This document shows, piece after piece, positions 1 through 64,000 of a stretch of 64,000 nt of DNA; position 1 is the stretch's first letter, and the number at the start of each line of letters is the position of its first letter. The position numbers and the translations under genes were made by a program. The notes under the pieces were generated by a model. That model worked only from the letters and a program-made list of their open reading frames with translations, was not told where the DNA came from and searched no databases. Origin of the DNA: Shigella phage SP18; the sequence record GQ981382; one strand, written 5' to 3'.

Positions 1-761
1 AAAGCACTGTTACAGTGGAACTGGCCCAGGACCTGGAAGCAAACGGTTTTGACGCTCCAAACTTCCTGGAAGACCTGTTAGCTACCGAAATGGCTGATGA
101 AATTAACAAAGATATCCTGCAATCCCTGGTAACAGTTTCCAAGCGTTATAAAGTTGCTGGGCTATGTGATGATGGCCTGATTGACCTGTCTTATACTAAC
201 TCTCCGGAAGCTTCACGCAAGTTGTACGAAATCATGTGTGAGATGGTCTCCCATATTCAGCGGGCAACTTCTTACACCGCAACATACGTTGTTGCTTCTA
301 CGCGTGTAGCTGCAGTTTTGGCTGGTTCCGGTTGGTTGAAGCATCGTCCACAAGATGAGAAATATCTCTCCGATAATGCGTATGGTTTCTTGGATAATGG
401 TCTACCGCTTTATTGCGATACGAACACTCCATTTGATTATGTGACTGTTGGTGTTAAAGAAGATTTCGGTGGGAAAGAGATGGTGGGTTCACTGTTTTAT
501 GCACCTTATACCGAAGGTCTTGACCTGGAAGACCCTGAACATGTTGGTTCGTTCAAAGTTGTCGTTGACCCAGAAAGTTTGCAGCCGTCTATTGCATTAA
601 TGGTTCGTTATGCGTTAGCAGCTAACCCTTATACAGTGACTGCTGATGATAAACAAGCTCGTATTATTGATGCAACAAATATGGATTTGATGGCAGGACG
701 TTCAGATATGTCTGTACTGCTTGGTGTGAAACTTCCTAAAGTTCTGACTGAAATAAATTAA
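1..761 (+). CDS. 24: capsid vertex protein gp24 (gp23 paralog), C-terminal part; 5' end outside window
   Basis: Frame is open to the window edge. Translation (ELAQDLEANGFDAPNFLEDLLATEMADEINKD ... YAPYTEGLDLEDPEHVGSFKVVVDPESLQ) matches T4 gp24 as I recall it, not gp23. Followed by a terminator and convergent rnlB, as in T4. Confidence 0.8.
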   Translation, partial: STVTVELAQDLEANGFDAPNFLEDLLATEMADEINKDILQSLVTVSKRYKVAGLCDDGLIDLSYTNSPEASRKLYEIMCEMVSHIQRATSYTATYVVASTRVAAVLAGSGWLKHRPQDEKYLSDNAYGFLDNGLPLYCDTNTPFDYVTVGVKEDFGGKEMVGSLFYAPYTEGLDLEDPEHVGSFKVVVDPESLQPSIALMVRYALAANPYTVTADDKQARIIDATNMDLMAGRSDMSVLLGVKLPKVLTEIN

Positions 762-790
762 AAAGGGACCTTCGGGTCCCTTTATTTTTA
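762..790. terminator. bidirectional rho-independent terminator hairpin (GGGACCTTCGGGTCCC) with flanking A/T runs
   Basis: Perfect GC-rich stem with TTCG loop, between convergent gp24 and rnlB. Confidence 0.75.
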
Positions 791-1795
791 TTCACTAACT
801 AATGCAATCCAAACATGTCTTAATGTTTCTCTTACATTTGCGATGAGTTGCTTTTTAACTTCAACAGGATTTTCCGTCAGAGACAATTCAAGACCTTCGC
901 GCCCCGCTTCTTCCAGAATATCTTGGACTGTTAACCCCATTACCTTTCCAAAATCCTTCGGTGTTACTTCCCCAATTTTACTGATAACATTGTTGATACG
1001 GTTAACAGTCACATAATCAGTGAAATTCCACAGTAAATCCATATCATTTTGGCTCAGAACCACTGCAGCCTTAATAGGCTTATCAGACTTTTTCTTTTCA
1101 CTGAATTTAGAGTTCTTACATTTAATCGCCACACGCTCGCCGTTAGGTAACCAGGCAGGAACATCAGGTTTTAATACAAATCCTTCAGCAGTGAATACTT
1201 TACCTTCCACCTTTGCATCAAAATCAGTGGTATTTGCTGTAGTCAATCCTGCGTTATCCACTGTAAAATTGTAATCAGGGACCACAGAATCCAGGTCATT
1301 AGGTAGCTTAATTAATTCTTCAAAACTACCTGTAGCCAGGCGCGGGGCAACTTTAAACTTATGAATAATACAAAAGGCTTCCATAAGTGTGTCAGTCAGG
1401 ACGGATTCAGAGCCATCTTCCTTAGTAACGCGGATATCAAACACATAGAAATCTTTATCGCCGTAATTCACATTCTTCTGAATACCTGTACCAGCAAACT
1501 CACCATAAATCTGATATGCCTGGTAATTAATATCCTGCAAAAGTTTCTGCACAGATTTAATAGAATCTACGTAGTTCTTTAATACAATTTCATAACCATA
1601 GAAATCTTCTGCAGGTAGGATAGGTCCAGTGCGTTTCGCGCATGTCACATTGTCTTGTTCAATAATTAATGAAAAATTGGTACCATGAATTTTCTCGCGG
1701 GCTACCCATTCACCGCTGGTGAAGCCTTGTAGGCGAATTTTTTCAATGAATTTGTTGTTATAGTGATTTTCAAGGCTGTTATATTTCTTAAACAT
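788..1795 (-). CDS. rnlB: RNA ligase 2 (Rnl2)
   Basis: 335 aa; N-terminus [24 protein letters not shown] with the ligase KxHG nucleotidyltransferase motif; near-colinear with T4 Rnl2. Confidence 0.92.
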
Positions 1796-1892
1796 ATTCT
1801 CTCACTTTTGATGTTATAAATATCATTATAAATTAGACCCACTATACTTTCTTTCTCTGAAAGGAATTAATAGTTGCAAAGGGTCTAGAACC

Positions 1893-1920
1893 ATTATACC
1901 GCATTTTTATTTGAAGCAAA
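1893..1920 (-). promoter_or_regulatory. middle-promoter-like site upstream of rnlB (MotA box TTTGCTTCA, ~13 bp, TATAAT)
   Basis: Minus strand reads tttGCTTCAaataaaaatgcggTATAATggttctagaccc; matches T4 MotA-dependent promoter architecture. Confidence 0.5.
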
Positions 1921-1925
1921 AAGGG

Positions 1926-2189
1926 TCAGAATTTTACATACAGCATTGGCTTGGATTCTTGCCAATCATAATTCCAGGTAAAAGATGTAAATTTTTCTGC
2001 TCGCAGAAATTCAGATATCTTTGTGCGGTTTCCTTCTTCATACTCTTTTTCAGAAACTGCCATATTAACAGCATCTTTGCCATTTTCAGCGGCGGCAATA
2101 GCCACTTTGCGAAATATAGAAATAAAGTCATTTGCAACTTTATCTTGTGACTCTTTGGCTATTTGGCGTAGTTCTTCTGCGAATGTCAT
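1926..2189 (-). CDS. hypothetical small protein (T4 24.2-like position)
   Basis: 87 aa ORF with AGGTGA Shine-Dalgarno; start overlaps stop of upstream gene. Confidence 0.55.
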   Translation of the reverse strand: MTFAEELRQIAKESQDKVANDFISIFRKVAIAAAENGKDAVNMAVSEKEYEEGNRTKISEFLRAEKFTSFTWNYDWQESKPMLYVKF

Positions 2190-2389
2190 TTCTTCACCTT
2201 TTTGTTATTCAAACGTTTACGATAAACAATCTTTTCTTTCGCTTTAAATTTAGCTTTAGCTTGCTCTACATCAACCCAGGCCTTTGCCATCTCTTTAGCA
2301 GTCCCGCCTAATACCTTGGCGATTTCAATAAATGTCATACCAGATTCATGCAGAAAATGTACTTTAACCTTATCCATAATGATTCTCAT
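2186..2389 (-). CDS. hypothetical small basic protein, possible helix-turn-helix (T4 24.3-like position)
   Basis: 67 aa ORF, lysine-rich C-terminus; translationally coupled to downstream ORF. Confidence 0.5.
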   Translation of the reverse strand: MRIIMDKVKVHFLHESGMTFIEIAKVLGGTAKEMAKAWVDVEQAKAKFKAKEKIVYRKRLNNKKVKK

Positions 2390-2474
2390 GTTGAGTTAGT
2401 GAAGCTATCTTAACATGGAATTTTTAACTTGTAAACAGGGTTTTTATGCCAGGCAACGCTTGCCCAGTACCATA

Positions 2475-2505
2475 AAAAATAAAGGGACCTTCGGGTCCCT
2501 TTTTA
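2475..2505. terminator. bidirectional terminator hairpin (AGGGACCTTCGGGTCCCT)
   Basis: Same hairpin sequence as at 762-790; lies downstream of hoc on the minus strand, flanked by A8 and T4 runs. Confidence 0.7.
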
Positions 2506-2506
2506 A

Positions 2507-3355
2507 TTAATAAACGTAATCGTATATAATACCAGCTTCTAAAGCGGTGCGATGAATAATTCGACCATTACGAGATTCTTGTACATCAACCTCTGGATAG
2601 TCGGTAATCATTTTTTGAAGGGTATATCGGTGCAAATAATATGGGCTATCTGGAGCATCAGTTTTCCAGTCTTGTCCAGCAAGAGTCATTTTCTGAATTT
2701 CGTCCATAACCCACCAACCACACCAGATATAAGCTGAATTACGAACTGGCAGCGGATGAACGTAAGGTAATTCGCCATCTGGAACTGGTGCGACTTTAGC
2801 CGTGACTGTTACATTACCAGTTTTTGTGACAGTCACCGGGTCATAATCAGTCGCCGAAACCACAACAGAAACTTCAATAACCTGTGAACCTTCAGCGCTT
2901 GTATCGATTACCAGAGTATCCGTGGTGCCAACTACAGGAGAACCGTCTTTCTTCCAAGAATAGGCAAAAGTAGCATCACCAGGTGCGCCAACTACATCCG
3001 CTTTAAAAGAAGCCGGAGTACCTTCCTGAACATTAATTGATTCTGGGGTTAATGTCACAGAAACATCAGACATAGTTTTATTCTGGATAGTTAAAGTCGT
3101 CTCAGCTTCAGCTGTTTCTGGTTCGCCGTCCGCTGGTGTAGTTGTTGCAACAACTTTAATAGTCTTGCTACCTGCTGGACCAACAGCAACATAATCCATT
3201 GCAGCAGTCACAGAAGATTGAGGAACACCATCAACGGTCCAGACAAATGATTCGGTACCTTCAGCTGCAGCACCGGAACCGGTTGCAGTGAAATTGGTTG
3301 TTGCTCCAATAACGGCCGTAGCCGCCAAAGGAGCAATATCTACGGTATAAGCCAT
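2507..3355 (-). CDS. hoc: Hoc, highly immunogenic outer capsid protein (Ig-like domains)
   Basis: 282 aa; C-terminal LPYVHPLP..AYIWCGWWVMDEIQKMT..YYLHRYTLQKM..PEVDVQESRNG..IH.TALE.GIIY matches the T4 Hoc capsid-binding domain; Ig-like repeats upstream. Confidence 0.88.
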   Translation of the reverse strand: MAYTVDIAPLAATAVIGATTNFTATGSGAAAEGTESFVWTVDGVPQSSVTAAMDYVAVGPAGSKTIKVVATTTPADGEPETAEAETTLTIQNKTMSDVSVTLTPESINVQEGTPASFKADVVGAPGDATFAYSWKKDGSPVVGTTDTLVIDTSAEGSQVIEVSVVVSATDYDPVTVTKTGNVTVTAKVAPVPDGELPYVHPLPVRNSAYIWCGWWVMDEIQKMTLAGQDWKTDAPDSPYYLHRYTLQKMITDYPEVDVQESRNGRIIHRTALEAGIIYDYVY

Positions 3356-3364
3356 AATAAACCC

Positions 3365-4030
3365 TTATTTTAAAGTGACAAAAGATGAGTTACGAGTTTC
3401 TCGTACTAGAACAGACCCATTACGATTGATGTAATAAATCAAACTGAATAGAGTTTGGTGCGCGGTGGGATGTGGGAAAGCAGTTGGACGTTCTTTCCAA
3501 TCTGGAGTCTCGGCAATCCACTGATAAATCCACCATGGAACAGTACAGAATCCAGGGTTCTTACCAATAAGCATTAAATTCGGGCTAAAGTTTTTTGGCA
3601 AATCAAATACAGGTTTTTCAGATTCGATAACCTTAGCAACAGCAGCTTCGAACTTTTCTTCGACAAAAGGAACGTCCTCTTCGACCAAAACAACTGGTTC
3701 TTCGATTTCAACAACTTCAACCTTTGCTTCGGTTGGAGCATCAAATAAGAGCTTAGCTTCTTCTTTAGCTGACTCATCGCCATCAAATTTAGCACCTGAC
3801 AATTCGTCATCGGCATCGATAAGGTCAGTGATGCTCAGTCCCTCATTATCATCAGGCATGGGCATGTCAGCAAATGCTTTAAGCCCTGCTTCCAGGTCAG
3901 CCAACATATTATCAAAGGTTTTTGTTTTCTTAACATCAACACCAAGTGATGCTGCATATTCGGCTAATTTTTCTTTGGCTTCTTTTTTCTCGAGGACACG
4001 AATTTCCTCAATGTAGTTCTTGTCAATCAT
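3365..4030 (-). CDS. inh: Inh-like protein (inhibitor of prohead protease), acidic central region
   Basis: 221 aa; position between hoc and uvsW as in T4; acidic E/D-rich middle. Confidence 0.6.
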   Translation of the reverse strand: MIDKNYIEEIRVLEKKEAKEKLAEYAASLGVDVKKTKTFDNMLADLEAGLKAFADMPMPDDNEGLSITDLIDADDELSGAKFDGDESAKEEAKLLFDAPTEAKVEVVEIEEPVVLVEEDVPFVEEKFEAAVAKVIESEKPVFDLPKNFSPNLMLIGKNPGFCTVPWWIYQWIAETPDWKERPTAFPHPTAHQTLFSLIYYINRNGSVLVRETRNSSFVTLK

Positions 4031-4048
4031 GATGAACCTCGGTTAGTG

Positions 4049-4056
4049 TATAAATA
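4049..4056 (+). promoter_or_regulatory. late promoter TATAAATA upstream of uvsW
   Basis: Exact T4 late -10 consensus about 30 nt before the uvsW ATG. Confidence 0.6.
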
Positions 4057-4084
4057 TAGATATATTTATTACCTTGGAATCATC

Positions 4085-5584
4085 ATGGATATTAAAATCA
4101 ACTTTCTAAATTTTAGTCACGTGCATGTTGAATGTGAAGATGGAATCTTCTACGAACTCCGTGATTACTTCAGCTTCGAAGCTGAAAACTATCGCTTCAA
4201 TCCAAAGTTCAAGCAGGGAGTTTGGGACGGACGAATCCGCCTCCTGGATTACAATCGTAAATTACCATACGGTTTGGTTAATCAAATTAAAAAGTTCGCT
4301 GACCAGTTTGGTTATTCATTCTGGATTGACCCGCAAATCACCGAGAAAGAAGAAATCTCTCGCGAAGAATTCGACAAATGGGTTGAGTCAAAAGAAATCT
4401 ATTCAGGCAATACCAAGATAACGCCTCATTGGTATCAATCTGACGCCGTATATGACGGTCTGGTCAACAGAAGAAAGATTCTGAACTTACCTACGTCTGC
4501 AGGTAAAAGCCTCATCCAGGCGCTTCTGGCGCGATATTATCTCGAGAACTATGAAGGCAAGGTGCTTATCCTTGTTCCTACAACCGCGCTTGTTGACCAG
4601 ATGATTAATGACTTTGTTGATTATCGGCTTTTCCCTCGTGAAGCTTGTCTGGGTATTCGTTCCGGGACTAAACGCGATTCTGATGCGATGATTTATGTAT
4701 CGACTTATCAGACGGCTGTAAAACAACCTAAAGAATGGTTTGGCCAGTTTGGCCAGTTTATGAATGACGAATGCCACATGGCTACAGGTAAATCGATTTC
4801 GACGGTTATCGAAGGCCTTACGAATTGCATGTTTAAATTTGGTCTGTCAGGTTCACTCCGTGATGGCAAAGCCAACCTTATGCAATATATGGGTCTGTTT
4901 GGTGATATCTTTAAACCAGTATCAACATCCAAATTGATGGAAGATGGCCAGGTTACTGACCTTAAAATAAATAGTATTTTCCTTCGTTACCCTGATGAAT
5001 TCACTGTTAAAATGAAAGGTAAAACTTATCAGGATGAAATTAAGGTAATTACAAAAGCTACACGCCGAAATAAATGGGTAACAAATCTTGCTCTCAAGCT
5101 TGCTAAAAAAGATGAAAACGTCTTTTTGATGTTTAAGAATATCGAGCACGGTAAATCGATGTTTGAAATGCTTAAGGAAGCTGGTCATGAGAAAGTGTAT
5201 TATGTTTCCGGGGAAGTTGATACCGAAACCCGTAATGCTCTGAAGGTCATGGCAGAGAATGGAAAGGGAATTATTGTTGTAGCTTCATACGGTGTATTCT
5301 CAACGGGGATTTCCGTTAAAAACCTCCATCATATTATTTTCGCTCACCCGGTCAAGTCAAAGGTAATTGTACTCCAGACAATTGGTCGTGTGCTTCGAAA
5401 ACATGAATCCAAATCACAAGCAAACGTTTTTGATATCGTTGATGATATGGGTGTTAAACCTAAATCAGCAAATGCTAAAAAGAAATATGTTCATCTTAAC
5501 TTTGCCCTAAAACATGGCCTTGAACGTATACAACGATATGCTGATGAACGTTTTAACTATGTAATTAAACAGGTGGAAATTTGA
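4085..5584 (+). CDS. uvsW: UvsW DNA/RNA helicase (SF2, DExH)
   Basis: N-terminus MDIKINF...; Walker A LPTSAGKS, DExH motif MNDECH; colinear with T4 UvsW. Start placed at the first ATG downstream of the late promoter. Confidence 0.93.
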   Translation: MDIKINFLNFSHVHVECEDGIFYELRDYFSFEAENYRFNPKFKQGVWDGRIRLLDYNRKLPYGLVNQIKKFADQFGYSFWIDPQITEKEEISREEFDKWVESKEIYSGNTKITPHWYQSDAVYDGLVNRRKILNLPTSAGKSLIQALLARYYLENYEGKVLILVPTTALVDQMINDFVDYRLFPREACLGIRSGTKRDSDAMIYVSTYQTAVKQPKEWFGQFGQFMNDECHMATGKSISTVIEGLTNCMFKFGLSGSLRDGKANLMQYMGLFGDIFKPVSTSKLMEDGQVTDLKINSIFLRYPDEFTVKMKGKTYQDEIKVITKATRRNKWVTNLALKLAKKDENVFLMFKNIEHGKSMFEMLKEAGHEKVYYVSGEVDTETRNALKVMAENGKGIIVVASYGVFSTGISVKNLHHIIFAHPVKSKVIVLQTIGRVLRKHESKSQANVFDIVDDMGVKPKSANAKKKYVHLNFALKHGLERIQRYADERFNYVIKQVEI

Positions 5585-6272
5585 ATTATCAAAAAATATA
5601 TGATGATTTAATTGGGAGTCGAAAGGCTTCCAAACCGATTGGATACACGGAATCTCACCATATCATTCCAGAATGTATGGGTGGACCTGATACACAAGAA
5701 AACAGAGTCAACCTTACTCCGGAAGAACATTTCGTTGCGCATAAATTATTGGCCAAAATTCATCCTAATCATTACGGTCTTATAAAGGCCGTCATTGCTA
5801 TGGGTATGAGCTCTCGAACACATCAACGACAATTCAATAAATCGTATGGATGGGAGCGTAGACAAATGTCAGTTCTTCAAACTGGTGAAGGCAATCCTTT
5901 TTATGGTAAACACCATACTGAAGAACATAAAGAATATATGAGCCAATTATTAAAGGGTCGCAAAATAACTTGGGCTGATAAAATATCCGCGACAAAGAAA
6001 GCGAATCCGTATAAATACTCTCAAGCACAATGTCAAGCTATATCTGAAAGAAATAAAGGTGAAGGTAATTGGATGTATGGTAAATCACATACACCAGAAG
6101 CATCAAAGAAAATTTCAGATAAAGCAAAAGAACGTTATAAGGACCCATCCAAAAATCCTGCCGCTAAGAAAGTGGTTTTAAACGGGATTGAATATGGTTC
6201 GATGAAGCAAGCTTCTGTAGCAACGGGGCTTTCTTTATATAAAATCAGAAATTTAATTAAACAGGTGGAAAT
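5562..6272 (+). mobile_element. HNH homing-endonuclease cassette flanked by 19 bp direct repeats (taattaaacaggtggaaat at 5562-5580 and 6254-6272)
   Basis: The last 19 nt of uvsW, including an AGGTGG Shine-Dalgarno, are repeated exactly at the 3' end of the HNH ORF, restoring the ribosome-binding site of uvsW.1. Confidence 0.6.
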
Positions 6273-6276
6273 ATAA
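5581..6276 (+). CDS. HNH homing endonuclease (HNH plus NUMOD-like repeats), free-standing
   Basis: 231 aa; ESHHIIPECMGGPDTQENRVNLTPEEHFVAHKL HNH motif; repeated GNPFYGKHHTEEHK / NWMYGKSHTPEASKK repeats; TTG start overlapping the uvsW stop; paralog of the ORF at 28806-29531. Confidence 0.85.
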   Translation: MNYQKIYDDLIGSRKASKPIGYTESHHIIPECMGGPDTQENRVNLTPEEHFVAHKLLAKIHPNHYGLIKAVIAMGMSSRTHQRQFNKSYGWERRQMSVLQTGEGNPFYGKHHTEEHKEYMSQLLKGRKITWADKISATKKANPYKYSQAQCQAISERNKGEGNWMYGKSHTPEASKKISDKAKERYKDPSKNPAAKKVVLNGIEYGSMKQASVATGLSLYKIRNLIKQVEI

Positions 6277-6503
6277 TGAAATCCTTCGAAGAAATTATGT
6301 ACGAAGCATCAATTGAAGGCTTTATGGCTAAGATTGGCTCCTGTCAGACCATGGACGGTCTGAAGGAGTTGGAAGGCTATTATAAGAAACGCAGCAAAGA
6401 AGCTGAACTGAAAGATTCCGATGATATCAGTGTTCGTGACGCTCTTGCCGGTAAACGCGCCGAGCTTGAGGATATGGACGACGACGAAGACGAAGATTTC
6501 TAA
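6276..6503 (+). CDS. uvsW.1: UvsW.1-like small acidic protein
   Basis: 75 aa, acidic C-terminal tail DMDDDEDEDF; immediately downstream of uvsW as in T4. Confidence 0.7.
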   Translation: MKSFEEIMYEASIEGFMAKIGSCQTMDGLKELEGYYKKRSKEAELKDSDDISVRDALAGKRAELEDMDDDEDEDF

Positions 6504-6507
6504 ATAA

Positions 6508-6536
6508 AAAGGCCCCAACCAAAAGGAAGGGGCAAA
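6508..6536. terminator. hairpin (GCCCC...GGGGC) plus T-run on minus strand
   Basis: GC stem between convergent uvsW.1 and the small minus-strand ORF; 12 nt loop, so weaker than the other terminators. Confidence 0.4.
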
Positions 6537-6561
6537 ACCAAAAAATGGTTAACAACACTAG

Positions 6562-6729
6562 CTAAATTAAAAGTTGGGTCTCGTTCAGTTGCTCTTCTGT
6601 ATTTTCCGTAACTGGCAAACTCTGAACATAATTATAACAGGCGCCCGGATGCACCGGACCTTGGTCTGTATCCACAACCAATGCAGAATCGATTGGAGTT
6701 TTACAGACAACACAAATCTTATCTGACAT
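6562..6729 (-). CDS. small Cys-containing protein (~55 aa), uvsY.-2-like position
   Basis: Hand-translated ORF MSDKICVVCKTPIDS... with a GAGGAG Shine-Dalgarno 7 nt upstream; below the 60 aa track cutoff; coordinates approximate. Confidence 0.5.
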   Translation of the reverse strand: MSDKICVVCKTPIDSALVVDTDQGPVHPGACYNYVQSLPVTENTEEQLNETQLLI

Positions 6730-6868
6730 GATTGTCTCCTCAGTTAAACTTACATATCTATTTAGTGCTCTTCATAATAGCAGCACGAGCTTTCATCTCA
6801 TTAACAATTTCAGTTATTCGGTTTGCAGAGATAACCATCTCGTCAAGAATCTTACTAATATTTTTCAT

Positions 6869-7102
6869 TTAATTTTCCTTAAAGTATCTCATACCGGTAT
6901 CTATCCCCATATTGTGAGAATAGAACGCATCATCGATGTATCCTGCAAATTTACCTTTAACATAGATAACATCTTCACCACAAGGGTGGTCAGCGCAGAT
7001 ACGAATATCCGCACGATTCAATTTCCATTCCTTCATCATATACTTAATTTCTTCTTCGAACTCTTCGTCTTGGTTAAACGCATCGTCGATAGAATATCGC
7101 AT
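6869..7102 (-). CDS. UvsY.-1-like small protein
   Basis: 77 aa; ATG overlaps the uvsY stop (TAATG), indicating translational coupling. Confidence 0.65.
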   Translation of the reverse strand: MRYSIDDAFNQDEEFEEEIKYMMKEWKLNRADIRICADHPCGEDVIYVKGKFAGYIDDAFYSHNMGIDTGMRYFKEN

Positions 7103-7536
7103 TACTTGCCTGCCTCGAATTGTCTTATTTCTAACATATGTTTAAGTGCGAAACTTCGTGACTTAACACCATCTAATGCAGCGCTACAGAAGTCCTGGAG
7201 TAGTGCCCAATACTGAATTGAAGTATCAATCTTCAGTATGTTTGAATCTGCGGCCATGACTGTTTTCAATTCTGACTTCTCGTATACATCCATGCATACT
7301 TCTTCCCCTGGGTCACCCCTTCCTGTATAATGGTCTAGCCGTTTTTTCAGTGCAGTTTTCTTCTGAATCTCAAGACGCATTATTTCTTTCTTGCAGTTGG
7401 TATACAATCTCAACCATTTGCTATGCAACAAAACGTTGTTTTGTGTTTCATATTGAAGTTGCGTACCATCAATTTTTAAATCTGCATCCAACTCATCCTG
7501 AAAGACTTCTAACTTATATTCAATCTCTGTTTTCAT
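7102..7536 (-). CDS. uvsY: UvsY recombination mediator protein
   Basis: Translation LQYE..NNV.L.SKWL...KKE.LRLE.QKK.ALK.RLD.Y.GRGD...YEKSE.KTV..AD...LK.DTS.QYW..L.DFCS.ALD..KSR.FA.KH....FEAGK matches T4 UvsY; start taken at the in-frame ATG downstream of the promoter. Confidence 0.9.
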   Translation of the reverse strand: MKTEIEYKLEVFQDELDADLKIDGTQLQYETQNNVLLHSKWLRLYTNCKKEIMRLEIQKKTALKKRLDHYTGRGDPGEEVCMDVYEKSELKTVMAADSNILKIDTSIQYWALLQDFCSAALDGVKSRSFALKHMLEIRQFEAGK

Positions 7537-7564
7537 AATGTATCCAATGTAAGGGTCTAGAACC

Positions 7565-7590
7565 ATTATACAGCCATAAAATTAAAGCAT
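7565..7590 (-). promoter_or_regulatory. middle-promoter-like site upstream of uvsY (MotA box aaTGCTTTA, 12 bp, TATAAT); candidate oriF-like region
   Basis: Minus strand reads aaTGCTTTAattttatggctgTATAATggttctagaccc. In T4 the uvsY middle promoter is part of replication origin oriF. Confidence 0.5.
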
Positions 7591-7979
7591 TAACCGTTTT
7601 GACTTAACTGAATCCTGATTTGTTCGAGGGTGTCAGGGTCATCAACAATGCTAAACTGAACCGTTACGATAATGGAGTTATCATCATACATAGGGACAAC
7701 TGCAACCCGTAGATTGCTTATCCGTGGTTCGAAGTTCCGCACAGCGGAGACGATGTTGCGTTTAATGGTATCTGTGATTAATGGAGTGATATTCTCAAAA
7801 AGCTGATTACTTATATCACATCCAAATTCAGGCATAAAAGGCCTTGACCCTTTTCTTGTGGTGATTATTCCCAGAAGGCTGTTCTTAACAGACCTTGCGC
7901 CGGTTACTTTAGCAACGTCTTTATCCCAACTCATTGACAAGTCAGGAGACACATCGCTATACATTTTGTTTATATTCAT
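7590..7979 (-). CDS. 25: baseplate wedge subunit gp25
   Basis: 129 aa; SLLGIITTRKGSRPF.PEFGCD.S.QLFEN.TPL motif matches T4 gp25. Confidence 0.92.
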   Translation of the reverse strand: MNINKMYSDVSPDLSMSWDKDVAKVTGARSVKNSLLGIITTRKGSRPFMPEFGCDISNQLFENITPLITDTIKRNIVSAVRNFEPRISNLRVAVVPMYDDNSIIVTVQFSIVDDPDTLEQIRIQLSQNG

Positions 7980-8603
7980 TTACATAAACTTAAAGAATTC
8001 TTTAAGCCCCTTAATTACATGGACAGAATGCGCTCCACACTCGCAAGAGATAGGAATAGCCATTTGGACCTGTGGCTTGAGAAGTTCTTCCGTTAGTGCA
8101 TTTATATCATCGAGGGTAATTGCATTGTACAGGTCCTCGATTTCGGCTTCATTTAAGTCATCAACAACGATGCGCTCACCGCCTTCCGTGATAATATATT
8201 CGATACAACAAGCAATCATTTTTCCTTTATCGCCATCTTCAAACAGCCCAGGATAACGGAATTTAATTTTAAACGCCCCGAAATCACGAATAACTTCAGA
8301 CTCATCCACGATGCTTGCGCGACTTATAGTCACAGGAATATCTTGTTCCTTTCCGCACTCACATATCCATGTATGCTCGACGTTAACAGCTCCGAGACTA
8401 TTTGCCCAGAGATTAATAAGAAGCAGTTCAGCTTCCTGTTTGTTTAACCCTTTAGCATCAGTGCATTTATTAAGCAGTTCAATTATTGCAGGTTCCATAC
8501 GCTTTTCTAATTTTGCTTGAAGCAAATCTTTGTATTCGCGCAAGGTAAAAGCCCTACAATTTATAGTTTTATTTTTAATTTGGACAATAAATTCATAAGT
8601 CAT
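7980..8603 (-). CDS. 26: baseplate hub subunit gp26
   Basis: About 207 aa from the ATG with an AAGGAG Shine-Dalgarno; synteny 25-26-51 as in T4. Confidence 0.8.
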   Translation of the reverse strand: MTYEFIVQIKNKTINCRAFTLREYKDLLQAKLEKRMEPAIIELLNKCTDAKGLNKQEAELLLINLWANSLGAVNVEHTWICECGKEQDIPVTISRASIVDESEVIRDFGAFKIKFRYPGLFEDGDKGKMIACCIEYIITEGGERIVVDDLNEAEIEDLYNAITLDDINALTEELLKPQVQMAIPISCECGAHSVHVIKGLKEFFKFM

Positions 8604-8620
8604 AATTTGCTCCTTTACTG

Positions 8621-8632
8621 TATTTATAAATA
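8621..8632. promoter_or_regulatory. palindromic divergent late promoter (TATTTATAAATA) serving gp26 (-) and gp51 (+)
   Basis: TATAAATA reads on both strands within a 12 bp palindrome lying between the divergent gene 26 and gene 51 starts. Confidence 0.6.
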
Positions 8633-8656
8633 TCAATAAAGATAAAAGGGGATTCT

Positions 8657-9409
8657 ATGGCCAATATCGTAAGATGCGAAATGCCAGACGGAGTTCATCG
8701 TTTCAAACCGTTTACAGTCGCTGATTACCGTGATTTACTGCTTGTGCGAAACGACATGAACAACAAACCCGTCGAAGAACAAAAACAATTATTAGACGAA
8801 CTGTTGGAAGATTATTTTGGAGAGTATCCGAAAGCATGGAGGCCATACATATTCTTGAAGGTATTCACTTCCTCTATCGGTAAGACAAAAGTCCCGGTAG
8901 CGTTCGAATGTCAAAAATGTAAAAAGACAAAGCAGACTTTGTTTAATATGAGTCAAGGGCCATTGATAAATCCAACAATGGAAACTGCGGGGATAAAAAT
9001 ACAATTTAAGTTCCCCGAAGTGGAATATAAAGATAAGTCGGAGCTTGTTCTAAACACCATCCAGACTGTCGAAGACTCAGAACAAAAGTACAATTGGGAA
9101 GACCTTCCTGAAGAAACGAAGATGCAGGTTATTGATGCAATTGATATAGAGAGTCTCGAAGAGCTCCTTAAGAAAATGCATTCAGTTTATATTCCATTTA
9201 CATATGGTTGCTGCGAAAAACACAAAACCGAATATACAGACTTGATTGATGTCTTTAAGCTTATCCTTAACCCGGATGAAGTCTTTGTATTTTATCAAAT
9301 TAACCACTTGCTGGTAAAGAACCAATATACGCTCGATAGCATCATGCACATGATTCCCATCGAACGAGGTATTGCTTTATCGTTAGTTGAGAAGGACTTG
9401 AAGAAATGA
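8657..9409 (+). CDS. 51: baseplate hub assembly catalyst gp51
   Basis: 250 aa; position and size as T4 gp51; Cys-rich (CQKCKK...CCEKH). Confidence 0.8.
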
Positions 9410-10575
9410 CAGCTAAATCTATGCAGCGTGAAGGCTTTCCTAATATCAGCATACGCCTTTACGAAGATTATGATGCCTGGCTCGAACACCGTTTTGTAGA
9501 ACTGGCTGCAACATTTACAACCATGACCATGCGCGATTCTCTTTACGGAAGAAACGAAGGCCTGTTGCAATTCTACGACACAAAGAACTTGCATACAAAA
9601 ATGAACGGTGAACAAATTATACAAGTCTCCGTTAAGAATGCCAACTCAGACCGAACCCAATCCAGGATATACGGAAGTAAGCACTTTGCTGTTTCCGTGG
9701 ATTCAAAGGGTGATAACATAATTACAATTCAGCTGGCACCGATTCATGAAATTGAAGACCTGAAATTTAGTCGTATGTTTTATCCGAGTGTGCAAGAAAC
9801 ATTGGTCGAAATGACCGGGGTAATTTATCAGGATAGACCTTTGCTTGCTCCTCCGATAAACGGTATAAACGTTTATGCTCCTAATGTTCCGTGGTGTGAT
9901 TCGATGAGCCAGTATATGGAATTCATCAGGGAAGTTGGTCTTGCAGTTGAATCTGATAAATTTGTATTTGTATGGCAAGATATTGACGGCATAAGTATCC
10001 AGGATTATGAATGGTTAATCGCGCAAGAGCCGATTAATTTCGTGGTGGGGGAACCCCGATTGGTTGGTCAGTTTGTACAAAACCTCGAGACCCCTTTGGC
10101 CTTCGATTTCGAATGGTTAACAAAGGCGAACCAACATACAAGAAAACCATACGAAAACGCAACCGTGTATGCGCATTCATTCCTTGATAAGAACGCAACC
10201 AGAATAACTTTTGGGGAAGGACAAAACAGCATTCTGGTATCTCGTTCTGGCGGCTATTCGGATTATACATATCGAAATGGTTTCGAGGAAGCACAACGAT
10301 TAATAACCATGTCACAATATGACGGTTACGCGCATTGCAAAACATACGGGAACTTTGAATTAACTCCGGGCGATAAGATAAATTTCTATGACCCGAAGAA
10401 CCAATTCAAATATGATTTTTACGTAGACGAAGTTATTCATGAAGTGAGTAACAATACATCAATTACAAACCTCTATATGTTTACCAATGGTAAGCCTATC
10501 GAAGTTGAAGAACCACCGAAGGTTAAAAATGAACTTAAAACTGATTCTGCCGACGAAGAAAATACAGCTGGGTGA
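9406..10575 (+). CDS. 27: baseplate hub subunit gp27
   Basis: 389 aa; [42 protein letters not shown] matches T4 gp27. Confidence 0.92.
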
Positions 10576-11047
10576 TAAAGAGATTCACGTTCCCAAGCTT
10601 GGACTCAAGCATCACAATCTGATTAAAAACGAACCTAATCCTTATGTTGCATTAAGAAAGATTATGCAATCGATATTCCCTAATCTTACAGCAGCCGAAT
10701 CCGACTTTGTATCTTTACATCTTCTGGAATTCAATGGTAAGCTAAAAGACAAACGCGAGATTAATGGATTTACATATAAGCTGGATGATGTTTATATCTG
10801 TCAGCGCCTTGAATTCTCTTATCAAGGAAAGACATTTAAATTCCGCTCCAATAAACCGTATGAAGAATTCGGACCAGTTGACAATCTCCTGGAGACCCTT
10901 TATCTCGGGGAAGATGTTCCAGACTTTCTGGATATGCCTGCTTTTGTTGCTAAGTGGGCAGACGATATCACAAGCACATTAGCAATCCCGGGCCCGAATG
11001 GTCCTGTTAAGGGGTTACTGAAAATAATGGAACTCCTAAATGAATAA
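10529..11047 (+). CDS. 28: baseplate hub distal subunit gp28
   Basis: [11 protein letters not shown]...[17 protein letters not shown] matches the T4 gp28 N-terminus; start at the ATG with a GAAGG Shine-Dalgarno, overlapping the gp27 3' end. Confidence 0.85.
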
Positions 11048-12785
11048 GAACTCCGAACAAACGAGCTTCAGACGCGGTGGACCTAATAAAAAGCTTATCG
11101 AAGAATTAGCACCACAAAGGAGGGCGGAAGCCCTCTCTGCTGAACAGAATGATGAATTATCGAATCTGAATACAACTCTTACAAATACTCAGGCTGCAAC
11201 CGAACTTGTATCGGAAGCTATTGAGGATAAGGGTAATCAGATTATAGAGAATATCCAAACCAATAATGGAGTCCTCCAGGATATCAGTGCTGGGGTCGAA
11301 CTGACGGCCGAAGCCACCGAGAAGACTCAACAAGGGATTAAAAACCTCACGGATATTCTCTCGGATAAGCTCGACAAACTCAGCGCAATGATAAGTGGTA
11401 AACTAGGCGTCACGTCTCCTGTGGCTGGTTCTGAAAGCCTTAAACCTGTGGAGGATGCACTACCAGAGCCTGAAGAGAATAAGCCCACGGCGAGCGTTCC
11501 AACGCTCATACCGCCTGAAGAACAAAAGCCCGACGCTGACTTCATTCCGGAACCAGAACAGCCAAAAACCGATGCAGAAGGCAAAGAGACTAATACCTGG
11601 TCACTTGGTGATAAGCTTGATACCCTTTCGAAGATAACCGAAAAAGGATTTAAGGCATCGATTTCTGTAGCCGACCGAATCTCCGGAATGTTGTTCAAAT
11701 ATACAATTACAGCTGCAGCCGAAGCAGCCAAGCTTATTGGTGGATTATTGTTGTTGGTATTCGGTATCGATGCAATACGAGTTTACTTCCAATATTTCAT
11801 GAAGCAATTCGAAAAAGGATGGGCCGAATTTAATGATAAGTTCAAAGAATGGGGCCCACTGCTTGAAGGACTAATGACTTGGGCTAAGAACGCGCAAGCG
11901 ATGTTTAGTGAAAAGAATTGGTTGGGATTAGCTGAAGCTATTATCCGTGGGATGGTCAACTTAACGAAGAACATGGCTCAACTTCTTATGCTTGGTATTT
12001 CGAAACTGATTTCAGCTATCTTAAGCAAAATCCCTGGGATGGGCGATTTAGCAGATAATGTGGAAGCCTCAGCTTTGATGTCTTATCAGCAAAATACAGG
12101 GGCAACTCTGGATGATGAAGACCAAACCAAGATAGCAAAATATCATGACAAACGTTCGGCTGAAGCAATGGAAGCTACAGAGAAGATGAATAAGAAGTAT
12201 AAGGATAAACCTGAACTAATTAATCAAGCCGAAAAATATGGTAACCTTACCAAGGAACAAGCCGACCAGCTTCGCGCGGGTGGTATTGACACAAGCTTCA
12301 GAGACCTTCCGGAAGAAGAACGTCTGGACTATTTCAAGAAGCGTGACAAAGCACAGGCTGATATTATTCGTTTGACCCAAACTGCTGACAACCTAATGAA
12401 GCCAGACGCAACCGATAAAAAGAATGCGATGGAAATGAGAGCTAACATTGAAAAACAATTAGCTGACCCATCTATGGCAAAAGGTGGAGCTCCGAAAGAC
12501 CTGAATATGCGCGCCCTGTTGGAAAAACTTGATAAGTCTCTCGAGAAGTTCAAAGACGAACCGAAAGTTAAACCGCCGGATGTTAAGACTTCTCCGGATG
12601 CACAACAAGCTGCGAAGGTTGACGAAGGCATGAAGGCCAAAGAAAATAAATACAAGGATGCACCAGCTCAGGCACAAATTAACACAGTCAATAATATTCA
12701 GAAGACTTCCAGGACGCAATACAATATGCCTCCTCAAAGTTCAACCCCTGCCCCTGGCATGAGACAGGCCACGAGAATTAACTAA
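11040..12785 (+). CDS. 29: baseplate hub subunit / tail length determinator gp29
   Basis: 581 aa, extended coiled-coil-like protein in the gp29 position between 28 and 48. Confidence 0.85.
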   Translation: MNKNSEQTSFRRGGPNKKLIEELAPQRRAEALSAEQNDELSNLNTTLTNTQAATELVSEAIEDKGNQIIENIQTNNGVLQDISAGVELTAEATEKTQQGIKNLTDILSDKLDKLSAMISGKLGVTSPVAGSESLKPVEDALPEPEENKPTASVPTLIPPEEQKPDADFIPEPEQPKTDAEGKETNTWSLGDKLDTLSKITEKGFKASISVADRISGMLFKYTITAAAEAAKLIGGLLLLVFGIDAIRVYFQYFMKQFEKGWAEFNDKFKEWGPLLEGLMTWAKNAQAMFSEKNWLGLAEAIIRGMVNLTKNMAQLLMLGISKLISAILSKIPGMGDLADNVEASALMSYQQNTGATLDDEDQTKIAKYHDKRSAEAMEATEKMNKKYKDKPELINQAEKYGNLTKEQADQLRAGGIDTSFRDLPEEERLDYFKKRDKAQADIIRLTQTADNLMKPDATDKKNAMEMRANIEKQLADPSMAKGGAPKDLNMRALLEKLDKSLEKFKDEPKVKPPDVKTSPDAQQAAKVDEGMKAKENKYKDAPAQAQINTVNNIQKTSRTQYNMPPQSSTPAPGMRQATRIN

Positions 12786-12793
12786 GGAATAAC

Positions 12794-13882
12794 ATGAAAG
12801 TAAAAGAACTCGATATTGCGGGTTTATTTAACGGAGGTTCTAAGACCTCCGCTGGGCAGTCAAAAGCTGCCCAGACTCAAGCTACTATTGTGGCGCAATA
12901 TCCAGCAGAACGAGCTTCCGGTAATGATTCTTCAGATGATATGCGAGTTAATGACCTTTATAAAAATGGTCTGTTATTCACGGCATACAATTTCAGTTCA
13001 AGAACATCTCCGGAATTACGCTCAGACAGGTCAAGCCAATTGACTTCATTAAAGAAAGTTTCCAATGGCGCTTCATTTAACCCGGTTAAAAGTTTAACAT
13101 CTTTTGCTAAATCGAAATTAACCGGCGCTGGCTCAACAGGTAAAAGTTTTGATTCAAACGCTGTTGCAAATATCCTGTTGCCTCGTTCGAAGTCTGATGT
13201 AGAATCCGTATCGCACCGATTCAACGATGTTGGTGAATCTCTTATTACGAAAGGGGGCGGCTCAGCTACAGGTATTCTTAGTAACATCGCATCGACTGCA
13301 GTTTTCGGCGCACTCGAATCAGTTACAAATGGTGTAATGGCCGACCATGGTGAACAGATTTACACAACCGCGCGAAGCATGTATGCTGGTCCTGATAACA
13401 GGACAAAAGTTTACACATGGGAAATGACTCCACGTTCGGCCCAGGACTTAATCCAGATAGTGAAGATATACGAGATTTTTAACTATTATTCCTATGGAGA
13501 AACCGGCAAAAGTTCGTTTGCTTCCGAGCTGAAAGAAAAAATCGATACATGGTATAAATCCACCTTCAAAAAAGAAGCAATCGATAACTTTGACGGCAAG
13601 TTGCTCGGTGAAGAGATAACAAGCTTCCTAACGAACGTTCTGGTGGTCTCTAACCCTACTATCTGGTATATCCGCAACTTCGGCGATACAAGCTCGTACG
13701 ATGGTCGTGGGGAGCTATTTGGGCCGTGTCAGATTCAGAGCATACGATTTGACAAATCACCGGATGGTCATTTCGGTGGATTAGCTATTGCTCCTAACCT
13801 ACCATCGACTTTTGTGCTTGAAATCACTTTCCGTGAAATCATTACGCTTAACCGTGGCTCGTTATATGCGGAGGGTTTCTAA
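12794..13882 (+). CDS. 48: baseplate tail tube cap gp48
   Basis: 362 aa; synteny 29-48-54 and T4-like size. Confidence 0.85.
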   Translation: MKVKELDIAGLFNGGSKTSAGQSKAAQTQATIVAQYPAERASGNDSSDDMRVNDLYKNGLLFTAYNFSSRTSPELRSDRSSQLTSLKKVSNGASFNPVKSLTSFAKSKLTGAGSTGKSFDSNAVANILLPRSKSDVESVSHRFNDVGESLITKGGGSATGILSNIASTAVFGALESVTNGVMADHGEQIYTTARSMYAGPDNRTKVYTWEMTPRSAQDLIQIVKIYEIFNYYSYGETGKSSFASELKEKIDTWYKSTFKKEAIDNFDGKLLGEEITSFLTNVLVVSNPTIWYIRNFGDTSSYDGRGELFGPCQIQSIRFDKSPDGHFGGLAIAPNLPSTFVLEITFREIITLNRGSLYAEGF

Positions 13883-14826
13883 TGTTTACTTTACAAGAAT
13901 TCCAAACGCAGGCGATTAATATCGACTTACAAAGGAATAACCTTTTTAGTGTGGTCTTCGCGACCGCACCTTCCTCTAAATCTCAGAATCTTCTGGACCA
14001 GTTTGGTGGCGCATTATTCAGCAACCTTCCTGTTAACTCAGATTGGTTCGGATTAACACAAGGTGACTTAACTCAAGGGATAACAACTCTTGTTACTGCC
14101 GGAACACAAAAGCTTATTCGCAAATCAGGGATAAGCAAATATCTTATTGGGGCAATGAGTAACCGTGTTGTGCAATCATTATTAGGGGAATTTGAGGTTG
14201 GTACTTACCTGCTTGATTTCTTTAATATGGCTTATCCAACGGCTGGTCTATTAGTTCACTCTGTTAAGCTTCCGGATAACACATTGAACTACGAAATGGA
14301 CCTTAACCATAATGCGCCAAATATCAAGATAACAGGGAGAGAATATTCTCCGTTGGTATTGAGCTTTAGAATGGATTCAGAGGCGGGGAACTTCAGAGCA
14401 TTTAACGATTGGGTTAACTCTGTACAGGACCCAGTTACCCAGCTAAGGGCTTTGCCTGAAGACGTTGAAGCTGATATTCAGGTTAACCTTCATTCGCGTA
14501 ATGGGTTACCACATACGGTTGTTATGTTAACCGGTTGTGTTCCTGTAAGTGTATCAGCGCCTGAATTGAGCTATGAAGGGGATAATCAGATAGCTACATT
14601 TGATGTAACTTTTGCTTATCGCGTTATGTCAACTGGTGCGGTGGGAAGAGCTGCAGCATTGGAATGGTTGGAAGATAAGGTTATTAAAGGTGTATCTGGT
14701 ATTAGTTCAGATAACAACTTGAACGCAGAAGTTGCCAAATTGAGTCGCTTGTCTGGTGCTCAATCTGGATTAACAAGTCTATACAATACGTTTACTGGTT
14801 CTGGCGGAAGTCAACGTATATTATAA
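13882..14826 (+). CDS. 54: baseplate tail tube initiator gp54
   Basis: 314 aa; start overlaps the gp48 stop; synteny. Confidence 0.85.
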   Translation: MFTLQEFQTQAINIDLQRNNLFSVVFATAPSSKSQNLLDQFGGALFSNLPVNSDWFGLTQGDLTQGITTLVTAGTQKLIRKSGISKYLIGAMSNRVVQSLLGEFEVGTYLLDFFNMAYPTAGLLVHSVKLPDNTLNYEMDLNHNAPNIKITGREYSPLVLSFRMDSEAGNFRAFNDWVNSVQDPVTQLRALPEDVEADIQVNLHSRNGLPHTVVMLTGCVPVSVSAPELSYEGDNQIATFDVTFAYRVMSTGAVGRAAALEWLEDKVIKGVSGISSDNNLNAEVAKLSRLSGAQSGLTSLYNTFTGSGGSQRIL

Positions 14827-14852
14827 AAAGAAAGGGACCGAAGGTCCCTTTT
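14827..14852. terminator. bidirectional terminator hairpin (AGGGACCGAAGGTCCCT) with T-run
   Basis: Between convergent gp54 (+) and the minus-strand early block. Confidence 0.75.
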
Positions 14853-15142
14853 TATTTGCGGAATGAAATGAAACCTGCTGCAGTCATTACAACTTCTTTC
14901 TTAGCAAAGACTGTAATTGCAATTGGTGCTTCAGATTCAAGTTGCCCAGTTACTACACCATTAAAAATATTTTCTGTTTGTTCAGAATTTACAAAGTTTT
15001 CAACAGGGCGAAGGTCAAACTTCTTATCTTCGCCAAACACGCGCCGCAGTTCATTACCCACCGCGCTGTCAAACTCTTCTGAAGCCGGGATAACATTCTC
15101 AACTACCAGTTCCTGGCCATTAAAGCGAAAAGATGATTTCAT
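14852..15142 (-). CDS. hypothetical protein (alt.-1-like position)
   Basis: 96 aa from the ATG preceded by GAGGAAA; the longer track ORF overlaps the Alt 3' end. Confidence 0.5.
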   Translation of the reverse strand: MKSSFRFNGQELVVENVIPASEEFDSAVGNELRRVFGEDKKFDLRPVENFVNSEQTENIFNGVVTGQLESEAPIAITVFAKKEVVMTAAGFISFRK

Positions 15143-15206
15143 TTTGTTTTCCTCATGTGCAATTGATATGAACATTGTATCGCACTTCCTTGTGCTTGTA
15201 AACCCC

Positions 15207-17267
15207 CTACGAAAGGAATTTAGGAGGAATAGCTTCCAAATTAATACAACTAGCAAGAATACCAAGACCTTGATTGACTTTCTTCGTTACCCCAGAGGAT
15301 GCAAACGATGCAAAGTCAACAGATTCTACTGGCTCTTCTGTTTCCTCGCCCTGATAAACGACAAGCTCACCAGTTTCCATCAACACATCACCATCATAGA
15401 TAACTGCATTTTCATCCAGTTGGTCAGTGGTCTGGATATCAGCTTCCAGCATTTTGACGTTCGCGTTTCCTTTATACGAAGCATCCGTAATTTTGGTAAT
15501 CTTAACTACAGTTCCACGTGGAAGAATAACTTCCTGCTCGGATGGGTTGCCTGACAATTCCCCAGGAACAATTACGTTAATTAAGTCTGCCCCAGAAATT
15601 TTCCAACCGACATGAATCATTGCGTTGTCCGGGTTTGCACCTGGGATATTTGGTAAAACAATTTCGTCATCAGCCTGGAAAGATGTCCCGTCGCGATAGT
15701 CCTGATGAACTGCGGCCATAGCAACGTTCGCCACCCAGCCACCAAAGATAATTGGTTTAAATGATGTTGATACATAGTTCCTAAAATAGAATAATTTCGA
15801 CTGTTTAATTTTATTAAATGTAGGAACGTTTAAATATTGACCACGCCAAAGAGTTGTATTAGGTGGCAACTTATGTCCAATTTCAAAGGCCGAATCCAAT
15901 TCCTTAATTGTTTCGACAACTCTGTCTAGATTTAGGAATTCGGTGTCTTCTTCATAATAATTACCCATCAAATAATTATTAATATCGACATAGTTGGCTC
16001 CACAATAATCTGCAATTGCTTCACGCTGGCCATAATGGAAACGGTTGTCAGTATACCCTGCTGTGAAATTAAGAGTATTTTCTGATGCTTCTTCTGCAAA
16101 GTCTTTAACTGCAACACGAATGGCGCTTGTGTATTCTTCTTCCCAGAGCGTGGCTGCATAAGTGGCTGCATCCAGGTTAGGAGGAGCATCATTCATTTTT
16201 CTTTCGATAAATGCGGCTTTGCGAAGGTTAAGAATCTCTGCACATGATTCGGCAAAAATCTGCATCTGCTTCATACTACCAACTGGAGCACGTTTAAGTT
16301 CGCGATGCATACGGTTAAAAATTGGGTCAGAGTCTTCAACACGAATTTCTTCTTTCCAAACACCATTTGCACGCATAGCCGTATCTGCTGCGCGCATACG
16401 AGCCATAGTATTCGTTTCGGAAGGTCGAACAAAAATTTCCAGTTCTTCGTAATCATCGATAAGTTCTGCCGTAGCCGGTCGACTAAACTTAGCAGCTTCT
16501 GCATCAATTTCGTCCCAACCTTCTGGCACGGAATCACTTGGAGCGTACTGGGCTTGTGCAATAGCTCGGCGACTGATTTTAGTTTTCTGGGCAACAGCAG
16601 CATCGGTCTTTTTGTTTGCTGCATCAATCAGAACTTCGGCTGCGATTTCTTGTTTGGAGACTTGTGCGCCTGTATCTTTATTAGTGAATACATCGCCGAC
16701 TTTAGTTTCAACTTTTTGATATTTCTCAGGGACCGGTGGCATACCATCAACCGAAAGCAGGTCAACACCCTTTTTGTACATAATTACATAAGCGTTCTTT
16801 TTACCGAGGCCGGAAGCATTCGGAAGAACATGATAACGCCCGCTGGTTTTCATTTGAATCAGTCGATTCATAATACGAATAACAGCTTGGTCTTGCCCTT
16901 TCATCTTTTTGGATGGGAAACGGAACAAGACTACATCAGGTTTGCCTAGTTTAATGCTTTCCCAGACTGTAACAAAAATCAGGTTAATCGCATCAAGAGG
17001 TTTTTCACCTAGACCACCCTTCAGAGGAACAGCATGGCCATGTGAAGTCCCGGATAACAGGAATACCTCGGCAATTGCATCGCCACGTTTATATTGTTTA
17101 ACTGTTTCTTTGCCCGTGAATTGCATCAAACGGGCCATAAGAGAATTGGTCCCAGGAACACCGAATTGCCAAACCTGCGGGACCTTGTATTTTGGATTCA
17201 TATTAATGACAGGATAACCGAAGGCTTCGATATATTTGTCAAAGAGTTCATTTAATTGTTCAGACAT
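15207..17267 (-). CDS. alt: Alt-like ADP-ribosyltransferase (paralog 1)
   Basis: 686 aa; C-terminal ART signature R (LWRGQ), STS (YVSTSF), ExE (SEQEVILPRG); N-terminal half alignable with the adjacent paralog. Confidence 0.85.
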   Translation of the reverse strand: MSEQLNELFDKYIEAFGYPVINMNPKYKVPQVWQFGVPGTNSLMARLMQFTGKETVKQYKRGDAIAEVFLLSGTSHGHAVPLKGGLGEKPLDAINLIFVTVWESIKLGKPDVVLFRFPSKKMKGQDQAVIRIMNRLIQMKTSGRYHVLPNASGLGKKNAYVIMYKKGVDLLSVDGMPPVPEKYQKVETKVGDVFTNKDTGAQVSKQEIAAEVLIDAANKKTDAAVAQKTKISRRAIAQAQYAPSDSVPEGWDEIDAEAAKFSRPATAELIDDYEELEIFVRPSETNTMARMRAADTAMRANGVWKEEIRVEDSDPIFNRMHRELKRAPVGSMKQMQIFAESCAEILNLRKAAFIERKMNDAPPNLDAATYAATLWEEEYTSAIRVAVKDFAEEASENTLNFTAGYTDNRFHYGQREAIADYCGANYVDINNYLMGNYYEEDTEFLNLDRVVETIKELDSAFEIGHKLPPNTTLWRGQYLNVPTFNKIKQSKLFYFRNYVSTSFKPIIFGGWVANVAMAAVHQDYRDGTSFQADDEIVLPNIPGANPDNAMIHVGWKISGADLINVIVPGELSGNPSEQEVILPRGTVVKITKITDASYKGNANVKMLEADIQTTDQLDENAVIYDGDVLMETGELVVYQGEETEEPVESVDFASFASSGVTKKVNQGLGILASCINLEAIPPKFLS

Positions 17268-17276
17268 TTTTAACCC

Positions 17277-19151
17277 TTAATTGAGAAGGTGTACAAGTTT
17301 TTCCATAGACAAATCATAAGAGATTCTGTCATATTTTTTCAAAAGCGAATTTGATTCGTCTATCTGGTCATTTTCTAAGATAGAGCATTCAACGAGAATG
17401 TATTTACCCATCGAACCCATCATGCCAGCTGTAGCACCATAGACTTTATCAATCTTAAGCATTGTTCCACGTGGAAGAATAACTTCGGTTTCAACGGACC
17501 AGTTTGCCAGGTCACCAGGAATAACTACCTTGATATTTTCTGCACCTTTGATAATCATACCAATCTTGATTGTAGGTTTCGCCGAACCAGTTGCACTTTT
17601 AATAGTTGCATCGATTGCCCCATCATCGATATCACTCGATAATGCATTTGGGTCAAGGTTCGCAGCGGTGTGGCCCATACGACCGAAAATATTTGGCGCC
17701 AGAGATGTACTCGCAAACATAGGAAGATACATCGTTTTATTTTTTATGGAATTAATTGCCATATCGGTTGGCATGACTTGAGCACGGTAGATGATAGTTC
17801 CTTTTGGAAGCTTAACACCGTTTTCAAATACTTTATCCATATCGGAAATCATTTTGATTTCGCTTTCTTTTGCGTCAGCTTTCCCTAGCAGGAAATTATT
17901 GATTGCAGTATATTTTCCGCGAGTATACGCCTTAATTGCTTCGGCCTGGTCTTCAGTTATTTCAGGGTTGTCGGAGATATGAAATAATGGTTGGATGGCC
18001 TTGGTGTAAATTTCATCTGCGATAATACGAATAGCTTCTTTAGTCTTATCTTCGCGCGCCCAGGTCCCCACAATGGAGTCGTCAAGCAACATATCAGCAA
18101 CTCTACGCAATGTATCAACAGGATTCTTTGAGGCCCGCAGGACGTTCGAAAACTCACTTATTTTGTGTTCCATGTCAACTTCTTTAAGAGCATTAAACAC
18201 ATCCATGGCTACACGAGTTTTTGTCTTATCTTCACCAACACCACCTTGTGCAACTAAATCAAAATAGTCTGCATACTCATCACCCGCACGGTCGATTACT
18301 TTTATTGAAGCTTTAGCTATCTGACTTTCTCTGGCATCATCTGCTGAATGCACTGCGCTACTGGTCGAGAGTTTTGTATAAATCTCTTTGTGCTCTGGTG
18401 AGAATTTAGCAAGGCCAGTTGGTTCGTTCCCCGAATACAATGCGTTAATAGCTGCGCGTTTAGAAAACTTGGTTTTAACAACAACTGCCTGGTCTGTACG
18501 TTTTTCTTCAACCTTTGCAATAGAGGCCGCAATAGCTTCATTCTTGGTAACAGTTTCGCCGGTGGCTTTGTCTACATAAACATCACCGACTTTCGATTCC
18601 ACTTTTGTGTACAATTCGGTATTGATGCCAGGAATTCCGGCGATAGATTCAATTGGTTTGGATTTACGATAAATCAATACGTAAGTATGTTTACCCGTGT
18701 ACTGATACATATCATCCAGAACTTTGAACTGACCGCCGGCACGGGCCATAATAAGCCGAGCAAGAACACGCTGAATAGTTCGTTCTTGTCCCTTCATTTT
18801 GCGGGTCGGGAAGCGGAACATAATTGCATCCATTTTCATCAGTTTTACTTGTTCGTAAACTACATCAAAAATGGATTTAATTGCTCCAATCGGGTTATCA
18901 CCAAGACCACCTTTAAGAATAGCTGGAGTACCGTTTGAATTTAATGACATCAAAATAACGTGTGCATACTTATCGCCAGTTTTGACCTGTTTAATAGCAT
19001 CGCCTTCGGATGCGTAAGACACCATACGAGCAATAAGATTATCATTCCCCGGGACCTGGATATTCCAAATCTGTGGAACTTTTGACTTTGAAAGGTTAAT
19101 GGCCGGGATATTAGATTCCCCTTCAAAAACCTCTGACAATAATTCGGTCAT
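17277..19151 (-). CDS. Alt-like ADP-ribosyltransferase (paralog 2)
   Basis: 624 aa; R (IIYRAQ), STS (FASTSL), ExE (ETEVILPRG); shares GGLG..PI.AI..IF..V, RFP..KMKGQ and TKVESKVGDVY..K.TG..V.K.E.IAA blocks with paralog 1. Confidence 0.85.
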   Translation of the reverse strand: MTELLSEVFEGESNIPAINLSKSKVPQIWNIQVPGNDNLIARMVSYASEGDAIKQVKTGDKYAHVILMSLNSNGTPAILKGGLGDNPIGAIKSIFDVVYEQVKLMKMDAIMFRFPTRKMKGQERTIQRVLARLIMARAGGQFKVLDDMYQYTGKHTYVLIYRKSKPIESIAGIPGINTELYTKVESKVGDVYVDKATGETVTKNEAIAASIAKVEEKRTDQAVVVKTKFSKRAAINALYSGNEPTGLAKFSPEHKEIYTKLSTSSAVHSADDARESQIAKASIKVIDRAGDEYADYFDLVAQGGVGEDKTKTRVAMDVFNALKEVDMEHKISEFSNVLRASKNPVDTLRRVADMLLDDSIVGTWAREDKTKEAIRIIADEIYTKAIQPLFHISDNPEITEDQAEAIKAYTRGKYTAINNFLLGKADAKESEIKMISDMDKVFENGVKLPKGTIIYRAQVMPTDMAINSIKNKTMYLPMFASTSLAPNIFGRMGHTAANLDPNALSSDIDDGAIDATIKSATGSAKPTIKIGMIIKGAENIKVVIPGDLANWSVETEVILPRGTMLKIDKVYGATAGMMGSMGKYILVECSILENDQIDESNSLLKKYDRISYDLSMEKLVHLLN

Positions 19152-19176
19152 ATTGTTTTCCTTATAAAATATGATG

Positions 19177-19184
19177 TATTTATA
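19177..19184 (-). promoter_or_regulatory. late promoter TATAAATA upstream of Alt paralog 2
   Basis: Minus strand reads cgTATAAATAcatcatattttataAGGAAAacaatATG; immediately downstream of the gp30 terminator. Confidence 0.6.
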
Positions 19185-19185
19185 C

Positions 19186-19208
19186 GAAAAAGGGCCGAAG
19201 CCCTTTTG
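19186..19208 (-). terminator. terminator hairpin (AAGGGCTTCGGCCCTT) plus T5 after gene 30
   Basis: GC stem, TTCG loop, T-run on the minus strand. Confidence 0.7.
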
Positions 19209-20756
19209 TTATTTTAATCCAGTCTTTGACCAGTCGCCAAATACATCTTCGAATGTGTCTGCATGGTCTTTATCGAAACGGAACCCTTTGATAATCGGCA
19301 GGAACAATGCAACCGTATTATCTTTACGAGTCTCGGAAGTCACCCAACCATTACATTCACAGTCAGCAATCATTCCAACCAATTCACCTTTACGAGCTTT
19401 AACCATCAAGGCTTCACGGTCCAGTTCGTGACGTTCATCAATCGGAATAGAAACCCATTTTTTGGTTTTCTTATCTTTCACTTGAGTTGTGTCTTTAAAA
19501 CCAGACCCACAGTTATTTGTAATCTTGCCACAAGAAGAACGAAGCACAACACCGCCAATTTTATCTGGGTCTTTATCGTGCTCGTAATATCCAATGATTT
19601 CCATTGCAATGTCAATTACTTCTTTGAACTTATACAAGTTCTTTGAGCGCTTGTTTTCCCAAATCGATGCCATATTCTTAAGGATAATACCTTCAAGACC
19701 TTCATCAACATATTTCTTATAGATAACTTTCGCTTCATCGAGATTGTTAACAACATGGTTTTCAATCAGAATCATGCGGTCGAAACCATGCAGCACCACA
19801 TTATCTGCAATCATCTTTTCCAGAACAGCAAAACGCACATCGTATTTCAACGGATTGAGAATCTTAACATCAGAATAGACTTCAATCAGCGGAACATAAT
19901 CCCAAACCTGGAATTTCATGCAAGAAGCTTCTGCTGCAGAAATAGTTCCTTTCAATGATTTGTTTGCCAGACCATTTGAAAAGGTTCTTGATTCCGCGAA
20001 TTCTGTGAATTCTTTTGCCTTACTAAGCTCAGGCATATCGTCAAAAAGGAAGCTCAAACCATCATTCTGGGGAGCTATTTTCTGTTCATGATATACTAAC
20101 TCGCCGTCAATCAAAACGCCCTCAGGATGTCTCTCACGCGCTTCACGGGTAGCTTCAATCAATTCCTTTTTAAGGAGGTCAAGCTTGAGGTATTCGTTGC
20201 CAGCTCGGGATAACAATCGAACATCATCCAACTCATCGCCACGAACTTCTGCAAAACACCGAGCGCCGTCGGCTTTCAATTGCGCAAAGGCCGGGAACTT
20301 AATGTTCTTGGCAATACCGGCTTCATCATAGGAAGAAGCGAGCATCTGCGGTTGTTCAGGAATTAAACCTTTCCAAACCTTATTTGCAATTGATACGGAT
20401 GCCCCGCATTCCAGGTCACGCATCATAACACGCCGCAGGACTTCAACATCTGCTTTTTTACCATCAGCAATATAGCCAGATAATTCCTCGATTGCAGCAT
20501 TACCTGTTAATTTACGAGAGGCTAATGTGAATTCAATAAAGTCAAGCATATCATCGATATTCAGCATACCAAAGCTTTGAGTCGTTGTCCCAGGTTTTGG
20601 CCATTTCTTAATATAGAACTGGATGCCTTTGGAATATGTCAAACGATACACACGTTTGAGGGTTTCATTGTCAGAATACGATTCCAGAATAGCTTGTTTC
20701 TCTTTAGTAGAATCGGTTGCAGCAATTTCATTTAAAATATCTAAAATCATAATCAC
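19209..20756 (-). CDS. 30: ATP-dependent DNA ligase gp30
   Basis: 515 aa; adenylation motif KADGAR; strong colinearity with T4 DNA ligase (e.g. RRVMMRDLECGASVSIANKVW). Confidence 0.93.
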   Translation of the reverse strand: MIMILDILNEIAATDSTKEKQAILESYSDNETLKRVYRLTYSKGIQFYIKKWPKPGTTTQSFGMLNIDDMLDFIEFTLASRKLTGNAAIEELSGYIADGKKADVEVLRRVMMRDLECGASVSIANKVWKGLIPEQPQMLASSYDEAGIAKNIKFPAFAQLKADGARCFAEVRGDELDDVRLLSRAGNEYLKLDLLKKELIEATREARERHPEGVLIDGELVYHEQKIAPQNDGLSFLFDDMPELSKAKEFTEFAESRTFSNGLANKSLKGTISAAEASCMKFQVWDYVPLIEVYSDVKILNPLKYDVRFAVLEKMIADNVVLHGFDRMILIENHVVNNLDEAKVIYKKYVDEGLEGIILKNMASIWENKRSKNLYKFKEVIDIAMEIIGYYEHDKDPDKIGGVVLRSSCGKITNNCGSGFKDTTQVKDKKTKKWVSIPIDERHELDREALMVKARKGELVGMIADCECNGWVTSETRKDNTVALFLPIIKGFRFDKDHADTFEDVFGDWSKTGLK

Positions 20757-20759
20757 CTC

Positions 20760-21041
20760 TTAGTCGTTGGCTCTATTATATGCCACATCTTCCAAAAGCA
20801 AATCCAGACGCTTATGATAAGAGAACACAAATCTCATTCGCCCATCTGGTTTAAACTTAGACATAAAGTGAACATAGATAAACCCTTGCTCAACACATTC
20901 ACGCCAAACCGGATGGTCTTTGGCTGGGTTAATATCAAACGAGTAATCATGATTCACATGACGAATAAACTGATTAACATGACCATAATCCATGGTAGTA
21001 GTAGGACCATAATCAGAAATAGTATGAACGACAAACATCAA
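20760..21041 (-). CDS. hypothetical protein (30.1-like position)
   Basis: 93 aa ORF in an operon-like array. Confidence 0.5.
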   Translation of the reverse strand: MMFVVHTISDYGPTTTMDYGHVNQFIRHVNHDYSFDINPAKDHPVWRECVEQGFIYVHFMSKFKPDGRMRFVFSYHKRLDLLLEDVAYNRAND

Positions 21042-21862
21042 TTACCCCCTTGGCCGCCGGTCGGTTGATTGTACCAATATTCAATGCCAGTACCTACGCA
21101 TGGGCCATATTGATATGGATATGCTGGATTATAACCAGGAGTCCATGGTTGACCTGGCTGCCAGCCTTGTTGCATTTGTTGTTGAAGACGGCGAGTTTCA
21201 CGAAACAGTTCGTCCAGTTTACGGAGTTCATCAGGGGTGAATTCTGGTTTGACCGGTTCATCTTTGTGTTTCAGTTTAAGCTGTCCAGCAACATCGTCCC
21301 AATTAAAAACTTTGGAAGCTGTTTTAGGAATAGCATCACGTTCGCCACGGGCCATCCAATAAACCGGGACTTCAAGGATTTCACTCGCATGGTCGCAATG
21401 GTGTGCAAGGTCATCAATATAACAAACGACATTATATTTGGTCTTCGCTTTCTGGAATAACTCTTCTTTAGAGGCTGTATGGCCACACATCATCACTTCT
21501 TTAAATGCACCAGGGAACAAAGCATTCAGGTTGAATTGACGATTCAGACGGGCATCAATGGAATCACCCAGAGCTGTAACGGCCACAAAATCATATTGCT
21601 CTTTGAGGTTATTAATAACCCTTAACGCATCCGCATAAGGAGACAAATAGCGAATAAAATCTGAACAGTTATATTTCTCAATCAACTGTGCTCCCAACTC
21701 TTCATCACAATTGAACAGTTTACCAGGGGTCACAAATTTTTCATCCTGAATCATCTTAAGGATATGTTCCAGGGGTAAATTATATTTTTGGGCGAAATAA
21801 GGCAAGCCAGACTGCCATGACAAACATACGCCATCAATATCGGTTAAAATAACGGGTTTCAT
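21038..21862 (-). CDS. HAD-superfamily hydrolase (30.2-like) with Q/P/Y/G-rich C-terminal tail
   Basis: N-terminal DxDGV motif (LTDIDGVCL); low-complexity tail QQQMQQGWQPGQPWTPGYNPAYPYQYG. Confidence 0.65.
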   Translation of the reverse strand: MKPVILTDIDGVCLSWQSGLPYFAQKYNLPLEHILKMIQDEKFVTPGKLFNCDEELGAQLIEKYNCSDFIRYLSPYADALRVINNLKEQYDFVAVTALGDSIDARLNRQFNLNALFPGAFKEVMMCGHTASKEELFQKAKTKYNVVCYIDDLAHHCDHASEILEVPVYWMARGERDAIPKTASKVFNWDDVAGQLKLKHKDEPVKPEFTPDELRKLDELFRETRRLQQQMQQGWQPGQPWTPGYNPAYPYQYGPCVGTGIEYWYNQPTGGQGGN

Positions 21863-22326
21863 AATGCATCTCTCAATTGGTTAAGTATGTCAATAAATTC
21901 TTGTTCAGTCAATATTGTATCATGAACAGTAAGGTGGCTCGCCATCGAATGCTTTAAAACTTTGCCCTTTGTAGCTTGTAATGCGTCGCGGAATCCTTTG
22001 TTTTGGAGCGCTGCTTCAAAATATGCATTTGTATACAACTCTTTCCATGATGTAGAGTATCTTGAAAAGGGAATTCCAAGCCAGAAAAGCGTCCCACGGT
22101 CCGCAGCTCTTGCATAAGCTCTTCCAGTTTGCTGGGCGGTCAATCCGGACATCCCAAATATACGTTTTTGTTGTTCACAATTTCTCACCTTACACCCCTG
22201 TAGGAAGCCTTCAAGACCTCCAAACTGGATGCCATCCATAACAAAAGGCCATTTAGCAAAGTTACTTAATGCACATGACGGCCATGGGAAATTGCTTCTG
22301 ATTTCTAACTCAGACATCTTTGACAC
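21859..22326 (-). CDS. NADAR / YbiA-like (DUF1768) protein (30.3-like)
   Basis: SNFAKWPFVMDGIQFGGLEGFLQGCKV resembles the YbiA SNFAAWP..DG...E.FQA.KF core. The track start is a GTG; the first in-frame ATG is at about 22316. Confidence 0.6.
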   Translation of the reverse strand: MSKMSELEIRSNFPWPSCALSNFAKWPFVMDGIQFGGLEGFLQGCKVRNCEQQKRIFGMSGLTAQQTGRAYARAADRGTLFWLGIPFSRYSTSWKELYTNAYFEAALQNKGFRDALQATKGKVLKHSMASHLTVHDTILTEQEFIDILNQLRDAL

Positions 22327-22522
22327 TGATAATATCTACATCAGCCCAATGACCATAACCAGGTAGACGGTCTTCAATAGATAAGCTGTTATGCTTTTTA
22401 AGGATAATCTTTTTAATAACTTTTTCTTTGTTATCTTGAAGATAAGGACTATGGTCAATAACTGAATAAGTAACTTCAACCATTTCTGTTCCCAAAATTT
22501 TCTGAATCAGTTTCTTAAACAT
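22310..22522 (-). CDS. hypothetical protein
   Basis: 70 aa ORF in a tightly packed minus-strand array. Confidence 0.45.
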   Translation of the reverse strand: MFKKLIQKILGTEMVEVTYSVIDHSPYLQDNKEKVIKKIILKKHNSLSIEDRLPGYGHWADVDIISVKDV

Positions 22523-22523
22523 A

Positions 22524-22718
22524 TTATCCTCGCCTTAAACATTTGATTACAGACAGTTCACCGCTCATGCGAACATCTTCAGTTCCATCAACCCACAAGA
22601 CTAAATACGCTTCTTTAATTACAATACCACCGAATTTAAAAGCAGGCAGGACCTTTGAAATCATTCCAGGAATACCCACACCTTTTAACTGAACAGTTTG
22701 TGATAAGAATAGTTGCAT
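22524..22718 (-). CDS. hypothetical protein
   Basis: 64 aa ORF in the same array. Confidence 0.4.
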   Translation of the reverse strand: MQLFLSQTVQLKGVGIPGMISKVLPAFKFGGIVIKEAYLVLWVDGTEDVRMSGELSVIKCLRRG

Positions 22719-23005
22719 TAGAACCTCATCTGGAAACCGTGTGATTTAACATTACCGCCATTAATATCAGACGAATTAATTTCACGTGCTGCAATTGGGT
22801 CAATATCAATGTCGCGGCTAAGCTTGGTGATTGCCAGTGTATCACGTCCATTAACAGCCCTGAATTCAACTGGGCAAACTATATCCACATAGTTTTTAAT
22901 GGATTCTTTAGTTGGTTGCTTATCAGCAGGTACACCTGGACCAGCTTTAGAGAAAACAACTTCACAGAAATTTTTACGTGTATCAAAGTAAGTAGTCATA
23001 AACAT
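22718..23005 (-). CDS. hypothetical protein
   Basis: About 95 aa from the ATG downstream of a GC hairpin, with a GAGG Shine-Dalgarno. Confidence 0.5.
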   Translation of the reverse strand: MFMTTYFDTRKNFCEVVFSKAGPGVPADKQPTKESIKNYVDIVCPVEFRAVNGRDTLAITKLSRDIDIDPIAAREINSSDINGGNVKSHGFQMRF

Positions 23006-23041
23006 AGTATTTGCCTCAAGGGGCTTTCGCCCCATTTAAGA

Positions 23042-23407
23042 TTAGATATCAAATTCATTAAGAACTACATCAAAAATTGCTTCCAGGTGTTCAGGTTTTG
23101 CTTTGTTACCCAGGATATGACGAATCCAAGTTTTAACCAACAGCTTGCGATTAACACCATTCCAGCAAGGATGAGTCCCTAAATCACGTTCACGGAAATC
23201 ATCATCTAAAGCAATTTTAAAGGTTGAACCAGTCATAGTGATTGAAAGAGTGATACCATTTTCAAATCGCATATAAACGTAGTTAGGAGTCATATACTGT
23301 TCAATTTCGCACACTGAACCATTTTTATGTTTCCACAGGCAAATAACTTCAGAAGAACCTGGGATGCAGTTAGAAACATATTTGCGTTCAAAGTTGATGT
23401 AGTTCAT
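23042..23407 (-). CDS. hypothetical protein
   Basis: 121 aa ORF with GGAGAATAAAATG start context. Confidence 0.55.
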   Translation of the reverse strand: MNYINFERKYVSNCIPGSSEVICLWKHKNGSVCEIEQYMTPNYVYMRFENGITLSITMTGSTFKIALDDDFRERDLGTHPCWNGVNRKLLVKTWIRHILGNKAKPEHLEAIFDVVLNEFDI

Positions 23408-23432
23408 TTTATTCTCCAGTTGTTTTCATTTG

Positions 23433-23467
23433 TTGGTACAGGTTTATAATATCATAACCTGTACCAA
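23433..23467. repeat. perfect 12 bp inverted repeat (TTGGTACAGGTT / AACCTGTACCAA) around an 11 nt TATAAT-containing loop
   Basis: Read directly from the sequence; intergenic between two small early genes. Confidence 0.7.
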
Positions 23468-23478
23468 AGTAAACTGTT

Positions 23479-23847
23479 TTATGCGACTTTAATCCAATTA
23501 TCTAAATTTAATTCACCCTTAGCTTTCATTTTTTCAATCAAATCATCAGCAGTGGTGCGACCATTTTGATACCATGTAACATCTTCAGAATAACCAGTTT
23601 CTTCATCTTCATAGGTCTTACAGCGAATCTTACCAAGAATCAAAGTTTTCAGTTCGTAGGTATCACCAGTAAAAAAGTTTGTTACCATAATTTTCCAGGA
23701 GAAGTCATCAGAAGGACCTTCTGGAGTCATGCAAGAAACGAATTCAAATTGTTCTTTATACAAGTGCCATTGCATTTCTTTAGTTTCAATGGCTTTGTAG
23801 CCGTCGTGGTCTTTACCTTTGATGTATGAGTTAAGATTGATTTTCAT
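23479..23847 (-). CDS. hypothetical protein
   Basis: 122 aa ORF with GGAGAATAAAATG start context, downstream of an early promoter cassette. Confidence 0.55.
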   Translation of the reverse strand: MKINLNSYIKGKDHDGYKAIETKEMQWHLYKEQFEFVSCMTPEGPSDDFSWKIMVTNFFTGDTYELKTLILGKIRCKTYEDEETGYSEDVTWYQNGRTTADDLIEKMKAKGELNLDNWIKVA

Positions 23848-23888
23848 TTTATTCTCCAGTGCTTTATTGTGTAACTCAGTATGGAATC

Positions 23889-23917
23889 ATTATGCACTGG
23901 CCCAACCCTGTTGTACA
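23889..23917 (-). promoter_or_regulatory. early sigma70-type promoter (TGTACA, 17 bp, CATAAT) with conserved leader CCATACTGAGTTACAC
   Basis: -35/-10 spacing of 17 bp; the 30-mer is identical to the one at 57743-57772; preceded by a terminator hairpin. Confidence 0.6.
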
Positions 23918-23926
23918 CCCTTTATG

Positions 23927-23952
23927 AAAAAAAAAGACTCCCGAAGGAGTCA
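23927..23952 (-). terminator. terminator hairpin (GACTCCTTCGGGAGTC) plus T9
   Basis: GC stem with TTCG loop followed by a long T-run on the minus strand. Confidence 0.75.
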
Positions 23953-24300
23953 TTTGATAATTGTTTTATAGGTCACTTCAGCTGTGTAGAAGTTTTTGGC
24001 TTTCATTACAATAGCTTCACCCTTTGGATTCGCCTCAATCCATTCTCTGGCACGTTTATGTGCTTCCAGTTCAGTAAGCAAACCAGAGCGTTGACAGCCA
24101 CGGTCTTGTGTACCAGCTTCACTTAAGAAAGCGACTAGATAAATTGCGTCGTCATACGGTTTAGCAGGTGGGATGTACACCGGAGGACTCGGTGGGACAT
24201 ACGCAGCAGGATGATGACCCGGAATTTCATTGTATGGACCAGGCGCGGCATAAGATGCTCCACGTGGTGTAGTAAACGTGTGATTGTATCTATCGTTCAT
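23950..24300 (-). CDS. hypothetical proline-rich protein
   Basis: 116 aa ORF; N-terminal half Pro/Tyr rich. Confidence 0.5.
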   Translation of the reverse strand: MNDRYNHTFTTPRGASYAAPGPYNEIPGHHPAAYVPPSPPVYIPPAKPYDDAIYLVAFLSEAGTQDRGCQRSGLLTELEAHKRAREWIEANPKGEAIVMKAKNFYTAEVTYKTIIK

Positions 24301-24312
24301 AATATTTTCCTA

Positions 24313-24339
24313 GAAAAAAGGGACTCCGAAGAGTCCCTG
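24313..24339 (-). terminator. terminator hairpin (AGGGACTCTTCGGAGTCCCT) plus T6
   Basis: Perfect stem-loop with T-run on the minus strand, downstream of the small basic ORF. Confidence 0.7.
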
Positions 24340-24342
24340 AAC

Positions 24343-24504
24343 TTATGCTTTCGGCTTACCAAAGCAAGCTGCATCGGCACGCAATACCGCACGAGCACGA
24401 GCCTGAAGTTTATCAGTTACCTGATTGATTCGCTTGTTGGACGCACGCTTGTAACCAGCGCGTTTGGAGGAGCCATCAACAACTTTAACTTCTTTCTTAG
24501 CCAT
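24343..24504 (-). CDS. small basic protein (~53 aa), 30.9-like position
   Basis: Hand-translated MAKKEVKVVDGSSKRAGYKRASNKRINQ...; below the track cutoff; weak Shine-Dalgarno; coordinates approximate. Confidence 0.4.
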   Translation of the reverse strand: MAKKEVKVVDGSSKRAGYKRASNKRINQVTDKLQARARAVLRADAACFGKPKA

Positions 24505-24901
24505 ATTAAATTCTCTTTAAAATAGAATGCAGGACTTATTGGCATTGCCTGCGCAAGCCCTCGAAGGGAACATTAGGTTTCGGATATTTAACGACAGGAT
24601 AACCATAAACCTCGTCATCATACCTTATAGCTCTTATCTGTTGCACACCGTTAGCTTAAAGGTTCCGGGTTCGATTTCTCGAGGATAAGATATATACTGA
24701 TGGATATATAGGCCTTGAGGCGTACTCCCGATTGGCCATCACCTCGGGGTAGCATGCACTTGCCGCTATAAGAATAACATTCAAGAGGTACACCATAAAA
24801 TTGCCGAGGTCTTAAAACTATAATGATTCGCAAATCATTAATCAGACAATTCGACGGCTCCTCGATTTTAGCTCACACTAAGGCAGTGAATCTCCAATAA
24901 A

Positions 24902-25156
24902 TTACTTCAGAGTTACGACAAAATGGCGAACAGCTTTACGGGCAGCAGATGCCAGCGGCTTAGCAAATTTCAGTTCATCTTTTGCTTCGAGCACTGCACG
25001 AAGGTCGGTTTGAATCGGGTTAAGATGTTTGAAATACTGCAGAATTTCCAGTGCTTCGGCTTCAACATCAATAGATGCGCCGTAGTTTTCGTGACCGTTA
25101 TTCCATGCAGTGCGTTGCAGTTCAAGAGCGTGTTGTAATTGTTTGTTTAAAGACAT
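24902..25156 (-). CDS. rIII: rIII lysis inhibition accessory protein
   Basis: MSLNKQLQHALELQRTAWNNGHENYGASIDVEAEALEIL... matches T4 rIII from the internal ATG (about 84 aa). Confidence 0.8.
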   Translation of the reverse strand: MSLNKQLQHALELQRTAWNNGHENYGASIDVEAEALEILQYFKHLNPIQTDLRAVLEAKDELKFAKPLASAARKAVRHFVVTLK

Positions 25157-25313
25157 TTTAGAAGCCTCAATATGAGGTGAATATTTGGTGGACACGTTCT
25201 TCTGAATTTCACTTCCTTTCGGCAAGTCTCTCAGTTGTAGTCCACCGTTTAGGATTCTCCGGTTAACTAACTGGTCCGGCAGCCAATCCATATTATTATT
25301 TATAACGCTAATT

Positions 25314-25661
25314 TTACTTATAAAGACAAGGAACAGCTTTATAATGACAGGTCACAAATTTCTGCTTAACTTCTTTAGCCTGCTTAAGTCCCAGAGCAAC
25401 CAGAGGATGTGGAACGTTTGCAATCTTGCCAACCGGAAGAGGAGTCAAATCACCCACTTCACAGAAACCTTCGGGAACATCCGGACCAACCGAAAATACT
25501 TCGCACATCTCTGGGATTTCACCCTGATGGAGTTTTCCGATAACGATACCTGATGCCGTAGTTTCTTCATCACCAGCTTGCTTTGGCTCAGAAACCAAAA
25601 TAATATATTCACCTACTGCTTTAATTGGTAATTCCATATTTAATCCATGTTGTTTGGTCAT
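25314..25661 (-). CDS. 31: co-chaperonin gp31 (GroES-like)
   Basis: [22 protein letters not shown]...[20 protein letters not shown]...[30 protein letters not shown] matches T4 gp31; start could be 25661 or 25637. Confidence 0.9.
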
Positions 25662-25692
25662 GTATTAATAATAACACGCACCGTTTGAAGCA

Positions 25693-25992
25693 TTAAAGGA
25701 CAAGCAGAGTCTCGGTCTGCAGACCATTCACGGAAATCAATTTATTGAAACAGAATGAACGCCATTCATTAAGCTTGGTATCAAATACCCGGATATAGCT
25801 AACTGGTTCTTTATTGGCTTCTGGTCCAGGGGTCTGGATTTCTTTATGCGGCAGCAGGTCCAGGTCACGAGTACAAGTCATACGGCGGATGCTACCATCT
25901 GCTTTTTCAAACAGAACTTCGTGAAAACCAACAGACAAAATAGTCTTGACTTTTTCACGGAGACGAATTGTTTCTTGTTCAGTTAAAATCAT
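25693..25992 (-). CDS. hypothetical protein (31.1-like position)
   Basis: 99 aa ORF. Confidence 0.55.
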   Translation of the reverse strand: MILTEQETIRLREKVKTILSVGFHEVLFEKADGSIRRMTCTRDLDLLPHKEIQTPGPEANKEPVSYIRVFDTKLNEWRSFCFNKLISVNGLQTETLLVL

Positions 25993-25994
25993 AA

Positions 25995-26228
25995 TTATTC
26001 CAAAACAGTTTTAATGGTTGTTGCATTACGCTCTTTTAGAGCTCTTAATAGGCTATGGCAATTTTCAAGAATAGGCACCGTTTTATAGTTCATTTCGGGG
26101 CGAACCCACTCGGATTTATAGTACGATTTCCAACGAGAGAAAAAGTACTTTTTATATTCTACTGAATAGGCTACCAGGTTTTCACCTTTTGAGTTCAGAC
26201 CTGAAAACTTAACTAGACGAAATTTCAT
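25995..26228 (-). CDS. hypothetical protein (31.2-like position)
   Basis: 77 aa ORF; its stop abuts the next gene's start. Confidence 0.5.
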   Translation of the reverse strand: MKFRLVKFSGLNSKGENLVAYSVEYKKYFFSRWKSYYKSEWVRPEMNYKTVPILENCHSLLRALKERNATTIKTVLE

Positions 26229-26809
26229 TATTCACCACAAAATTCGTTAATGTTTTCCCAGTTCAATTTGTCTAGACTACGCTTAGGCACATTGAACACC
26301 TCAATTCCCGCGTTCTTCAGGATATCATCCCAACCAGGAATATTCTTATCATACGTTTCACAGTAAACCAATTTCTTGATTCCTGATTGAGAAATTGCCT
26401 TTGCACAATCAGGGCAAGGAGAAAGCGTCACATACATAGTAGCGCCTTCAATTGACGAACCCATTCTGGCTGCGAACAGAATCGCATTAAGCTCGGCATG
26501 AATTTCGTTGTTCTTTGACCAGGCCGAATGAGCTTCGCGATGAGCTTTCGCCAATACAAAACGGTCAACCTGACTGAATCTCACGCATTCTGACTTATGA
26601 CCAGGGATGAGAACTGGTTTAGGTTTATTCAGTAACCAACCTTGCTCTTCCGCATGCTCGCAACAGTTAACCCCACCCGCAGGGGAACCATTATACCCTG
26701 TAGAAATAATGCGACCATTCTTTTCAATAACAGCTCCCACTTTCCAGGAGCAACATTTGGATTCTTGAGATACAAGGTATGCGATTTGCAGAACAGTAGT
26801 TGGTTTCAT
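26228..26809 (-). CDS. cd: dCMP deaminase
   Basis: 193 aa; zinc-binding HAE and PCxxC motifs (HAELNAILFAAR, SPCPDCAKAI); colinear with T4 Cd. Confidence 0.93.
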   Translation of the reverse strand: MKPTTVLQIAYLVSQESKCCSWKVGAVIEKNGRIISTGYNGSPAGGVNCCEHAEEQGWLLNKPKPVLIPGHKSECVRFSQVDRFVLAKAHREAHSAWSKNNEIHAELNAILFAARMGSSIEGATMYVTLSPCPDCAKAISQSGIKKLVYCETYDKNIPGWDDILKNAGIEVFNVPKRSLDKLNWENINEFCGE

Positions 26810-27145
26810 TTACATCACCACGAGATAATTGGTTTTAATAGTTTCAACACGATATAATTCATGTCGCAATTTAGTAATGCTCTTAACATGTGTTGTAATT
26901 ATACTATCACCATCGCTGAAGCGTTTTTTCTTATCGTCAAAAATCACCCCAAACATTCGCTCACCAATTTCTACAGGAGCTTCTGTGATAACAACCGCAT
27001 CATAATTACTTGGGTGAATACTTTTAAACAGAGCATCATTCGCAAGCGTTACTTTGATAAATGCAGCTGTCTCCGGGTCCAACTTACGATGGTCACCCAA
27101 ATCATTTTTAAGTGCTTCCTGAAAAATATCCATTAAATTCATCAT
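26810..27145 (-). CDS. hypothetical protein (cd.1-like position)
   Basis: 111 aa ORF. Confidence 0.5.
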   Translation of the reverse strand: MMNLMDIFQEALKNDLGDHRKLDPETAAFIKVTLANDALFKSIHPSNYDAVVITEAPVEIGERMFGVIFDDKKKRFSDGDSIITTHVKSITKLRHELYRVETIKTNYLVVM

Positions 27146-27387
27146 TGAATATACACTCGCTGCGCTTCAACCAGACCGTCAGAACCCAATTTCAGTTGGG
27201 TCAACTGATCACCACCTTTTAGAGTAATTTTCGGATTAATGACAATCATAAAACTGCGTGCAGATTCCTGAATAACTTGCAAAGTCGCAGCAGGGAATCG
27301 CTCTGATACGTGATTAATCATCGCTTGAGCAAATGCCTTCACTTTTTCGTGGAACTCTTCAACAGTAATTGGGGTTTCGCTAAGCAT
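27142..27387 (-). CDS. hypothetical protein (cd.2-like position)
   Basis: 81 aa ORF; overlapping stop/start. Confidence 0.5.
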   Translation of the reverse strand: MLSETPITVEEFHEKVKAFAQAMINHVSERFPAATLQVIQESARSFMIVINPKITLKGGDQLTQLKLGSDGLVEAQRVYIQ

Positions 27388-27929
27388 CAGATTGTCTCCT
27401 GTTTTACTTGTTTAATGATAGAAGCTTTTGTGATATCGCCTTTGATAATATAGCAATCTTCTGCAGTACCACGGTTTAACAGACGCTCTGCTTCGCCTTC
27501 CGCTCGCTCTTTTGACACATGACGAGAGTTAATCTCAATCTTGCCATTTTTAACCACAAGCAATTTCCAAACTGATGCAAGTTTCACTGGCACAGGTTCA
27601 ACTTCTGGCTTAACACCAACTTCTGCCCGGATGAAATAATCAAATTCATCAGACAATGGACCAGCAGAAACAAACATTGCTCCATGATGCCTGTTTTCTG
27701 CGCCAGATATTTTTGCCAAATCCACAAAATCATTTTCATCAATCAAACGTATCTCACAAACTTTTCTTCCACCGCTCGCGGTATCAGGTACAATTTTCAC
27801 TTCAAACGGAGTCATACCGATGTATTTGGCAATTTGGTAATTAGCTGCCCAGCCGCCGGCAATAAACTGTTTTTTGGCATTTTCAGATACGAATTTGTAA
27901 AACTTGCCTTCTTCAAAGAAATTACTCAT
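27387..27929 (-). CDS. hypothetical protein, member of the GKFY..KKQFIAG paralog family
   Basis: 180 aa; N-terminus EGKFYKFVSENAKKQFIAGGW resembles the ORFs at 40047 and 40478. Confidence 0.55.
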   Translation of the reverse strand: MSNFFEEGKFYKFVSENAKKQFIAGGWAANYQIAKYIGMTPFEVKIVPDTASGGRKVCEIRLIDENDFVDLAKISGAENRHHGAMFVSAGPLSDEFDYFIRAEVGVKPEVEPVPVKLASVWKLLVVKNGKIEINSRHVSKERAEGEAERLLNRGTAEDCYIIKGDITKASIIKQVKQETI

Positions 27930-27989
27930 TTTGTTTTCCTCATGTGTTGATGAAATTCATTATACACCATCCGTGGTGAAAGTAAACAC

Positions 27990-28268
27990 TTAAATTGCTT
28001 CGACAACTACCGTTTGTTTCTGGAAGTCCATCTTGCATGAAATAGCCAAAATGTGGTTATCAATTTTAAATGGAACAATTGCAAATGCTGCACCAGGCGT
28101 GAGTTGAACAGTGATTGCATCAACTGCATCCGGGAACATGATTTCCAGAATAGCAGACAAACGGCCATGCACTTTTAGTTCAGTCGACACGTCGACGCTT
28201 TCGTATAGATAATCAGATACAATCTGACTAAAAACTACTTTAACAATTTCAGAATATGTAGGAAACAT
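27990..28268 (-). CDS. hypothetical protein (cd.4-like position)
   Basis: 92 aa ORF. Confidence 0.5.
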   Translation of the reverse strand: MFPTYSEIVKVVFSQIVSDYLYESVDVSTELKVHGRLSAILEIMFPDAVDAITVQLTPGAAFAIVPFKIDNHILAISCKMDFQKQTVVVEAI

Positions 28269-28314
28269 TTCTTTTCTCGCTTAGTTATTAGGGTATCCAA
28301 AGGACCTAGACCCC

Positions 28315-28340
28315 ATTATAACATAAAATTTTTAAAGCGT
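28315..28340 (-). promoter_or_regulatory. middle-promoter-like site (CGCTTTA box, 12 bp, TATAAT followed by GGGGTCTAGGTCC)
   Basis: Third copy of the TATAATgg.tctag.cc module seen at rnlB and uvsY; the MotA box is imperfect. Confidence 0.35.
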
Positions 28341-28555
28341 TAATGGACGGTATGCACCTTGACATTAACGATAAATCGGTCAATGACTTCAGTCAGCGGA
28401 ACGAATTCAACATAATATTCGCCCTTGTATCGTTCGTTGATATCATTGCGCAGTGCAGCCAGGTTGTTGATAAGAGCAGGAGACATATTCTGCCCTACCA
28501 GTTTCTGAAGCTCTTTATAAGCTTCTTCTTCAACTTCATGGTGTTTGTTATACAT
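28340..28555 (-). CDS. hypothetical protein
   Basis: About 71 aa from the internal ATG; the longer track ORF overlaps the upstream gene. Confidence 0.45.
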   Translation of the reverse strand: MYNKHHEVEEEAYKELQKLVGQNMSPALINNLAALRNDINERYKGEYYVEFVPLTEVIDRFIVNVKVHTVH

Positions 28556-28757
28556 AATGTTCTTCCAAGAAGGCCAAGAGTTCTGGAGCGGATTTAAAGA
28601 TACCGCCATCGACCTTGTCTTCATCTTTATAGTCCATTACATCCAGACCAATACGTCCATCTGTTAAAGGCCATACGCCGAAGAAAAAGCATTTACGTTT
28701 TTCAATTTCTTCGATTGTACGAAAAATCTTTTCGATATTATTCATAGGGTTCCACAT
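28548..28757 (-). CDS. hypothetical protein
   Basis: About 69 aa from the internal ATG (MWNPMNNIEK...). Confidence 0.45.
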   Translation of the reverse strand: MWNPMNNIEKIFRTIEEIEKRKCFFFGVWPLTDGRIGLDVMDYKDEDKVDGGIFKSAPELLAFLEEHYV

Positions 28758-28771
28758 CTCCACTACTTGAG

Positions 28772-28779
28772 TATAAATA
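28772..28779 (+). promoter_or_regulatory. late promoter TATAAATA upstream of the second HNH endonuclease gene
   Basis: gagTATAAATAtagtatatcaccaAAGAGGAcatacaATG; exact late consensus and Shine-Dalgarno. Confidence 0.6.
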
Positions 28780-28805
28780 TAGTATATCACCAAAGAGGAC
28801 ATACA

Positions 28806-30667
<1,862 letters not shown>

Positions 30668-30701
30668 AATAATTTCCTCAAATTTTATAATCCGTGGGAG
30701 C

Positions 30702-30730
30702 ATTATACTCTGCTCCCATAAGTTTGTACA
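30702..30730 (-). promoter_or_regulatory. early sigma70-type promoter (TGTACA, 17 bp, TATAAT); the -10 sits in the loop of a GGGAGC/GCTCCC hairpin
   Basis: Minus strand reads gtGTACAAacttatgggagcagagTATAATgctccc. Confidence 0.55.
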
Positions 30731-30834
30731 CTACTTTCCAAAAATACCATTTATACACATGCTAAGCACGATTCCAAAACAAAAGCATGTAAAGCCAAAC
30801 AGAATGACATCCGACCCATCGATACAAGACTCAA

Positions 30835-31125
30835 TCATTTGCACTTCTCCTCTTTTAGTTCAGAACGATAATAACATAACATGCCTTTTTGGTCATGTAC
30901 ATACCTTTTTACATCATTCATCCAAATCCTGAATTCTTGCGATGCTTCAAAAGGCATACCAACCCAGGCTTGACCCTCAATTACCTTCACTTCCCATTGC
31001 TGTTTGTAATCAGCCAATGCAACAGGCCAATTAGGATGAACTTGGATTGTGGGCTCCACAACGGGCTTCTGGGCGCATGAAACGAGTCCAATAGCCAAAC
31101 ATACTGCCAGGATAGATTTCATCAT
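30835..31125 (-). CDS. o-spanin (outer-membrane lipoprotein), pseT.2-like
   Basis: 96 aa; signal peptide with lipobox LVSC; start overlaps the i-spanin stop by 4 nt. Confidence 0.7.
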   Translation of the reverse strand: MMKSILAVCLAIGLVSCAQKPVVEPTIQVHPNWPVALADYKQQWEVKVIEGQAWVGMPFEASQEFRIWMNDVKRYVHDQKGMLCYYRSELKEEKCK

Positions 31126-31475
31126 TTGGTGAGCTCCTGGAAGTCCTGGGCGAACTTATCAAATGACTGATTAATCTGTTTTTCGACTAATTTAGGCTTC
31201 GCTGCCACAACCTTAGTACGTTTTGCATCTGCGCGAAGTTTATCATTTTCCTTCTGCAGGTGTTCAACATATTCCTGTCGCTGTTGGTCAAGGAGATTAA
31301 TTTGATTAACCTGGTCTTTTACTGATTGCAGATTTTTCGCATTATCTTCTGCGACTTTGGTGACTTCCGCCACCGCCGTCTTGAGATTATCCACTTTTGC
31401 TTTTAGATAGAAACCACTACCAGCAGTTACTACCAGGGCGAGCATAAGCCCTGTGGTGAGATTACTTATTTGCAT
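31122..31475 (-). CDS. i-spanin (N-terminal transmembrane helix plus coiled coil), pseT.3-like
   Basis: 117 aa; TMD LMLALVVTAGSGFYL followed by a heptad-rich coiled coil. Confidence 0.7.
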   Translation of the reverse strand: MQISNLTTGLMLALVVTAGSGFYLKAKVDNLKTAVAEVTKVAEDNAKNLQSVKDQVNQINLLDQQRQEYVEHLQKENDKLRADAKRTKVVAAKPKLVEKQINQSFDKFAQDFQELTK

Positions 31476-31969
31476 AACTTGATGATTACCTCAACAATAT
31501 CATCCTGGGATAAACCATTCAGGAGGATGTGATTTGTACTGTCAGATGCTGAAATGCGGAACTGATTACCAACTTCATCCGCCATATCATCCTGGGTTAA
31601 CACTGGGTGTTTAATTCCCAGGCGGTGTTGAAGTGTCAGGGGTTCAACCACAACATAACAAACACATCCATTGATATGCACATTAGGTTGGGTCTGATTG
31701 ATGAACACTTCTGCATCATATTTAACCAAATGGTTCTTTAAGAAGTCAACCATTTCGGGAACAGATTCATGAAGGGCTTCTTTCCGCTCTTCTGATTTCT
31801 TATCACGATATTCTTTTTGTTTCGCCTTCAACTTATTATCAGACGCCAGTTTCTTTCTTAAGTCAGTAAGGAACCCAACATTTTTGGAACCTTTATAAAC
31901 ATAGATTCCGTCATGGCGGTCACCATATACATCAACAATCATATCATTTGAAATCAGTTGCATATTCAT
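31466..31969 (-). CDS. alc: Alc-like protein (167 aa), assigned by synteny and size
   Basis: Start at the ATG preceded by GAGGAAA, right after the stop of the upstream 77 aa ORF; occupies the alc position between the spanin genes and rnlA. The T4 Alc sequence is not recalled well enough to confirm. Confidence 0.45.
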   Translation of the reverse strand: MNMQLISNDMIVDVYGDRHDGIYVYKGSKNVGFLTDLRKKLASDNKLKAKQKEYRDKKSEERKEALHESVPEMVDFLKNHLVKYDAEVFINQTQPNVHINGCVCYVVVEPLTLQHRLGIKHPVLTQDDMADEVGNQFRISASDSTNHILLNGLSQDDIVEVIIKLCK

Positions 31970-31982
31970 AATATTTTCCTCA

Positions 31983-32216
31983 TTAGTAGCGGTTGTAACC
32001 TCTAGGACCAAAAGAGTTGGCACCCAGGCGTTCATCTTTCTTTTTGGCTCTTGCTCTAAACCCAGAATCACCTGTTTGAGCTTTCAGTTCTTTTAACAAT
32101 TTGGCCTTCAGGTCAGTAATGAAACCAATCCGGCGGTCTCCCTTGTAGACATAGATTCCGTCATTACTGTCACCATATGCCTGTGTAACTCTTTCATTTG
32201 TAATTAAGTTTAACAT
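31983..32216 (-). CDS. small protein homologous to the N-terminus of the Alc-like gene (partial tandem duplication) with a basic tail
   Basis: YGDSNDGIYVYKGDRRIGFITDLKAKL versus YGDRHDGIYVYKGSKNVGFLTDLRKKL; own GAGGA Shine-Dalgarno and promoter cassette. Confidence 0.55.
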   Translation of the reverse strand: MLNLITNERVTQAYGDSNDGIYVYKGDRRIGFITDLKAKLLKELKAQTGDSGFRARAKKKDERLGANSFGPRGYNRY

Positions 32217-32248
32217 GTTTTAGTCCTCATCAGTAGTTGATGGAACCA

Positions 32249-32276
32249 TTATGTATAGAAAGAAGGGGCTTGTACA
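32249..32276 (-). promoter_or_regulatory. early promoter cassette (TGTACA inside a GGGG/CCCC hairpin, 16 bp, CATAAT) with leader CCATCAACTACTGAT
   Basis: Overlaps the terminator-like hairpin after rnlA. Confidence 0.5.
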
Positions 32277-32286
32277 CCCCTTTTTA

Positions 32287-33423
32287 TTATTCAGGAAGGA
32301 TTACTTCCGCTTGGTAGTCCGACGGAATGTAAAGTTTATGATTTTTAAGGAAAACTTTATTGATTTGAGCAATCGTTTGTTCAGTTTCCTGCGGGCGTTG
32401 ATAGGTGTTCATTAATACGGAGAACAATCCCGGGTACGGTTTACACAACTCTTGACCTTTAATCGCAAACTCGCGACGGTCTTTTCCTGCCAGTTGTTTC
32501 TGGGCATCAAGCAGCAATCCAAGAGTGTTGGACAGATAATCCAGATGTACAATGGTAAAGGCATTAACTTTTTCGCGAGCATAATCATCACCAGTAAACA
32601 TGGCAATAACATCATCTGCGCCGCCGGCAACAACAACTTCAAACAGACGCTCATTATTATTAATGGAGTCTTTAGTATGGTGCAGAGCACAATACCATTC
32701 TGTTTTCAGCTTGAACTTCTGACCACTTGCCAGCTCGTAGACGAAGCCTTCAATCTCTTTCATACCACGAACATTCTCAATGCTCACCAGGTCATATGCT
32801 TCAACCAGGAAAGGACGGAGTGCAGCATCTTTGAACAGCTCAGGATAAGGAATATATTCGCCAGTTTCATTATGACGAACGTTCAGTAAAATCAGGTCAC
32901 GTTCCTGGTAAGGCAAAACAATGCGGTTGGTTGGTGCAACATATTCCATATTGCATGTATAACCAGCTTCAGTGATTTCAGTCACACGAGCCCTGAACGC
33001 TTCACGGTGCGGTTGTTTAAACACCTGCAGAGATTCAGCAGCTTGGGAACTTTTAATCGACCCTTTGGATTTAAAAGCAATATTAGTCTGGTCCATATAA
33101 GTAGAAACCAAGCTACCATCAGCTTTTGCAGTAACCAGGACAACTTCATCAAGGTTAAGGTCCATGGTCATTGGGTTCTCACCCAGATTAAAGAATTTTT
33201 CCATAGGACGGGCAGCAATGCGAACTGGACCATTGTCATCCATTTCAAACATAATGCCGCGGCACTCCAGCGCATCATCAAGAAGCCAATCACTATAGGA
33301 AGCATAGTTATAGCTAAAGATGCGGAACTTAGTTTCAAATGGAGAAACAAAATCCGTATAGAAAAACTTACCTTTATCGGATTCGGCGCAAAGCTTCATT
33401 AAGTTATCATATAATTCAATCAT
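32287..33423 (-). CDS. rnlA: RNA ligase 1
   Basis: 378 aa; KxDG adenylation motif (TAKADGSLVS); RIFSYNYASYSDWLL..ALECRGIMFE colinear with T4 Rnl1. Confidence 0.92.
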   Translation of the reverse strand: MIELYDNLMKLCAESDKGKFFYTDFVSPFETKFRIFSYNYASYSDWLLDDALECRGIMFEMDDNGPVRIAARPMEKFFNLGENPMTMDLNLDEVVLVTAKADGSLVSTYMDQTNIAFKSKGSIKSSQAAESLQVFKQPHREAFRARVTEITEAGYTCNMEYVAPTNRIVLPYQERDLILLNVRHNETGEYIPYPELFKDAALRPFLVEAYDLVSIENVRGMKEIEGFVYELASGQKFKLKTEWYCALHHTKDSINNNERLFEVVVAGGADDVIAMFTGDDYAREKVNAFTIVHLDYLSNTLGLLLDAQKQLAGKDRREFAIKGQELCKPYPGLFSVLMNTYQRPQETEQTIAQINKVFLKNHKLYIPSDYQAEVILPE

Positions 33424-33836
33424 TTCTTCACCTTATGTTGGTAATTCCACGGGGGATTAAAAAGCTTGATGAACATCGGCTCTTCTAGAGACATCGTTTC
33501 GACTGACATTGTGCCAAGTTCATTGGTCATTGACAGATTGAAACATTGTCGTGCATAGAATACCACCTTTTTACCTTCTTGTAAAGCTTCATGTATCATC
33601 CGGGATTTGTTTGAATCACTTGTCTGGTCGATTCGGTTAATCGCAGTCCGGTAATAGTTGATACGCTTCTTAAGGTTGTTCGTCTTACCAATATACACTA
33701 GTTCATCATCAACTGAAATAGCATAGATAACATTTTTCTTGTTTGCGAGAGTAAGAATAGGGATTTTACCATCGACTAACTCCAACTCCGCGTATTTTAT
33801 AAAACTGTATTCATCAGCGATTTGTTTCATGGGCAA
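33420..33836 (-). CDS. denA: endonuclease II (GIY-YIG family)
   Basis: 138 aa; EYSFIKY.ELEL...NVIYAI...DELVYIGKT.NL.KRINYYRTAINR colinear with T4 DenA. Confidence 0.9.
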   Translation of the reverse strand: MPMKQIADEYSFIKYAELELVDGKIPILTLANKKNVIYAISVDDELVYIGKTNNLKKRINYYRTAINRIDQTSDSNKSRMIHEALQEGKKVVFYARQCFNLSMTNELGTMSVETMSLEEPMFIKLFNPPWNYQHKVKK

Positions 33837-33856
33837 AAAGGGCCGAAGCCCTTTCC
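33837..33856 (-). terminator. hairpin (AAGGGCTTCGGCCCTT) plus T-run between nrdB and denA
   Basis: GC stem with TTCG loop; probably an attenuator, since denA starts immediately after. Confidence 0.5.
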
Positions 33857-35035
33857 TTATAGATATTTACGGAAACCAGCAAGAACATTCTCATCGACGT
33901 CATTGTCAATCTGGGCTACCAGGTAAGCAGACAACTCAACTTCTTGTGGGGCAGATTGCACATTATCAGAGTTAAGATATTCGCGAATCCATGGAATCGG
34001 GTGCTTAGTAGATTCTAACACGATTTCACAAGGGAGACCGCATTGCTTCATACGAGAAACTGTCAGGTAATCGATAAAACGGTTAAGAATCTCGACGCTC
34101 AACCCAGGGAGTCCACCATCTTTAAACAGATGCACGGCCCATTCTTTTTCCTGGCGATTAACTTCCATGAAAATGGCTGCGGCTTCTGCTTCACATTCGT
34201 GTGCGATTTTAACCCATTCGTCACCGTCAACACCAGTTTGCAGCTGACGAAGAATATATTGGGTCCCCTTAAGGTGGAGCTGTTCATCACGGGCGATGAA
34301 CTTCATTATCTTCGCATTACCTTCCATGATTTCCATGTTCTTATGGAAGTTGAAAGTACAAGCAAAAGATACATAAAAACGAATAGCTTCCAGGGCGTTA
34401 ATAACGTGCAGGCAGAGATAAAGAGACTTCATCAATGCTCGTTTGGCGATAGATTCTTGTTTGATAGCTCGTTCCAAACGTTCGTCCGCTTCGGGAGTTT
34501 CTTTGGCCAGTTCAACAAAAGCAATCTGGTTTTGCCATTGACGAGTTTTATTCAGAACATCATCATAGTAATGACCAATGGATTCTGCACGCTTCATGAT
34601 TGCATCATCTAACAGGATTTCGTCGAATACTTTCGCCGGGTCCGTGTAGAGATTTCGCATGATGTGCGTATAAGAACGAGAGTGAATTGTCTCGCTGAAT
34701 GTCCAGGTCTGAATCCATGTATCAAGACTCGGGTCAGAAACTAATGCGGCTAATGCTGCAGCTGGAGCACGACCCTGAATACTATCCAGAAGTGATTGGT
34801 ATTTCAGGTTGTTGGTAAAAATATTTTGTTGATGTTCAGGAAGCTTATTAAATTGGGCTCCATCCATCATCAGGTTTACTTCCTCTGGACGCCAGAAGAA
34901 TGATAATTGCTTTTCTGTTAATTCTTCGAAAACTTTATGGCGCTGGATATCATAACGGGCGATGCCCAATCCTGAACCGAAGAACATCGGCTCGGTTAAA
35001 ACATCCACTGGAGTGGTATTAAAAACTGTACTCAT
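33857..35035 (-). CDS. nrdB: ribonucleotide reductase small (beta) subunit, intron-less
   Basis: 392 aa continuous ORF with the di-iron ligand pattern; no intron or intron-encoded ORF (T4 nrdB carries a group I intron). Confidence 0.92.
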   Translation of the reverse strand: MSTVFNTTPVDVLTEPMFFGSGLGIARYDIQRHKVFEELTEKQLSFFWRPEEVNLMMDGAQFNKLPEHQQNIFTNNLKYQSLLDSIQGRAPAAALAALVSDPSLDTWIQTWTFSETIHSRSYTHIMRNLYTDPAKVFDEILLDDAIMKRAESIGHYYDDVLNKTRQWQNQIAFVELAKETPEADERLERAIKQESIAKRALMKSLYLCLHVINALEAIRFYVSFACTFNFHKNMEIMEGNAKIMKFIARDEQLHLKGTQYILRQLQTGVDGDEWVKIAHECEAEAAAIFMEVNRQEKEWAVHLFKDGGLPGLSVEILNRFIDYLTVSRMKQCGLPCEIVLESTKHPIPWIREYLNSDNVQSAPQEVELSAYLVAQIDNDVDENVLAGFRKYL

Positions 35036-35073
35036 TTTATTTCCTCAATAGCTCATCCATGAGCATAATTATA

Positions 35074-37329
35074 TCAAAGTTTACAGGCGGAGCAGTCTTC
35101 TGCTTTAGGAGCTTCGATTTCGTAATCGTCTGTTCCGGAACCATCTCTAGTGTTATGATAATAAAGGTTTTTTCCGCCAAAATACCAGAAGTACATCAGG
35201 TCGTCAAGCATAACAGACATCGGAACTTTTCCTTTCGGATAATTCTGTGGGTCATAATATGTATTGGCTGATGCTGACTGACAAATCCATTTCAACATAA
35301 TCGCGACTTGTGTCAGATAAGGTTTGTTACCCTGCTTAGCTAGCACCCATGCGTAATCGTACAATCCTTTATTGTGCTCAATATTGGGCACGACTTGATT
35401 AAAGGAACCCTCTTTTGACTCTTTAATAGAGACTGGTCCACGCGGAGGTTCGATACCGTTTGTACTGTTAGAAACTTGGGAAGATGACTCACAAGGCATA
35501 AGTGCTGATAATGTGCTATTACGGATGCCATGTTCAACCAGGTCTTCCCGCAACTGCGCCCAGTCACAAACGTAGTTTGGAGCTGCGATTTGGTCAATCT
35601 TTTTATTGTACCAGTCGATAGGTAATTCGCCTCGAGCCCAACGAGTGTCTGAATAATATTCGCAAGGTCCTTTTTCTTTGGCGAGCTTGATTGATGCTCG
35701 GATAAGGCCATATTGTAATCTCTCGAACAGTTCATGTGTTAAATCATTTGCATCAGCGTAGGAAGCGAAATTGCTTGCCAGCCATGCAGCATAGTTAGTA
35801 ACCCCAACACCCAGGTTGCGGCGTTTTTTGGCTTTCAGAGCTTCTTTAACCGGATAACCCTGATAGTCCAACAGGTTATCAAGAGCACGAACTTGAACTT
35901 CAGCCAGCTCGTTAATCTTATCTTGGTCCTGCCAGTCAAAACTATCCAGAACAAATGCAGACAATGTGCACAATCCGATTTCAGCGTCTTCGCTGTTCAC
36001 ATCAGTAGTCGGGATTGCAATTTCGCAGCAAAGGTTTGATTGACGAATCGGAGCCTTATCACGGATGAACGGAGTGTAGTCATTCACGTTATCGACGAAC
36101 TGCGGATAAACCCTGGCTGTACCGGAACGTTCAGTCATGAATAATTCGAATACATCTTTTGCTTTGATACGCTTCTTACGAACTGTCGGGTCTTTTTCCA
36201 AGGCTTCATATAACTCGCGGAATTTATCCGGGTTATCAAAATATGAATAATACAATTCACCGCCAGCTTCGTGCGGACTAAACAGAGTGATGTAATCATT
36301 CTTAGCCAGACGTTCCATCATCAGGTTATTCAGCTGGACACCATAGTCCATATGTCTGATGCGGTTTTCTTCAACGCCCTTGTTGTTCTTCAGAACGAGT
36401 AAATTTTCAACTTCCAAATGCCAAATAGGATAATAAGCAGTAGCAGCGCCGCCACGGATTCCACCTTGTGAACATGATTTAACAGCCGTTTGGAAATGTT
36501 TCCAGAACGGAATAACACCAGTATGCTTAACTTCGCCCATACCGATTTTCGAACCTTCGGCACGAATCATGCCAACGTTGATACCGATACCTGCACGCTT
36601 ACTGATATATTCGATGATTGAATTAGCAGTCTTATTAATTGACTTCAGGGAGTCAGCCGCTTCGATAACCACGCAGGAACTGAACTGTCTGGTAGGTGTT
36701 CTGGCGCCGGCCATGATAGGCGTGGGCAACGAAACCTGTCGAGTGGATACTGCATCATAAAAACGGCAAACGTGCTTCAGACGGTCCGTTGGTTCATCCT
36801 GGTGCAGTGCCATGCCGATAGCCATGATTGCGAATTGCGGAGTCTCGTAGATTTTCCCAGTGGTTTTATCTTTAACCAGGTATTTTTCTTTAAGCTGCAT
36901 CGCGCCTGCATAAGTCAAGTCAAAATCACGTTCGTGTTTGATACGAGATTCCAGATAAGTAATCTCTTCGGCCGAGTAGCTTGACAACAGTTCCGGGTCG
37001 TATTTGCCTTCATTGACACAATAAGAAATCTGGTCAATAAAAGAACGCGGTTCGAACTGGCCATAAACATCTTTACGCAGAGCAAACATCGTAGCCTTCG
37101 CTGCAACGTATTGGTAATCTGGTTCTTCAACCGAGATAAGCCCAGCAGACACTTTGATGATAACCGTCTGAATATCGCGAGTAGTCATACCATCGCGCAG
37201 GTGTGGTTTGATTGTTTCGTATAATTCATACGGGTCGATATTGGTTCCTTCACATGACCAGGAAAGAACTTTAATAATTTTCTGGCCATCAAAATCTTGA
37301 GATACGCCACTACTTTTTTGTACTTGCAT
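35074..37329 (-). CDS. nrdA: ribonucleotide reductase large (alpha) subunit
   Basis: 751 aa; ATP-cone N-terminus; class Ia signature blocks (GIGINVG, NLCCEIA, MPCESSSQ). Confidence 0.93.
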   Translation of the reverse strand: MQVQKSSGVSQDFDGQKIIKVLSWSCEGTNIDPYELYETIKPHLRDGMTTRDIQTVIIKVSAGLISVEEPDYQYVAAKATMFALRKDVYGQFEPRSFIDQISYCVNEGKYDPELLSSYSAEEITYLESRIKHERDFDLTYAGAMQLKEKYLVKDKTTGKIYETPQFAIMAIGMALHQDEPTDRLKHVCRFYDAVSTRQVSLPTPIMAGARTPTRQFSSCVVIEAADSLKSINKTANSIIEYISKRAGIGINVGMIRAEGSKIGMGEVKHTGVIPFWKHFQTAVKSCSQGGIRGGAATAYYPIWHLEVENLLVLKNNKGVEENRIRHMDYGVQLNNLMMERLAKNDYITLFSPHEAGGELYYSYFDNPDKFRELYEALEKDPTVRKKRIKAKDVFELFMTERSGTARVYPQFVDNVNDYTPFIRDKAPIRQSNLCCEIAIPTTDVNSEDAEIGLCTLSAFVLDSFDWQDQDKINELAEVQVRALDNLLDYQGYPVKEALKAKKRRNLGVGVTNYAAWLASNFASYADANDLTHELFERLQYGLIRASIKLAKEKGPCEYYSDTRWARGELPIDWYNKKIDQIAAPNYVCDWAQLREDLVEHGIRNSTLSALMPCESSSQVSNSTNGIEPPRGPVSIKESKEGSFNQVVPNIEHNKGLYDYAWVLAKQGNKPYLTQVAIMLKWICQSASANTYYDPQNYPKGKVPMSVMLDDLMYFWYFGGKNLYYHNTRDGSGTDDYEIEAPKAEDCSACKL

Positions 37330-37459
37330 GTTTTCCTCTGTTATAAAATGGGGTCATGCTTATAATAACACATGACCCTGAAGCGGAATCGTATTTATAG
37401 AAGGAAGTTAAGCCCAACCATTACGACCAAAAATAAAATGCCAGCAATTTGAATATTCA

Positions 37460-39121
<1,662 letters not shown>

Positions 39122-39125
<4 letters not shown>

Positions 39126-39463
39126 TTTAATTCCTTAACTGTCTTTTTAATGGCAGTAAAATCTTTACGAATATCGAGAACCAATTTGTAAAGATGTTTA
39201 ATTGTATCTGTATCAAAATATGATACAGCGCAACGTGATTGGCGAATATCTTCTAATGAATATTTGCTTTCACTTGTACCATATCCAATAATACCACTAA
39301 TGCACTTGTCATTAAGCGTATATTTCTGTGGACCATCAATATTATTTTTAGGATAGATGTAAAGGCTCCAATCAAATTTTTGTTCAAGCGTATTAACCTT
39401 AACTTCAAGAATCAGTTCAGGATGTGCATCATCTTTAGCAAAACAAGTGTATTCAGTAAGCAT
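39122..39463 (-). CDS. hypothetical protein (frd.2-like)
   Basis: About 113 aa from the ATG with GAGGAAA; the longer track ORF overlaps the upstream gene in another frame. Confidence 0.5.
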
Positions 39464-39473
39464 TATATTTTCC

Positions 39474-39713
39474 TCACGCTTTCTTAGCAACTTTCCAGTC
39501 AGCTTTAAATTGGTCAACGTCAGAGTGATGAATCCAGAAACCAGATGAGCTACCATCTTCATAAAGAGGACAACCATCACACTCATCTTTCCAACCCATC
39601 GCGCATAAAGTTTCTTCAGCTTTTTCCAGAGCTTCTGGATTGTTACCCTGGATTGTGAAGTACCATTTGCCTTTAACTTCTGAATCTTTGATGCTCTCAC
39701 GTTGTAATTTCAT
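39474..39713 (-). CDS. hypothetical protein (frd.3-like)
   Basis: 79 aa ORF with GGAGAATAAAATG start context. Confidence 0.5.
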   Translation of the reverse strand: MKLQRESIKDSEVKGKWYFTIQGNNPEALEKAEETLCAMGWKDECDGCPLYEDGSSSGFWIHHSDVDQFKADWKVAKKA

Positions 39714-39754
39714 TTTATTCTCCAGGGTTTTAGTTGTTAACTCAGTATGGGACC

Positions 39755-39783
39755 ATTATGTCATAGCCCCATTTGGTTGTACA
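39755..39783 (-). promoter_or_regulatory. early sigma70-type promoter (TGTACA, 17 bp, CATAAT) with leader CCATACTGAGTTAACA
   Basis: Same cassette architecture as at 23889 and 57755. Confidence 0.55.
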
Positions 39784-39790
39784 CTACTTT

Positions 39791-40057
39791 TTAAATTTTA
39801 TCAAGCCATTTGCCAAGTTTAATCATTTCCTTGGTGGCTTTTTCCATACTTCTGAACTTAACTAATAAAGGATGAGTATCAACACCCATAACAAGATTGG
39901 TTGCAAGACTGTGCTCACCCACAAGCCACAATGAGTATGTTTGAACATCGAGACCATAATTTCTGTCTTTATGTAAACGTACACCCATTACTTCAAATTG
40001 TTCGCTTGCTTTTTCTACTGCATCCAGGAAATCATCTTTAGTCATGTTAGACCTCAA
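39791..40057 (-). CDS. hypothetical protein
   Basis: 88 aa ORF. Confidence 0.45.
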   Translation of the reverse strand: MRSNMTKDDFLDAVEKASEQFEVMGVRLHKDRNYGLDVQTYSLWLVGEHSLATNLVMGVDTHPLLVKFRSMEKATKEMIKLGKWLDKI

Positions 40058-40415
40058 AAGTTGCTTTAATCAAGGCAATAACTTCCGCGGCATTTTTATA
40101 ATTTACCTGCACATGAATGGTTTGGGTATCAACATCAGGAGCATCACCATCAACTTCCAGGAAGTGACAGAATTCCCATTCAGCGAGTTCAAAGTACTCA
40201 TCAACATCACCCATACTATTCAGGATGGTGCCATCTTTCATTTCAACTTTTTCAACAAAATAATCACCTTCAATATAACACATATCCAGGACTTTGAAGG
40301 AATTGCCATGCTGTTCCATTAACTTGACCATGCACGAATTATCATCAGGACTACCAGCGATGAATTGTTTTTTAGCAGCAGGGTCTAATACGTAAAATTT
40401 ACCAGTTTCCATCAT
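40047..40415 (-). CDS. hypothetical acidic protein, GKFY..KKQFIAG family
   Basis: 122 aa; paralogous to the ORF at 40478 (DEYFELAEWEF versus DDYFELSEEEF). Confidence 0.55.
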   Translation of the reverse strand: MMETGKFYVLDPAAKKQFIAGSPDDNSCMVKLMEQHGNSFKVLDMCYIEGDYFVEKVEMKDGTILNSMGDVDEYFELAEWEFCHFLEVDGDAPDVDTQTIHVQVNYKNAAEVIALIKATFEV

Positions 40416-40477
40416 TTTATTTTCCTCATGTAGTTGATAGGTCTATAATAACATAATCATAGACCCGTTGTAAACTG

Positions 40478-40840
40478 CTATTTGAAAGCTTTTTGTAGAA
40501 GTTCAATGATTTGGTCGACGTTATTAGCATCCACAACACAATTAATAGAAACCGCCCCCGAAGGTGTTTTTGTATAATTGGAGTATTCACGGAAGCAATA
40601 AAACTCTTCTTCACTAAGTTCAAAATAATCATCACCCATGCCATCATCATTATAGATTGCACCATTAGCACAAATGATTTCGGTTACATAATCATAGCCG
40701 TCTGCACTTGATATTGATTTAACTTCAAACCAATCACCATTTTCTTGGATGATGTCGACCATACTAGCATTCGATGAACTAATATCAATGAAAGATTTAA
40801 TACGATGTGGATTGAACTCATATTTTTTGCCGATTTCCAT
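40478..40840 (-). CDS. hypothetical acidic protein, paralog of 40047-40415
   Basis: 120 aa; shared motifs with the adjacent gene. Confidence 0.55.
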   Translation of the reverse strand: MEIGKKYEFNPHRIKSFIDISSSNASMVDIIQENGDWFEVKSISSADGYDYVTEIICANGAIYNDDGMGDDYFELSEEEFYCFREYSNYTKTPSGAVSINCVVDANNVDQIIELLQKAFK

Positions 40841-40879
40841 TTTTTATTTCCTCAGTTGTTATCAGTAGTTGATGGAATC

Positions 40880-40908
40880 ATTATGCCTTAGCTCAAAGGA
40901 CTTGTACA
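40880..40908 (-). promoter_or_regulatory. early sigma70-type promoter (TGTACA, 17 bp, CATAAT) with leader CCATCAACTACTGAT
   Basis: Directly downstream of the gene 32 terminator. Confidence 0.55.
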
Positions 40909-40924
40909 CTACTTTTTGAAAATA

Positions 40925-40950
40925 AAAAAGGGACCCGAAGGTCCCCCTTA
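40925..40950 (-). terminator. terminator hairpin (GGGACCTTCGGGTCCC) plus T6 after gene 32
   Basis: Perfect stem with TTCG loop and T-run on the minus strand. Confidence 0.75.
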
Positions 40951-40952
40951 TA

Positions 40953-41864
40953 TTAAAGGCCAGCCAGAAGGTCGTCAAGACCATCATCAGAAGGCTCTGG
41001 AGTGCTTGGAGCAGTCGCAGTGCGTTCAGACTTAGCAGGTTTGCTGGAAGTGAAGTCTTCCATATCTTTATCGAAATCGTCCAGGTCAGCGCCCAGTTTA
41101 TCAGCTTGTGCAGCGGCTTTAGAAGCAGCCCCGCCAAGAGCAGCCGTACCCATTACTTTAGAGAATTTCTTCTGATTCTCTTCAAGGGATTTAAATACCA
41201 GCAATTCATTCAGGTCAGACATTTCGTCCCAAAGTTTTTTCTGGAATGCTTCATCATTGATACCAGCGATTTCAGACTGGTTCATGAATTTGGAATCATC
41301 GTAGTTTTTATAACCGGAAACCAGTTTGGATTTCAGTACAAAGTTTGCACCTTCAAAAGGACAAGTTACATCAATAGCTGTTTCGCCCATGTCAACATCG
41401 ACTTCAACCATCTGGTTAATTTTGTCCATGATTTTCTTGCCGAAGCGATATTTGAATACTTGACCTTCGTTAGACGGAACAGCAGGGTCTTTAATGACCA
41501 GGATGTTAGCCCAGTAAGAAGTATTACGCTTCAGTTTACGATATTCGGATTCGTTTGTGTTGTACAGGTCATTCTTGTTCATGTACGCACACACAGGGCA
41601 GTTTTCATAATCGCCGTGGGTAGAAGTACAGTTTTCAATATACCATTGACCGCCATTTTTAAAGCCGTGGTTAACGAGCTTGATGAACGGAGATGGATTT
41701 TCTTCATTCTTGGAAGGCAGGAAACGAATAACCGCAGAACCGACGCCATCAGTATCTTTCAGTTTCCATTCTTTTTTATCGTCAGAAGAGAAACCAGAAC
41801 CACCTTTCAGAGCGTTAAGGGAAGCAGCCAGGTCAGCAGGGTTTTTACGTTTAAACATAGACAT
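40953..41864 (-). CDS. 32: single-stranded DNA-binding protein gp32
   Basis: 303 aa; [13 protein letters not shown], zinc-site C.STHGDY..CPVC; acidic C-terminal tail; colinear with T4 gp32. Confidence 0.94.
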
Positions 41865-41913
41865 ATGATTTTCCTTAGATTATTTGATTTTTAGCAGTTG
41901 TTTTGATTACGTA

Positions 41914-42552
41914 TTAATTATACTTCAAAGTGATTGAAGCGATAAACTTTTGAAATTCAGAATCAAGATGGGGATTCCATCCTAATTTGAATTTATTTAT
42001 AATGGAAATACCGGTCGTGTGTGTACACGGTAAACCAGTTTCTCTTGCCATAATAACTGGACCAAGTCTGGAAGTTCTATGCGGTCCTATATACCAGTCA
42101 TAATATATTCCAGCATTTAACCAAACTAAATGAGCACCTTTAGCTATTGTATTAGGATGTTCCCAAGGCAATAAACCTTTAAGGTGAGAATTTAATTTCA
42201 TATTTATTTTATGTGATTCTGATTTTGGTTTACCTTTTAATGAAGACTTAAAGGTTCCACGAGCACTCGCCTTATTGAAAAACAATGGCGATTTAACCAC
42301 ATTATAGTGTTGATGGTAAAACTCTTCTTCTGACAACACATCGTCACACACATGCAGAATTTTAACGGTTGGTTTTTCAGACAATGCCTCAATAAAACGA
42401 GATTGTTTGCATGAAGACCAGTATTCTTTATTATGTGAATCAATTATAACACCATTTTCAAAAGCACAATTATGCTTTGACCCAATGTAAAAATAAGGAG
42501 GCGTTTTATTTTTCAGACGAGTTTCAAATGTAAACCAATATACAACATTCAA
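41914..42552 (-). CDS. GIY-YIG homing endonuclease (SegG-like) between genes 32 and 59
   Basis: 212 aa; N-terminal VVYWFTFETRLKNKTPPYFYIGSK GIY-(x)-YIG motif; same intergenic position as T4 segG. Confidence 0.7.
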   Translation of the reverse strand: MNVVYWFTFETRLKNKTPPYFYIGSKHNCAFENGVIIDSHNKEYWSSCKQSRFIEALSEKPTVKILHVCDDVLSEEEFYHQHYNVVKSPLFFNKASARGTFKSSLKGKPKSESHKINMKLNSHLKGLLPWEHPNTIAKGAHLVWLNAGIYYDWYIGPHRTSRLGPVIMARETGLPCTHTTGISIINKFKLGWNPHLDSEFQKFIASITLKYN

Positions 42553-43202
42553 AACTTACACCCTTTAACAGTCTCGATGAACAATTTACGGGCTTCAAGA
42601 GAATCGATATTTAAGATTTTCTTATAAGCATTTAGTTTAGTTGAATACTTTTCCCAAACCAAGTCGTTAGTCTGTTCATCATGTTGGTCTATTATACCTA
42701 AAAATGAATCAAGCAAACAAAACGTTTCAAATGAAATAACATTCGATTGGAGAAGTTTGAAAATATAACTTGTATTCACTTTAGTATTATACTCGAAAAT
42801 CTCTTGAAGCGATTTGACTTCGACTTTCTTACTGAAGTAATAGATATTCTTTATATCATCTTCGTATACTTGTTTAATTCTTTTAAGTCTGCCAATGTAT
42901 TCACGATAAAATATCAGAGCATCAGCATCACTTATATCGCCTATCCATGCATCCTGGTTTGCAACCAGGTTTGACATGAATATTAACGTTAATTCTTTAA
43001 GAGTGTACTTATCGCTAAGCTTTTCGAAAAAATACTTATCGCGACGTTTTTGATAAGCACTATCGGAGATTCGCATGGTCCAGTTATATTTGATAATATC
43101 ATAACGACCCGAAAAATGCTGTTTGATGGATAAGTACAGTTGGTATACTGATTTACCATTTATGTATCGGTTGTTATTTGGAGGCATGCGAATCGTAATC
43201 AT
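42549..43202 (-). CDS. 59: helicase loader gp59
   Basis: 217 aa; GKSVY.LYL.IKQH..G.YD.IKYNW.MR.SD.AYQKRRDKYFF.KLS.KY.LKEL colinear with T4 gp59. Confidence 0.93.
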   Translation of the reverse strand: MITIRMPPNNNRYINGKSVYQLYLSIKQHFSGRYDIIKYNWTMRISDSAYQKRRDKYFFEKLSDKYTLKELTLIFMSNLVANQDAWIGDISDADALIFYREYIGRLKRIKQVYEDDIKNIYYFSKKVEVKSLQEIFEYNTKVNTSYIFKLLQSNVISFETFCLLDSFLGIIDQHDEQTNDLVWEKYSTKLNAYKKILNIDSLEARKLFIETVKGCKF

Positions 43203-43492
43203 AACAAAAAGTCCAGCGTATTAGTTTTCTGTGTACGAGACATACTCGGACGAAGCAGGTTATCATCATATGCTTCATTCATAATCTTATCGACGATTCC
43301 CGCAGGGATATATCGCGCAAAATTACCTTCAGGAATTCCACGTTCTTCCAACCAGGCAGTTGTAGCTTCCAGATAAGACATTTCGGTTGACTCAACCATG
43401 GCTTCAATATCAAGCCCGTTTTGCTGCTTACTAATCGCCCCGGAAGGCGATTCAGTTTTCTGTGTATCAAAATTAACTAAAGAGGACATCAT
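43199..43492 (-). CDS. 33: late transcription coactivator gp33
   Basis: MSYLEATTAWLEE..IPE..FA..IP.GI..KI..EA.D.NLLRPS.....KNTLDFLL matches the T4 gp33 C-terminus; start taken at the ATG with a GGAG Shine-Dalgarno; overlaps the dsbA 3' end. Confidence 0.75.
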   Translation of the reverse strand: MMSSLVNFDTQKTESPSGAISKQQNGLDIEAMVESTEMSYLEATTAWLEERGIPEGNFARYIPAGIVDKIMNEAYDDNLLRPSMSRTQKTNTLDFLL

Positions 43493-43727
43493 AGAGCTCC
43501 ACAGCTTCGGTTTTTTCATCTTCAAAACGCTCACGGGTGCCTTTATGATACAGACCGAGCTGTGTATTGAACATCTTACCGTCAACGCCTAATTCGGTTT
43601 TTGCCTTGTCTTTAAGGTCTTTAATTTCGTCTGCATATGCTTCCATTTTTAATTTGGTATCGGAAGCAGCTTTAATCAGCTTGGCCAGTTCAGCACCATG
43701 AGTATCAGGACAAAATTCAACTTTCAC
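43473..43727 (-). CDS. dsbA: late-promoter dsDNA-binding protein DsbA
   Basis: KVEFCPDT.GAELAKLIKAASDTK.KMEAYADEIK.L.DK.KTELG.DGKMFN matches T4 DsbA; apparent GTG start (see findings). Confidence 0.8.
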   Translation of the reverse strand: MKVEFCPDTHGAELAKLIKAASDTKLKMEAYADEIKDLKDKAKTELGVDGKMFNTQLGLYHKGTRERFEDEKTEAVELYDVLFS

Positions 43728-43751
43728 TTTTTTCTTCTTTCATAATATACC

Positions 43752-44696
43752 TTAATAAAATTCAGCAATGTTTGCAGTTAGTTTAGACAGACCAGACTTA
43801 ACAAAGTAAGGATAAACTTTACTTTTGGCCGGGATGACGTAGTTATTATATCGTTCTAAAATTGAAGCGGATATTTCCGTTGGGATAAAGTCCATATCAA
43901 TCAACAATTGGTTTTCACAGAATCTATTATATTGCTCTTCTGTTAAAAGCGTTTTCAGCACGTCATGGTCGTAATAGTTGAGCGCAATTTGTTCAAGCTC
44001 GGCTGCACGTGTCGGTGGAGTGCGTTCACCCTCTTCGTGAGTGTAATAAAAATCACCACGAACCTTGATGCTCGACACGTTATCTTTTTTGTCACCTTTA
44101 ACAACCTTTGTCACGCAATCCATAAGGGCATCGCCTGATTTAGTTTTGACATATTTTTTCTGCATCGGGGACCATTGTTTCACCCCAGGGAATTTATGCA
44201 ACTGTGTAAAGTCACCATCCGAAGAAACAATCATAACCGGATGTCCGAGACCAGTGAGCAACTTCGTTAATACTGCAATATGGTCATCAGCCTCGACTTT
44301 ATCCATATTCATCACGATGTAAGGCATGTGTTTTTCCATTTCATCGATAATGATGTGCATGGCAGCATGTAGGCCTTCCCAATCGAATTGAGACTCTTCA
44401 CGAGCTTTCGCACGGTTTTTCTTATAATAATAAGATTTTGTGCGGCGCCAATAGCCATTCTTCGAGTTATCAACACAAATAATTGGAATCGTATAACCGA
44501 GCTTCTTGAACTGCACAATATTTTTTCTGATGGAGTTCAGAACCAGGTGTCTGGTCATTGCAGTTGTTACCTTCGGAAAGCCTGCGTCTTTGCCGAATTC
44601 CTGGAAGGCTGCAGCCATGATGAGCTGACTAAAATCGAGTAACTGAAAACCATCTTTTTGACGGTCTTCTTCAGGGAGTAAAAAATCTAAATTCAT
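43752..44696 (-). CDS. rnh: RNase H (5'-3' exonuclease / flap endonuclease)
   Basis: 314 aa; YWRR..YYKKNR.KAREES.WDWEG, SSDGDFTQLHK..VKQWSP, GDKKDNV.S.KVR colinear with T4 RNase H. Confidence 0.93.
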   Translation of the reverse strand: MNLDFLLPEEDRQKDGFQLLDFSQLIMAAAFQEFGKDAGFPKVTTAMTRHLVLNSIRKNIVQFKKLGYTIPIICVDNSKNGYWRRTKSYYYKKNRAKAREESQFDWEGLHAAMHIIIDEMEKHMPYIVMNMDKVEADDHIAVLTKLLTGLGHPVMIVSSDGDFTQLHKFPGVKQWSPMQKKYVKTKSGDALMDCVTKVVKGDKKDNVSSIKVRGDFYYTHEEGERTPPTRAAELEQIALNYYDHDVLKTLLTEEQYNRFCENQLLIDMDFIPTEISASILERYNNYVIPAKSKVYPYFVKSGLSKLTANIAEFY

Positions 44697-44754
44697 ATGA
44701 ACCTCTGTTCAATTAGTTGACTCGATTATATTAGCATAAAATTTTTAAAGCAAT

Positions 44755-44762
44755 ATAAATAC
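44755..44762 (+). promoter_or_regulatory. late promoter TATAAATA upstream of gene 34
   Basis: Exact late consensus about 30 nt before the gp34 ATG, at the strand switch. Confidence 0.65.
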
Positions 44763-44791
44763 ACGTATACCAATCAATAAGGATAAAGCAC

Positions 44792-47700
44792 ATGGCCGAT
44801 ATTTTAAAACCAGCATTCAGAGCAACATCCGGTCTCGATGCTGCTGGTGAGAAAGTCATTAATGTCGCAAAAGCTGATTACTCAGTTTTATCAGACGGCG
44901 TTAACGTAGATTTCTTTATAGAAGAAAACACAGTTCAACAATATGATGCGACACGAGGATACAAAAAGAACTTTGCCGTTATTAACGATAACCGTATTTG
45001 GGTTGCTCAACGTGATATCGCGGCTCCGGCAGGGACATTTACCCCTCAGTATTGGTTAGCAACCCGTACTGACCCGAAATGGGAAACTGTTGCATCTCCA
45101 ACTCGTCAGCTTAGCTCGGGTGAATTTATCGCGGTCGACTCAGCTGCAAGCTTTACCACATTTACATTGCCTCCAAACCCGACTGATGGTGATACCATCG
45201 TTATTAAAGATATCGGTGGCAATACCGGTTATAATGAAATCAAAGTTCAATCGAGCAATGTACCTGGTCAAGGTAACCAAAAGATTGTTCGTTTCGGTAA
45301 CCAATTTACTGAAATATTAATCAGTAAGCCGTTCTCTTACAACATGCTTATTTTCTCCAACCGCTTATGGCAGTTCTGGGAAGCAGGTAACGAAGAACGC
45401 GGAATAAGAATTGAACCAAGCTCTGGCAAATATCGTGCACAGGCAGCAGACTTTATTATGCGCCATTACACGACCGCAGAGAAAATTACATTTGTTCTTC
45501 CTAAGTATGCTAACCAAGGCGATATTGTCAAATCAGTAGATATAGATGGATTAGGGCCATTATACCACCTGGATGTTGAAACGTTTGACGAGTCAAGTTC
45601 TCTGGGTAAACAAGGCCAACACAGTATGGAATTCCGTACTACTGGTGATGGTTTCTTCGTTTATAATGCCACCGAAAAATTGTGGGTGACCTGGGACGGT
45701 GATAATAAAACTCGTTTGCGTGTAATTCGTGACAATGTAAAATTGTTACCAAACGAAAGTATTATCGTGTTCGGTAATGATAACAACACCTCACAGACAA
45801 TTAACATCGACCTTCCGACGGGTGTTCGTCCTGGTGATGTTGTTAAGATTGCTCTGAACTATCTCCGCAAGGCACAGACTGTTAATATTAAAGCTTCGGC
45901 TACTGATAAAATTGCATCTTCTGTTCAGCTGCTTCAGTTCCCGAAACGTTCGGAATATCCACCTGACACTGAATGGGTATTTGTTGACTCTTTGACTTTC
46001 AATGGTAATATAAGTTATACTCCGGTTATTGAATTAAGTTACATGGAAGATACGGTTAATAACGTTAACTACTGGGTTGTTGCTCAGAACGTTCCGACTA
46101 TTGAGCGTGTTGACTCGAAGGATGATTTGACCCGTGCTCGTCTGGGTGTTATTGCATTGGCTAACCAGGCTCAGGCTAACGTTGACCATGAAAATAACCC
46201 TGAAAAAGAATTAGCAATTACCCCGCAGACTTTAGCTAACCGTGTGGCTACTGAATCACGTCGTGGTATTGCACGAATTGCTAACACTGCACAGGTGAAC
46301 CAGGATACGACTTTTGCTTTCCAGGATGACATCATCATCTCTCCGAAAAAGTTAAACGAACGTACAGCTACAGAAACAAGACGTGGGCTCGCAGAAATTG
46401 CCACACAGCAAGAAACTGATGCAGGCACTGATGATACTACCATCATCACTCCGCGCAAGCTACAAGCTCGTCAGGGCTCCGAAAGCTTATCTGGTATCGT
46501 TAAGTATGTTCCTACTACCGGGACTACTCCAGCAGCAAGCCGTATAACGGTTGGGACAAACGTTTATAATAAAAATACAACCACTCTGGTAATTTCTCCG
46601 AAAGCTTTGGACCAATATAAAGCTGACCAGAATAACCAAGGTGCTGTATATCTGGCTACTCAGTCAGAAGTTAACGCGGGTGCAACAAATACAGGATTCA
46701 GTAACTCGGTCGTGACTCCGGAAACATTAGGCGCACGCAGAGCAACAGATTCAAACCATGGTTTAATCGAGATTGCAACTCAGGTTGAAACTAATGCAGG
46801 AACCGATTATACCAGAGCTGTGACTCCTAAAACGTTAAATGACCGTAAAGCAACAGAATCATTATCCGGCATAGCCGAGATTGCTACGCAATCAGAATTT
46901 GATACTGGCACTGATGATACTCGTATCGCAACGCCATTAAAAATTAAAACTAGACTTAATAATACTGCTCGTACTTCTGTTATTGCAGCAAGTGGTTTAG
47001 TAGAAACAGGGACGCTCTGGGACCATTATACGCTGAATATTCTTGAAGCAAATGAGACTCAACGTGGCACCGCACGACTGGCAACTCAACTTGAAGTTAA
47101 TACCGGCACCGACGACAAAACAATCGTTACTCCGCTTAAGTTGATGTCGAAAAAAGCCACAGAAGGCACCGAAGGTATAGTTCGCATCGCTACTCGCGCA
47201 GAAACTATCGCAGGAACAAGTTCGATTCTGGCTGTTTCTCCTGTTAGTCTGAAATGGATTGCACAGTCCGAACCAACATGGGCGGCAACCACGACGACCC
47301 GCGGCTTTGCTAAGATGTCTGAAGGCGCAATTACTTTTGTCGGTAATGCAACTGCAGGTTCGACCCAGGCTCTTGACCTGTACGAGAAAAATAGCTATGC
47401 TATCTCTCCGTATGAGTTAAACAAAACCCTTGGTAACTTCCTGCCGCGTCTGGCTAAAGCAGCAGACTCGGATAAACTGGATAACCTGGATAGTACACAG
47501 TTCGTCAGGAGAGATATTGACCAGACAGTTGAAGGAACATTAACCCTTCGTAAAAACATCAGAATCGATGGCCAGTTAACTACAGGTGGTACAGGTGAGT
47601 TTGGTGGTTCTTTAGCTGCTAATTCTACATTTACTATTCGTAATACAGGTGCTTCAACTCGTTTGATATTTGAAAAAGGACCACAAACTGGAAATAACCC

Positions 47701-48691
47701 GTTTCAAACCATGAATATCCGAGTATGGGGTAACCAATTCGCTGGTGGTTCTGATACAAGTCGTTCTACGATATTTGAAGTTGGCGATGAAACATCCAAC
47801 CATTTTTATTCTCAACGGAATAATCTTGGTAATATTACTTTTAGTATCAACGGCACAGTTCAACCGATTAACGTTAATGCATCCGGAACATTGAATGCTA
47901 ATGGGGTGGCAACATTTGGACGTTCAGTGACCGCACAGGGTGAATTTATAACCTATAGTGCAAACGCATTTAGAGCTATTAATGGACAGTATGGGTTCTT
48001 TATTCGTAATGATAACTCGAACATCTATTTCATGCTTACAAATGCAAATGACCAGACTGGTGGCTTTAACGGATTAAGACCATTAGCTATTAGTAATACA
48101 TCTGGCCAAGTAACGATTGGTGAAAGCTTAATCATTGCCAAAGGTGCTACTATAAATTTGGGTGGTTTAACGGTTAATTCAAGAATTCGTTCACAAGGTA
48201 CTAAACCTGCTGACCTTTATTCGAGAAAACCTAATGCCGATAATACAGGCTTCTGGTCCGTTGAAGTTAATGATTCAGCTACATATAATCAGTTCCCGGG
48301 TTATTTCAAAATGGTCGAAAAGACTAACGAAGTAACTGGTCTGCCTTATTTGGAGCGTGGTGAAGAAGTTAAATCACCTGGCACATTGACTCAGTTTGGT
48401 AACACGCTGAATTCACTCTATCAAGACTGGATTACTTATCCGAATACTGCTAATGCAAGCACCACTCGTTGGACTCGTACATGGCAGCAGAACAAAAACG
48501 CATGGTCTGGTTTTGTTCAGGTCTTTGATGGTGGCAACCCACCTCAGCCGTCGGATATTGGTGCATTGCCTGCTGATAATGCTTCGATGAGTAACCTGAC
48601 TATCAGGGATTGGTTAAGAATCGGTAACGTACGCATTGTTCCAGACCCAGTAACCAAATCCGTTAAATTTGAATGGATTGATACACCATAA
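44792..48691 (+). CDS. 34: long tail fibre proximal subunit gp34
   Basis: 1299 aa; extensive colinearity with T4 gp34 (e.g. RARLGVIALA.QAQANVD.EN.P.KELAITP.TLANR.ATE.RRGIARIA). Confidence 0.95.
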   Translation: MADILKPAFRATSGLDAAGEKVINVAKADYSVLSDGVNVDFFIEENTVQQYDATRGYKKNFAVINDNRIWVAQRDIAAPAGTFTPQYWLATRTDPKWETVASPTRQLSSGEFIAVDSAASFTTFTLPPNPTDGDTIVIKDIGGNTGYNEIKVQSSNVPGQGNQKIVRFGNQFTEILISKPFSYNMLIFSNRLWQFWEAGNEERGIRIEPSSGKYRAQAADFIMRHYTTAEKITFVLPKYANQGDIVKSVDIDGLGPLYHLDVETFDESSSLGKQGQHSMEFRTTGDGFFVYNATEKLWVTWDGDNKTRLRVIRDNVKLLPNESIIVFGNDNNTSQTINIDLPTGVRPGDVVKIALNYLRKAQTVNIKASATDKIASSVQLLQFPKRSEYPPDTEWVFVDSLTFNGNISYTPVIELSYMEDTVNNVNYWVVAQNVPTIERVDSKDDLTRARLGVIALANQAQANVDHENNPEKELAITPQTLANRVATESRRGIARIANTAQVNQDTTFAFQDDIIISPKKLNERTATETRRGLAEIATQQETDAGTDDTTIITPRKLQARQGSESLSGIVKYVPTTGTTPAASRITVGTNVYNKNTTTLVISPKALDQYKADQNNQGAVYLATQSEVNAGATNTGFSNSVVTPETLGARRATDSNHGLIEIATQVETNAGTDYTRAVTPKTLNDRKATESLSGIAEIATQSEFDTGTDDTRIATPLKIKTRLNNTARTSVIAASGLVETGTLWDHYTLNILEANETQRGTARLATQLEVNTGTDDKTIVTPLKLMSKKATEGTEGIVRIATRAETIAGTSSILAVSPVSLKWIAQSEPTWAATTTTRGFAKMSEGAITFVGNATAGSTQALDLYEKNSYAISPYELNKTLGNFLPRLAKAADSDKLDNLDSTQFVRRDIDQTVEGTLTLRKNIRIDGQLTTGGTGEFGGSLAANSTFTIRNTGASTRLIFEKGPQTGNNPFQTMNIRVWGNQFAGGSDTSRSTIFEVGDETSNHFYSQRNNLGNITFSINGTVQPINVNASGTLNANGVATFGRSVTAQGEFITYSANAFRAINGQYGFFIRNDNSNIYFMLTNANDQTGGFNGLRPLAISNTSGQVTIGESLIIAKGATINLGGLTVNSRIRSQGTKPADLYSRKPNADNTGFWSVEVNDSATYNQFPGYFKMVEKTNEVTGLPYLERGEEVKSPGTLTQFGNTLNSLYQDWITYPNTANASTTRWTRTWQQNKNAWSGFVQVFDGGNPPQPSDIGALPADNASMSNLTIRDWLRIGNVRIVPDPVTKSVKFEWIDTP

Positions 48692-48699
48692 GAGGTATT

Positions 48700-49836
48700 A
48701 TGGAAAGATTTATGGCTGAATTTGGACAGGGATACGTCCAAGTTCCCGTGCTTTCTGAAAATAACGCAGTAAGATATAAATTGTCGATTGCTGGGACTTG
48801 TACCAAATCGCCAAACTATCCCTACGTTAAGTTTCAAGATGAGGCCTTCGGGCCTCAGGACTTCCAGAATGGATTAAACCTTATTGAGATTGACCCAGTA
48901 ACAAATACAATTACCGCCACCAAAAACTATGGCTTCACGAAAGACTATGACGTCATTTCACAGGCCTTTGTGACTTATATTAATTCCATCCCGGCTGGTA
49001 GGATTGTTTGTTTGATATCACAGGGGAAATTGAATGCTTCCCAAACTTTAATTGATTGGTTCAGAACACATGGCTCGACTGCATTTCCGGATAAGTGGTT
49101 GATTGACCAAGTTGATACTTCGTATTCGGCTTTTTATATCTCTGGTCGAAATGCAATCGTTAAAGAGCATGTGTTGTATAATGACGGGGTAACTGTTGAG
49201 GATGTATTGACTCCATTGGAAATGGTGTATGACGACTTTGCTGATGTAGGCGGCACAGGGTTCCCTCTGCGCATCGTGGAAGACGAAAACACATATTACA
49301 GTAATAGTACACAAGAAATAAAACGTTTCCCCACAGACTCTCCTATCACTCCTGCGGTCGATTATAATATGGCACCTGGAGATACTTTTTACCTGAAGTT
49401 TCAGCTGACATATGACCAGGCACTTAAAGACCTTGGAACAACTCAGATGTCTGTTCGATTCTTTAATGGACAGACGATGATTCAGTCAAACGATTATGAT
49501 ATCCCATCTACAGGACAAGCAAGCCCACCGGCTGGTGCATGGATGACGTTTGAACGTTATGTAGTTGTTCCACCGAATGCTGATGGATTTACACTGTACG
49601 CAAGGAAGACCGCTGCTGCAGGGCAAGGTGGAGTAAGGAATATTTTCTTTACAGAAATCGCCCGACAAGAAACACAAGCTAAATCTGCAGAAATCGGTGT
49701 CAACGGCATAAGAATGGTTGTAGCTGGAGAACCAGGAAATCTTGGTAATGTCATTGCACAATTGAATGATAAAAATGCGACAAGGTCCAGTCAATCTGGA
49801 TTTGTATTTGCAGCGGAATTCCGTGAAAAAGAATAA
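48700..49836 (+). CDS. 35: long tail fibre hinge connector gp35
   Basis: 378 aa, immediately after gp34; synteny and size. Confidence 0.85.
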   Translation: MERFMAEFGQGYVQVPVLSENNAVRYKLSIAGTCTKSPNYPYVKFQDEAFGPQDFQNGLNLIEIDPVTNTITATKNYGFTKDYDVISQAFVTYINSIPAGRIVCLISQGKLNASQTLIDWFRTHGSTAFPDKWLIDQVDTSYSAFYISGRNAIVKEHVLYNDGVTVEDVLTPLEMVYDDFADVGGTGFPLRIVEDENTYYSNSTQEIKRFPTDSPITPAVDYNMAPGDTFYLKFQLTYDQALKDLGTTQMSVRFFNGQTMIQSNDYDIPSTGQASPPAGAWMTFERYVVVPPNADGFTLYARKTAAAGQGGVRNIFFTEIARQETQAKSAEIGVNGIRMVVAGEPGNLGNVIAQLNDKNATRSSQSGFVFAAEFREKE

Positions 49837-49856
49837 GGACCTTCGGGTCCTTTTTC
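49836..49856 (+). terminator. terminator hairpin (AAGGACCTTCGGGTCCTT) plus T5 after gene 35
   Basis: GC stem with TTCG loop and T-run. Confidence 0.7.
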
Positions 49857-49858
49857 AT

Positions 49859-49866
49859 TATAAATA
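49859..49866 (+). promoter_or_regulatory. late promoter TATAAATA upstream of gene 36
   Basis: cattaTAAATActcttatctaataAAGGGGAataatATG. Confidence 0.6.
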
Positions 49867-49891
49867 CTCTTATCTAATAAAGGGGAATAAT

Positions 49892-50551
49892 ATGGCCGAT
49901 TTAAGAGTAGGCTCAACGACTGGTGGGTCAGTTATCTGGCACCAGGGTAACTTTCCGTTGACGCCCGTAAGCAATGATTTATTTTACAAAACATATAAAG
50001 TATATACAGAATTCAATAAACCGCAAGCAGCAGATAACGACTTTGTTTCTAAAGCAGCAGGTGGGACATATTTAAACACTGTAGGGTTTGATAAAGATTT
50101 ACAGTTTAAAGACACTGATGGGTATTGGGTTAAATTAGGACGTAAAGTAAACAACTCCCCGATGTCTGCTACATATTCTTTCTCATTTAGAATGAGCAAA
50201 GGTATGGGTCTTGAGACATCGGATGGTACACCGTTTGTAATTTTCGACCCGACTACTGTTATAGGTGCAAACCGTCTTACTGTAATGGGTGATATCCTTG
50301 GTCGTCAAATTAAAGACGAATCAGGTCGAGTGTTTTCTCCAGGGAATACTCCGTCAAAAGCACAAGTTGGATTAAGTGATGTGGATAACGCAAAACAGGT
50401 CCAAATAAATAATAGTAACATACAATCTATGGCTGGCGTTCTTTCAGCCCCGAATTTCATATCTAGGAACCCAGGAACATTGAACGAACACGTTCCTCGT
50501 ATTGACCAGGTTGTTCTTAGAGGCACATCTGAAGATTTTGGATATTATTAA
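49892..50551 (+). CDS. 36: long tail fibre distal connector gp36
   Basis: [23 protein letters not shown]...[14 protein letters not shown] matches the T4 gp36 N-terminus; start at the ATG with AAGGGGA. Confidence 0.9.
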
Positions 50552-50559
50552 GAGGCATT

Positions 50560-53500
50560 ATGGCTACTTTAAAATCGATACAATTTAAAAGAAGTAAAAC
50601 ACCAGGAGCCAAGCCTACTGCAGCTCAGTTAGATGAAGGCGAACTGGCTATTAACTTGCGTGACCGCACTATTTTTACTAAATCCGACCAGGGACAGATT
50701 ATTGATTTGGGCTTTGCAAAAGGCGGAACTATTGATGGAGATGTTCTTCAAAACGGGACATTTAACCTTAACGGTAACCAATTTGTTTATGCCGGTAAAT
50801 ATATTGAATTTTTACCTAAGACCACCGGTAATGGCGCATGGGCAAACCAGCATCTGAATAAAGCACCTATCTTTACGGATTTGAGTTCAACTACCTCAGT
50901 ATCAGAATACCACCCTTTGATTAAGCAACGTTATAAAGATGGTACTTTTTCAGTAGGTACATTAGTAAGCGAAGGCTCATTTAGAGTTCATTATATTGAT
51001 TCTACAGCTCCAGACAATTCTAAACACTGGGTCTTTAACCGTAACGGTAATTTTATTGTAGATTCTGGCAATATTGAGGTCCGCACAGGTAATATTTCTG
51101 CGTCAGGCAATATTAACTCCGCTAATGGTATAGTTTCTGCTCCACAAGTTATTACTAAAAATATTATTCTTGATTCGAAAAATTTCGGACAATACGACAG
51201 TCAATCTTTAGTTAACTACGTATACCCAGGCACAGGCGAAACGAATGGTGTAAACTATCTTCGTAAAGTTCGCGCCAAATCCGGCGGCACTATGTGGCAT
51301 GAGCTTTGCACTGCCCAGACAGGTCAAGCTGATGAATTGTCTTGGTGGACAGGTAATACTCCAACATCTAAACAATATGGCATTCGTAATGATGGACGAA
51401 TGGCAGGCCGTAATAGCCTTGCATTAGGTACATTCACTACAGATTTCCCGTCTAGTGATTATGGCAACTTCGGTATAATGGGCGATAAGTATCTTGTTCT
51501 CGGTGACACTGTAACTGGTCTGAAATATATTAAACAAGGTGTTTATGATTTAGTTGGTGGAGGTTATTCAGTTGCTTCCATTACTCCTGATAGTTTCCGT
51601 AGTACTCGTAAAGGTTTATTTGGTCGTTCAGAAGACCAAGGCGAAACATGGATTATGCCTGGAACCAACAAGGCGCTTTTATCGGTTCAAACACAAGCTG
51701 ATAATAACGCTGCTGGCGACGGCCAGACACATATTGGCTATAACTCAGGCGGAAAAATGAACCACTATTTCCGTGGTAAAGGCAAAACTAATATTAATAC
51801 TCAAAAAGGCATGGAAGTTAATCCGGGTATTTTGAAATTGGTAACTGGCTCTGATAATCTACAATTTTATGCTAACGGAACTATTTCTTCTATTCAACCT
51901 ATTAAATTGGATAATGAGATATTTTTAACTACCTCTAATAATACTGCAGGCCTTAAATTTGGCGCCCCTAGCGGAGTTAATGAAACAAGAGCTATCCAGT
52001 GGAACGGTGGTACTCGTGAAGGACAGAATAAAAACTATGTGATTGTTAAAGCATGGGGTAACTCATTTAATGCCGCCGGTGATAAATCTCGCGAAACGGT
52101 TTTCCAAGTATCAGATGGTCAAGGATATTATTTTTATGCCCATCGTAAAGCTCCAACCGGCGACGAAACTATTGGACGCATTGAAGCTCAGTTTGCTGGA
52201 GCTCTTAATGCTAAAAGTATTAATGCCATCGAAAATTTTAAAGTTAATGGATTAAGCACTTTAGTCGGCGGAGTTACAATGAGCAATGGACTTAATTTAA
52301 CTGGCGGTGCTAATATCAGCGGGCCAGTTAAAATCGGCGGCGTCACCAATGCATTAAGAATTTGGGACTCTCGCTATGGCGCCATTTTCCGTCGCTCAGA
52401 AACATCATTACATATTATCCCAACTAATGAAAATGAAGGGGAAAACGGTGCAATAAGCAACCTTCGTCCGTTTAGTATTGAGTTAGGCACCGGTACGGTT
52501 ATAATGGGGGATAAATCTACGGGCGGACCGCTTTTCACGGTCGACAACGTAAGTAAATTCGTCCAGACGGACTGTAGATTCCGTGTTAACATGGATTCTG
52601 ATGGTATTGTTGTTAACGCCTCATCTCAAGCGGCATCTAACTTTATTCAAGGTCGTAAGGCTGATGTGACTAAATGGTATTTGGGTATTGGCGATGGCGG
52701 CAACGTCGTTCGTATGCACAACTACACATATTCTCACGGTATTGCGTTAAACTCTGATACTGTCGATATTACTAAGCCTCTTAAAGTTGGAAATGCCCAA
52801 CTAGGAACTGACGGTAATATTACAGGTGGTAGTGGTAATTTCGGTAATTTAAATACTACCATCGAGAATATGAAAGCCGATATTGTTACCAGTTACCCAG
52901 TCGGTGCCCCAATTCCATGGCCAAGTGATTCAGTTCCTGACGGATTTGCTTTAATGGAAGGCCAGACTTTTGACACAGGTGCTTATCCTAAGCTCGCTAT
53001 CGCATATCCTACCGGTACTATTCCTGATATGCGTGGACAAACTATCAAGGGTACACCTAGTGGACGGGCCGTGTTAAGCGCAGAAGCAGATGGTGTTAAG
53101 TCTCATAACCACTCCGCATCGGCATCAACTACTGCTTTGACAGGCACAACCAATGGTACGGACTTGGGTACAAAAACTGTCAGCACTGTTGATATAGGGC
53201 GTAAGTATACTAATAACGCAGGAGCGCATACTCACACGTTCTCAGGAACAACTAGTACGAACGGCGACCATAACCACCCAGCTTCACTTGGTAACAACGC
53301 CAACGTTCAATCAGGTCGTTTTGCAGCATCTAACTCAGGTCAGTCTGCTATAGCATATACCAACAACGCTGGTAACCACAGTCACACGTTCTCAGGAACT
53401 ACGTCTGCAGGCCCAGAGCACAGTCACTACGTTGATATAGGTAGTCATAACCACACCGTAGCAATAGGTTCACATAGCCATACGTTCTCTATTGCGGCTC

Positions 53501-53589
53501 ACGGTCATACCATCACCGTAAATAACACCGGTAATACAGAAAACACAGTTAAAAACATTGCTTTTAACTATATTGTTCGTTTAGCTTAA
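50560..53589 (+). CDS. 37: long tail fibre distal subunit gp37 (receptor-binding), T4-type with C-terminal His-box repeats
   Basis: 1009 aa; C-terminal HxH repeats ([42 protein letters not shown]) typical of the T4 gp37 needle/tip. Confidence 0.92.
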
Positions 53590-53591
53590 GG

Positions 53592-53613
53592 AGAGGGACT
53601 TCGGTCCCTTTTA
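53592..53613 (+). terminator. hairpin (AGGGACTTCGGTCCCT) between genes 37 and 38; likely partial terminator or attenuator
   Basis: Perfect stem with TTCG loop and a short T-run, directly before the gp38 ATG. Confidence 0.5.
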
Positions 53614-53616
53614 AAT

Positions 53617-54162
53617 ATGAAAATTTATCACTTTTATTTTGATACTAAAGAATTTTACAAAGAAGAAGATTATAAACCTATTAAGGGTTTAGGTCTCCCG
53701 GCCCATTCCACAGCTAAAAAACCTTTAGAACCTAAAGAAGGATACGCAGTAGTTTTTGATGAAAGAATTCAAGATTGGATTTATGAAGAAGACCACCGTG
53801 GTAAAGACGTTTGGACTTATAATAAAGAACATCTTATTATAAATTCTATTGGAAGTTTACATGGGGTCACATTTGACGAGCCTGGCGAATTTGATATATG
53901 GACTGATAACGGTTGGAAAGAAGACGAGGCTTATAAACGAGTAACCATTCGAAATAAGAAAATAGCCTTACTACATAAAGAATTCCAGGTATTAAGTAAT
54001 ATGGTTGAAGCCTCTGTTGCTGATAAGAAAGAAAAATTCTATCACCAGAATCTTAAACGTTTCTTTGCTCTTTTAGAAAAACACGAACACTTAGGTGGTG
54101 AATTTCCGGCTTGGCCAGAGAAAGAGAAAAAATCCTTTTTCAAAAGATTGTTTAAAAAATAA
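53617..54162 (+). CDS. 38: gp38 tail-fibre assembly chaperone (T4 type)
   Basis: 181 aa; MKIYH.YFDTKEFYKEE.YKP.KGLGLPAHST.KKPLEPKEGYAVVFDER.QDWIYEEDHRGK matches T4 gp38. Confidence 0.9.
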   Translation: MKIYHFYFDTKEFYKEEDYKPIKGLGLPAHSTAKKPLEPKEGYAVVFDERIQDWIYEEDHRGKDVWTYNKEHLIINSIGSLHGVTFDEPGEFDIWTDNGWKEDEAYKRVTIRNKKIALLHKEFQVLSNMVEASVADKKEKFYHQNLKRFFALLEKHEHLGGEFPAWPEKEKKSFFKRLFKK

Positions 54163-54176
54163 TAGTGCAAAGGCAT

Positions 54177-54184
54177 TATAAATA
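54177..54184 (+). promoter_or_regulatory. late promoter TATAAATA upstream of holin gene t
   Basis: ggcatTATAAATAtctttaAAGGAGAaaagtATG. Confidence 0.65.
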
Positions 54185-54202
54185 TCTTTAAAGGAGAAAA
54201 GT

Positions 54203-54856
54203 ATGGAACCAAAAGTAGGATTTTCATTATCAGACCTACTTTTTGGACTTCTTGATAGAATTTTTAAAGATAATGCGACCGGGAAAGTTGTTTTTTCCCG
54301 GGTACTAGTTATTGTTCTATTATTTTTAATGGCGGTAATCTGGTATAAAGGTGATGCAATTTTAGATGCGTATAGGGATGCTTCATACGCCTCGTACACA
54401 GAAATGATAAGGCAAGACCAGGATAACAGATTTAAAATTGCAGCTATCGAGCAAATCCAGATAGTCCACTCGTCAAGCGGAGCAGACTTTACAGCGATAT
54501 ATTCCTTTAGGCCAACTAACCTTAACTACTTTGTGGATATGGTGGGGTATGAGGGGATATTACCTGAATCAGTTGATGAAAAAAATTTGGGCGGGTTTCC
54601 AATAGATAAGACTTCAGCAGAATATTTGGCGGGAGTTAATGGTAATTATTTTGAATCCAGTACGGAATCTGTATTCTTACCAACAAAGAAAAAAAGCAGC
54701 TTCGCATATATGTTCAGCTGCCCATTCTTTAATTTGGAAAACGTTTATGCAGGCACAGTCTCGCTGTACTGGTATAAGCAAAAACCTAACCTTGGTTTTG
54801 ATAGGCTTTCTGCTATGTGTGGACAAGCAGGTCGTACGCTCGGGCGTACACGTTAG
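54203..54856 (+). CDS. t: holin T
   Basis: 217 aa; single N-terminal TMD; FKDNATGKV, YSFRP.NLNYFVD, SCP.FNL.N.YAGT...YWY colinear with T4 T. Confidence 0.92.
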   Translation: MEPKVGFSLSDLLFGLLDRIFKDNATGKVVFSRVLVIVLLFLMAVIWYKGDAILDAYRDASYASYTEMIRQDQDNRFKIAAIEQIQIVHSSSGADFTAIYSFRPTNLNYFVDMVGYEGILPESVDEKNLGGFPIDKTSAEYLAGVNGNYFESSTESVFLPTKKKSSFAYMFSCPFFNLENVYAGTVSLYWYKQKPNLGFDRLSAMCGQAGRTLGRTR

Positions 54857-55128
54857 AATCCGGAGGTATACATCATAAGATAACGGTGTATATCTTCGAA
54901 TCCTTCGTTAAATTGTTCAATGATTTGTTCAATTTCATCTTCAGATAAACTTTTAAACAACTTGTTAAACGATACATTGTTTAACTCATTACCATTCTCA
55001 TTCCTCAATCCCAACTCATTCAAAAACGCGATAAACACATCACGCTTCATTGTAATATCTTCCCGGTCGGTTTTAATCAAAATTGAAGTTACAGTAACAA
55101 TTTCAGAAACGATTTCAAATTTAGTCAT
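54853..55128 (-). CDS. asiA: anti-sigma70 factor AsiA
   Basis: 91 aa; VTSILIK..REDI...R..FIAFLNE.G....G..LN..SF.K......E........FNEGFE...RYL.MYT matches T4 AsiA. Confidence 0.88.
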   Translation of the reverse strand: MTKFEIVSEIVTVTSILIKTDREDITMKRDVFIAFLNELGLRNENGNELNNVSFNKLFKSLSEDEIEQIIEQFNEGFEDIHRYLMMYTSGF

Positions 55129-55186
55129 TTTAATTTACTCAAGTATTCAATAAGACATTCAATTATTCAGTAAGGATATTATACTA

Positions 55187-55351
55187 TTATTCCTCTGGGT
55201 TGCACACATGATTTTCCATCTGTACAACATATTCCTGATACATCTGTTCAACTGGTTCCTGGAACTTAAAATCAGCTCCAAGGAATTCCTCAAAGCAAGT
55301 CTGTTCGCGTGTACGCTGACCAGTGATGGTGTTCTCTAAGTTATGACTCAT
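55187..55351 (-). CDS. small hypothetical protein (~54 aa)
   Basis: Hand-translated; AAGGGGA Shine-Dalgarno; coordinates approximate. Confidence 0.35.
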   Translation of the reverse strand: MSHNLENTITGQRTREQTCFEEFLGADFKFQEPVEQMYQEYVVQMENHVCNPEE

Positions 55352-55440
55352 AGTGATTCCCCTTGTGTTTCTGCTTGCGTTTGGACTGCATTTCAGTTTT
55401 CTTCTTGTCCTTATGGACAGACGCCTTATTGAAATCGTGT

Positions 55441-55719
55441 TTAGCTACCAGGTTGTTCATGCAATTTCCTTAATTGGTATTCAAGAGAGCTAATAATTTC
55501 TTTATTAGTCGCAATATACATATCACGCAGGAAGGGCTTCAGGCCTTCTCTAACTCTATATGTGTTATCACTAATATCCTTTATATATTCATGGTCTAGG
55601 GCATCCCAACCTGGCTGGTTAACATAAGTTCCCCAGTTGTCTTCCATCATGGTATTCAGATGTTTGATATGATTAATATGGTTTTCAATCGCATCAATTT
55701 GGAGTTGTTTAAGGTTCAT
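55441..55719 (-). CDS. hypothetical protein; Arn-like by position and size only
   Basis: 92 aa ORF immediately upstream of asiA, where T4 has arn (also 92 aa); no sequence-level confirmation. Confidence 0.4.
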   Translation of the reverse strand: MNLKQLQIDAIENHINHIKHLNTMMEDNWGTYVNQPGWDALDHEYIKDISDNTYRVREGLKPFLRDMYIATNKEIISSLEYQLRKLHEQPGS

Positions 55720-56207
55720 TAGTAAAGGTCCTCTGAATAAAGTTCTTTCTCACTGCCACCACGTTCAATGCGCACCTGATTTGCATAAGTCGCAATAATC
55801 ATTGCTTCTTCGCGGGTCCAGTAATTGCTGTATTGGTCAATAAATCCTTGGTCGTCACCACAAACATGGTCTGACACGAGTTTATCACTTACCTGGTCAA
55901 GCACTTCTGCCATATCCTTGGAATAATGTCTGGCGCCGGGAATAACCAGAGTCCCACCATCTTTTAACTTAAAGCGGTTGGCAGCACACACAATCCGTCG
56001 CTGATATTTTTCATTGTTGTTCCAATGAGCAATCTGCCAACAGATTTCCGGGACTTCTTCTAAAACATCCTCTTCTGTATATTCGGTGTAATCACCATAT
56101 GCCTGTAGTTTAGCAGCGAGGCTTTCGGGAGTCTCACGCGAAAGAGCTTTATCTAATAAAGCCATACGGTCTTTAAAGGATAATTCTTTACCTTTTAATG
56201 GATTCAT
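55719..56207 (-). CDS. hypothetical protein
   Basis: 162 aa ORF; overlapping stop/start with neighbours. Confidence 0.55.
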
Positions 56208-56551
56208 TTGATAATCACCTTATAACCATTATATTTCACGAATTCATGAATTTTATCACCAATACCAATCAACTCGCCTTTGTCAGAAGAAGTCAATTTG
56301 ATATCAACTGTTTGGCATACACCATACGAAGTTATGGATACTTTTTCTATAGTAATAAGCTCAAGAAATCGCAATAGCTGCATACCAAACTCAAGAGGAA
56401 CATTATCAATCTGGAGATGAAGGTTATAAATTACCTTAATACCATTCACCAAGGCACAGCGCTCATCCCAAGCGTTACGTTGCTCTTCAATCAATTTAAG
56501 GGAATGGCCTTCACCATCCCAGTTTAGTTCCATAGGAATCATTTGAACCAA
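56204..56551 (-). CDS. hypothetical protein
   Basis: 115 aa ORF. Confidence 0.5.
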
Positions 56552-56871
56552 CCTTTAACACGTTGCCACAGACTTTTCTGTTGAGCTTTATTAACACCAA
56601 TTGAGCGAATAACTGGTTGTGATTCCTGGTATTCTTTATAGTCAGCTTTATATACTTCATATGCTGCTGGAACAAAGGCACCAATCGCTGCCATGAAGTT
56701 CTTGCGTGCACCAAACGGAGCTACTGCATCATCCTGACGATGGATAAGATACTGACCAGCTTTGACCTTGACAATAGTTCCAAGGTAAGCGCCATGATAC
56801 CAAACATCCCAACCCTCTTGAGTAGGTTCTACACAAGCGCGCAATTCATTAACAATATTCAGCTTATTCAT
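56539..56871 (-). CDS. hypothetical protein
   Basis: 110 aa ORF. Confidence 0.5.
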   Translation of the reverse strand: MNKLNIVNELRACVEPTQEGWDVWYHGAYLGTIVKVKAGQYLIHRQDDAVAPFGARKNFMAAIGAFVPAAYEVYKADYKEYQESQPVIRSIGVNKAQQKSLWQRVKGWFK

Positions 56872-56878
56872 AATTTCC

Positions 56879-57487
56879 TCACTTTAAGATGTTAATAACA
56901 TGTTGAATGTTTTCAGTTGACATAACGTTGTCAATGTAGGTATTCAATCCACCTACTTTAACGCTAAATCCCACGTCTGTAAACTGTTTTACTATCTTTT
57001 GTTCAGTATTATACGCATGCACGCGAATCTGACCATCGCGACGAACATCAATCTGTTTTAATGTCTTGACACGCTTGAACTTCACAATCAGATTGCTGCG
57101 GTCTTCTGAAATGCTCTTAAAGTCAATACCAATAGACAACAATTGCTCTTTGATATATTCTGCAGTCGCTTCCATTTCATCAGTCACACCGCGTTTTGTT
57201 CTTGTCTTCTTCACTTCCAGAAGGTCAGGATTATTTTCATTCGCCCAAAGTTCAGCTGCATCCAGAATAAGGTCAACACCCTTTTCTGTAATCATCAAAC
57301 CATCACCAGAAGCTTCAACATAGTTGTTATTCAACAAGGTCTGCACACTATCAATTGATGTGTTCTGCTGGTCTAAAACAACCTCTGGGCTCACGAAGTT
57401 GTTTTTGTATACAAACACCAGAGCATTGACAACAGTCTCATGCAGCGCGTTCTGGGAGCATTTAACGATATAATTTAACTTGTTCAC
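56879..57487 (-). CDS. motA: middle transcription activator MotA
   Basis: 202 aa; SGDGLMITEKGVDLI and C-terminal QKIVKQFTDVGFSVKV...YIDNVMSTENIQHVINI parallel T4 MotA; located upstream of gene 52 as in T4. Confidence 0.75.
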   Translation of the reverse strand: MNKLNYIVKCSQNALHETVVNALVFVYKNNFVSPEVVLDQQNTSIDSVQTLLNNNYVEASGDGLMITEKGVDLILDAAELWANENNPDLLEVKKTRTKRGVTDEMEATAEYIKEQLLSIGIDFKSISEDRSNLIVKFKRVKTLKQIDVRRDGQIRVHAYNTEQKIVKQFTDVGFSVKVGGLNTYIDNVMSTENIQHVINILK

Positions 57488-57489
57488 AA

Positions 57490-57717
57490 TTATCCCTTAA
57501 TAGATTTCATATAATTTGATGCATACGATTGTACCACAGTACGTTTCATATGGGAAGTAGAAACAATCACATCAATCGCTTGTTTACGTTCTTCTTTGGA
57601 GTTTGCCAGTTTGAACATGTCAAAGTAGTAATAGCAAGCTTCTTTGTTAGATTTGAATTTAGCGTTGATGTATTCTTGACCTTCATTCTGTTGTGCAGTA
57701 AACATTTTATTCTCCAA
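57490..57717 (-). CDS. hypothetical protein (motA.1-like)
   Basis: 75 aa ORF; GGAGAATAAAATG start context; downstream of an early promoter cassette. Confidence 0.5.
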   Translation of the reverse strand: MENKMFTAQQNEGQEYINAKFKSNKEACYYYFDMFKLANSKEERKQAIDVIVSTSHMKRTVVQSYASNYMKSIKG

Positions 57718-57754
57718 AGTTTTTGTGATTCATTGTGTAACTCAGTATGGAATC

Positions 57755-57783
57755 ATTATGCAGCGGGTCAAGGGGATTGTACA
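57755..57783 (-). promoter_or_regulatory. early sigma70-type promoter (TGTACA, 17 bp, CATAAT) with leader CCATACTGAGTTACAC
   Basis: 30-mer identical to the copy at 23863-23892. Confidence 0.6.
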
Positions 57784-57797
57784 CTACTTTTTTAAAA

Positions 57798-57826
57798 TAA
57801 AAAAAAAAGGACCCCGAAGGGTCCTA
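57798..57826 (-). terminator. terminator hairpin (AGGACCCTTCGGGGTCCT) plus T10
   Basis: Strong GC stem followed by a 10 nt T-run on the minus strand. Confidence 0.8.
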
Positions 57827-57922
57827 GTCTTTATCTATCTTATTACCAATAAACATACCAACAATCACACCTGCGATTGCCGCAAAAATACAAAGCAATG
57901 CAAACTCAACTCCAAAACTCAT
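57824..57922 (-). CDS. small hydrophobic membrane peptide (~32 aa, 52.1-like)
   Basis: ATG overlaps the gp52 TGA (ATGA); single predicted TMD; hand-translated. Confidence 0.45.
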   Translation of the reverse strand: MSFGVEFALLCIFAAIAGVIVGMFIGNKIDKD

Positions 57923-59250
57923 AGAGCCTCCAAATCATTAAGGTATTCAGTTTTAACATCAGTTGTCTTCCAGTATTCATGCTCAGCTTTCTTAGCCTTT
58001 GCTTCGTCTGCAAGCTTCTTGGCTTCATCAGAGGTCATATGGTAGATGTTCATCGCCACCAACTTCTCTGCATAATCGCCATATATTTCACTCGCCTGGA
58101 GTTCCTCAATCAACTTCTTACGAGGTTTCCCCTGGATAACAACCTTACCGTCAATCACTTCTTTAATAAAGAAGACTTTTGCTCGGGCCAGTTTAAATGC
58201 TGCTTCAGTTTCTTTAATCTTACTGTCAATTCGCACTTGAACATAAGTCTTACGGACATCAACGAAATCGCGAATCAGGTCAAGCGTGTTGGTGTATTCA
58301 GCCAGTTTGCCTTTGTGATTAAGCACCGTTAAGTTCTGGGAGAGCTTCTCAATCAGACCAAAGTCTTTCATGATTTTCTCATGATTTTCTTCTTCGGTAC
58401 CATCCAGCTTGTATTCTTTGCGGAATTTAATCTTAAACCCAAAACCATGCTCGCCGCAGTTATCTTTCCAGGTGATAAAACCTTTCTCTTCCAGCGGGTC
58501 CAGGATTTTACTTGTATACTTTTCCAGGTTCCATTGGACCGGGATTTCAGTAATTTCCATTTGGGTCCTGGAAGTCATTTTGTACGTGCCATGAAGCTCA
58601 TACTTACCAGGCTCTTCCAGCTCAACCACTTCACCACGGAATTCTGGATATTTTACTTTCGGAGCAACCGGCTCACGACCTTCCACGATAGCTTTAACAG
58701 CTTCCTTGACGTCCTGGAACGAATGAGGAAGAATATCAGTAGCGAAGCCAACAGCAATCCCAGAAGTGGCGTTAAGTAATACAGTAGGAATAACAGGAAG
58801 ATAAAAAGCAGGAGGCTTATGTTCTTCATCAGGATGGACCGGAGCATATTCGGTATCCTTAAACAAGTTATAAAAGTTCTTTGAAACCCTTGCGAATACA
58901 TAACGAGCTGATGATGCTTCTGGCACCATTCTGGAACCAAAGTTGCCTTGCCCATCAAACATGGGGTATTCATTTTTATATGTTGCGACCAGACCAGAAG
59001 TTGCTTCTTCCGCTGATGCTTCACCATGGTGATAACCATAATCAGCTACGCCGCCAGCGATGGATGCAACCTTATGGAATTTATTTTTATCACCGCGTGC
59101 CAGGTCTAATGCTCTCGCCATAACAAATCTGTGAACTGGTTTAAAACCATCAATCATGTTTGGGATGGCACGACCTTCCACAGTGTAGATAGCATATGAC
59201 AATGCTTCCACATCAATAATGTCTTTTAAATCACGTTTATTCAGTTGCAT
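57919..59250 (-). CDS. 52: DNA topoisomerase II medium subunit gp52
   Basis: 443 aa; active-site region AIPNMIDGFKPV.RFV.ARALDLARG and YHHGE colinear with T4 gp52. Confidence 0.94.
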   Translation of the reverse strand: MQLNKRDLKDIIDVEALSYAIYTVEGRAIPNMIDGFKPVHRFVMARALDLARGDKNKFHKVASIAGGVADYGYHHGEASAEEATSGLVATYKNEYPMFDGQGNFGSRMVPEASSARYVFARVSKNFYNLFKDTEYAPVHPDEEHKPPAFYLPVIPTVLLNATSGIAVGFATDILPHSFQDVKEAVKAIVEGREPVAPKVKYPEFRGEVVELEEPGKYELHGTYKMTSRTQMEITEIPVQWNLEKYTSKILDPLEEKGFITWKDNCGEHGFGFKIKFRKEYKLDGTEEENHEKIMKDFGLIEKLSQNLTVLNHKGKLAEYTNTLDLIRDFVDVRKTYVQVRIDSKIKETEAAFKLARAKVFFIKEVIDGKVVIQGKPRKKLIEELQASEIYGDYAEKLVAMNIYHMTSDEAKKLADEAKAKKAEHEYWKTTDVKTEYLNDLEAL

Positions 59251-59254
59251 ATTT

Positions 59255-59557
59255 TTACCATATCAGTGAATGTACTGCCATTATAGCATCAGAAATAAAA
59301 AGCACAACCTGCACTAATGCAAACATAACTCCATAATACAGCGCTACCAATAAGGTAGCAAGGGCTAACGAGTAGCCCAAGATTTTCTTAATCATTTATT
59401 AACCGCTGATTCAAGAAATTTAACTAAGGCATCCAGTACAAACCATATGCAAATAAATCCTGCAAAAAAAGTAACTTGGAACCCATACACCTGTAGCAAA
59501 AAGAGCCACAGCAACGATAACAGCTACGAGCCAGATAAAAGTAAAAACTGATTGCAT
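59255..59557 (-). other. two tandem small hydrophobic ORFs (~46 aa and ~45 aa; ac/stp-like position between gene 52 and ndd)
   Basis: Hand-translated MIKKILGYSLALATLLVALYYG... (about 59255-59395) and MQSVFTFIWLVAVIVAVALFATG... (about 59420-59557, GAGGAAA Shine-Dalgarno); coordinates approximate. Confidence 0.4.
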
Positions 59558-59646
59558 ATTTTCCTCAAGGGCGTCCAAAGACGCCAGTTAATTTCAGATT
59601 ATGACGATGCCATTGCATCACGTGTTCATTATGGAAATTACTCATA

Positions 59647-60096
59647 TTAATAGCTCTGCAGAATGAATTTAAAGTTATCAGCAAGCATGCGATTCATTTC
59701 TGAAAGGGTTTGGCAATCAGAACTATGTGAGCGAGTGAACGCCATCGCAATTTGACCTTTACCATAACCAGTTGTCAGAGGTTTCATTTTAGAAACCGGG
59801 ACAAACAGGACTTCATAGATAACACCATTGTTCGCCATTGTGCGAGACAGTTGTGAACGCTGTTTGCGGATGTGACTTAATACAGTGTCAAACCCTTGTT
59901 GTGAACGTTGGTTACCAACATAAAAACGTGCAGCAACAATACGTGATTCACCTTCACCTTTGACCACGAAATAAAAACCTGGTTGGGTAATAGCTTCTTT
60001 AGTTGGACGGCCCGCAACATAATTACCATTATGGATGTAAGCAACAGTGGTAGCGCCAGCATTCAGTACGTCACGACGGGTCATGTAAGTAGACAT
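59647..60096 (-). CDS. ndd: nucleoid disruption protein Ndd
   Basis: 149 aa; [76 protein letters not shown] matches T4 Ndd. Confidence 0.92.
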
Positions 60097-60140
60097 ATTA
60101 ATTTCCTCAATAAGTTAAAGTTTTGTGCTCCAGTGGGGTC

Positions 60141-60169
60141 ATTATACTCTGACCCCAAGAGTTTGTACA
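60141..60169 (-). promoter_or_regulatory. early sigma70-type promoter (TGTACA, 17 bp, TATAAT); the -10 lies in the loop of a GGGGTCA/TGACCCC hairpin
   Basis: Same architecture as at 30702 and 60548. Confidence 0.55.
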
Positions 60170-60508
60170 CTATTTTTGAAGTTGTTCTAAAATAAATCCA
60201 GAAGTATAAAGGCTTGCATTATACAGGCGGTCAAGAGACAGTGAATCCAATCCATAAGCTTCACGAATTGCATTAATAACACTTTCATAACTTGTATAAT
60301 AAACATCACCGCGGTCCATAGTCATGCGGAACTTAATAAATTTGTAGAAACCAGTTTCAGGGTCCTGATAGAATGCAAATTCTGCAGACATCAAATTTTT
60401 AAGGTTAACAGCTTTTGTACCACCTGAATAACTTAAATCAAATGCTTCTGATATGCTAATCTGTTTAAAGAACATAATGTTGCGATTACCAAAAAAGATT
60501 TTAGACAT
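60170..60508 (-). CDS. hypothetical protein (ndd.1-like position)
   Basis: 112 aa ORF with GAGGAAA Shine-Dalgarno. Confidence 0.55.
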   Translation of the reverse strand: MSKIFFGNRNIMFFKQISISEAFDLSYSGGTKAVNLKNLMSAEFAFYQDPETGFYKFIKFRMTMDRGDVYYTSYESVINAIREAYGLDSLSLDRLYNASLYTSGFILEQLQK

Positions 60509-60547
60509 AATGATTTCCTCAGTTAAATTTTATTATCCACTGGGAAC

Positions 60548-60576
60548 ATTATACTCTGCTCCCAAGAGTTTGTACA
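60548..60576 (-). promoter_or_regulatory. early sigma70-type promoter (TGTACA, 17 bp, TATAAT), hairpin-embedded variant
   Basis: Near-identical to the cassette at 60141. Confidence 0.55.
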
Positions 60577-60822
60577 CTATTCTACATCAACTGCGTCATC
60601 CCACAAGTCAACTTCTTCTGATGATTCCATCAGTTCATCAACTGTGAAGCACTCAGTATTATTTTCAATTGCAAAACGCTTCTGATAAAAAGGATAATCC
60701 AAACAGTTTTCAGTGCGCACAGGACGTTCACTATTATCCATTAAAGGCGAAATGCGAATCAGTTGTTGACCATTACCCAGGACAAATTTTTCACCAACTA
60801 CAATGTCTTTAAAAAGTTTCAT
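60577..60822 (-). CDS. hypothetical protein
   Basis: 81 aa ORF; ATG overlaps the upstream stop (ATGA); GGAG Shine-Dalgarno. Confidence 0.5.
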   Translation of the reverse strand: MKLFKDIVVGEKFVLGNGQQLIRISPLMDNSERPVRTENCLDYPFYQKRFAIENNTECFTVDELMESSEEVDLWDDAVDVE

Positions 60823-61025
60823 TGCTTAGCTCCATTCCAAATTACATCAACAACAGACTTCAAACCATTATCCTGGATTTGTGTGAATACTTCAGCAGCA
60901 ATCCAGACCTGGAAACCAATCATTGCAATGGCACCAATGAAAATCAGGATAATCATTGCCACAATAAACTTGAACATAAAGTCAAAGCGGCGATTGGATT
61001 TCTGAAAGTGTGAATTGTAATTCAT
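60819..61025 (-). CDS. small membrane protein
   Basis: About 68 aa from the ATG with a GAGGA Shine-Dalgarno; hydrophobic segment FIVAMIILIFIGAIAMIGF. Confidence 0.5.
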   Translation of the reverse strand: MNYNSHFQKSNRRFDFMFKFIVAMIILIFIGAIAMIGFQVWIAAEVFTQIQDNGLKSVVDVIWNGAKQ

Positions 61026-61178
61026 AATATTATCCTCAAAAGAAATAGTTAAAGTAAACACGCACATGGTCAATCATAAAAACAATTGGGAAAATGCTCA
61101 GGACAACAAACAGTACAAACATGTTCCAAATGGCTTTAAGTAACTTTTTCATAATCATCTCCAGTAGTTGATAGGTTC

Positions 61179-61206
61179 ATTATACTACAACCACCGGAGA
61201 TGTACA
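61179..61206 (-). promoter_or_regulatory. early sigma70-type promoter (TGTACA, 16 bp, TATAAT) with CCATCAACTACTGG leader variant
   Basis: Upstream of a short hydrophobic ORF (~40 aa, not annotated). Confidence 0.45.
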
Positions 61207-61297
61207 CTCTTTTACGCAAGTTTCAATAATAATAAACTAAAACAAACACAAATTACTGGGATGCACAACATCCAGATAAAACACCAGGTTCTGCTGC

Positions 61298-61561
61298 TCA
61301 CAATTCCACCTCAATGATTTCAAGTTGATTTTCAACAATTGCATGCTGAATACATTTATACACATCAATGGACCAGGAATTATTATATTGCCCATCAATC
61401 AAACGTTGAAGGTCTTCGCGAGTTGACAGATATGGTTGGTCTGATTCCCATTTTGATAAAAACATTGTGGTGTATGTATCGCCTTCGCCGGTGACAAAGG
61501 TCGCGGATGCAACAAATTCCCCAGTAACTTTATGCTTGACATAGTAAAATTTAAATTTCAT
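61298..61561 (-). CDS. hypothetical protein
   Basis: 87 aa ORF with GGAGAATAAAATG start context, downstream of a promoter cassette. Confidence 0.55.
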   Translation of the reverse strand: MKFKFYYVKHKVTGEFVASATFVTGEGDTYTTMFLSKWESDQPYLSTREDLQRLIDGQYNNSWSIDVYKCIQHAIVENQLEIIEVEL

Positions 61562-61599
61562 TTTATTCTCCAGTCTGTTTGGTAACTCAGTATGAAGCC

Positions 61600-61628
61600 A
61601 TTATGCACTGACTCCATACTGATGTACA
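61600..61628 (-). promoter_or_regulatory. early sigma70-type promoter (TGTACA, 17 bp, CATAAT) with leader CTTCATACTGAGTTACC
   Basis: Same cassette family as at 23889. Confidence 0.55.
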
Positions 61629-61639
61629 CTACTTTTTAA

Positions 61640-61915
61640 TTAATTGCGCATTTGTTCTTTAACTTCTTTATATGCGCCAACTGCATTCACGACCCCAGTA
61701 AAATCTGCTGTTCCGCGATATAGATAGAAAGCAATTTCAGCCAGATGATAGACTTCAAATTCTGAAAGATAAATGATAACGTCATAATATGCAACTTGTC
61801 CCTGGACTTCGTTGAATGCTATATCAAAAATTTCATGAGTTGGAAAATTGATGTTGTTGTTTTTAAGTGCTTGAATAAGAATTTGTTTGATGTGATGAGT
61901 AGTAACGTGTTCCAT
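61640..61915 (-). CDS. hypothetical protein
   Basis: About 91 aa from the ATG with a GAGGA Shine-Dalgarno. Confidence 0.45.
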   Translation of the reverse strand: MEHVTTHHIKQILIQALKNNNINFPTHEIFDIAFNEVQGQVAYYDVIIYLSEFEVYHLAEIAFYLYRGTADFTGVVNAVGAYKEVKEQMRN

Positions 61916-61962
61916 GATAATGTCCTCATTTGTTGGTGTGAGGACATTATTACACAGTTGGT

Positions 61963-62556
61963 TCAGCTTGTAAACCGGTGATAGGGAAATTTTTCTTCTG
62001 AACAAGAACGGAGGTACCAGCCATCCCCTTGTGACTTCTGCACAAGACCAGACTCAGGAACGAAAGCACCGGGTCCAGCAAGGAATTTTGGTTTAAATCT
62101 ATAACCTTTGAGAGTCTCTTTTACATCGAGCATAATCATAAGGTCAGCAAGCTTGTGCTGCATAAAGGGACCAAGATTAATCCCGTAACCATGTGGATAA
62201 TCGCCCTGGTGGCCAGTATGCACGGATATCCATTTGGACCCAGACTGGTGGGTCTTGACTTCGATTCTCACCCCTTCCTTCGAAACTACATCAAATGCAA
62301 AGGAATAAGGATTATCGTAATCTTCATCACCGCCACATAAAAAACCGGAGGTCCATTTAGCAATAGCTTGTTCAGCCATTGTGGCCACCATACATCTTTG
62401 CATGACTTGCTCACGGTCCTGACCTGGGTCTTTACGCAATGAATACCTGGCCGTGTCTACAATCTTCTGCAGGGATTCGGGGTTTAAGTCTTCCTTTGTA
62501 TAAAGAAAGGAGGGCATCTTTTTCAGATGCTCCCAGGTTTTACTCTTCTGAATCAT
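61963..62556 (-). CDS. hypothetical protein; possibly DenB (endonuclease IV)-like, by position only
   Basis: 197 aa ORF in the ndd-rIIB interval where T4 encodes denB; no motif-level confirmation. Confidence 0.5.
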   Translation of the reverse strand: MIQKSKTWEHLKKMPSFLYTKEDLNPESLQKIVDTARYSLRKDPGQDREQVMQRCMVATMAEQAIAKWTSGFLCGGDEDYDNPYSFAFDVVSKEGVRIEVKTHQSGSKWISVHTGHQGDYPHGYGINLGPFMQHKLADLMIMLDVKETLKGYRFKPKFLAGPGAFVPESGLVQKSQGDGWYLRSCSEEKFPYHRFTS

Positions 62557-62809
62557 TTACGACCTCATCGATACCGACGATTCCCCGGATGTGAAGCTCG
62601 CCATAATACAAACGGTCATTAGCATCAAATGTATCAGAATCTGGGTCAGGGAATTCCCCAACAACTACTTCATCACATTCCAACCAACCATAGTGAACAT
62701 CACCTTCATGCTTGATGAGCTTACCGCAGTAAACTATTCCCGCATAATGATGACCCCGGAGATTTGAAACTTTGATGTCACGGTCTGACACATTGAAATG
62801 CTTAATCAT
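62540..62809 (-). CDS. hypothetical protein
   Basis: 89 aa ORF. Confidence 0.45.
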   Translation of the reverse strand: MIKHFNVSDRDIKVSNLRGHHYAGIVYCGKLIKHEGDVHYGWLECDEVVVGEFPDPDSDTFDANDRLYYGELHIRGIVGIDEVVNDSEE

Positions 62810-62812
62810 AAT

Positions 62813-63010
62813 TTATTCACCAAAATAAGAGATACGAGTTGCCAGTACATGAACATATGCACCCATCGCGTCTAACTGGGCAATCAAAAGACCTTGTTGA
62901 CGAGCATCGAGAGTTTCAAAAACACCGCCCTTAATAAATTCTTCAAGAGCATTAATTTTCAAAACCAGCTGGTCATGTTCTTCAACTACACGTGCTTGGA
63001 AACCTAACAT
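62813..63010 (-). CDS. hypothetical protein
   Basis: 65 aa ORF preceded by a GC hairpin and a GAGG Shine-Dalgarno. Confidence 0.4.
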   Translation of the reverse strand: MLGFQARVVEEHDQLVLKINALEEFIKGGVFETLDARQQGLLIAQLDAMGAYVHVLATRISYFGE

Positions 63011-63043
63011 AAAGCCTCATTAGGGGCCGAAGCCCCGATTAAT

Positions 63044-64000
63044 TTAGAATTGTTCAGTTACATCATCAAGGACTAGGTAACCACAGACCCGCATTTTGGA
63101 ATCGTTATAATCAACCGGGATACTTACAACATCACGCGGGTGAACTTTACAGGATACGATGCGTCCATCACCATGACCAAAACCACTTCCGATATAGCCT
63201 TTAGAGCAAACATGCAACCCGGTTGAACAAGTTTGTTCGTCATTGTCATTCACACGAGAGCGCGGCATTTTAACATATTGGCCAGGGCTGTTGTCGAATG
63301 TGTTTGAGTGGCAATCTTTGTAAGTTGCACGAACCATTTTCCATGCGATGAAATGGCCGTCTTCGGTGATTTCGATATCGTTCGCAACCAGGAAGTCAAA
63401 CAAACGCTGTACGGCTTTCTCACTCGGGTTCTCAAGGAGATTCTCAAGGAATGGCAGATAGAATTCAAAGTCTTCGCCATTTTGCATTGAATCAATGATA
63501 CGAGTAACCAGGCCAGAGCGCAGTTCAATTCCCTGATAGAACAGACTACCACCTTCAATACGCACATCGCCTTTCACATATTTTTGTACTGCAGCTTTGA
63601 TTGAGATAAACTCGATAGCATCATCAAAACGAAATTCTTTGAGTGCCTGGATAATATCATTAAAGTGTTTATGGTCTTTTGTGGCGTTCCAGACTGTGCG
63701 ACCTTCAGTGATGGAAACGAATTTGCTTGATGCGTTCCATACGATTTCTGGGCGGCTACCGCCAATTGTATCTTCAACAACCGGAACCACTTGAGGTTCA
63801 TTAGGAACCGTTACTGTAATATTTCCGGTAATAACTACTTCAGAAGGCTTAAATTCTTTATCATTTTTCAAAACGCGACGAATGGTATCAACCGAAATAT
63901 TGTACCAGTCAGCTAGTTCCTGCTGTGTATAGTTACCTGAAGCATACAGAGAAACAATTTGTTTTTGTTCGTATTCAGAGACACATTTAATATTGTACAT
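63044..64000 (-). CDS. rIIB: rIIB rapid-lysis / membrane integrity protein
   Basis: 318 aa; MYNIKC...YTQQELADW...SVDTIRRVLKN and C-terminal PRSRVNDNDEQTCSTGLHVCSK.YIGSGFGH.DGRIV..KVHPRDVVSIPVDYND.KMR.C.Y colinear with T4 rIIB; the ATG is the last three bases of the window. Confidence 0.93.
   Translation of the reverse strand: MYNIKCVSEYEQKQIVSLYASGNYTQQELADWYNISVDTIRRVLKNDKEFKPSEVVITGNITVTVPNEPQVVPVVEDTIGGSRPEIVWNASSKFVSITEGRTVWNATKDHKHFNDIIQALKEFRFDDAIEFISIKAAVQKYVKGDVRIEGGSLFYQGIELRSGLVTRIIDSMQNGEDFEFYLPFLENLLENPSEKAVQRLFDFLVANDIEITEDGHFIAWKMVRATYKDCHSNTFDNSPGQYVKMPRSRVNDNDEQTCSTGLHVCSKGYIGSGFGHGDGRIVSCKVHPRDVVSIPVDYNDSKMRVCGYLVLDDVTEQF

Follow-up and report, generated by a model that had tools for sequence, protein, structure and literature searches.

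Among the free-standing homing endonucleases of T4, MobE is an HNH nicking enzyme whose gene is promoterless and has a start that overlaps the nrdA stop; its nick in T2 nrdB falls at nt 122-126, within a polymorphic patch that borders a conserved block (PMC2790892, PMC2988022). The T4 enzymes SegF, SegG and SegE, which belong to the GIY-YIG class, exemplify "intronless homing", in which a free-standing homing endonuclease gene (HEG) lies beside its target, co-conversion covers the stretch from the cut site to the HEG, and the HEG is linked to a resistant allele of the target; SegE also targets uvsW (PMC2988022). The segE gene sits upstream of uvsW, between inh and uvsW. In the T4 MobA/gene 60 bypass cassette, which Bonocora et al. 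are said to have described in PNAS in 2011, an HNH Mob gene is reportedly inserted within a host gene, together with extra sequence that travels along, keeps the host product functional and protects the carrier.

The locus described here lies in Shigella phage SP18, in a 64-kb stretch of DNA that is referred to below as the window. It places a HEG between uvsW and uvsW.1, lacks segE, and comprises the following features:

4085-5584, + strand: uvsW helicase gene, 499 aa (Pfam UvsW_N 1e-39, ResIII 9e-18, Helicase_C 1e-9)
5375-5398, + strand: helicase motif VI codons QTIGRVLR, aa 431-438, directly 5' of the divergent tract
5410-5560, + strand: HEG-linked foreign uvsW 3' tract, marked by a jump in divergence from the HEG-free allele
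5562-5580, + strand: left repeat copy, encoding the UvsW C-terminus IKQVEI, with AGGTGG at 5571-5576, 4 nt 5' of the HEG TTG
5581-6276, + strand: Mob-type free-standing HNH HEG, 231 aa, TTG start (PHROG 655, NUMOD3, MobE homology)
5656-5661, 5701-5703, 5728-5730 and 5740-5742, + strand: HNH motif residues H26/H27, N41, H50 and H54, from conservation in 43 homologues
~5878-5952 and ~6034-6117, + strand: NUMOD3 modules (Pfam)
~6166-6267, + strand: predicted C-terminal helix-turn-helix-like module
6254-6272, + strand: right repeat copy, the original uvsW tail and now the final HEG codons, with AGGTGG at 6263-6268, 7 nt 5' of the uvsW.1 ATG
6276-6503, + strand: uvsW.1, 75 aa (PF11637 at 1.6e-24)

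The 19-mer TAATTAAACAGGTGGAAAT is present in two exact copies, at 5562-5580 and 6254-6272, and no third site exists in the 64-kb window even with up to 3 mismatches tolerated. A repeat search stretches the match to 22 nt, of which 21/22 are identical (5559-5580 vs 6251-6272), at a spacing of 692 bp. The TTG start of the HEG (5581-5583) overlaps the uvsW stop TGA (5582-5584), and because a stop in the HEG frame lies at 5566-5568, this TTG is the sole possible start upstream of Met33. At the other end, the HEG stop TAA (6274-6276) shares its last A with the uvsW.1 ATG at 6276. UvsW and the HEG ORF both end in IKQVEI followed by a stop, so both repeat copies share one reading frame. The original prediction had proposed a 231-aa HNH ORF with a TTG start overlapping the uvsW stop, flanked by exact 19-bp direct repeats, at a position where T4 has no endonuclease gene; the ORF and the repeats were confirmed at these coordinates, the family assignment is supported by family-level evidence, and T4 indeed has no gene between uvsW and uvsW.1, its segE being located upstream of uvsW.

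Sequence comparisons place the ORF in the T4 Mob family of free-standing HNH endonucleases. Its matches include PHROG 655 "homing endonuclease" at 6.9e-57 and PHROG 12434 "HNH endonuclease" at 9.4e-7, and the tblastn alignment with T4T mobE spans 86% of the query at 33.9% identity (E 4e-19). Like MobE, with which it is homologous (34% identity) and shares a PHROG, it carries the N-terminal motif MNY...HH..P..GG..N..LT.EEH..AH. The profile search that had been proposed as a check detected NUMOD3 in 2 stretches at 6.7e-19, and a family profile matched the McrA HNH domain at E 2.7e-5. The Pfam HNH model PF01844 alone remained sub-threshold (E 0.065, 13.8 bits vs a 21.4 cut-off), and the HNH assignment is based on family-level evidence instead. 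Across 43 homologues there is no variation at H27, N41, H50 and H54, and conservation of H26 is at least 90%. The family profile also matches the HNH domains of Cas8-HNH and a group II maturase, as well as the I-TevI DNA-binding domain 1i3j at 1.4e-3; a PDB search with the single HEG sequence returned only sub-threshold HNH matches (E 0.06-0.2), so that the family profile was needed. In an AF2 model (pLDDT 86), strand-strand-helix-helix elements are predicted at aa 198-229, and Foldseek gives a probability of 0.96 for 1i3j. [quoted passage not shown] The 32 HEG codons before Met33 are conserved, and annotations that start the gene at Met33 (UPEC01, pEC-M719-6WT.2) are corrected here, given that such a truncation loses the catalytic histidines.

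Close HEG-free relatives reveal the empty site. Phages 212, VR20 and VR7 each have one copy of the 19-mer and a clean uvsW/uvsW.1 junction, from which the insert is deduced to be 692 bp; the VR20 and VR7 counterparts are annotated as uvsW. Alignment of the junctions, as the original prediction had called for, yielded a single copy in each insert-free relative and, among the genomes compared, no HEG-free genome with two copies. Within Gaprivervirus, the HEG type of the window (HEG-A) is carried by four database genomes in addition to the window, while 20 genomes with 90-97% identity have a clean junction without a HEG, and presence is patchy even among genomes that are 96-98% identical. Related HEGs occupy the uvsW/uvsW.1 junction in three genera, Gaprivervirus, Dhakavirus and Tequatrovirus, and the junction is also occupied in a Klebsiella phage and an Aeromonas phage. 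Genes annotated as "homing endonuclease" at this position are found in Dhakavirus (UP19, PSD2002, ESCO10), Tequatrovirus (HY03, ACG-C40, UFV-AREG1), Klebsiella phages (Roth78 and similar), Aeromonas phage AsFcp_2, and, as a second type termed HEG-B, in the Gaprivervirus phages P479 and YenM_P8. These HEGs belong to the same protein family as that of the window, with identities from 84% to 28%, and share its 4-nt (NTGA) start/stop overlap with uvsW; HEG-B, unlike the HEG of the window, has a different C-terminal half. The repeat matches at 19/19 positions in all five Gaprivervirus genomes with HEG-A, whereas in other occupied genomes the left tail has diverged (14/19, 14/19, 11/19 and 6/19). 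The Dhakavirus orthologue has a 14/19 repeat, and the more distant Roth78 and AsFcp_2 have no comparable repeat. Since the tail match in Roth78 reaches only 6/19 without a recognisable duplication, tail duplication is not universal. Within the library covered, a literature search for an earlier description of a HEG at uvsW/uvsW.1 found none.

The duplicated gene tail carried by the HEG leaves neither neighbouring gene damaged. Read from 5' to 3', the arrangement begins with the foreign, recoded 3' stretch of uvsW (5410-5560, about 150 bp), followed by a substitute tail for that gene, the HEG body and the original tail. The last 7 codons and stop of uvsW are reshaped by the insertion; the substitute tail supplies the stop TGA that overlaps the HEG start (TTGA), and the original tail is read in frame by the HEG as its own last 6-7 codons and stop while still giving uvsW.1 its native Shine-Dalgarno sequence and TAATG overlap. 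The right copy is identical to the single-copy junction of phages 212, VR20 and VR7, and the right copies in UP19 (Dhakavirus) and HY03 (Tequatrovirus) equal the native tails of JS98 and T4, respectively. The TAATG overlap between the HEG stop and the uvsW.1 ATG is exactly the one that this ATG forms with the uvsW stop in HEG-free relatives, in agreement with the earlier claim that uvsW.1 keeps its original ribosome-binding site. This architecture differs from that of MobE, in that the C-terminus of the window HEG is captured from the host gene tail and the junction duplication preserves the downstream coupled start. It also differs from that of MobA/gene 60, as outlined above, since the host gene is unsplit, translational bypass is not involved, and only the last codons are replaced and duplicated.

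Like MobE, the HEG has a start codon that overlaps the stop of an upstream essential gene and apparently lacks a promoter of its own; unlike MobE, it uses a TTG start and has no internal terminator that could be found. Searches of the + strand within and before the HEG identified neither a sigma-70 promoter (the class covered, as distinct from T4 middle and late promoters) nor an internal terminator, with counts at shuffle expectation in both cases. The gene would be transcribed from uvsW promoters. Because the start is a TTG only 4 nt from the Shine-Dalgarno sequence, translation is presumably weak and coupled to uvsW termination. Two further ideas about expression were discarded. An RNA hairpin sequestering the ribosome-binding site, as in Aeh1 mobE, is not favoured by the fold of 5535-5625 (z -0.78), and the folds of the right junction and of the empty junction both have z > 0. 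A uvsW-HEG fusion through -1 frameshifting at AAATTTG fails, as the heptamer lies outside the uvsW zero frame and P479 does not have it.

In HEG-positive genomes, the roughly 150 bp of uvsW 3' sequence to the left of the repeat are foreign. The window and phage 212 differ at 30/151 positions in the tract vs 3/125 in 5285-5409, and the same jump is seen between UP19 and JS98 (8/125 adjacent, 34/151 in the tract) and between HY03 and T4 (0/125 and 35/151). The tract diverges by about 20% from the HEG-free allele vs 2% in adjacent sequence, and synonymous divergence (dS) amounts to 1.24 in the tract vs 0.059 elsewhere in uvsW; rightward of the insert, divergence shows practically no excess. Tract identity is at least 96% in 5/5 HEG-A-positive genomes vs 79.5-83.5% in 17/20 HEG-free genomes, and the HEG-associated haplotype occurs in 5/5 carriers vs 1/20 HEG-free genomes. 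The left edge recurs at 5410-5425 in three comparisons, beside the motif VI codons; in HEG-B (5344) and in Dhakavirus this edge is less well defined. The best-conserved stretch of the tract, 5462-5494, shows few differences between the HEG-positive and HEG-free alleles of Gaprivervirus. The motif VI block is conserved in all HEG-positive and HEG-free genomes aligned and, by analogy with the MobE model (PMC2790892), might be a candidate anchor for endonuclease binding. On indirect, comparative evidence, the tract at 5410-5560 looks like a co-conversion tract and probably represents a self-immune uvsW allele. VR7 has the linked tract without the HEG, and TH57 and EAWsc9 have mosaic tracts. VR7 was rejected as the ancestral source of the tract: its sister VR25 has the HEG-free haplotype, at a lineage-typical 9/151 from phage 212, and the 32/151 differences between VR7 and VR25 are confined to the tract. 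The cassette had been described as precisely delimited, which is not supported for the unit that travels with the HEG, as this takes in about 150 bp of diverged uvsW 3' sequence as well.

It is considered probable that, as a whole, the locus represents a Mob-family (HNH + NUMOD3) HEG situated about 20 bp inside the uvsW 3' end, linked to the tract and spreading by homing. By analogy with MobE, SegF and SegG, the enzyme would act in mixed infections, nicking or cutting uvsW of the HEG-free phage either inside the polymorphic tract or at its left border. The putative target edge, just 3' of the conserved motif VI codons and about 150-180 bp upstream of the HEG, is deduced from how polymorphisms are distributed in a few genome pairs that lack phylogenetic independence. 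Recombinational repair from the HEG-positive genome would then copy tract and HEG together, and the diverged tract would shield the carrier from its own enzyme. As in MobE, polymorphisms between carriers and non-carriers cluster in a neighbouring gene about 100-200 bp away (PMC2790892, PMC2988022). The locus differs, being uvsW/uvsW.1 rather than nrdA/nrdB, and so does the side of the putative target, which precedes the HEG, in the upstream gene, instead of following it. The free-standing position beside the gene concerned, the tract and the HEG-linked allele likewise resemble SegF, SegG and SegE (PMC2988022).

Alternatively, the enzyme might, in the manner of one encoded by an intron, recognise the intact uvsW/uvsW.1 junction and cut no more than about 25 bp from the insertion point, with the left tract hitch-hiking. 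In every genus examined, rightward conversion ends at the first base of the native tail, as expected from a break at the junction with minimal rightward resection. This reading is nevertheless unlikely, because the occupied genome retains 19-23 bp of the native left half-site, running directly into the complete native right half (6254-6290), so that a site of typical size centred on the junction would be largely preserved and exposed to self-cleavage. Moreover, the cut sites of characterised free-standing T4 enzymes lie hundreds of bp away from the respective genes (PMC2988022), and the left edge of the tract recurs at 5410-5425.

A resident endonuclease that is no longer mobile, and is either kept for another role (exclusion of competing phages or another nuclease function) or decaying, would be compatible with the deep divergence between copies, the persistence of the gene in two genera, and the weak start signals, namely a TTG 4 nt from the Shine-Dalgarno sequence. 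It is quite unlikely in view of strong purifying selection (dN/dS 0.03-0.07), with all six copies intact, and of the patchy distribution among closely related genomes, while the TH57 and EAWsc9 mosaics and the VR7 configuration point to ongoing exchange at the site; besides, marker exclusion and homing are the same molecular activity. Judged by these intact ORFs, selection values and distribution, it is plausible that the HEG is still mobile.

A recent de novo insertion that produced a 19-bp target-site-like duplication, with the mobile unit lying exactly between the repeats, corresponds to the original prediction; it draws on the 19/19 repeat in all five HEG-A carriers and on the exact return to the empty site of 212, VR20 and VR7 when one copy is removed together with everything between the copies. 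This explanation is very unlikely. The HEG is linked to the roughly 150 bp of 20%-diverged uvsW outside the repeats, divergence among its Gaprivervirus copies reaches 6% (dS 0.27), and the Dhakavirus orthologue has 79-80% identity (about 20% difference) and an imperfect repeat; in addition, it is established that HNH HEGs move by recombinational repair, with no target-site duplications known (PMC2988022). Given the same divergence, including that of the linked tract, the original description of the cassette as presumably recent is not supported: as far as these comparisons go, the insertion is not demonstrably recent. Finally, a chance match in AT-rich sequence is practically out of the question, given that 0.05 matches were expected and 0/100 shuffles reached two with up to 3 mismatches allowed, that single-copy relatives exist, and that both copies are used in frame.

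Under the preferred homing explanation, the exact 19-bp identity is peculiar to this Gaprivervirus lineage and has most likely arisen by homogenisation, in which the left copy came to match the native tail, or through a shared coding and Shine-Dalgarno constraint. The exact repeat could also permit scarless loss of the HEG, giving VR7-like genomes. A more tentative extension, which is possible although doubtful at present, views the cassette as a three-part unit comprising an immune uvsW 3' allele, the HEG and a captured native tail, in which the repeat might act as a switch for scarless deletion of the HEG or for its skipping during repair; such a switch would yield HEG-free immune alleles (VR7) and mosaics (TH57, EAWsc9), and the left edge by motif VI would mark the target.

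The cassette is a neat but unremarkable instance of a familiar type of mobile element and reveals no new mechanism or system. It adds a well-resolved natural case to the small set of free-standing phage HEGs whose insertion architecture is understood, with occupied, empty and "tract-only" alleles within a single genus and orthologous cassettes in two more. It offers a cheaply testable target prediction, the uvsW 3' end just after motif VI, with VR7 as a predicted immune phage, and isolated phages exist on both sides (HEG-positive DK-13 and UPEC01; HEG-free VR20 and 212). It also shows how a HEG can reside harmlessly in the end of a helicase gene, where a replacement tail and stop are supplied, the displaced tail is borrowed, and the coupled start of the next gene is left untouched. 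If the repeat does act as a switch, it would shape the cycle of gain, loss and resistance in natural T-even populations.

The phage under study is a T-even member of the genus Gaprivervirus, 98% identical over 4046-6600 to Escherichia phages UPEC01 and DK-13, and it carries a homing endonuclease gene (HEG), of the type here designated HEG-A, between uvsW and uvsW.1, where T4 has no gene; the GIY-YIG gene segE of T4 is located upstream of uvsW. The elements of the locus are:

4085-5584: uvsW, with Pfam UvsW_N, ResIII and Helicase_C matches
5562-5580: left copy of the 19-bp repeat
5581-6276: HEG-A ORF, 231 aa, between uvsW and uvsW.1
6254-6272: right copy of the 19-bp repeat
6276-6503: uvsW.1, with a PF11637 match

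The TTG start of HEG-A (5581-5583) overlaps the uvsW stop TGA (5582-5584), and its TAA stop (6274-6276) overlaps the ATG of uvsW.1. With up to three mismatches allowed, the 19-mer TAATTAAACAGGTGGAAAT is present only at 5562-5580 and 6254-6272 in the whole window, and two matches appeared in 0 of 100 shuffles. The copies are spaced 692 bp and extendable to 21/22 nt identity, and they are read in the same frame, because UvsW and the ORF product both end in IKQVEI*. The ORF and its exact repeat, as described in the original prediction, are thereby confirmed.

The uvsW-site gene is a free-standing HNH homing endonuclease of the T4 Mob type. Its protein matches NUMOD3 (Pfam, 6.7e-19) and PHROG 655 'homing endonuclease' (6.9e-57), has relatives in 1103 phage records (tblastn) and aligns with T4 MobE at 33.9% identity and 86% coverage (tblastn, E 4e-19). 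The HNH assignment falls below threshold with the Pfam HNH model alone (E 0.065) but is upheld by PHROG 12434 'HNH endonuclease' (9.4e-7), by a match of the profile of 43 aligned homologues to the McrA HNH domain (6ghc, 2.7e-5), and by the residues invariant in that alignment (M1, Y3, E24, H27, P30, G35, N41, L45, E49, H50, H54 and L57), which form the HH...N...H...H pattern of a beta-beta-alpha-metal motif. The same profile matches the I-TevI DNA-binding domain (1i3j, 1.4e-3). A 42-nt direct repeat inside HEG-A (5884-5925 and 6058-6099, 71% identity) corresponds to two NUMOD3 modules, GEGNPFYGKHHTEE and GEGNWMYGKSHTPE. No group I intron is detectable around HEG-A, hence its free-standing status, although the product name in UPEC01 is 'group I intron endonuclease'. 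Each of the six HEG-A copies examined is an intact ORF of 696 nt that begins with TTG; dN/dS is 0.07 in the comparison with the Dhakavirus orthologue and 0.03-0.06 among copies of the genus itself. Since the 32 codons before the first ATG (Met33) change mostly synonymously, HEG-A is probably translated from the TTG and not from Met33. Public annotation of UPEC01 (regions L001/L013, 5632-6231) and pEC-M719-6WT.2 (L015, 5632-6231) starts at the internal Met33, which drops the conserved N-terminal 32 residues, including catalytic His26/His27. A second Mob-type HNH homing endonuclease gene, a paralogue with 36% identity to the one at the uvsW site (tblastn E 4e-33), lies at 28806-29531 (+), on the strand opposite to its neighbours, and its 3' end overlaps that of a 301-aa minus-strand ORF (29445-30350) that looks like a polynucleotide kinase.

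Twenty Gaprivervirus genomes (90-97% identity) lack the insert, as their match to the query is split in two and covers a span of 1857-1869 bp rather than 2555. In the six HEG-free junctions that were read (phages 212, VR20, UPEC07, VR7, VR25 and TH57), a single tail copy ending in TATGTAATTAAACAGGTGGAAATATAATGAAA is present and the uvsW TAA overlaps the uvsW.1 ATG; a search for HEG-free relatives with both repeat copies found none. Another indel polymorphism lies near the HEG site: the window, UPEC01, DK-13, 212 and UPEC07 have a segment of about 300 bp with minus-strand small ORFs (6819-7118, e.g., 6869-7102) between uvsY.-2 and uvsY, which VR20, VR7 and VR25 lack or fill with other sequence (in a sliding comparison, 57-99 of every 100 columns are mismatched or gapped). 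The Hoc-like head decoration gene hoc (2507-3355, minus strand) is 849 nt long in the window, DK-13 and 212, and 1134 nt in UPEC01, VR20, P479 and UPEC07, which suggests a variable count of Ig-like domains among near-identical phages.

The cassette had been taken as precisely delimited by the repeats, but the unit is larger and includes a linked uvsW 3' tract (5410-5560). Phage 212 is nearly identical to the window across most of uvsW (0-2 mismatches per 100 bp) and across 6520-8900 (0 per 100 bp), and the divergent stretch lies within the final 170 bp of uvsW. Synonymous divergence reaches 1.24 for the 59 codons at the 3' end of uvsW versus 0.059 in the remainder, and no excess divergence is found to the right of the insert. 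The same step recurs in other HEG-bearing/HEG-free pairs:

Mismatches upstream of the tract (5285-5409) and within it (5410-5560)
Window vs 212: 3/125; 30/151
UP19 vs JS98: 8/125; 34/151
HY03 vs T4: 0/125; 35/151

When tract haplotypes were sorted by a search with 5405-5580, all five HEG-A-bearing genomes showed at least 96% identity to the window (the window itself counted, at 100% by definition), as against 79.5-83.5% in 17 of the 20 HEG-free genomes, 90.3% in TH57 and EAWsc9, and 96.6% in VR7. The association of haplotype with HEG (5/0 versus 1/19) gives a Fisher probability of ~1e-4 among genomes that are phylogenetically non-independent. The UvsW C-terminal substitutions (W to F, A to G, K to R) go with HEG-A in both Gaprivervirus and Dhakavirus, and the approximately equal divergence between these genera (tract 17%, HEG-A 20-21%) is consistent with tract and HEG-A moving as one unit. 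What emerges is a putatively foreign uvsW 3' tract linked to the HEG in three genera.

HEGs of this family occupy the same junction in further lineages, their start always overlapping the uvsW stop (NTGA):

Dhakavirus UP19, PSD2002 and ESCO10: orthologue, 79-80% nt identity to the window HEG
Tequatrovirus, in HY03 and numerous other phages: 57% aa identity
Klebsiella phage Roth78 and phages similar to it: 61% aa identity
Aeromonas phage AsFcp_2: 33% aa identity
Gaprivervirus P479 and YenM_P8, second type (HEG-B): 261 aa, 28% aa identity

HEG-B, found in Gaprivervirus-like genomes (P479, L003/L017, 5536-6321; YenM_P8, L004, 2036-2821) at the point equivalent to window position 5581, starts with ATG and is linked to a diverged uvsW tract of its own that is longer, from ~5344 onwards. 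Over their initial ~33 nt, HEG-A and HEG-B are nearly identical as DNA, suggesting cassette swapping via recombination within the conserved N-terminus. Wherever a HEG-free comparator exists, the right copy is the native tail of the genus (UP19 equals the JS98 junction, HY03 the T4 junction), and the left copy, now the functional uvsW tail, is diverged (VMKEVQI* in UP19, VMKEVKL* in HY03, VVKHVEL* in P479). An exact repeat (19/19) is seen in the five Gaprivervirus HEG-A genomes alone; the copies agree at 14/19 positions in P479 and UP19, 11/19 in HY03 and 6/19 in Roth78. The general architecture is thus a HEG that enters uvsW a few codons from its end and supplies a substitute uvsW tail and stop, while the displaced native tail serves as the HEG's own C-terminus and stop; HEG-A thereby captures the tail of its host gene in frame. 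As the HEG ends in this native tail, uvsW.1 keeps its native Shine-Dalgarno sequence and stop/start overlap, as had been proposed. The label 'homing endonuclease' is already attached to the gene at this site in several GenBank records, and none of the papers searched describes a HEG at uvsW/uvsW.1.

The cassette had also been presumed recent, which is not demonstrable, because HEG-A copies differ by up to 6.1% within Gaprivervirus (TH40; dS 0.27), more than the flanking genes, and the tract is ~20% diverged from the resident allele. The 22 nt adjoining the HEG nevertheless show zero differences from the native tail, for which we estimate a chance of ~1% (0.8^22) beside such a tract; this suggests either that native-tail sequence has overwritten the left copy, perhaps through gene conversion by the copy 692 bp further on, or that coding and Shine-Dalgarno constraint holds the left copy as it is. 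TH57 and EAWsc9 are mosaics of HEG-linked and HEG-free haplotypes. HEG-free VR7 (L021) carries the HEG-A-linked haplotype in an otherwise VR25-like background, differing from its sister VR25 (L022) almost only across 5417-5563; because the VR25 tract is of the HEG-free haplotype, at a distance from 212 typical of the lineage, the VR7 tract was acquired secondarily. Either the HEG was also gained and then lost precisely between the repeats, or conversion was resolved in the left tail copy.

The working of the locus may be modelled on MobE, the characterised relative, which is promoterless, with a start overlapping the nrdA stop that implies translational coupling. Its nick in T2 nrdB falls at nt 122-126, within a polymorphic patch beside a conserved block, and its flanks are co-converted and inherited along with it; the free-standing enzymes of T4 cleave DNA hundreds of bp away from their own genes (PMC2790892; PMC2988022). 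AGGTGG lies 4 nt before the HEG-A TTG versus 7 nt before the uvsW.1 start; no sigma-70-like promoter or terminator tied to the HEG was found on the plus strand, and RNA folding gave nothing significant near either ribosome-binding site. HEG-A would be weakly translated, given its TTG start, the short spacing and coupling to uvsW termination. Its enzyme would nick the uvsW allele that lacks the HEG, either at the polymorphic tract or within it, and repair would copy tract and HEG into the recipient. The left edge of the tract falls at 5410-5425 in three comparisons (window/212, VR7/VR25 and HY03/T4), directly after the helicase motif VI codons (QTIGRVLR, 5375-5398), which would suit an enzyme that binds a conserved anchor and nicks polymorphic sequence next to it. 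Alternatively, the enzyme might recognise the uvsW/uvsW.1 junction itself, as the sharp right-hand conversion boundary could suggest, but an occupied genome preserves that junction sequence near-completely, which speaks against this rival. Target position, carrier-allele immunity and mobility alike are inferred.

Overall, the predicted insertion is real and was largely read correctly. VR7 represents a natural tract-only allele and, although no new mechanism is involved, the locus provides a clean model with a testable target prediction.

Follow-up and report, generated by a model that had tools for sequence, protein, structure and literature searches.

A tandem pair of deeply diverged Alt-type ADP-ribosyltransferase genes in Shigella phage SP18

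Organization of the alt locus

The window analysed here, a stretch of 64,000 nt from Shigella phage SP18 (GQ981382), carries two adjacent genes for Alt-like proteins, referred to here as altB and altA. They lie between gene 30 and genes 54 and 48, an order common to the window, T4, VR7, JS98 and WG01 (Table 1). The open reading frames are exactly those of the tandem pair of Alt-like ADP-ribosyltransferases (ARTs) of 686 and 624 aa proposed in an earlier note on this DNA. Their products are identical in sequence to ADO19551.1 (altA) and ADO19552.1 (altB) of SP18, adjacent accessions which are named RNA polymerase ADP-ribosylase or Alt-like RNA polymerase ADP-ribosyltransferase. No Alt-like copy or relic was found in the window beyond these two, nor were tRNA genes or Rfam families. 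Two antisense open reading frames on the (+) strand, 16305-16949 (214 aa) and 14856-15554 (232 aa), were taken as by-products of the long coding regions.

Table 1. Features of the alt locus, in window coordinates
Feature	Position	Strand	Remarks
Genes 48 and 54 (baseplate)	12794-14826	+	
Terminator-like hairpin	14831-14851	-	between convergent alt.-3 (-) and gene 54 (+)
alt.-3 homolog	14852-15142	-	96 aa; phrog_1739, E 9e-42; 3' of altA
altA	15207-17267	-	686 aa, long-tail Alt
altA ART domain	~15450-16031	-	
altA E579 codon	15531-15533	-	
altA E577 codon	15537-15539	-	
altA S500 codon	15768-15770	-	
altA R475 codon	15843-15845	-	
altA N-domain	~16554-17267	-	
Spacer, altB stop to altA start	17268-17276	-	9 nt, without promoter
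altA putative SD, TAAGGG	17274-17279	-	overlaps altB stop
altB	17277-19151	-	624 aa, short-tail Alt paralog; predicted operon gene 1
altB ART domain	~17385-17963	-	
altB E556 codon	17484-17486	-	
altB E554 codon	17490-17492	-	
altB S481 codon	17709-17711	-	
altB R456 codon	17784-17786	-	
altB N-domain	~18444-19151	-	
altB putative SD, AAGGA	19159-19163	-	
Late promoter consensus (T4-type), TATAAATA	19177-19184	-	25 nt 5' of altB ATG
GC-rich hairpin, AAAAGGGCTTCGGCCCTTTT	19188-19207	-	immediately 3' of DNA ligase stop codon
DNA ligase (gene 30)	19209-20756	-	

The upstream gene had been credited with an exact late promoter. The octamer is indeed present in front of altB, and the interval given in the earlier note ends at 19184, its 5' end. 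From 8.6 kb to 25.3 kb in the window it is the only exact copy of TATAAATA, and a search inside 15207-19176 gave none; the window as a whole holds 13 copies against a chance expectation of 5.0 +/- 2.2. Judged by this consensus match, the octamer is the predicted late promoter of the alt operon, and the GC-rich hairpin looks like a terminator parting gene 30 from it. The same layout of hairpin and then promoter is found 5' of the first alt gene in VR7, T4, JS98 and WG01, the octamer at the promoter position being TATAAATA in VR7 and T4 and CATAAATA in JS98 and WG01. Since altA starts 9 nt after altB and has a ribosome-binding site but no promoter of its own, the two genes appear to form one late operon. 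The later alt copies of JS98 and WG01 have a similar spacing (0-9 nt apart). The alt.-3 homolog, whose counterpart bears this gene name in VR7, JS98 and T4, may close the transcription unit, and has a sigma-70-like match in front of it (15174-15202).

Family membership, catalytic residues and fold

Both proteins belong to the Alt family of ADP-ribosyltransferases and have kept the R-S-ExE residues intact. The phrog_802 Alt profile covers residues 1-685 of the 686 of altA (E 5e-225) and residues 1-603 of the 624 of altB (E 2e-199), and Pfam PF03496 matches them with 71.9 and 56.8 bits, respectively (curated cut-off 23.4). The precomputed Pfam annotation of the identical protein P0001, and of every homolog listed, includes the pair PF03496 and PF26846; neither altA nor altB had a match in NCBIfam.

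All the motifs listed in the earlier note are present: LWRGQ (473-477), YVSTSF (498-503) and SEQEVILPRG (576-585) in altA, and IIYRAQ (453-458), FASTSL (479-484) and ETEVILPRG (554-562) in altB. They contain R475, S500-T-S502 and E577-Q-E579 in the former, and R456, S481-T-S483 and E554-T-E556 in the latter. These residues are invariant in a 9-sequence Alt alignment. Among 58 aligned homologs the arginine is found in 57, and the first serine of S-T-S and both glutamates of E-x-E in all 58. The E-x-E motif in both copies implies arginine specificity.

The AlphaFold model of altB (pLDDT 80.5) matches Vis, CDTa, C3bot, iota Ia and VIP2 in Foldseek at probability 1.0, with E 1e-6 to 1e-5 for the PDB entries 4xzj, 1gzf, 1giq, 1qs2 and 2wn7 and a TM score of ~0.6 against single-domain targets. 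A profile search of the PDB also found 4xsg, 5h03, 4xzj and 1qs2, while single-sequence PDB searches found no solved Alt structure and gave marginal ART matches.

Two Alt proteins from different clades

The two proteins are 32% identical over ~640 aligned residues (E 3e-86), the N-domain being the most similar part (43%), followed by the ART domain (32%), the middle region (18%) and the C-terminal tail (12%). Between altB and T4 Alt, too, the N-domain is the region conserved best (43-47% identity of altB to altA and T4 Alt). A further difference concerns the residue three positions before E-x-E, which is W, Y or F in the altB clade (W551 in altB itself) and N, P, H, I or M in altA (N574), T4 and the other Alt clades. 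In the C3 and iota toxins this position holds the ARTT turn-1 aromatic residue. It is plausible that altB acts on a different target from altA, a suggestion in keeping with the divergence of the ARTT loop and of the middle region.

In a neighbour-joining tree of 27 sequences (Kimura distances, bootstrap, midpoint root), altA and altB fall in different Alt clades. The first alt copy of WG01, which occupies the same first position and is the nearest relative of altB outside Gaprivervirus (63% identity), groups with altB at 100% bootstrap, within a 96-99% clade that also includes JS98 copy 2, WG01 copy 3 and the Alts of Proteus phages. T4 Alt belongs to a separate 98% clade, which contains neither altA nor altB. 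An origin of the pair by recent duplication is ruled out by the 32% identity together with the different, well-supported clades.

altB is an accessory gene under purifying selection

VR7 aligns to the window at 15000-17267 and 19158-19400 and skips altB, which is exactly the extra segment (17268-19157). The whole locus is covered by only 3 of 97 related records, and clusters at 90% identity hold 15 members for altB against 91 for altA. altB is an accessory gene, missing from VR7 and most other Gaprivervirus phages; altA, orthologous to the one alt gene that VR7-type phages have, is the resident alt of the genus. The altB ortholog in phages 212, P896 and PSD2001 is labelled simply 'hypothetical protein'.

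Comparison of the window with DCP80 reveals strong purifying selection on altB (dS 0.32, dN 0.0055, dN/dS 0.017), and its ART domain shows 34 synonymous changes but not a single nonsynonymous one. In this pair of phages, synonymous divergence is 0.32 in altB, 0.17 in the ligase gene and 0.06 in the N-terminal part of altA; for the ligase gene compared with VR7 it is 0.64. This mosaic across altB and its flanks is compatible with either gain or loss of altB in the genus.

Prohead-protease sites and C-terminal tails

The prohead protease gp21 cleaves T4 Alt at two sites, ITE-6 and LTE-619 (PMC5694885, PMC9026906). At the aligned positions altA reads LNE-7 and LDE-619, and altB reads LSE-7 and IDE-599; all four are predicted to be cleavage sites. 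In the altB model, low pLDDT falls precisely on residues 1-9 and 596-612. After LDE-619, altA has a tail of 67 aa with 58% identity to that of T4 Alt. The tail of altB is only 25 aa long and unrelated (8-12% identity) to the ~63-aa tail kept in T4 Alt and altA. altB might be handled differently in assembly.

About 40 copies of T4 Alt are packaged per head and injected with the DNA (PMC9026906). In Morganella phage MP1, mass spectrometry of the virion detected the Alt homolog gp205, 'RNA polymerase ADP-ribosylase' (PMC5384007), whose best match is the Alt of Proteus phage Pm5461, placed in the altB-side clade. A literature search for virion proteomics or biochemical tests of a second Alt paralog found none.

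Discussion

The earlier note implied that a second intact paralog was new. This does not hold: both proteins are annotated in SP18, tandem alt duplications are published for 44RR, JS98, Bp7, Ac42 and ZZ1 (PMC1524935, PMC4177764), and two copies are annotated in JS98 and three in WG01. The pair is real but was already known and, since the two genes are public together with their annotation, and so are tandem alt copies, it adds no new kind of system. What is added here is the accessory status of altB, its kinship with the WG01-type copy, its separate clade, the retained cleavage motifs and the purifying selection.

The gene structure, family, catalytic residues, promoter, synteny, phylogeny and purifying selection described above are best accommodated by a late operon of a T4-like phage of the genus Gaprivervirus with two deeply diverged Alt ARTs, packaged and injected as in T4, a reading in which we have high confidence. 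The predicted operon would run from the terminator hairpin through TATAAATA to altB, altA and alt.-3. By analogy with T4 Alt, its two enzymes would be arginine-specific mono-ADP-ribosyltransferases, synthesised late and incorporated in the prohead core, where the prohead protease would trim both ends at the (L/I)-x-E sites. The trimmed proteins would be retained in the mature head and injected along with the DNA. Once inside the new host, they would carry out NAD+-dependent ADP-ribosylation of arginines on RNA polymerase alpha and other proteins before phage gene expression. T4 Alt modifies Arg265 of RNA polymerase alpha as well as other host proteins. altB is an accessory cassette from another Alt clade, set precisely between the promoter and altA, and probably broadens or alters the set of modified host proteins.

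Alternatively, the two copies could be redundant, with altB only boosting the injected dose of Alt on the same targets, chiefly RNA polymerase alpha. The shared domain order, catalytic residues and E-x-E motif, the predicted co-transcription from a single promoter and the many host proteins modified by T4 Alt alone (Depping 2005, as cited in PMC5512222) are all consistent with this. However, the ART domains (32% identity) and above all the middle regions (18%) have diverged, the ARTT-loop position varies by clade, both lineages are kept together in JS98 and WG01 too, and altB is under strong purifying selection. Such long-term retention of diverged paralogs fits pure dosage poorly, and we regard redundancy as rather unlikely. 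It is more doubtful still that altB is not packaged and either acts late in the producing cell or is an inactive or structural derivative. altB does lack the long conserved C-terminal tail, which T4 Alt loses on maturation (PMC5694885). Against such a role stand the conservation of its N-terminal 7 residues with the L-x-E site and of the whole N-domain (43-47%), the I-x-E site at the position aligned to LTE-619 of T4, the late promoter and a location beside the baseplate genes as for T4 alt. Its catalytic residues are also all intact, and its ART domain has no nonsynonymous changes over a dS of 0.32. Equally improbable in our view is that the Alt N-domain, which gives a weak GNAT-like signal, is a second enzyme, a GNAT-like acyltransferase, and not merely a packaging or ejection module; this would make each paralog bifunctional.

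Beyond the packaged and injected operon that we favour, the alt locus might be a hot-swappable array of injected effectors in which the altB-type clade is functionally distinct and has a main target other than RNA polymerase alpha, its patchy presence in one genus reflecting host-specific selection. We offer this only tentatively. The altB-type clade is marked by its aromatic ARTT residue, unrelated middle region and truncated C-terminal propeptide. If true, the main target could be, for example, a host defence or toxin protein neutralised on entry; T4 Alt is reported to act on MazF. Alt is the textbook example of an injected enzyme for phage reprogramming of the host and, to our knowledge, T4's is the only Alt protein to have been studied. 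Naturally occurring sets of two or three Alts, diverged yet intact, could reveal how substrate choice is coded by the ARTT loop and middle region. Because its cleavage sites are kept and its tail is different and much shorter, altB could also help to show the roles of the two propeptides. The tandem pair is a reasonable experimental lead.

Comparison with known systems

T4 Alt (gpAlt, 682 aa) has the same domain order as altA and altB, with a conserved N-domain, a variable middle and a C-terminal R-S-ExE ART domain; its gene has the same gene 30/gene 54 locus with the same hairpin and TATAAATA 5' of alt. The (L/I)-x-E motifs at the gp21 positions are common to all three proteins and the tail to altA only (58%). 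Overall identity of T4 Alt is 36% to altA and ~33% to altB, and altB differs from it in its short unrelated tail and aromatic ARTT residue. An alignment with T4 Alt and related Alts, which the earlier note had called for, confirms that both copies keep the catalytic residues. The earlier statement that T4 has a single alt stands for intact genes, of which the window has two, but T4 also carries a relic: its alt.-1 open reading frame has 58% identity to residues 1-62 of Alt, and alt.-2 has 62% identity to residues 63-117, which identifies the two as a decayed second copy (see also PMC1524935).

T4 ModA and ModB, phage R-S-E ARTs from the same broad clade, likewise form a tandem pair of paralogs, with distinct activities (PMC5512222, PMC9503650). 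Unlike the Alts, they are small early proteins which are not packaged and are without the Alt N-domain. No ModA/ModB-like genes were seen in the window, where Alt proteins match the two alt copies only.

The same ART fold is found, by structure and profile search, in C3bot, iota Ia, CDTa, VIP2, Vis and Certhrax. The C3-like and binary toxins have the aromatic-R, S-T-S and E/Q-x-E motifs in common with the Alts and, as in the altB clade, an aromatic residue three positions before the first E. They differ in being secreted bacterial proteins with other delivery domains and eukaryotic targets, and share only 13-19% sequence identity.

The Dhakavirus arrays include alta and altb in JS98 and JS10, three copies in WG01, QL01 and MX01, and alt and alt' in Bp7. 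As in the window, full-length, catalytically intact alt genes are arranged head to tail behind one late-type promoter. The copy order is a short clade-II copy followed by the genus-specific long copy in the window, and a T4-clade copy followed by a long clade-II copy in JS98; WG01 has all three types, and its copy 1 (631 aa) resembles altB in its short tail and the W in its ARTT loop.

Organization of the alt gene pair

The ORF list confirmed the two adjacent genes described in the earlier note, here called altA and altB, and an exact-sequence look-up found their products identical to ADO19551.1 and ADO19552.1, which Shigella phage SP18 (genome of 170,605 bp) encodes side by side and which are annotated as "RNA polymerase ADP-ribosylase" or "Alt-like RNA polymerase ADP-ribosyltransferase". 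Genes 48 and 54 border the pair at one end and gene 30 (DNA ligase) at the other, as they border alt in T4.

Features of the alt locus and their coordinates
Feature	Position	Strand	Remarks
altA	15207-17267	-	686 aa, ORF list
altB	17277-19151	-	624 aa, ORF list; ATG at 19151
Late promoter consensus TATAAATA	19177-19184	-	Upstream of altB
alt.-3	14852-15142	-	phrog_1739 match
Hairpin	14831-14851		End of putative unit
Sigma-70-like match	15174-15202	-	TTTACA, 17 nt, TACAAT; consensus match at 10/12 positions
ARTT-loop and E-x-E segment, altB	17484-17501
ARTT-loop and E-x-E segment, altA	15531-15548

On the minus strand, the 5′ side of altB includes, in order, the ligase stop codon, a hairpin (AAAAGGGCTTCGGCCCTTTT), the exact late promoter consensus TATAAATA (19184-19177) which had previously been noticed upstream of the pair, 13 nt, AAGGA and the ATG. 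The window contains 13 copies of TATAAATA (5.0 +/- 2.2 expected), of which this is the only one between 8.6 and 25.3 kb. The altA start lies 9 nt behind the altB stop, which is overlapped by the altA Shine-Dalgarno sequence, and no promoter between the two genes was found in the spacer or in a search of the window for TATAAATA. The pair therefore forms one late transcription unit, which probably continues via alt.-3 as far as the terminal hairpin. A sigma-70-like match is located between the altA stop and the alt.-3 start; since it lies ahead of alt.-3, this gene may also have its own promoter.

Alt family membership of both proteins and purifying selection on altB

Both proteins exceed the curated cut-off (23.4 bits) of Pfam PF03496 (ADPrib_exo_Tox), with 71.9 bits for altA and 56.8 for altB, and match the full-length Alt profile phrog_802 (E 5e-225 and 2e-199 respectively). 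They align with each other over ~640 residues (32% identity, E 3e-86). Identity is 43% in the N-terminal domain, where shared blocks had been noted earlier, 18% in the middle region, 32% in the ADP-ribosyltransferase (ART) domain and 12% in the C-terminal tail. No part of altB is better conserved in other Alts than this N-terminal domain (~240 aa; homologs are 42-71% identical to altB), which, modelled by itself, reaches a pLDDT of 86 and a pTM of 0.85.

All the ART motifs quoted in the earlier note are present at the expected places in both proteins, and alignment with T4 Alt and Alt-like proteins of related phages, which it had suggested as a check, showed that both retain the catalytic residues. 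The R, the S-x-S serines and both E of E-x-E are invariant among nine sequences (altA, altB, T4 Alt, VR7 Alt, two JS98 copies and three WG01 copies). In a larger alignment the R is present in 57 of 58 sequences and the first S and both E in all 58; for R, the only exception (RB69) falls where the alignment is poor. Arginine-specific enzymes of the R-S-E class carry the signature E-x-E and not Q-x-E (compare the C3 with the iota and VIP2 toxins). A family profile search matched the C3-like, BECa, Vis, VIP2, Certhrax and CDTa ARTs. No solved Alt structure was found by sequence search of the PDB. The C-terminal domain of an AlphaFold2 model of altB (mean pLDDT 80.5, pTM 0.70) retrieved Vis, CDTa, C3bot, iota Ia and VIP2 with Foldseek, each at probability 1.0.

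Purifying selection on altB is strong: compared to its ortholog in Escherichia phage DCP80, dS is 0.32 and dN 0.0055 (dN/dS 0.017), with 34 synonymous and no nonsynonymous differences in the ART domain. For altA compared to VR7, dN/dS is 0.12.

Packaging and processing signals

T4 Alt is a prohead-core protein (~40 copies per head) cut by the prohead protease gp21 at ITE-6 and at LTE-619, the latter site being identified by mass spectrometry in 2017; this second cut removes 63 C-terminal residues (PMC5694885, PMC9026906). The aligned positions are LNE-7 and LDE-619 in altA and LSE-7 and IDE-599 in altB, so that both bear the features known from an Alt that is packaged and processed, and in the altB model disorder coincides exactly with these sites (residues 1-9 and 596-612). 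The C-terminal tail of altA (67 aa) is 58% identical to that of T4; that of altB is 25 aa long and unrelated in sequence to either, leaving altB without the conserved C-terminal propeptide. WG01 copy 1 has the same short tail together with an ITE site. By analogy with T4, both proteins may be packaged, cleaved and injected. A single related experimental datum was found: virions of Morganella phage MP1 contain an Alt homolog (PMC5384007). The best match of this homolog, the Alt of Proteus phage Pm5461, groups with the altB-side sequences in the tree.

Distribution and history of the locus

Close relatives of the locus are classified as Gaprivervirus (Tevenvirinae). At this locus, Escherichia phage 212 is 99.3% identical, and P896 and PSD2001 97-98%. 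The type phage, VR7, has a single alt and aligns with the window over 15000-17267 (93.9%) and again over 19158-19400, which leaves 17268-19157, exactly altB and the spacer, as an extra piece. The whole locus is covered by 3 of 97 related phage records, and 90%-identity clusters include 15 members for altB versus 91 for altA. Beyond Gaprivervirus, altB is closest to the first alt copies of WG01-type Dhakavirus phages (63%); many Alts follow at 40-43%.

In the phage 212 record (PQ765507.1), altB is labelled "hypothetical protein". Around 24269-31185 the same record assigns "Dihydrofolate reductase" to a CDS of 861 nt, "thymidylate synthase" to one of 2256 nt and "ribonucleotide-diphosphate reductase subunit beta" to one of 411 nt; judging from T4 gene sizes, the product names look shifted by one gene. 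DCP80 (PQ671644.1, 140,978 bp) also carries altB; its altA contains Ns and the assembly is truncated. At 3965-4390 rIIA adjoins an altA fragment with a run of undetermined residues, and this "truncated second alt" is most likely an assembly artefact.

In a neighbour-joining tree (27 sequences, 653 columns, 100 bootstraps), altB groups with WG01 copy 1 (100% support) within a clade (96-99%) including JS98 copy 2, WG01 copy 3, the Proteus phage Alts and PspYZU05. altA groups with VR7 Alt (100%) on a separate long branch, and T4 Alt clusters (98%) with JS98 copy 1, WG01 copy 2, both Bp7 copies and RB69. A recent duplication was rejected because the copies are only 32% identical and lie in separate clades; the pair combines two old Alt lineages, like the JS98 and WG01 arrays. 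Synonymous divergence from DCP80 is 0.32 for altB, 0.17 for ligase and 0.06 for the N-terminal part of altA, and from VR7 0.64 for ligase and 0.21 for altA. This pattern, strongly mosaic along 15207-20756, is compatible both with gain of altB by a Gaprivervirus sublineage and with its loss by the others, and suggests that the alt locus and its surroundings recombine frequently.

Possible targets

The residue three positions before the first E of E-x-E is aromatic in every altB-side member sampled (W in altB and WG01 copy 1; Y in JS98 copy 2, WG01 copy 3 and PspYZU05; F in the Proteus phage Alts) whereas every other Alt sampled, altA and T4 Alt included, has N, P, H, I or M there. This is a clade-specific ARTT-loop signature. 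The turn-1 aromatic residue of the C3 and iota toxins, implicated in substrate recognition, would occupy this position. In combination with the middle regions, which are essentially unrelated (18%), the difference makes it plausible that the substrate spectrum of altB differs from that of altA. No biochemical test of a second Alt paralog was found among the papers searched. The observation in the earlier note is confirmed and its interpretation partly supported, and the pair provides a modest, testable lead on paralog-specific targets.

Comparison with known alt arrangements

The observation itself is already known, since the proteins are deposited and correctly named and tandem alt genes are published. 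Phage 44RR carries a full-length alt duplicate and T4 alt.-1 and alt.-2 resemble partial alt paralogs (Nolan et al. 2006, PMC1524935); duplications occur in Ac42, JS98 and Bp7, and ZZ1 has three alt-like genes (Jin et al. 2014, PMC4177764). In our comparisons, T4 alt.-1 (61 aa) shares 58% identity with residues 1-62 of T4 Alt (E 2e-21) and alt.-2 (67 aa) 62% with residues 63-117 (E 2e-20). Located directly downstream of alt (T4 6056-6441), they are together the frameshifted relic of a second copy, so that the single T4 alt of the earlier note holds for intact genes only. No counterpart of this relic was found within the window. The system is an ordinary, already annotated Alt family member in a known tandem arrangement: two genes, whereas T4 has one annotated alt and WG01 three in tandem (631, 693 and 707 aa), and as in JS98, which likewise has two (695 and 708 aa).

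Follow-up and report, generated by a model that had tools for sequence, protein, structure and literature searches.

Promoter-early stem-loops (PeSLs) of T4-type phages have been described in RB49 and phi1 (Arbiol et al. 2010, PMC2839356) and in T4/PST and KVP40/nt-1 (Comeau et al. 2014, PMC4122927). In these composite elements the stop codon of the upstream gene lies in an AT-rich tract, sigma-70-type -35 and -10 boxes are spaced by ~17 bp, a stem-loop is placed upstream of the boxes or between them, or else overlaps the -35 or the -10, and the 3' end carries an SD and an ATG. Copies stand between small early genes, all in the same orientation; crossovers between them map either to the stretch from the -10 to the ATG or to the region of the stem-loop, and the neighbouring small ORFs vary between close relatives. 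The cassettes described here share all these features. They differ in the -35, which is TGTACA (about two thirds of the copies) or TTTACA, compared with TTGACA in RB49 and TTTACW in T4/PST, in the upstream stem-loops, which are GC-rich terminators with a TTCG tetraloop instead of polyG/polyC, and in having leaders that form discrete families with strongly conserved first ~12 nucleotides.

Morganella phage vB_MmoM_MP1 (Gualtarvirus, KX078569), of another genus and host, has near-identical annotated putative promoters of the form aaaagt(a/g)GTGTACA-N17-(C/T)ATAAT-ga/ta-tcccATACTGAGTTAACAAA...GGAG...ATG. One of its copies also has the CTCAGTATG/CATACTGAG repeat around the -10. Of the three copies seen, two have GGAGTC as SD in place of the RegB-consensus GGAGAATAAAA.

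The window, which is the whole 64-kb stretch of DNA that was analysed, belongs to a T4-like phage of the genus Gaprivervirus and is 93-97% identical to phages of the VR7 group. We think it likely, with a probability of roughly 85%, that its cassettes are sigma-70 early (immediate-early) promoters organised as PeSL-type composite cassettes.

Candidate early promoters in the window

Scanning the window for TGTACA-N15-18-YATAAT finds ten sites, every one of them on the minus strand, where dinucleotide shuffles give a mean of 0.09 and a maximum of 1. This bears out an earlier note on this DNA that had reported TGTACA, a 16-17 bp spacer and (C/T)ATAAT as a minus-strand repeat. Nine of the ten -10 positions listed there are right, and 32249 should read 32248. 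Five more cassettes with GTTTAC or TTTACA in place of TGTACA bring the total to 15 (Table 1, where the low coordinate of the -10 serves below as the name of each cassette) and extend the set beyond the interval 23863-61628 to which it had been confined. The same motif, GTTTAC variants included, finds 37 cassettes across the VR7 genome, and an independent sigma-70 scan scores five of the cassettes at 9-10 out of 12.

Table 1. Cassettes of the window, all on the minus strand; the last column describes the stem-loop and, where given, other observations
Downstream gene	Leader family	Extent	-35	-10	Leader, SD, start codon	Stem-loop and remarks
Gene 24.3 homologue		2375..2499	TTTACA 2430-2435	TAAGAT 2407-2412	ATG 2375-2377	terminator hairpin GGGACCCGAAGGTCCC + T-run upstream; weakest member
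alt.-3 homologue		15140..15215	GTTTACA 15197-15202	TACAAT 15174-15179	leader ..CACATGAGGAAAACAAAATG	weak hairpin between boxes
Gene 30.7		23405..23485	TTTACT 23468-23473	TATTAT 23446-23451	SD GGAGAATAAAA	12-bp inverted repeat TTGGTACAGGTT/AACCTGTACCAA, -10 in loop; -18.7 kcal/mol, z -4.2; same hairpin in T4 counterpart (T4 129896)
Gene 30.8	A	23845..23951	TGTACA 23912-23917	23889-23894	leader gattccATACTGAGTTACACAA; SD GGAGAATAAAA; ATG 23845-23847	terminator GACTCC-TTCG-GGAGTC + T9, 23927-23951
VR7 ORF232c homologue		27927..27998	GTTTACT	TATAAT 27959-27964		hairpin CACCA-CGGA-TGGTG between boxes; position of T4 early promoter Pe133295
	C	30665..30742	TGTACA 30725-30730	30702-30707	ATG 30665-30667	hairpin GGGAGCA/TGCTCCC, -10 in loop; z -3.1
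Small alc-adjacent ORF	B	32214..32282	TGTACA	32248-32253		hairpin AAGGGG-TGTACAAG-CCCCTT, 32263-32282, palindromic -35 in loop, then CTTTCT; z -3.3
frd.1	A	39711..39795	TGTACA 39778-39783	39755-39760	RegB-consensus SD	hairpin ATGGGGCTAT/ATGGTCCCAT around -10
frd.2	B-like	40413..40486	TTTACA 40469-40474	TATTAT 40445-40450		hairpin GGGTCTAT.../...ATAGACC around -10
ORF 40478-40840	B	40838..40947	TGTACA 40903-40908	40880-40885		terminator GGGACC-TTCG-GGTCCC + T-run, ~40919-40947
ORF277c-motA operon	A	57703..57825	TGTACA 57778-57783	57755-57760	RegB-consensus SD; ATG 57703-57705	terminator AGGACCC-TTCG-GGGTCCT + T10, 57798-57825
ndd	C	60094..60181	TGTACA 60164-60169	60141-60146		hairpin TGGGGTCA/TGACCCCA, -10 in loop; z -3.1
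ORF283c homologue	C	60506..60588	TGTACA 60571-60576	60548-60553		hairpin GGGAGCA/TGTTCCC (one G-U pair) around -10
ndd.4 homologue	B	61150..61218	TGTACA 61201-61206	61179-61184		16-nt spacer; predicted 18-pair hairpin (14 contiguous pairs, 2 G-U, by ungapped matching); -24.8 kcal/mol, z -5.5
ORF287c-like gene	A	61559..61640	TGTACA 61623-61628	61600-61605	RegB-consensus SD	14-pair hairpin TCAGTATGGAGTCA/TGGCTTCATACTGA around -10; -23.1 kcal/mol, z -4.1

The layout consists of an A-tract, a G-TGTACA -35, the -10, a C-rich discriminator, a conserved transcript start and an SD-ATG. Gene order in the window is T4-like, each cassette is on the strand that encodes homologues of early genes, and the genes downstream include homologues of the T4 motA operon, ndd, frd.1/.2 and 30.7/30.8. 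T4 has counterpart promoters at the matching positions of 30.7, motA, ndd.4 and cd.2/cd.3 (the last annotated Pe133295), the one before motA being an early promoter with the ATCAACTACTGA leader. The proposal that these are early promoters is supported by this layout, by the early genes downstream and by the T4 promoters at several matching positions.

The published consensus of T4 early promoters has GTTTAC at -36..-31, an A-rich stretch at -40..-44 and a C-rich one at -3..-1 (PMC1524935). In common with the T4 promoters (Pe; PMC2988021, PMC1524935), the cassettes have the UP-like A-tract, G at -36, xTAC at -33..-31, a -10 with A-11 and T-7, the C-rich -3..-1, the ATCAACTACTGA leader, hairpins around the -10 and the same early genes downstream. 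They differ in the G at -34, where T4 and the sigma-70 consensus have T, in the absence of a TGn extended -10 from the cassettes, and in the family-A leader, which does not occur in T4. At one and the same promoter, strains can differ in position -34: P30.8 and the 30702 promoter have G in the window and T in VR7. TGTACA agrees with the sigma-70 -35 consensus at only four of six positions, and this, together with the missing TGn, means that promoter strength probably depends on the UP-like tract.

By analogy with the literature on T4, RB49 and phi1, unmodified host sigma-70 RNA polymerase would bind the cassettes right after infection through the A-tract at about -41 to -45, the G-TGTACA -35 and the (C/T)ATAAT located 16-17 bp downstream. 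Transcription would start, on the same analogy, at the A ~7 nt past the -10, in the context cc-A-TACTGAG, cc-A-TCAACTAC or ccc-A-C. We give almost no credence to the idea that the cassettes are instead MotA/AsiA-dependent middle promoters or gp55 late promoters, even though MotA and AsiA are encoded by this phage group and middle promoters use a sigma-70 -10 too. The MotA box (TGCTTYA at -30) is present in no cassette, its seven matches with a -10 in the window lying elsewhere (e.g., 1893, 7565, 25668 and 44728), nor does any cassette contain TATAAATA, and the -35 hexamer stands at the canonical 16-17-bp spacing.

Stem-loops and terminators

Every cassette has a stem-loop, which in some precedes the promoter and in others spans the -35, sits in the spacer or encloses the -10 in its loop. 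The picture of terminator-promoter-gene units put forward earlier, which corresponds to the published PeSL concept (PMC2839356, PMC4122927), applies to three of the ten TGTACA cassettes (23889, 40880 and 57755), which have a canonical hairpin and T-run upstream; the hairpin of 32248 wraps the -35, and the rest have no such terminator. Eight cassettes of the window fold with the -10 in the loop. Their centroid hairpins lie between about -12.5 and -25 kcal/mol, and their whole-stretch z values run from -1.6 to -5.5; five of the eight go beyond -3, and 60548 has the weakest value. Spacer and discriminator are more complementary to each other than cross-pairings are, in VR7 (p ~2e-4), the window (p ~2e-3 to 2e-4) and T4 (p = 3e-4), and the same test finds no excess in control regions further downstream. 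Hairpins with the -10 in the loop are not followed by a U-run and therefore are not canonical intrinsic terminators.

PeSLs were defined with the same stem-loop positions, and termination has been demonstrated for just one of their stem-loops, that of another phage (PMC2839356). By analogy with such systems, the stem-loop of a cassette would form only in transcripts arriving from upstream and would attenuate or insulate read-through, some being classical terminators ahead of the promoter, while others surround the -35, occupy the spacer or enclose the -10 in the loop.

It has to be considered that the inverted repeats around the -10 or -35 might act as DNA, by forming a cruciform or hairpin that a recombination protein or a structure-specific one recognises, or by aiding promoter melting, and not as RNA attenuators. 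The authors of the PeSL work speculated that the stem-loop is the target of a DNA-binding recombination protein, one of their mapped crossovers lies in the loop of a PeSL stem-loop (PMC2839356), and the arms vary in sequence yet stay complementary. We find this unlikely. Mismatches in the stems, read on the sense strand, are mostly G-U (10) and not A-C (3; p = 0.046), an excess that points to coding-strand RNA. In VR7 and T4 together, a hairpin with the -10 in its loop never accompanies an upstream terminator (0/10 vs 25/54, Fisher p = 0.005), and this mutual exclusion suggests that both do the same job. Moreover, at 61179, as at several T4 promoters (that of regB among them), the SD itself forms the 3' arm.

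Read as an RNA element, the predicted hairpin of 61179 pairs the spacer with the leader and covers the SD GGAG and the first ATG, so that it may also hide the SD. It resembles the T4 sequestration hairpins with an internal promoter (genes e, soc, 49 and I-TevI; PMC3014915), in which an arm upstream of the -10 likewise pairs with the SD and AUG; on that model, only a transcript starting inside the hairpin would be translatable. The known T4 cases hold late or middle promoters and delay expression, whereas the internal promoter of 61179 is of the early type, and most cassettes of the window leave the SD uncovered.

Leader families, conservation and predicted RegB sites

Instead of the two leader families of the earlier note, at least three can be distinguished among the ten TGTACA cassettes, with leaders ccATACTGAGTTAC (family A), ccATCAACTACTG (family B) and cccAC(t)GGA..AAAA.TTTAAC..GAGGAAAT.AT(T)ATG (family C). 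The element GGAGAATAAAATG, which was said to follow the leaders in general, is found in the four family-A cassettes and in the GTTTAC-type 30.7 promoter, and the other TGTACA cassettes lack it. The identical 30-mer TTGTGTAACTCAGTATGGAATCATTATGCA is a real duplication, but its two copies lie at 23867-23896 and 57733-57762, and not at 23863-23892 and 57743-57772, which are wrong by 4-10 nt. Folding prediction finds no RNA structure in the leaders of their own. The short unstructured leader ends in a strong SD-ATG.

Between orthologous cassettes, per-site divergence is 0.005 in the -35 and in the -10, 0.010 in the first 18 nt past the -10 and 0.011 in the SD-ATG, compared with 0.025 in coding sequence, 0.036 in the spacer and 0.058-0.070 in the upstream region and mid-leader. 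It is possible, although we doubt it, that the conserved leader (discriminator plus first ~12 transcribed bases) has no function of its own and that concerted evolution alone, through repeated recombination or gene conversion between cassettes and the spread of whole cassettes by duplication, accounts for the likeness. The cassettes do recombine and move, likeness within a family extends over 60-90 nt including non-essential positions, as in the 30-mer, and 60548, which stands between two genes, has the look of an inserted copy of the 60141/30702 type. However, the first 18 nt past the -10 are conserved like the hexamers, whereas in these cassettes the spacer and the mid-leader evolve 3-7 times faster, a contrast over short distances that homogenisation would not produce. 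Besides, the start sequences span genera: ATCAACTAC is also common in T4 and recurs in Klebsiella T4-likes, ATACTGAGTTAMCAAA occurs in Morganella phage MP1, where ATACTGAGTTAC recurs with GTGTACA, and the ATCAACTACTGA leader is shared by at least 10 of the T4 promoters found by the same pattern.

In T4 early mRNAs, strong cleavage by RegB/S1 follows the consensus GG*AGRAYARAA (PMC3014915), and GGAGAATAAAA fits it at every position. GGAGRAYARAA has five matches in the window against 0.34 expected, all of them at cassette SDs, namely those of the 30.7 cassette and of family A. A regB gene was seen only in the relative VR7, its locus lying outside the window. The suggestion of shared post-transcriptional control thus finds support in these five perfect matches and in the RegB encoded by VR7. 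As RegB requires in T4 (PMC3014915), the leaders are predicted to be unstructured, and cleavage at the five SDs may be expected by analogy. The full predicted site is limited to family A and the 30.7 promoter, whereas families B and C have other SDs (GAGGAAAT, GGAGAT or the like).

Gene-content differences at the cassettes

Gene content at the cassettes was compared with that of four relatives, among them VR7, DK-13 and P479. In VR7, an insertion of 2.3 kb immediately precedes the 2407 promoter, and the frd.1 junction (39755) holds frd.3 and another promoter. In DK-13 and VR7, the 30702 cassette drives a different first gene (ORF239c), with the breakpoint at the ATG, while DK-13 and P479 have a 269-nt frd.3 insertion exactly at the SD-ATG of 40445, with a 17-nt overlap. 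ORF 40478-40840, which has a cassette on both sides, is missing in VR7, where cassette 40880 is fused directly to frd.2 through a crossover in the SD-ATG region. The ~60-nt promoter module 60548 is absent from VR7, and its two genes abut there. ORF 23950-24300 is flanked by two near-identical terminators.

These differences, several with crossovers inside cassettes, support the proposed role as a recombination substrate and match the published PeSL concept (PMC2839356, PMC4122927). Differently from that concept, breakpoints at cassettes are not in excess over those at other gene junctions in the four relatives: 8 of ~23 early-region rearrangements touch a cassette, without statistical enrichment of indels, and this is the expectation for random gene junctions because ~15 of 80 junctions carry a cassette.

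The presence or absence of one cassette between otherwise colinear genomes, and the frequent homing-endonuclease genes of the region, might suggest an autonomous or miniature mobile element (MITE-like or homing-associated) in which the promoter-like sequence is incidental. We consider this very improbable, as terminal inverted repeats and target duplications are absent, orientation and register to the downstream start codon are the same in every copy, the junctions are homology-based joins within SD-ATG or terminator sequences, and the motif scan of the window finds no copies in late-gene regions.

In our opinion, then, the early-promoter cassettes are a real but ordinary finding, since this kind of cassette has already been described in T4 relatives, where it is also a recombination point. 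By analogy with T4, RB49 and phi1, modules of 60-100 nt, repeated in the same orientation at intervals of a few hundred bases, would offer homology patches to the phage recombination system, and recombination between them may add, delete and swap the small genes that lie in between.

Copy number and gene context of the cassettes

The pattern TGTACA-N15-18-YATAAT is found ten times in the 64-kb window, always on the minus strand, against 0.09 matches expected (mean of dinucleotide-preserving shuffles). These are the sites from which an earlier note on this DNA had counted at least ten copies of a conserved cassette, and its coordinates hold, apart from 32248 in place of 32249. When the -35 box is relaxed to T[GT]TAC, five more cassettes of the same build are obtained, which gives 15 in the window (ten TGTACA-type and five TTTAC-type); the whole genome of the relative VR7 has 37. 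Thus, the repeats are real, far above chance and slightly more numerous than described. Each cassette, named here by the low coordinate of its -10 box, consists of an A-tract, a -35 box, a spacer, a -10 box, a leader and a Shine-Dalgarno (SD) sequence with its ATG. An identical 30-mer noticed before is indeed duplicated without mismatch, a few bases away from the positions first assigned to it, and GGAGAATAAAATG has five exact occurrences in the window. The leaders do form discrete families, but a side-by-side comparison of the ten sites gives three of them instead of the two originally proposed.

The window is 93–97% identical to the Escherichia phages of the VR7 group (VR7, VR20, VR25, VR26, DK-13, P479 and phage 212), which is the genus Gaprivervirus of the subfamily Tevenvirinae. 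Its gene order is T4-like, with alt, 30, 30.x, rIII, 31, cd, pseT, alc, rnlA, nrd, td, frd, 32, 59, 33 and rnh on the minus strand, a plus-strand block formed by 34–38 and t, and then asiA, arn, motA, 52, ndd, denB and rIIB on the minus strand again. All cassettes occupy minus-strand intergenic gaps, and their 3' end is the start codon of a T4 early-gene homologue or of a small ORF lying among such genes. The genes served are 24.3, alt.-3, 30.7, 30.8, the ORF after cd.3, the ORF after pseT.2, an alc-adjacent ORF, frd.1, frd.2, an extra ORF adjoining gene 32, the ORF277c-motA operon, ndd, ORF283c, ndd.4 and ORF287c. There is no cassette in the late tail-fibre block of the window, and the RefSeq record of VR7 carries no annotated promoter features.

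Features of the SP18 window discussed in the text, with window coordinates (cassettes by the low coordinate of the -10 box)
Feature	Coordinates	Strand	Remarks
Cassette	2407	minus	TTTAC-type
Cassette	15174	minus	TTTAC-type
Cassette	23446	minus	TTTAC-type; position of T4 Pe 129896 (30.7)
Cassette	23889	minus	TGTACA-type, family A
Cassette	27959	minus	TTTAC-type; position of T4 Pe 133307 (annotated Pe133295, between cd.2 and cd.3)
Cassette	30702	minus	TGTACA-type, family C
Cassette	32248	minus	TGTACA-type, family B
Cassette	39755	minus	TGTACA-type, family A
Cassette	40445	minus	TTTAC-type
Cassette	40880	minus	TGTACA-type, family B
Cassette	57755	minus	TGTACA-type, family A; position of T4 Pe 163646 (motA)
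Cassette	60141	minus	TGTACA-type, family C
Cassette	60548	minus	TGTACA-type, family C
Cassette	61179	minus	TGTACA-type, family B; position of T4 Pe 166781 (ndd.4)
Cassette	61600	minus	TGTACA-type, family A
Identical 30-mer	23867-23896, 57733-57762
TTGACC/CATACT site	57744-57771	minus	within cassette 57755
MotA-box + -10 matches	1893-1918, 7565-7589, 25668-25692, 29728-29752, 44728-44752	minus	no overlap with an early cassette
TTCG-tetraloop terminators	~23927-23951, 24305-24335		GACTCCTTCGGGAGTC and GGGACTCTTCGGAGTCCC, near-identical
ORF between these terminators	23950-24300		116 aa
ORF between cassettes 40880 and 40445	40478-40840
Crossover zones inside cassettes	40413-40429, 40435-40825, roughly 60520-60600		the last in cassette 60548
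Crossover at the terminator pair	around 23950-24300
Alt gene	15207-17267
Second Alt-like ADP-ribosyltransferase gene	17277-19151	minus	624 aa
Indels not tied to cassettes	28746-29463, 35046-35065, 37339-37451, 41924-42564
Segment of the arn region	56147-56539		~320-390 nt missing from all four relatives

Promoter layout, leaders and conservation along the cassette

The layout was derived from the 37 VR7 copies (whole genome) and 27 copies found with the same pattern in T4. The A-tract (aAAAAgta) precedes the -35 box at about -41 to -45 with ~1 bit per position, and stop codons of the upstream gene lie in or beside it, as in cassettes 61600 and 60548. Next come a G at -36 and T-(G/T)-T-A-C-A at -35 to -30. 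A spacer of 16-17 bp separates these from (C/T)ATAAT, behind which lie the discriminator g-a/t-t-c-c-c, then, about 7 nt past the -10 box, an A, and a continuation that is specific to each family. In every cassette the SD-ATG is placed 29-52 nt past the -10 box, and an ORF follows.

Early promoters (Pe) of T4 present GTTTAC at -36 to -31, an A-rich stretch at -40 to -44, A at -11, T at -7 and a C-rich segment at -3 to -1 (PMC1524935; also PMC2988021). The cassettes resemble them in A at -11, T at -7, the UP-like A-tract at -40 to -44 and the C-rich -3 to -1, whereas the ten TGTACA-type copies have GTGTAC (G at -34) and not GTTTAC; as predicted T4-type early promoters they are a variant of the T4 consensus. 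About two thirds of the copies have G at -34, and GTTTAC is present in the five other window copies and in ~1/3 of the VR7 promoters. Moreover, the base at -34 varies by strain at one and the same promoter, GTGTACA in the window corresponding to GTTTACA in VR7 at the 30.8 and 30702 promoters, so the two -35 forms look functionally interchangeable. The original assignment of the cassettes to early promoters agrees with this Pe layout, with their location upstream of early-gene homologues and with the T4 Pe that occupy matching positions.

Other phage promoter classes can be set aside. A MotA-dependent middle promoter has a MotA box, (a/t)(a/t)(a/t)TGCTTtA, centred at -30 and 11-13 bp from the -10 box, and none of the seven window matches falls at a cassette. 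The late-promoter pattern TATAAATA likewise coincides with no cassette in the window. Those seven matches (TGCTTYA-N11-13-TAnnnT; 1.6 expected) are in themselves likely middle promoters, placed for instance before the rnlB/24.2 region, uvsY, gene 31 and rnh.

In the leader, family A (four copies) reads ccATACTGAGTTAC...CTGGAGAATAAAATG, family B (three copies) ccATCAACTACTG... and family C (three copies) cccAC(t)GGA..AAAA.TTTAAC..GAGGAAAT.AT(T)ATG. The initial transcribed sequences of the cassettes include ATACTGAGTTAC and ATCAACTAC. The ATCAACTACTGA start is carried by at least ten T4 early promoters, and BLAST also detects it in many Escherichia, Shigella and Klebsiella phages of the T4-like type, each genome having 1-4 copies. 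About 35 Gaprivervirus records contain the family-A start, ATACTGAGTTAMCAAA, with 9-13 copies in each genome; in Morganella phage MP1 (genus Gualtarvirus) it accompanies a GTGTACA -35 box, at sites that the MP1 authors had annotated as putative promoters on the basis of MEME. When IMG/VR was scanned for exact matches, the family-A start turned up in VR20, VR25, VR26, MP1 and a further T4-like contig of 172 kb, the other metagenomic matches in that scan being chance occurrences without promoter context. Three cassettes with a GTGTACA -35 box and a ATACTGAGTTA(A/C)CAAA start were seen at positions 55-135, 565-650 and 928-1020 of an MP1 segment (KX078569 60368-61961), one of them with a CTCAGTATG/CATACTGAG repeat around the -10 box. 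Since MP1 combines GTGTACA with the family-A start, the module is common to Gaprivervirus and Gualtarvirus; G at -34 with the ATACTGAGTTAC start is genus-specific apart from being common with MP1.

A conserved leader might be a structured cis-regulatory RNA such as a riboswitch, an attenuator or a protein-binding operator. Seven leaders folded from the predicted +1 gave 0 to -2.5 kcal/mol, with less structure than their shuffles in six of seven (z of +0.5 to +1.7, and -0.5 in the seventh), and Rfam has no match at gathering score in the whole window. Leaders that are essentially unfolded and an empty Rfam search together lead us to reject a structured RNA element.

The ribosome-binding end of the leader offers another explanation for its conservation. 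RegB is a T4 nuclease that inactivates early messages and cuts in the Shine-Dalgarno sequence. The strong intergenic RegB/S1 cleavage consensus is GG*AGRAYARAA (PMC3014915), and GGAGAATAAAA fits it at every position. GGAGRAYARAA has five exact matches in the window (0.34 expected), all of them cassette SDs, and the relative VR7 has an annotated regB (gp120), a gene that lies outside the window. The five GGAGAATAAAA SDs are therefore probable RegB targets, as judged from the base sequence. Shared post-transcriptional control, which the earlier note had suggested, finds its predicted sites here.

Divergence was measured as differences per site in the nine cassettes for which three or all four of the relatives VR7, DK-13, 212 and P479 retain both flanks. 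It is 0.005 in the -35 hexamer and likewise 0.005 in the -10 hexamer, 0.010 in the first 18 nt after the -10 box and 0.011 from SD to ATG, and then 0.025 in the first 90 nt of the gene, 0.036 in the spacer, 0.058 in the upstream 25 nt and 0.070 in the mid-leader. The leader is hence two short constrained blocks, discriminator plus initial transcribed sequence and ribosome site, with a free linker between them. Limits this sharp speak for selection on the start of the transcript, and against recombination having merely made the copies alike. Work on the initial sequences of strong phage promoters makes escape from a very tightly bound promoter the conventional candidate for what is selected.

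A bolder reading, which we consider improbable, is that the 12-18 nt of discriminator and first transcribed bases (ccATACTGAGTTAC, ccATCAACTAC) would be a promoter element in themselves, a pause/escape signal or a handle for early shut-off. It draws on start positions that are conserved among strains like the -35 and -10 hexamers, on a start common to T4, Gaprivervirus and Gualtarvirus, and on the near-consensus TTGACC 16 nt upstream of CATACT in 57755. CATACT and TATCAA resemble -10 boxes, through which sigma-70 could make the polymerase pause close to the promoter or influence its escape. The mechanism by which T4 early promoters are shut off a few minutes post infection is called unknown in reviews (PMC2988021, PMC3014915). 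As a separate observation, the TTGACC of 57755 is placed in the spacer, and the CATACT at the start of the family-A leader, so that the pair is a second, overlapping promoter-like site with a 12-nt offset. The same TTGACC is found in VR7 cassettes 162591 and 65613, and the site could represent either a tandem promoter or an element for sigma-dependent pausing.

Stem-loops around the promoter boxes

The closest known system to these predicted early promoters is PeSL, the promoter-early stem-loop cassette of T4-type phages. At the level of sequence, they have the paired boxes ~17 bp apart, the AT-rich tract with stop codons, the stem-loop, and the SD with start codon of a PeSL. For PeSL the stem-loop is described in five places (ahead of the promoter, on the -35 box, between the two boxes, on the -10 box or beyond it), the commonest being 'between the boxes' and 'overlapping the -10', with G-T stem pairs marked (PMC2839356). 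A stem-loop is present in all 15 window cassettes: four are upstream terminators, one is over the -35, two are between the boxes (both weak) and eight are over the -10. The single -35 case, 32248, has AAGGGG-TGTACAAG-CCCCTT with the palindromic -35 in the loop, then CTTTCT. Among the ten cassettes first reported, 23889, 40880 and 57755 are preceded by a GC-rich TTCG-tetraloop hairpin with a T-run; the terminator-promoter-gene organisation described in the earlier note is right, with a canonical terminator before only these three of the ten.

In the eight remaining hairpins the spacer is complementary to the sequence just past the -10 box, which places the -10 in the loop. Their centroid energies are about -12.5 to -25 kcal/mol. 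Their whole-stretch z values range from -1.6 to -5.5; five of the eight lie beyond -3, and 60548 is the weakest. In a permutation test self-pairings beat cross-pairings (p about 2e-4 in VR7, about 2e-3 to 2e-4 in the window, and 3e-4 in T4), and control segments further downstream had no excess of complementarity. The arms remain complementary although they vary from promoter to promoter, and also between a VR7 promoter and its T4 counterpart; stem mismatches are G-U in 10 cases and A-C in 3. None of ten copies with an upstream terminator has a -10-loop hairpin, versus 25 of 54 otherwise (VR7 and T4, p = 0.005). We had considered this inverted repeat as a new feature, an idea abandoned because stem-loops over the -10 or -35 already belong to the PeSL definition (PMC2839356); the statistics stand.

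The 5' arm is not transcribed from the cassette's own promoter, so the -10-loop hairpin would form only in RNA arriving from upstream. Its predicted role, which fits these data, would be to attenuate read-through from upstream or to insulate against it, and terminator-like activity has been demonstrated for one such PeSL stem-loop (PMC2839356). At 61179 and at several T4 promoters, including that of regB, the 3' arm is the SD itself. Hiding the ribosome site in long transcripts is a known T4 device (PMC3014915), which the hairpin of 61179 resembles. At the regB promoter of T4 (MT984581, ~62756), spacer TTTCCTCTTGACTG is complementary to leader CAGTTAAGAGGAGA, hence upstream read-through transcripts would carry the regB SD paired; T4 promoters 65365, 8175 and 53902 have the same spacer-leader complementarity.

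Recombination at the cassettes and significance

The earlier note had also proposed the cassettes as a recombination substrate for small early genes and asked for a comparison of gene content at their junctions. Chained BLAST alignments of the window with the same four relatives, with the junctions then read, reveal gains and losses of ORFs at several cassettes. VR7 lacks the ORF between cassettes 40880 and 40445, a 40880-type cassette being fused straight to frd.2; the join is within GAGGAAA(A)TAAAA(A)ATGGAAA, a crossover from one cassette to another within the SD-ATG region, where the mapped joins of PeSL mini-circles also lie (PMC2839356). In DK-13 and P479, the SD-ATG of 40445 is the exact insertion point of frd.3 and a further promoter, the overlap being 17 nt. 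The ~60-nt promoter module 60548 is missing from VR7, where ndd.1 and ORF283c abut. Cassette 30702 drives ORF238c in the window; in DK-13 and VR7 ORF239c comes first and ORF238c second, and the sequences part at the ATG. The 116-aa ORF between the TTCG terminators is shared with phage 212 and absent from VR7, P479 and DK-13; VR7 and P479 have a single terminator. DK-13 is also without 30.7 and 30.8 (window 23094-24314).

Full-length orthologous context is lacking in at least two of the four relatives for 5 of 14 cassettes. Crossovers do occur inside cassettes, but the counts do not support a preference for them. Against the four relatives, 8 of ~23 early-region events touch a cassette, which exceeds the per-base expectation and not that per gene junction: each event has two ends and about 15 of 80 gene junctions carry a cassette, so that this number is what chance at gene junctions would give. 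Breakpoint enrichment is consequently not claimed here; the crossovers illustrate the proposed recombination role but do not establish it statistically.

Many other rearrangements involve homing-endonuclease genes or plain gene boundaries. DK-13 and P479 have homing-endonuclease or small-ORF insertions between nrdA and nrdB and between nrdA and td, a SegG-like gene beside gene 32 is absent from 212 and P479, and a plus-strand MobE-like ORF adjoins pseT as an indel not tied to a cassette. Of the four relatives only phage 212 shares the second Alt-like gene, whose product is 32% identical to the adjacent Alt over its full length (E = 3e-86); VR7, DK-13 and P479 lack it. The inserted DNA starts precisely at the SD/ATG, and is preceded by a terminator and a TATAAATA sequence of late-promoter type near 19165-19200.

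The known framework is unchanged by these cassettes. For annotation, they provide an early-transcription map of the region with 15 predicted promoters, likely starts (23882, 57748 and 61593 among them), immediate-early genes and five probable RegB targets, a set missing from the RefSeq annotation of the type phage VR7. Constraint is now resolved to three parts, namely both hexamers, the 18 nt that follow the -10, and the SD-ATG, and does not extend to the spacer, the mid-leader or the upstream sequence. We think that G at -34 and the conserved transcript start are testable handles on the strength and turn-off of T4-type early promoters. Moreover, the PeSL picture is extended to another genus of therapeutic coliphages.

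Follow-up and report, generated by a model that had tools for sequence, protein, structure and literature searches.

The rIII-30.9 locus of Shigella phage SP18 raises the question of what is maintained in a gap of 397 nt, bounded by the stop codon of rIII (24902) on one side and by the 30.9-like start codon (24504) on the other. The window, which is the whole stretch of 64,000 nt analyzed, comes from a T4-like phage whose closest matches are the Escherichia phages P479, 212 and VR26 (Gaprivervirus-like). Its local gene order is that of T4, with cd, 31.2, 31.1, gene 31, rIII, the gap and the 30.9 homologue all located on the minus strand. The genes and signals around the gap are as follows:

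25695, minus (sense) strand: match to a MotA-type middle promoter upstream of gene 31 (consensus match only)
25314-25661, minus strand: gene 31
25297-25304, minus strand: late-promoter match, TATAAATA, immediately upstream of rIII (regex and consensus scan; consensus match only)
24902-25156, minus strand: rIII, lysis-inhibition accessory protein of 84 aa (phrog_1457, E = 4.7e-42; synteny with T4)
24511-24518, minus strand: Shine-Dalgarno sequence of 30.9, AAAGAGAA
24343-24504, minus strand: 30.9-like gene, 53 aa, very basic (phrog_1427, E = 2.9e-26)
24319-24338, minus strand: hairpin resembling an intrinsic terminator, with a U-run after it, past the end of 30.9

Regex and consensus scans detected no sense-strand promoter-like site within 24505-24901, the one promoter-like match in the gap being a weak one on the antisense strand (24774-24801). 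The gap also contains no terminator-like site, the sole one being the hairpin past 30.9. From these signals we infer that the gap is the intercistronic part of an rIII-30.9 message. The element described below, element A, is probably made as part of that message, because the gap has no promoter-like site of its own, the late-promoter match lies upstream of rIII, the MotA-type match lies upstream of gene 31 and the terminator follows 30.9.

The gap is AT-rich and contains inverted repeats, and its single-sequence folding is unremarkable, the z-scores being -1.6 for the minus and -0.95 for the plus strand. What sets the gap as a whole beyond chance is its conservation in about 1000 phage records, a core that is more conserved than the flanking genes, and compensatory substitutions in its helices. 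The earlier note had described 24505-24901 as an ORF-free gap in which the only listed ORF (60 aa, 24651-24833, minus strand) did not look like a protein, and the gap is indeed real and non-coding. Three plus-strand features that it singled out were all found in place: GGGTTCGATTTC at 24667-24678, TAATGATT-cgca-AATCATTA at 24821-24840 and CCCTCGAAGGG at 24558-24568.

Fold, strand and non-coding nature of element A

Sequence comparison indicates that element A is almost certainly a genuine structured RNA on the minus strand. Its parts are listed below:

24624-24772, minus strand: element A, structured RNA of ~149 nt with a four-way junction, helices P1-P7 and a P3-P4 kissing loop, read 5'->3' from 24772 to 24624
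24765-24772 with 24624-24631, minus strand: P1, closing helix, 5' strand CUUAUAGC paired with GCUAUAAG
24711-24764, minus strand: P2-P3 arm, with J2/3 = AAGUGCAUGC and J3/2 = CGCCUCAAG
24762-24764 with 24711-24713, minus strand: P2, GGC paired with GCC
24723-24751, minus strand: P3 hairpin with a bulged A
24736-24741 with 24698-24703, minus strand: kissing contact of 6 bp, UGAUGG of the P3 loop paired with the whole P4 hexaloop CCAUCA
24691-24710, minus strand: P4 hairpin, UAUAUAU-CCAUCA-GUAUAUA, 7 bp with a closing U.G
24632-24690, minus strand: P5 arm, enclosing P6, P7 and J7/5
24684-24690 with 24632-24638, minus strand: P5, UCUUAUC paired with GAUAAGA
24671-24682, minus strand: P6 tetraloop hairpin, UCGA-GAAA-UCGA
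24645-24670, minus strand: P7, ACCCG paired with CGG-U-GU, with a 15-nt loop GAACCUUUAAGCUAA
24639-24644, minus strand: J7/5, GCAACA, invariant

The junction formed by P1, P2, P4 and P5 is flush, having no unpaired linkers, and its arms range from 20 to 67 nt. P2 leads into P3 through a conserved internal loop of 10 + 9 nt, and the P5 arm is a three-way junction with P6 and P7. About 60 positions of element A are invariant, many of them unpaired, and the P7-region stretch GCUAA(C/U)GGUGUGCAACAGAU is invariant in every copy. The covariance model R1 matches 24626-24772 at 177 bits.

The divergent copies compared first were those of PG7, KEN22, Serratia 4S, EnC07, EcS1 and fHe-Yen9-01, and their compensatory changes read as minus-strand RNA. 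RNAalifold returned seven helices on 21 distinct copies and again on 37. For the counting of pairs, the RNAalifold-derived structure was fixed first and 40 pairs were then scored. Aligned with MAFFT, 24 distinct sequences had 98.2% of their cells paired and two-sided changes at 19 of the 40 pairs. Slid-partner controls paired only 25-44%, and the observed values were reached in none of 500 shuffles, although shuffling takes no account of phylogeny and the sequences compared are closely related (effective sequence number 1.09). A model-based alignment gave 98.5% paired cells and two-sided changes in 21 of 40 pairs, with at least one compensated pair in every helix. Many pairs of element A never vary, and some of the covarying states may have been spread by recombination rather than by independent origin.

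The changes are distributed over the helices as follows. Two-sided changes were observed in four of the five counted pairs of P1 (AGC/GCU, AAC/GUU, UAC/GUA, CAC/GUG, UGC/GCA), in seven of the eight pairs of P3 and in three pairs of P4, a hairpin closed by U.G in 22 of 25 sequences. Most sequences have G-G-C/G-C-C at P2; phage fHe-Yen9-01 has G-G-U/A-C-C there and also carries the one compensatory change of P7 (ACCCA/UGGUGU). P5 occurs as CUUAUC/GAUAAG, UUCAUC/GAUGAG and UCUAUC/GAUAGA, while the P6 stem occurs as UCGA/UCGA, CCGA/UCGG, CUGA/UCAG, CAGA/UCUG and UAGA/UCUA, closed by loops of GAAA, GUAA, UAAA or UAAU, with GUAA seen on the CUGA/UCAG stem.

A screen of the unpaired columns for Watson-Crick covariation was carried out, and the P3 loop against the P4 loop alone stood out. 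This kissing contact is Watson-Crick in 150 of 150 cells across 25 distinct sequences, with three covarying positions and four states (CGAUGG/CCAUCG, UGAUGG/CCAUCA, CUAUGG/CCAUAG and CAAUGA/UCAUUG), and was equaled in none of 5000 shuffles. The covariation fits an intramolecular and an intermolecular contact alike. Pairing of J3/2 with the 5' part of the P3 loop, which would form a pseudoknot, was considered and rejected, being sterically implausible and inconsistent in its complementarity. When further records from Marfavirus, Moonvirus, Kanagawavirus and Karamvirus were held out, all six fit the fold including the kissing contact, and one of them, Kosakonia phage 305, revealed a new compensated G-C pair in P4.

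The fold is tied to minus-strand RNA because each of its U.G pairs would turn into an A.C mismatch on the opposite strand and its loops are of the GNRA and UNCG types. All the local genes, the sense-strand promoter matches and the terminator share this strand with element A. Held to its fixed fold, element A has an energy of -35.6 kcal/mol against an MFE of -41.5 kcal/mol, and with the unremarkable z = -1.6 this means that folding energy alone would have missed it.

Stops occur in all six frames within element A (24626-24772) in each of 25 variants. The variable columns are spread evenly over the three codon positions (24, 28 and 27 by position mod 3), and relatives differ by frame-breaking indels of 1, 2, 5 and 7 nt. 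As element A makes up two thirds of the 60-aa ORF, the stops, the missing 3-periodicity and the indels exclude that ORF as a gene, in agreement with the earlier view that it is not protein-like. The small ORFs annotated at the gap in some GenBank records are artefacts.

Distribution of element A and of the flanking modules

Matches to the gap occur in 997 phage records, which all come from T4-like phages of Enterobacterales. It is 95-96% identical to the gaps of Tequatrovirus genomes, whereas the flanking genes there are only about 86% identical. A core of ~135 nt (24631-24765) still shows 92-96% identity in phages of Klebsiella, Enterobacter, Citrobacter and Raoultella that belong to other genera. 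With the exception of two relatives, the most divergent ones, identity is 84-100% for element A, compared with 63-90% for gp31, rIII and 30.9. About 409 phage records, representing ten or more T4-like genera, contain the core of element A, and in the carrier loci it is always placed between rIII and 30.9. The distances vary by genus, ranging from 13 to 129 nt between the rIII stop codon and element A and from about 80 to 155 nt between element A and the AUG of 30.9, and the intervening hairpins differ. Phage T4 has no element A; its gap measures 244 bp and differs in the alignment by a clean indel of ~150 bp.

The range of element A was scanned with an exact 19-nt invariant pattern, which matched 20 loci in viral contigs, 19 of them real, and 15 loci in metagenome contigs, of which 14 are real and all lie on T4-like contigs. 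The extra matches (L060 and L076) are chance matches within coding sequence. The same exact pattern had no match in 185,579 bacterial and archaeal species (one genome each), and blastn found no match to element A in E. coli genomes. The covariance model found no copy in gaps without element A or at distant T4-like rIII loci (L091, L094-L096), nor a second copy in the 64-kb window, where the complement of the invariant 20-mer, searched for as a possible trans target, likewise has no second site. By these searches, element A is phage-specific.

The rest of the gap is also occupied by predicted RNA elements:

24785-24863, minus strand: module C, irregular hairpin of ~79 nt with the base GAGG...CCUC (RNAalifold and pair counts on 20 sequences)
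24592-24617, minus strand: module D1, hairpin UGAC-G-AGG...CCU-GUCG with the loop motif GGUUAUCC
24558-24568, minus strand: CCCUUCGAGGG hairpin of the 30.9 leader
24529-24552, minus strand: GCAGG...CCUGC hairpin of the 30.9 leader

The tip of module C is the inverted repeat at 24821-24840, whose RNA strand is UAAUGAUU-UGCG-AAUCAUUA; four pairs of the module have compensatory changes, such as UAUCGAUU-UACG-AAUCGGUA in one relative (L040). Compensated variants of D1 are UGGC../..GCCG and UGUGG../..CCACG, and the GCAGG/CCUGC stem is replaced by CUGG/CCAG in two relatives (L041 and L044), which is again compensatory. The CCCUUYGAGGG hairpin is kept in all genera including T4, and its G-C pairs are invariant. 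The flanking modules of the gap are RNA hairpins too, most of them with compensatory changes, and the two hairpins proposed earlier beside the T-arm-like motif were correctly recognized, as they belong to separate modules (the tip of module C and the 30.9-leader hairpin).

D1 lies downstream of element A here and upstream of it in Jiaodavirus, which indicates that modules are shuffled between genera. At the cassette site GAATGT|...|GGTATGATG, SP18 carries element A and other phages carry element B; in T4 the site is empty. Element B is a different hairpin of ~50 nt with its own compensated stem (CAGA/UCUG to CAGC/GCUG), and its carriers include Gaprivervirus-like relatives whose rIII is 99% identical to that of the SP18 window. 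The leader between rIII and 30.9 is an RNA locus built of modules and exchanged horizontally. The unrelated phi92-like phages also carry a copy of the gap modules, inside a tRNA cluster.

One explanation for such a locus is passive, namely that a fold placed after rIII blocks 3'-to-5' exonucleases or RNase E scanning and so protects the rIII/30.9 mRNA, with modules C and D acting likewise. It is in line with the start of element A only 13-20 nt past the rIII stop codon in Karamvirus and Kagamiyamavirus, and with the whole gap being a string of hairpins, most of them with compensatory changes. A barrier needs stable helices only, however, which would leave unexplained why 20 nt of single-stranded and junction sequence are invariant, why the kissing loop covaries and why element A is nearly identical across genera, so we consider this role decidedly unlikely for element A.

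Comparison of element A with described RNAs

The earlier note had offered a small structured RNA, a decayed tRNA or intron remnant, and a replication or packaging element as candidates. The first is supported by the covariation seen on alignment with relatives, a check it had proposed, and lies on the minus strand; the tRNA-like motif and the strand on which it was read did not hold, since GGGTTCGATTTC is the reverse complement of GAAAUCGAACCC, which comprises the P6 tetraloop, the 3' half of P6 and the start of P7. That the gap acts as DNA (a replication origin, recombination or packaging site) or is the remnant of a tRNA or intron is extremely improbable and already largely refuted. A large AT-rich non-coding island with inverted repeats and a plus-strand T-loop-like word would suit such readings, as would the copy of gap modules inside the phi92-like tRNA cluster. 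However, the pairing is strand-specific and includes G.U pairs, and GNRA/UNCG tetraloops and a kissing loop are features of RNA, which speaks against a DNA element. Compensatory changes maintain the helices, unlike in a decaying remnant. ARAGORN found no tRNA gene in the whole 64 kb, so that the T-loop-like word by itself does not exceed chance; the sense strand has no T-loop, and there was no Rfam match to a tRNA, tmRNA or group I/II intron; moreover, the element lies in non-coding RNA, which makes an intron remnant unlikely. A four-way junction closed by a terminal stem is present as in a tRNA, but its arms are 20-67 nt long without linker bases, and the arms in loop contact are the second and third, not those at the D and T positions.

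The Rfam scan, also proposed earlier, found no family. Rfam 15 (4227 models) gave no match inside 24505-24901 at E <= 10 with permissive filters (24200-25200 scanned) and nothing at gathering score in the whole window, and an E-value scan of the related gaps of six other phages returned nothing relevant. A known riboswitch, ribozyme, intron, tmRNA or sRNA family was therefore rejected for want of an Rfam match, and so were SAM-I and tmRNA PK1, whose presumed resemblances to element A no match supports. Element A also contains short words shared with E. coli M1 RNA (GUGCAACAGA, GAUGGCC, CAAGGCC and GAACCCGG). The local alignment score against rnpB is 22, which is below the shuffled mean of 23.6, so the resemblance to RNase P RNA is one of chance and a fragment of the host RNA was discarded.

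The T4 annotation lists two small stable RNAs, rnaC (species 1, 139 nt) and rnaD (species 2, 119 nt), for which we know of no function. Like element A, these are phage-encoded RNAs of ~120-140 nt in T-even genomes, and they are made from longer transcripts. They differ in location, being part of the tRNA cluster, and rnaC has a tRNA-like T-arm at its end, whereas element A is located between rIII and 30.9. Homology was rejected, as the best hit of model R1, run with filters off on the T4 tRNA/rnaC/rnaD region, scored 5.2 bits (E = 1.3) and lay elsewhere. Both are a precedent for element A as an accessory RNA.

The pRNA of the phi29 family is likewise a phage RNA of similar size with covarying complementarity between two loops, and its loop contact turned out to be intermolecular. 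No homology links the two, and T4-type packaging needs no RNA; being absent from T4, element A is not essential for packaging.

Hairpin and twister-sister ribozymes have a four-way junction, conserved internal loops and a loop-loop contact. Element A shares with them a paired four-way junction, conserved internal loops in adjacent arms and a patchy occurrence in mobile or viral genomes. By this analogy, element A might be a self-cleaving ribozyme or RNA-processing module that would separate the rIII and 30.9 parts of the message, and its many invariant unpaired bases, its intercistronic position and its cassette-like distribution, which is common for small phage ribozymes, agree with that idea. 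We regard it as unlikely, because no covariance model of these ribozymes and no Rfam 15 ribozyme matches even at E <= 10, and 149 nt is large for a self-cleaver, about twice the size of these ribozymes.

PeSL cassettes (PMC2839356, PMC4122927) resemble element A in being short non-coding intergenic modules of T4-like phages that are gained, lost and shuffled. PeSLs are described in the title of PMC4122927 as composite conserved promoter-terminator motifs. Element A has a complex covarying fold but no promoter-like or terminator-like site. A PeSL cassette, in which an early sigma-70 promoter follows a terminator-like stem-loop, was rejected since neither a terminator-like site nor a sense-strand promoter-like site occurs within 24505-24901. 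A literature search by full text, sequence strings and topics, with the subscription-only papers on T4 31-rIII-30 outside its scope, found no description of element A. As far as sequence comparison goes, element A is an undescribed structured RNA family in T4-like phages, matching no described family.

Possible roles on the rIII-30.9 message

We tentatively favor, with a probability of roughly 0.4, that element A is a self-contained, partner-binding accessory RNA, serving as an ncRNA or RNP scaffold and possibly as a decoy. It would be carried as a module on the rIII-30.9 transcript, and would either persist within that message or be cut out of it. Its rigid tertiary fold would bind a specific partner, which could be a host or phage protein or a small molecule. 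As T4 does without element A, it may be dispensable in laboratory hosts and useful in some hosts, for instance as a decoy or sponge.

The nearest alternative in architecture is a cis-acting 30.9 leader, riboswitch-like or a protein operator, that would bind a metabolite or a protein, possibly the basic 30.9 protein, and alter the translation or stability of 30.9. Element A resembles purine and lysine riboswitches in its P1-closed multi-helix junction, covarying loop-loop arms, invariant junction nucleotides and position in a 5' leader, so that a conserved aptamer with covariation is found. The constant placement of element A ahead of 30.9 on one transcript is compatible with a cis role as well, as is the lack of a promoter-like site between the two. 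RNAalifold further offers a local 3-bp extension of P3 that competes with the kissing contact and could be a switch, and 30.9 is small and highly basic. However, an expression platform overlapping P1 and conserved with the aptamer was not found across the genera compared, the sequence after P1 differing by genus. The spacing to the 30.9 AUG is not fixed (about 80-155 nt, with differing hairpins between), no riboswitch family matches, and 30.9 is expressed from the same leader in T4 and many relatives that have no element A. A cis-acting leader is accordingly judged somewhat unlikely.

The self-contained accessory module is favored over a cis riboswitch because P1, which covaries, closes the fold with its own helix and so insulates it, because the spacing and the neighboring modules vary, and because T4 expresses 30.9 from the same leader without it. 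A bolder proposal, which we hold to be possible yet doubtful, is that element A founds a new functional class of phage RNA. It might act as a decoy or sponge aptamer against a host defence or regulator, or as a new ribozyme, and would be an exchangeable cassette beside elements B, C and D, moving even into phi92-like phages.

Among large lytic phages, the T4-like ones have been studied best, and they find wide use in phage therapy, yet hundreds of GenBank records leave the rIII-30.9 locus blank or annotate spurious small ORFs there. Element A probably escaped notice because T4, the reference phage, does not carry it. Its complex fold, near-invariant unpaired bases, conservation above that of the neighboring proteins and absence from T4 together suggest a specific biochemical function in some hosts. 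Element A is a concrete candidate for a new phage non-coding RNA function, and its recognition would improve genome annotation.

Annotation of the gap between rIII and 30.9

No tRNA genes were found across the whole window (1-64000), and no Rfam families were obtained at gathering score across the same 64,000 nt. The automated annotations cover the gap between rIII and 30.9 with three to five overlapping "hypothetical proteins" of 30-70 aa each, while records of the RAST type label it "1,4-alpha-glucan branching enzyme". Both the small ORFs and the enzyme label appear to be annotation artefacts over structured RNA. Related phage loci with annotated small ORFs in the gap are:
L002 (Pinarejo), 1531-2037
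L006 (KEN22), 1391-1753

The mechanical ORF of rIII is 129 aa in length (window 24902-25291). Judged by homology and by a GAGG Shine-Dalgarno sequence, the true rIII start is at 25156, giving a protein of 84 aa. The start codons of the 129-aa and the 84-aa forms are both preceded by the late-promoter match at 25304.

The gap copy in phi92-like phages

A copy of the T4-type gap with about 95% identity was observed in phi92-like myoviruses, a group not related to T4, at the following positions:
L052, 1290-1637 (also in L053 and L097); the equivalent in Escherichia phage phi92 is at about 53.5 kb

This copy is housed in the 12-tRNA cluster of these phages; it carries the flanking hairpin modules C and D but lacks a cassette. 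The copy is circularly permuted, with the last ~27 codons of rIII joined in frame to the Shine-Dalgarno sequence and ATG of 30.9, and the resulting 28-aa ORF bears the annotation "lysis inhibition accessory protein" (gp113). Since the copy is permuted and the insert is flanked by a 13-bp direct repeat, TTTATTGGAGATT, transfer into the phi92-like phages through a circular or tandem intermediate is suggested.

Cassettes and modules of the leader between rIII and 30.9

Within element A, the structured RNA of the gap, RNAalifold proposed a local 3-bp extension of helix P3 (GGY/GCC) in the P3 loop (window 24732-24743). The extension takes up two bases of the kissing contact between the P3 and P4 loops, so the two pairings are mutually exclusive, and it could represent an alternative conformer. 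The base of module C (window 24860-24863) holds a conserved GAGGAG; the endoribonuclease RegB of T4 cleaves at GGAG motifs.

Besides element A, a further small RNA cassette was detected and is termed element B (~50 nt, containing CUAUCACGCGUCAGAAAAAGGUUAUCUGUCUAAGUCGUGGU). It occupies the precise site that element A has in the window, but in other T4-like phages:
L022, 1878-1931
L029, 1745-1789
L039, 1819-1869
also L024, L025-L027, L030, L032 and L040

The inner stem of element B shows a compensatory change (CAGA/UCUG to CAGC/GCUG), and no Rfam family matched the element.

The position of hairpin D1 (window 24592-24617; loop motif GGUUAUCC) relative to element A differs between genera: it is downstream in Tequatrovirus and Gaprivervirus, but upstream in Jiaodavirus (window versus L007, L008 and L066). 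In other genera (L037, L039, L054), the motif GUWCCCUUYGAGGRCUUG was located immediately 3′ of the rIII stop codon. The leader between rIII and 30.9 is an assembly of shuffled RNA modules.
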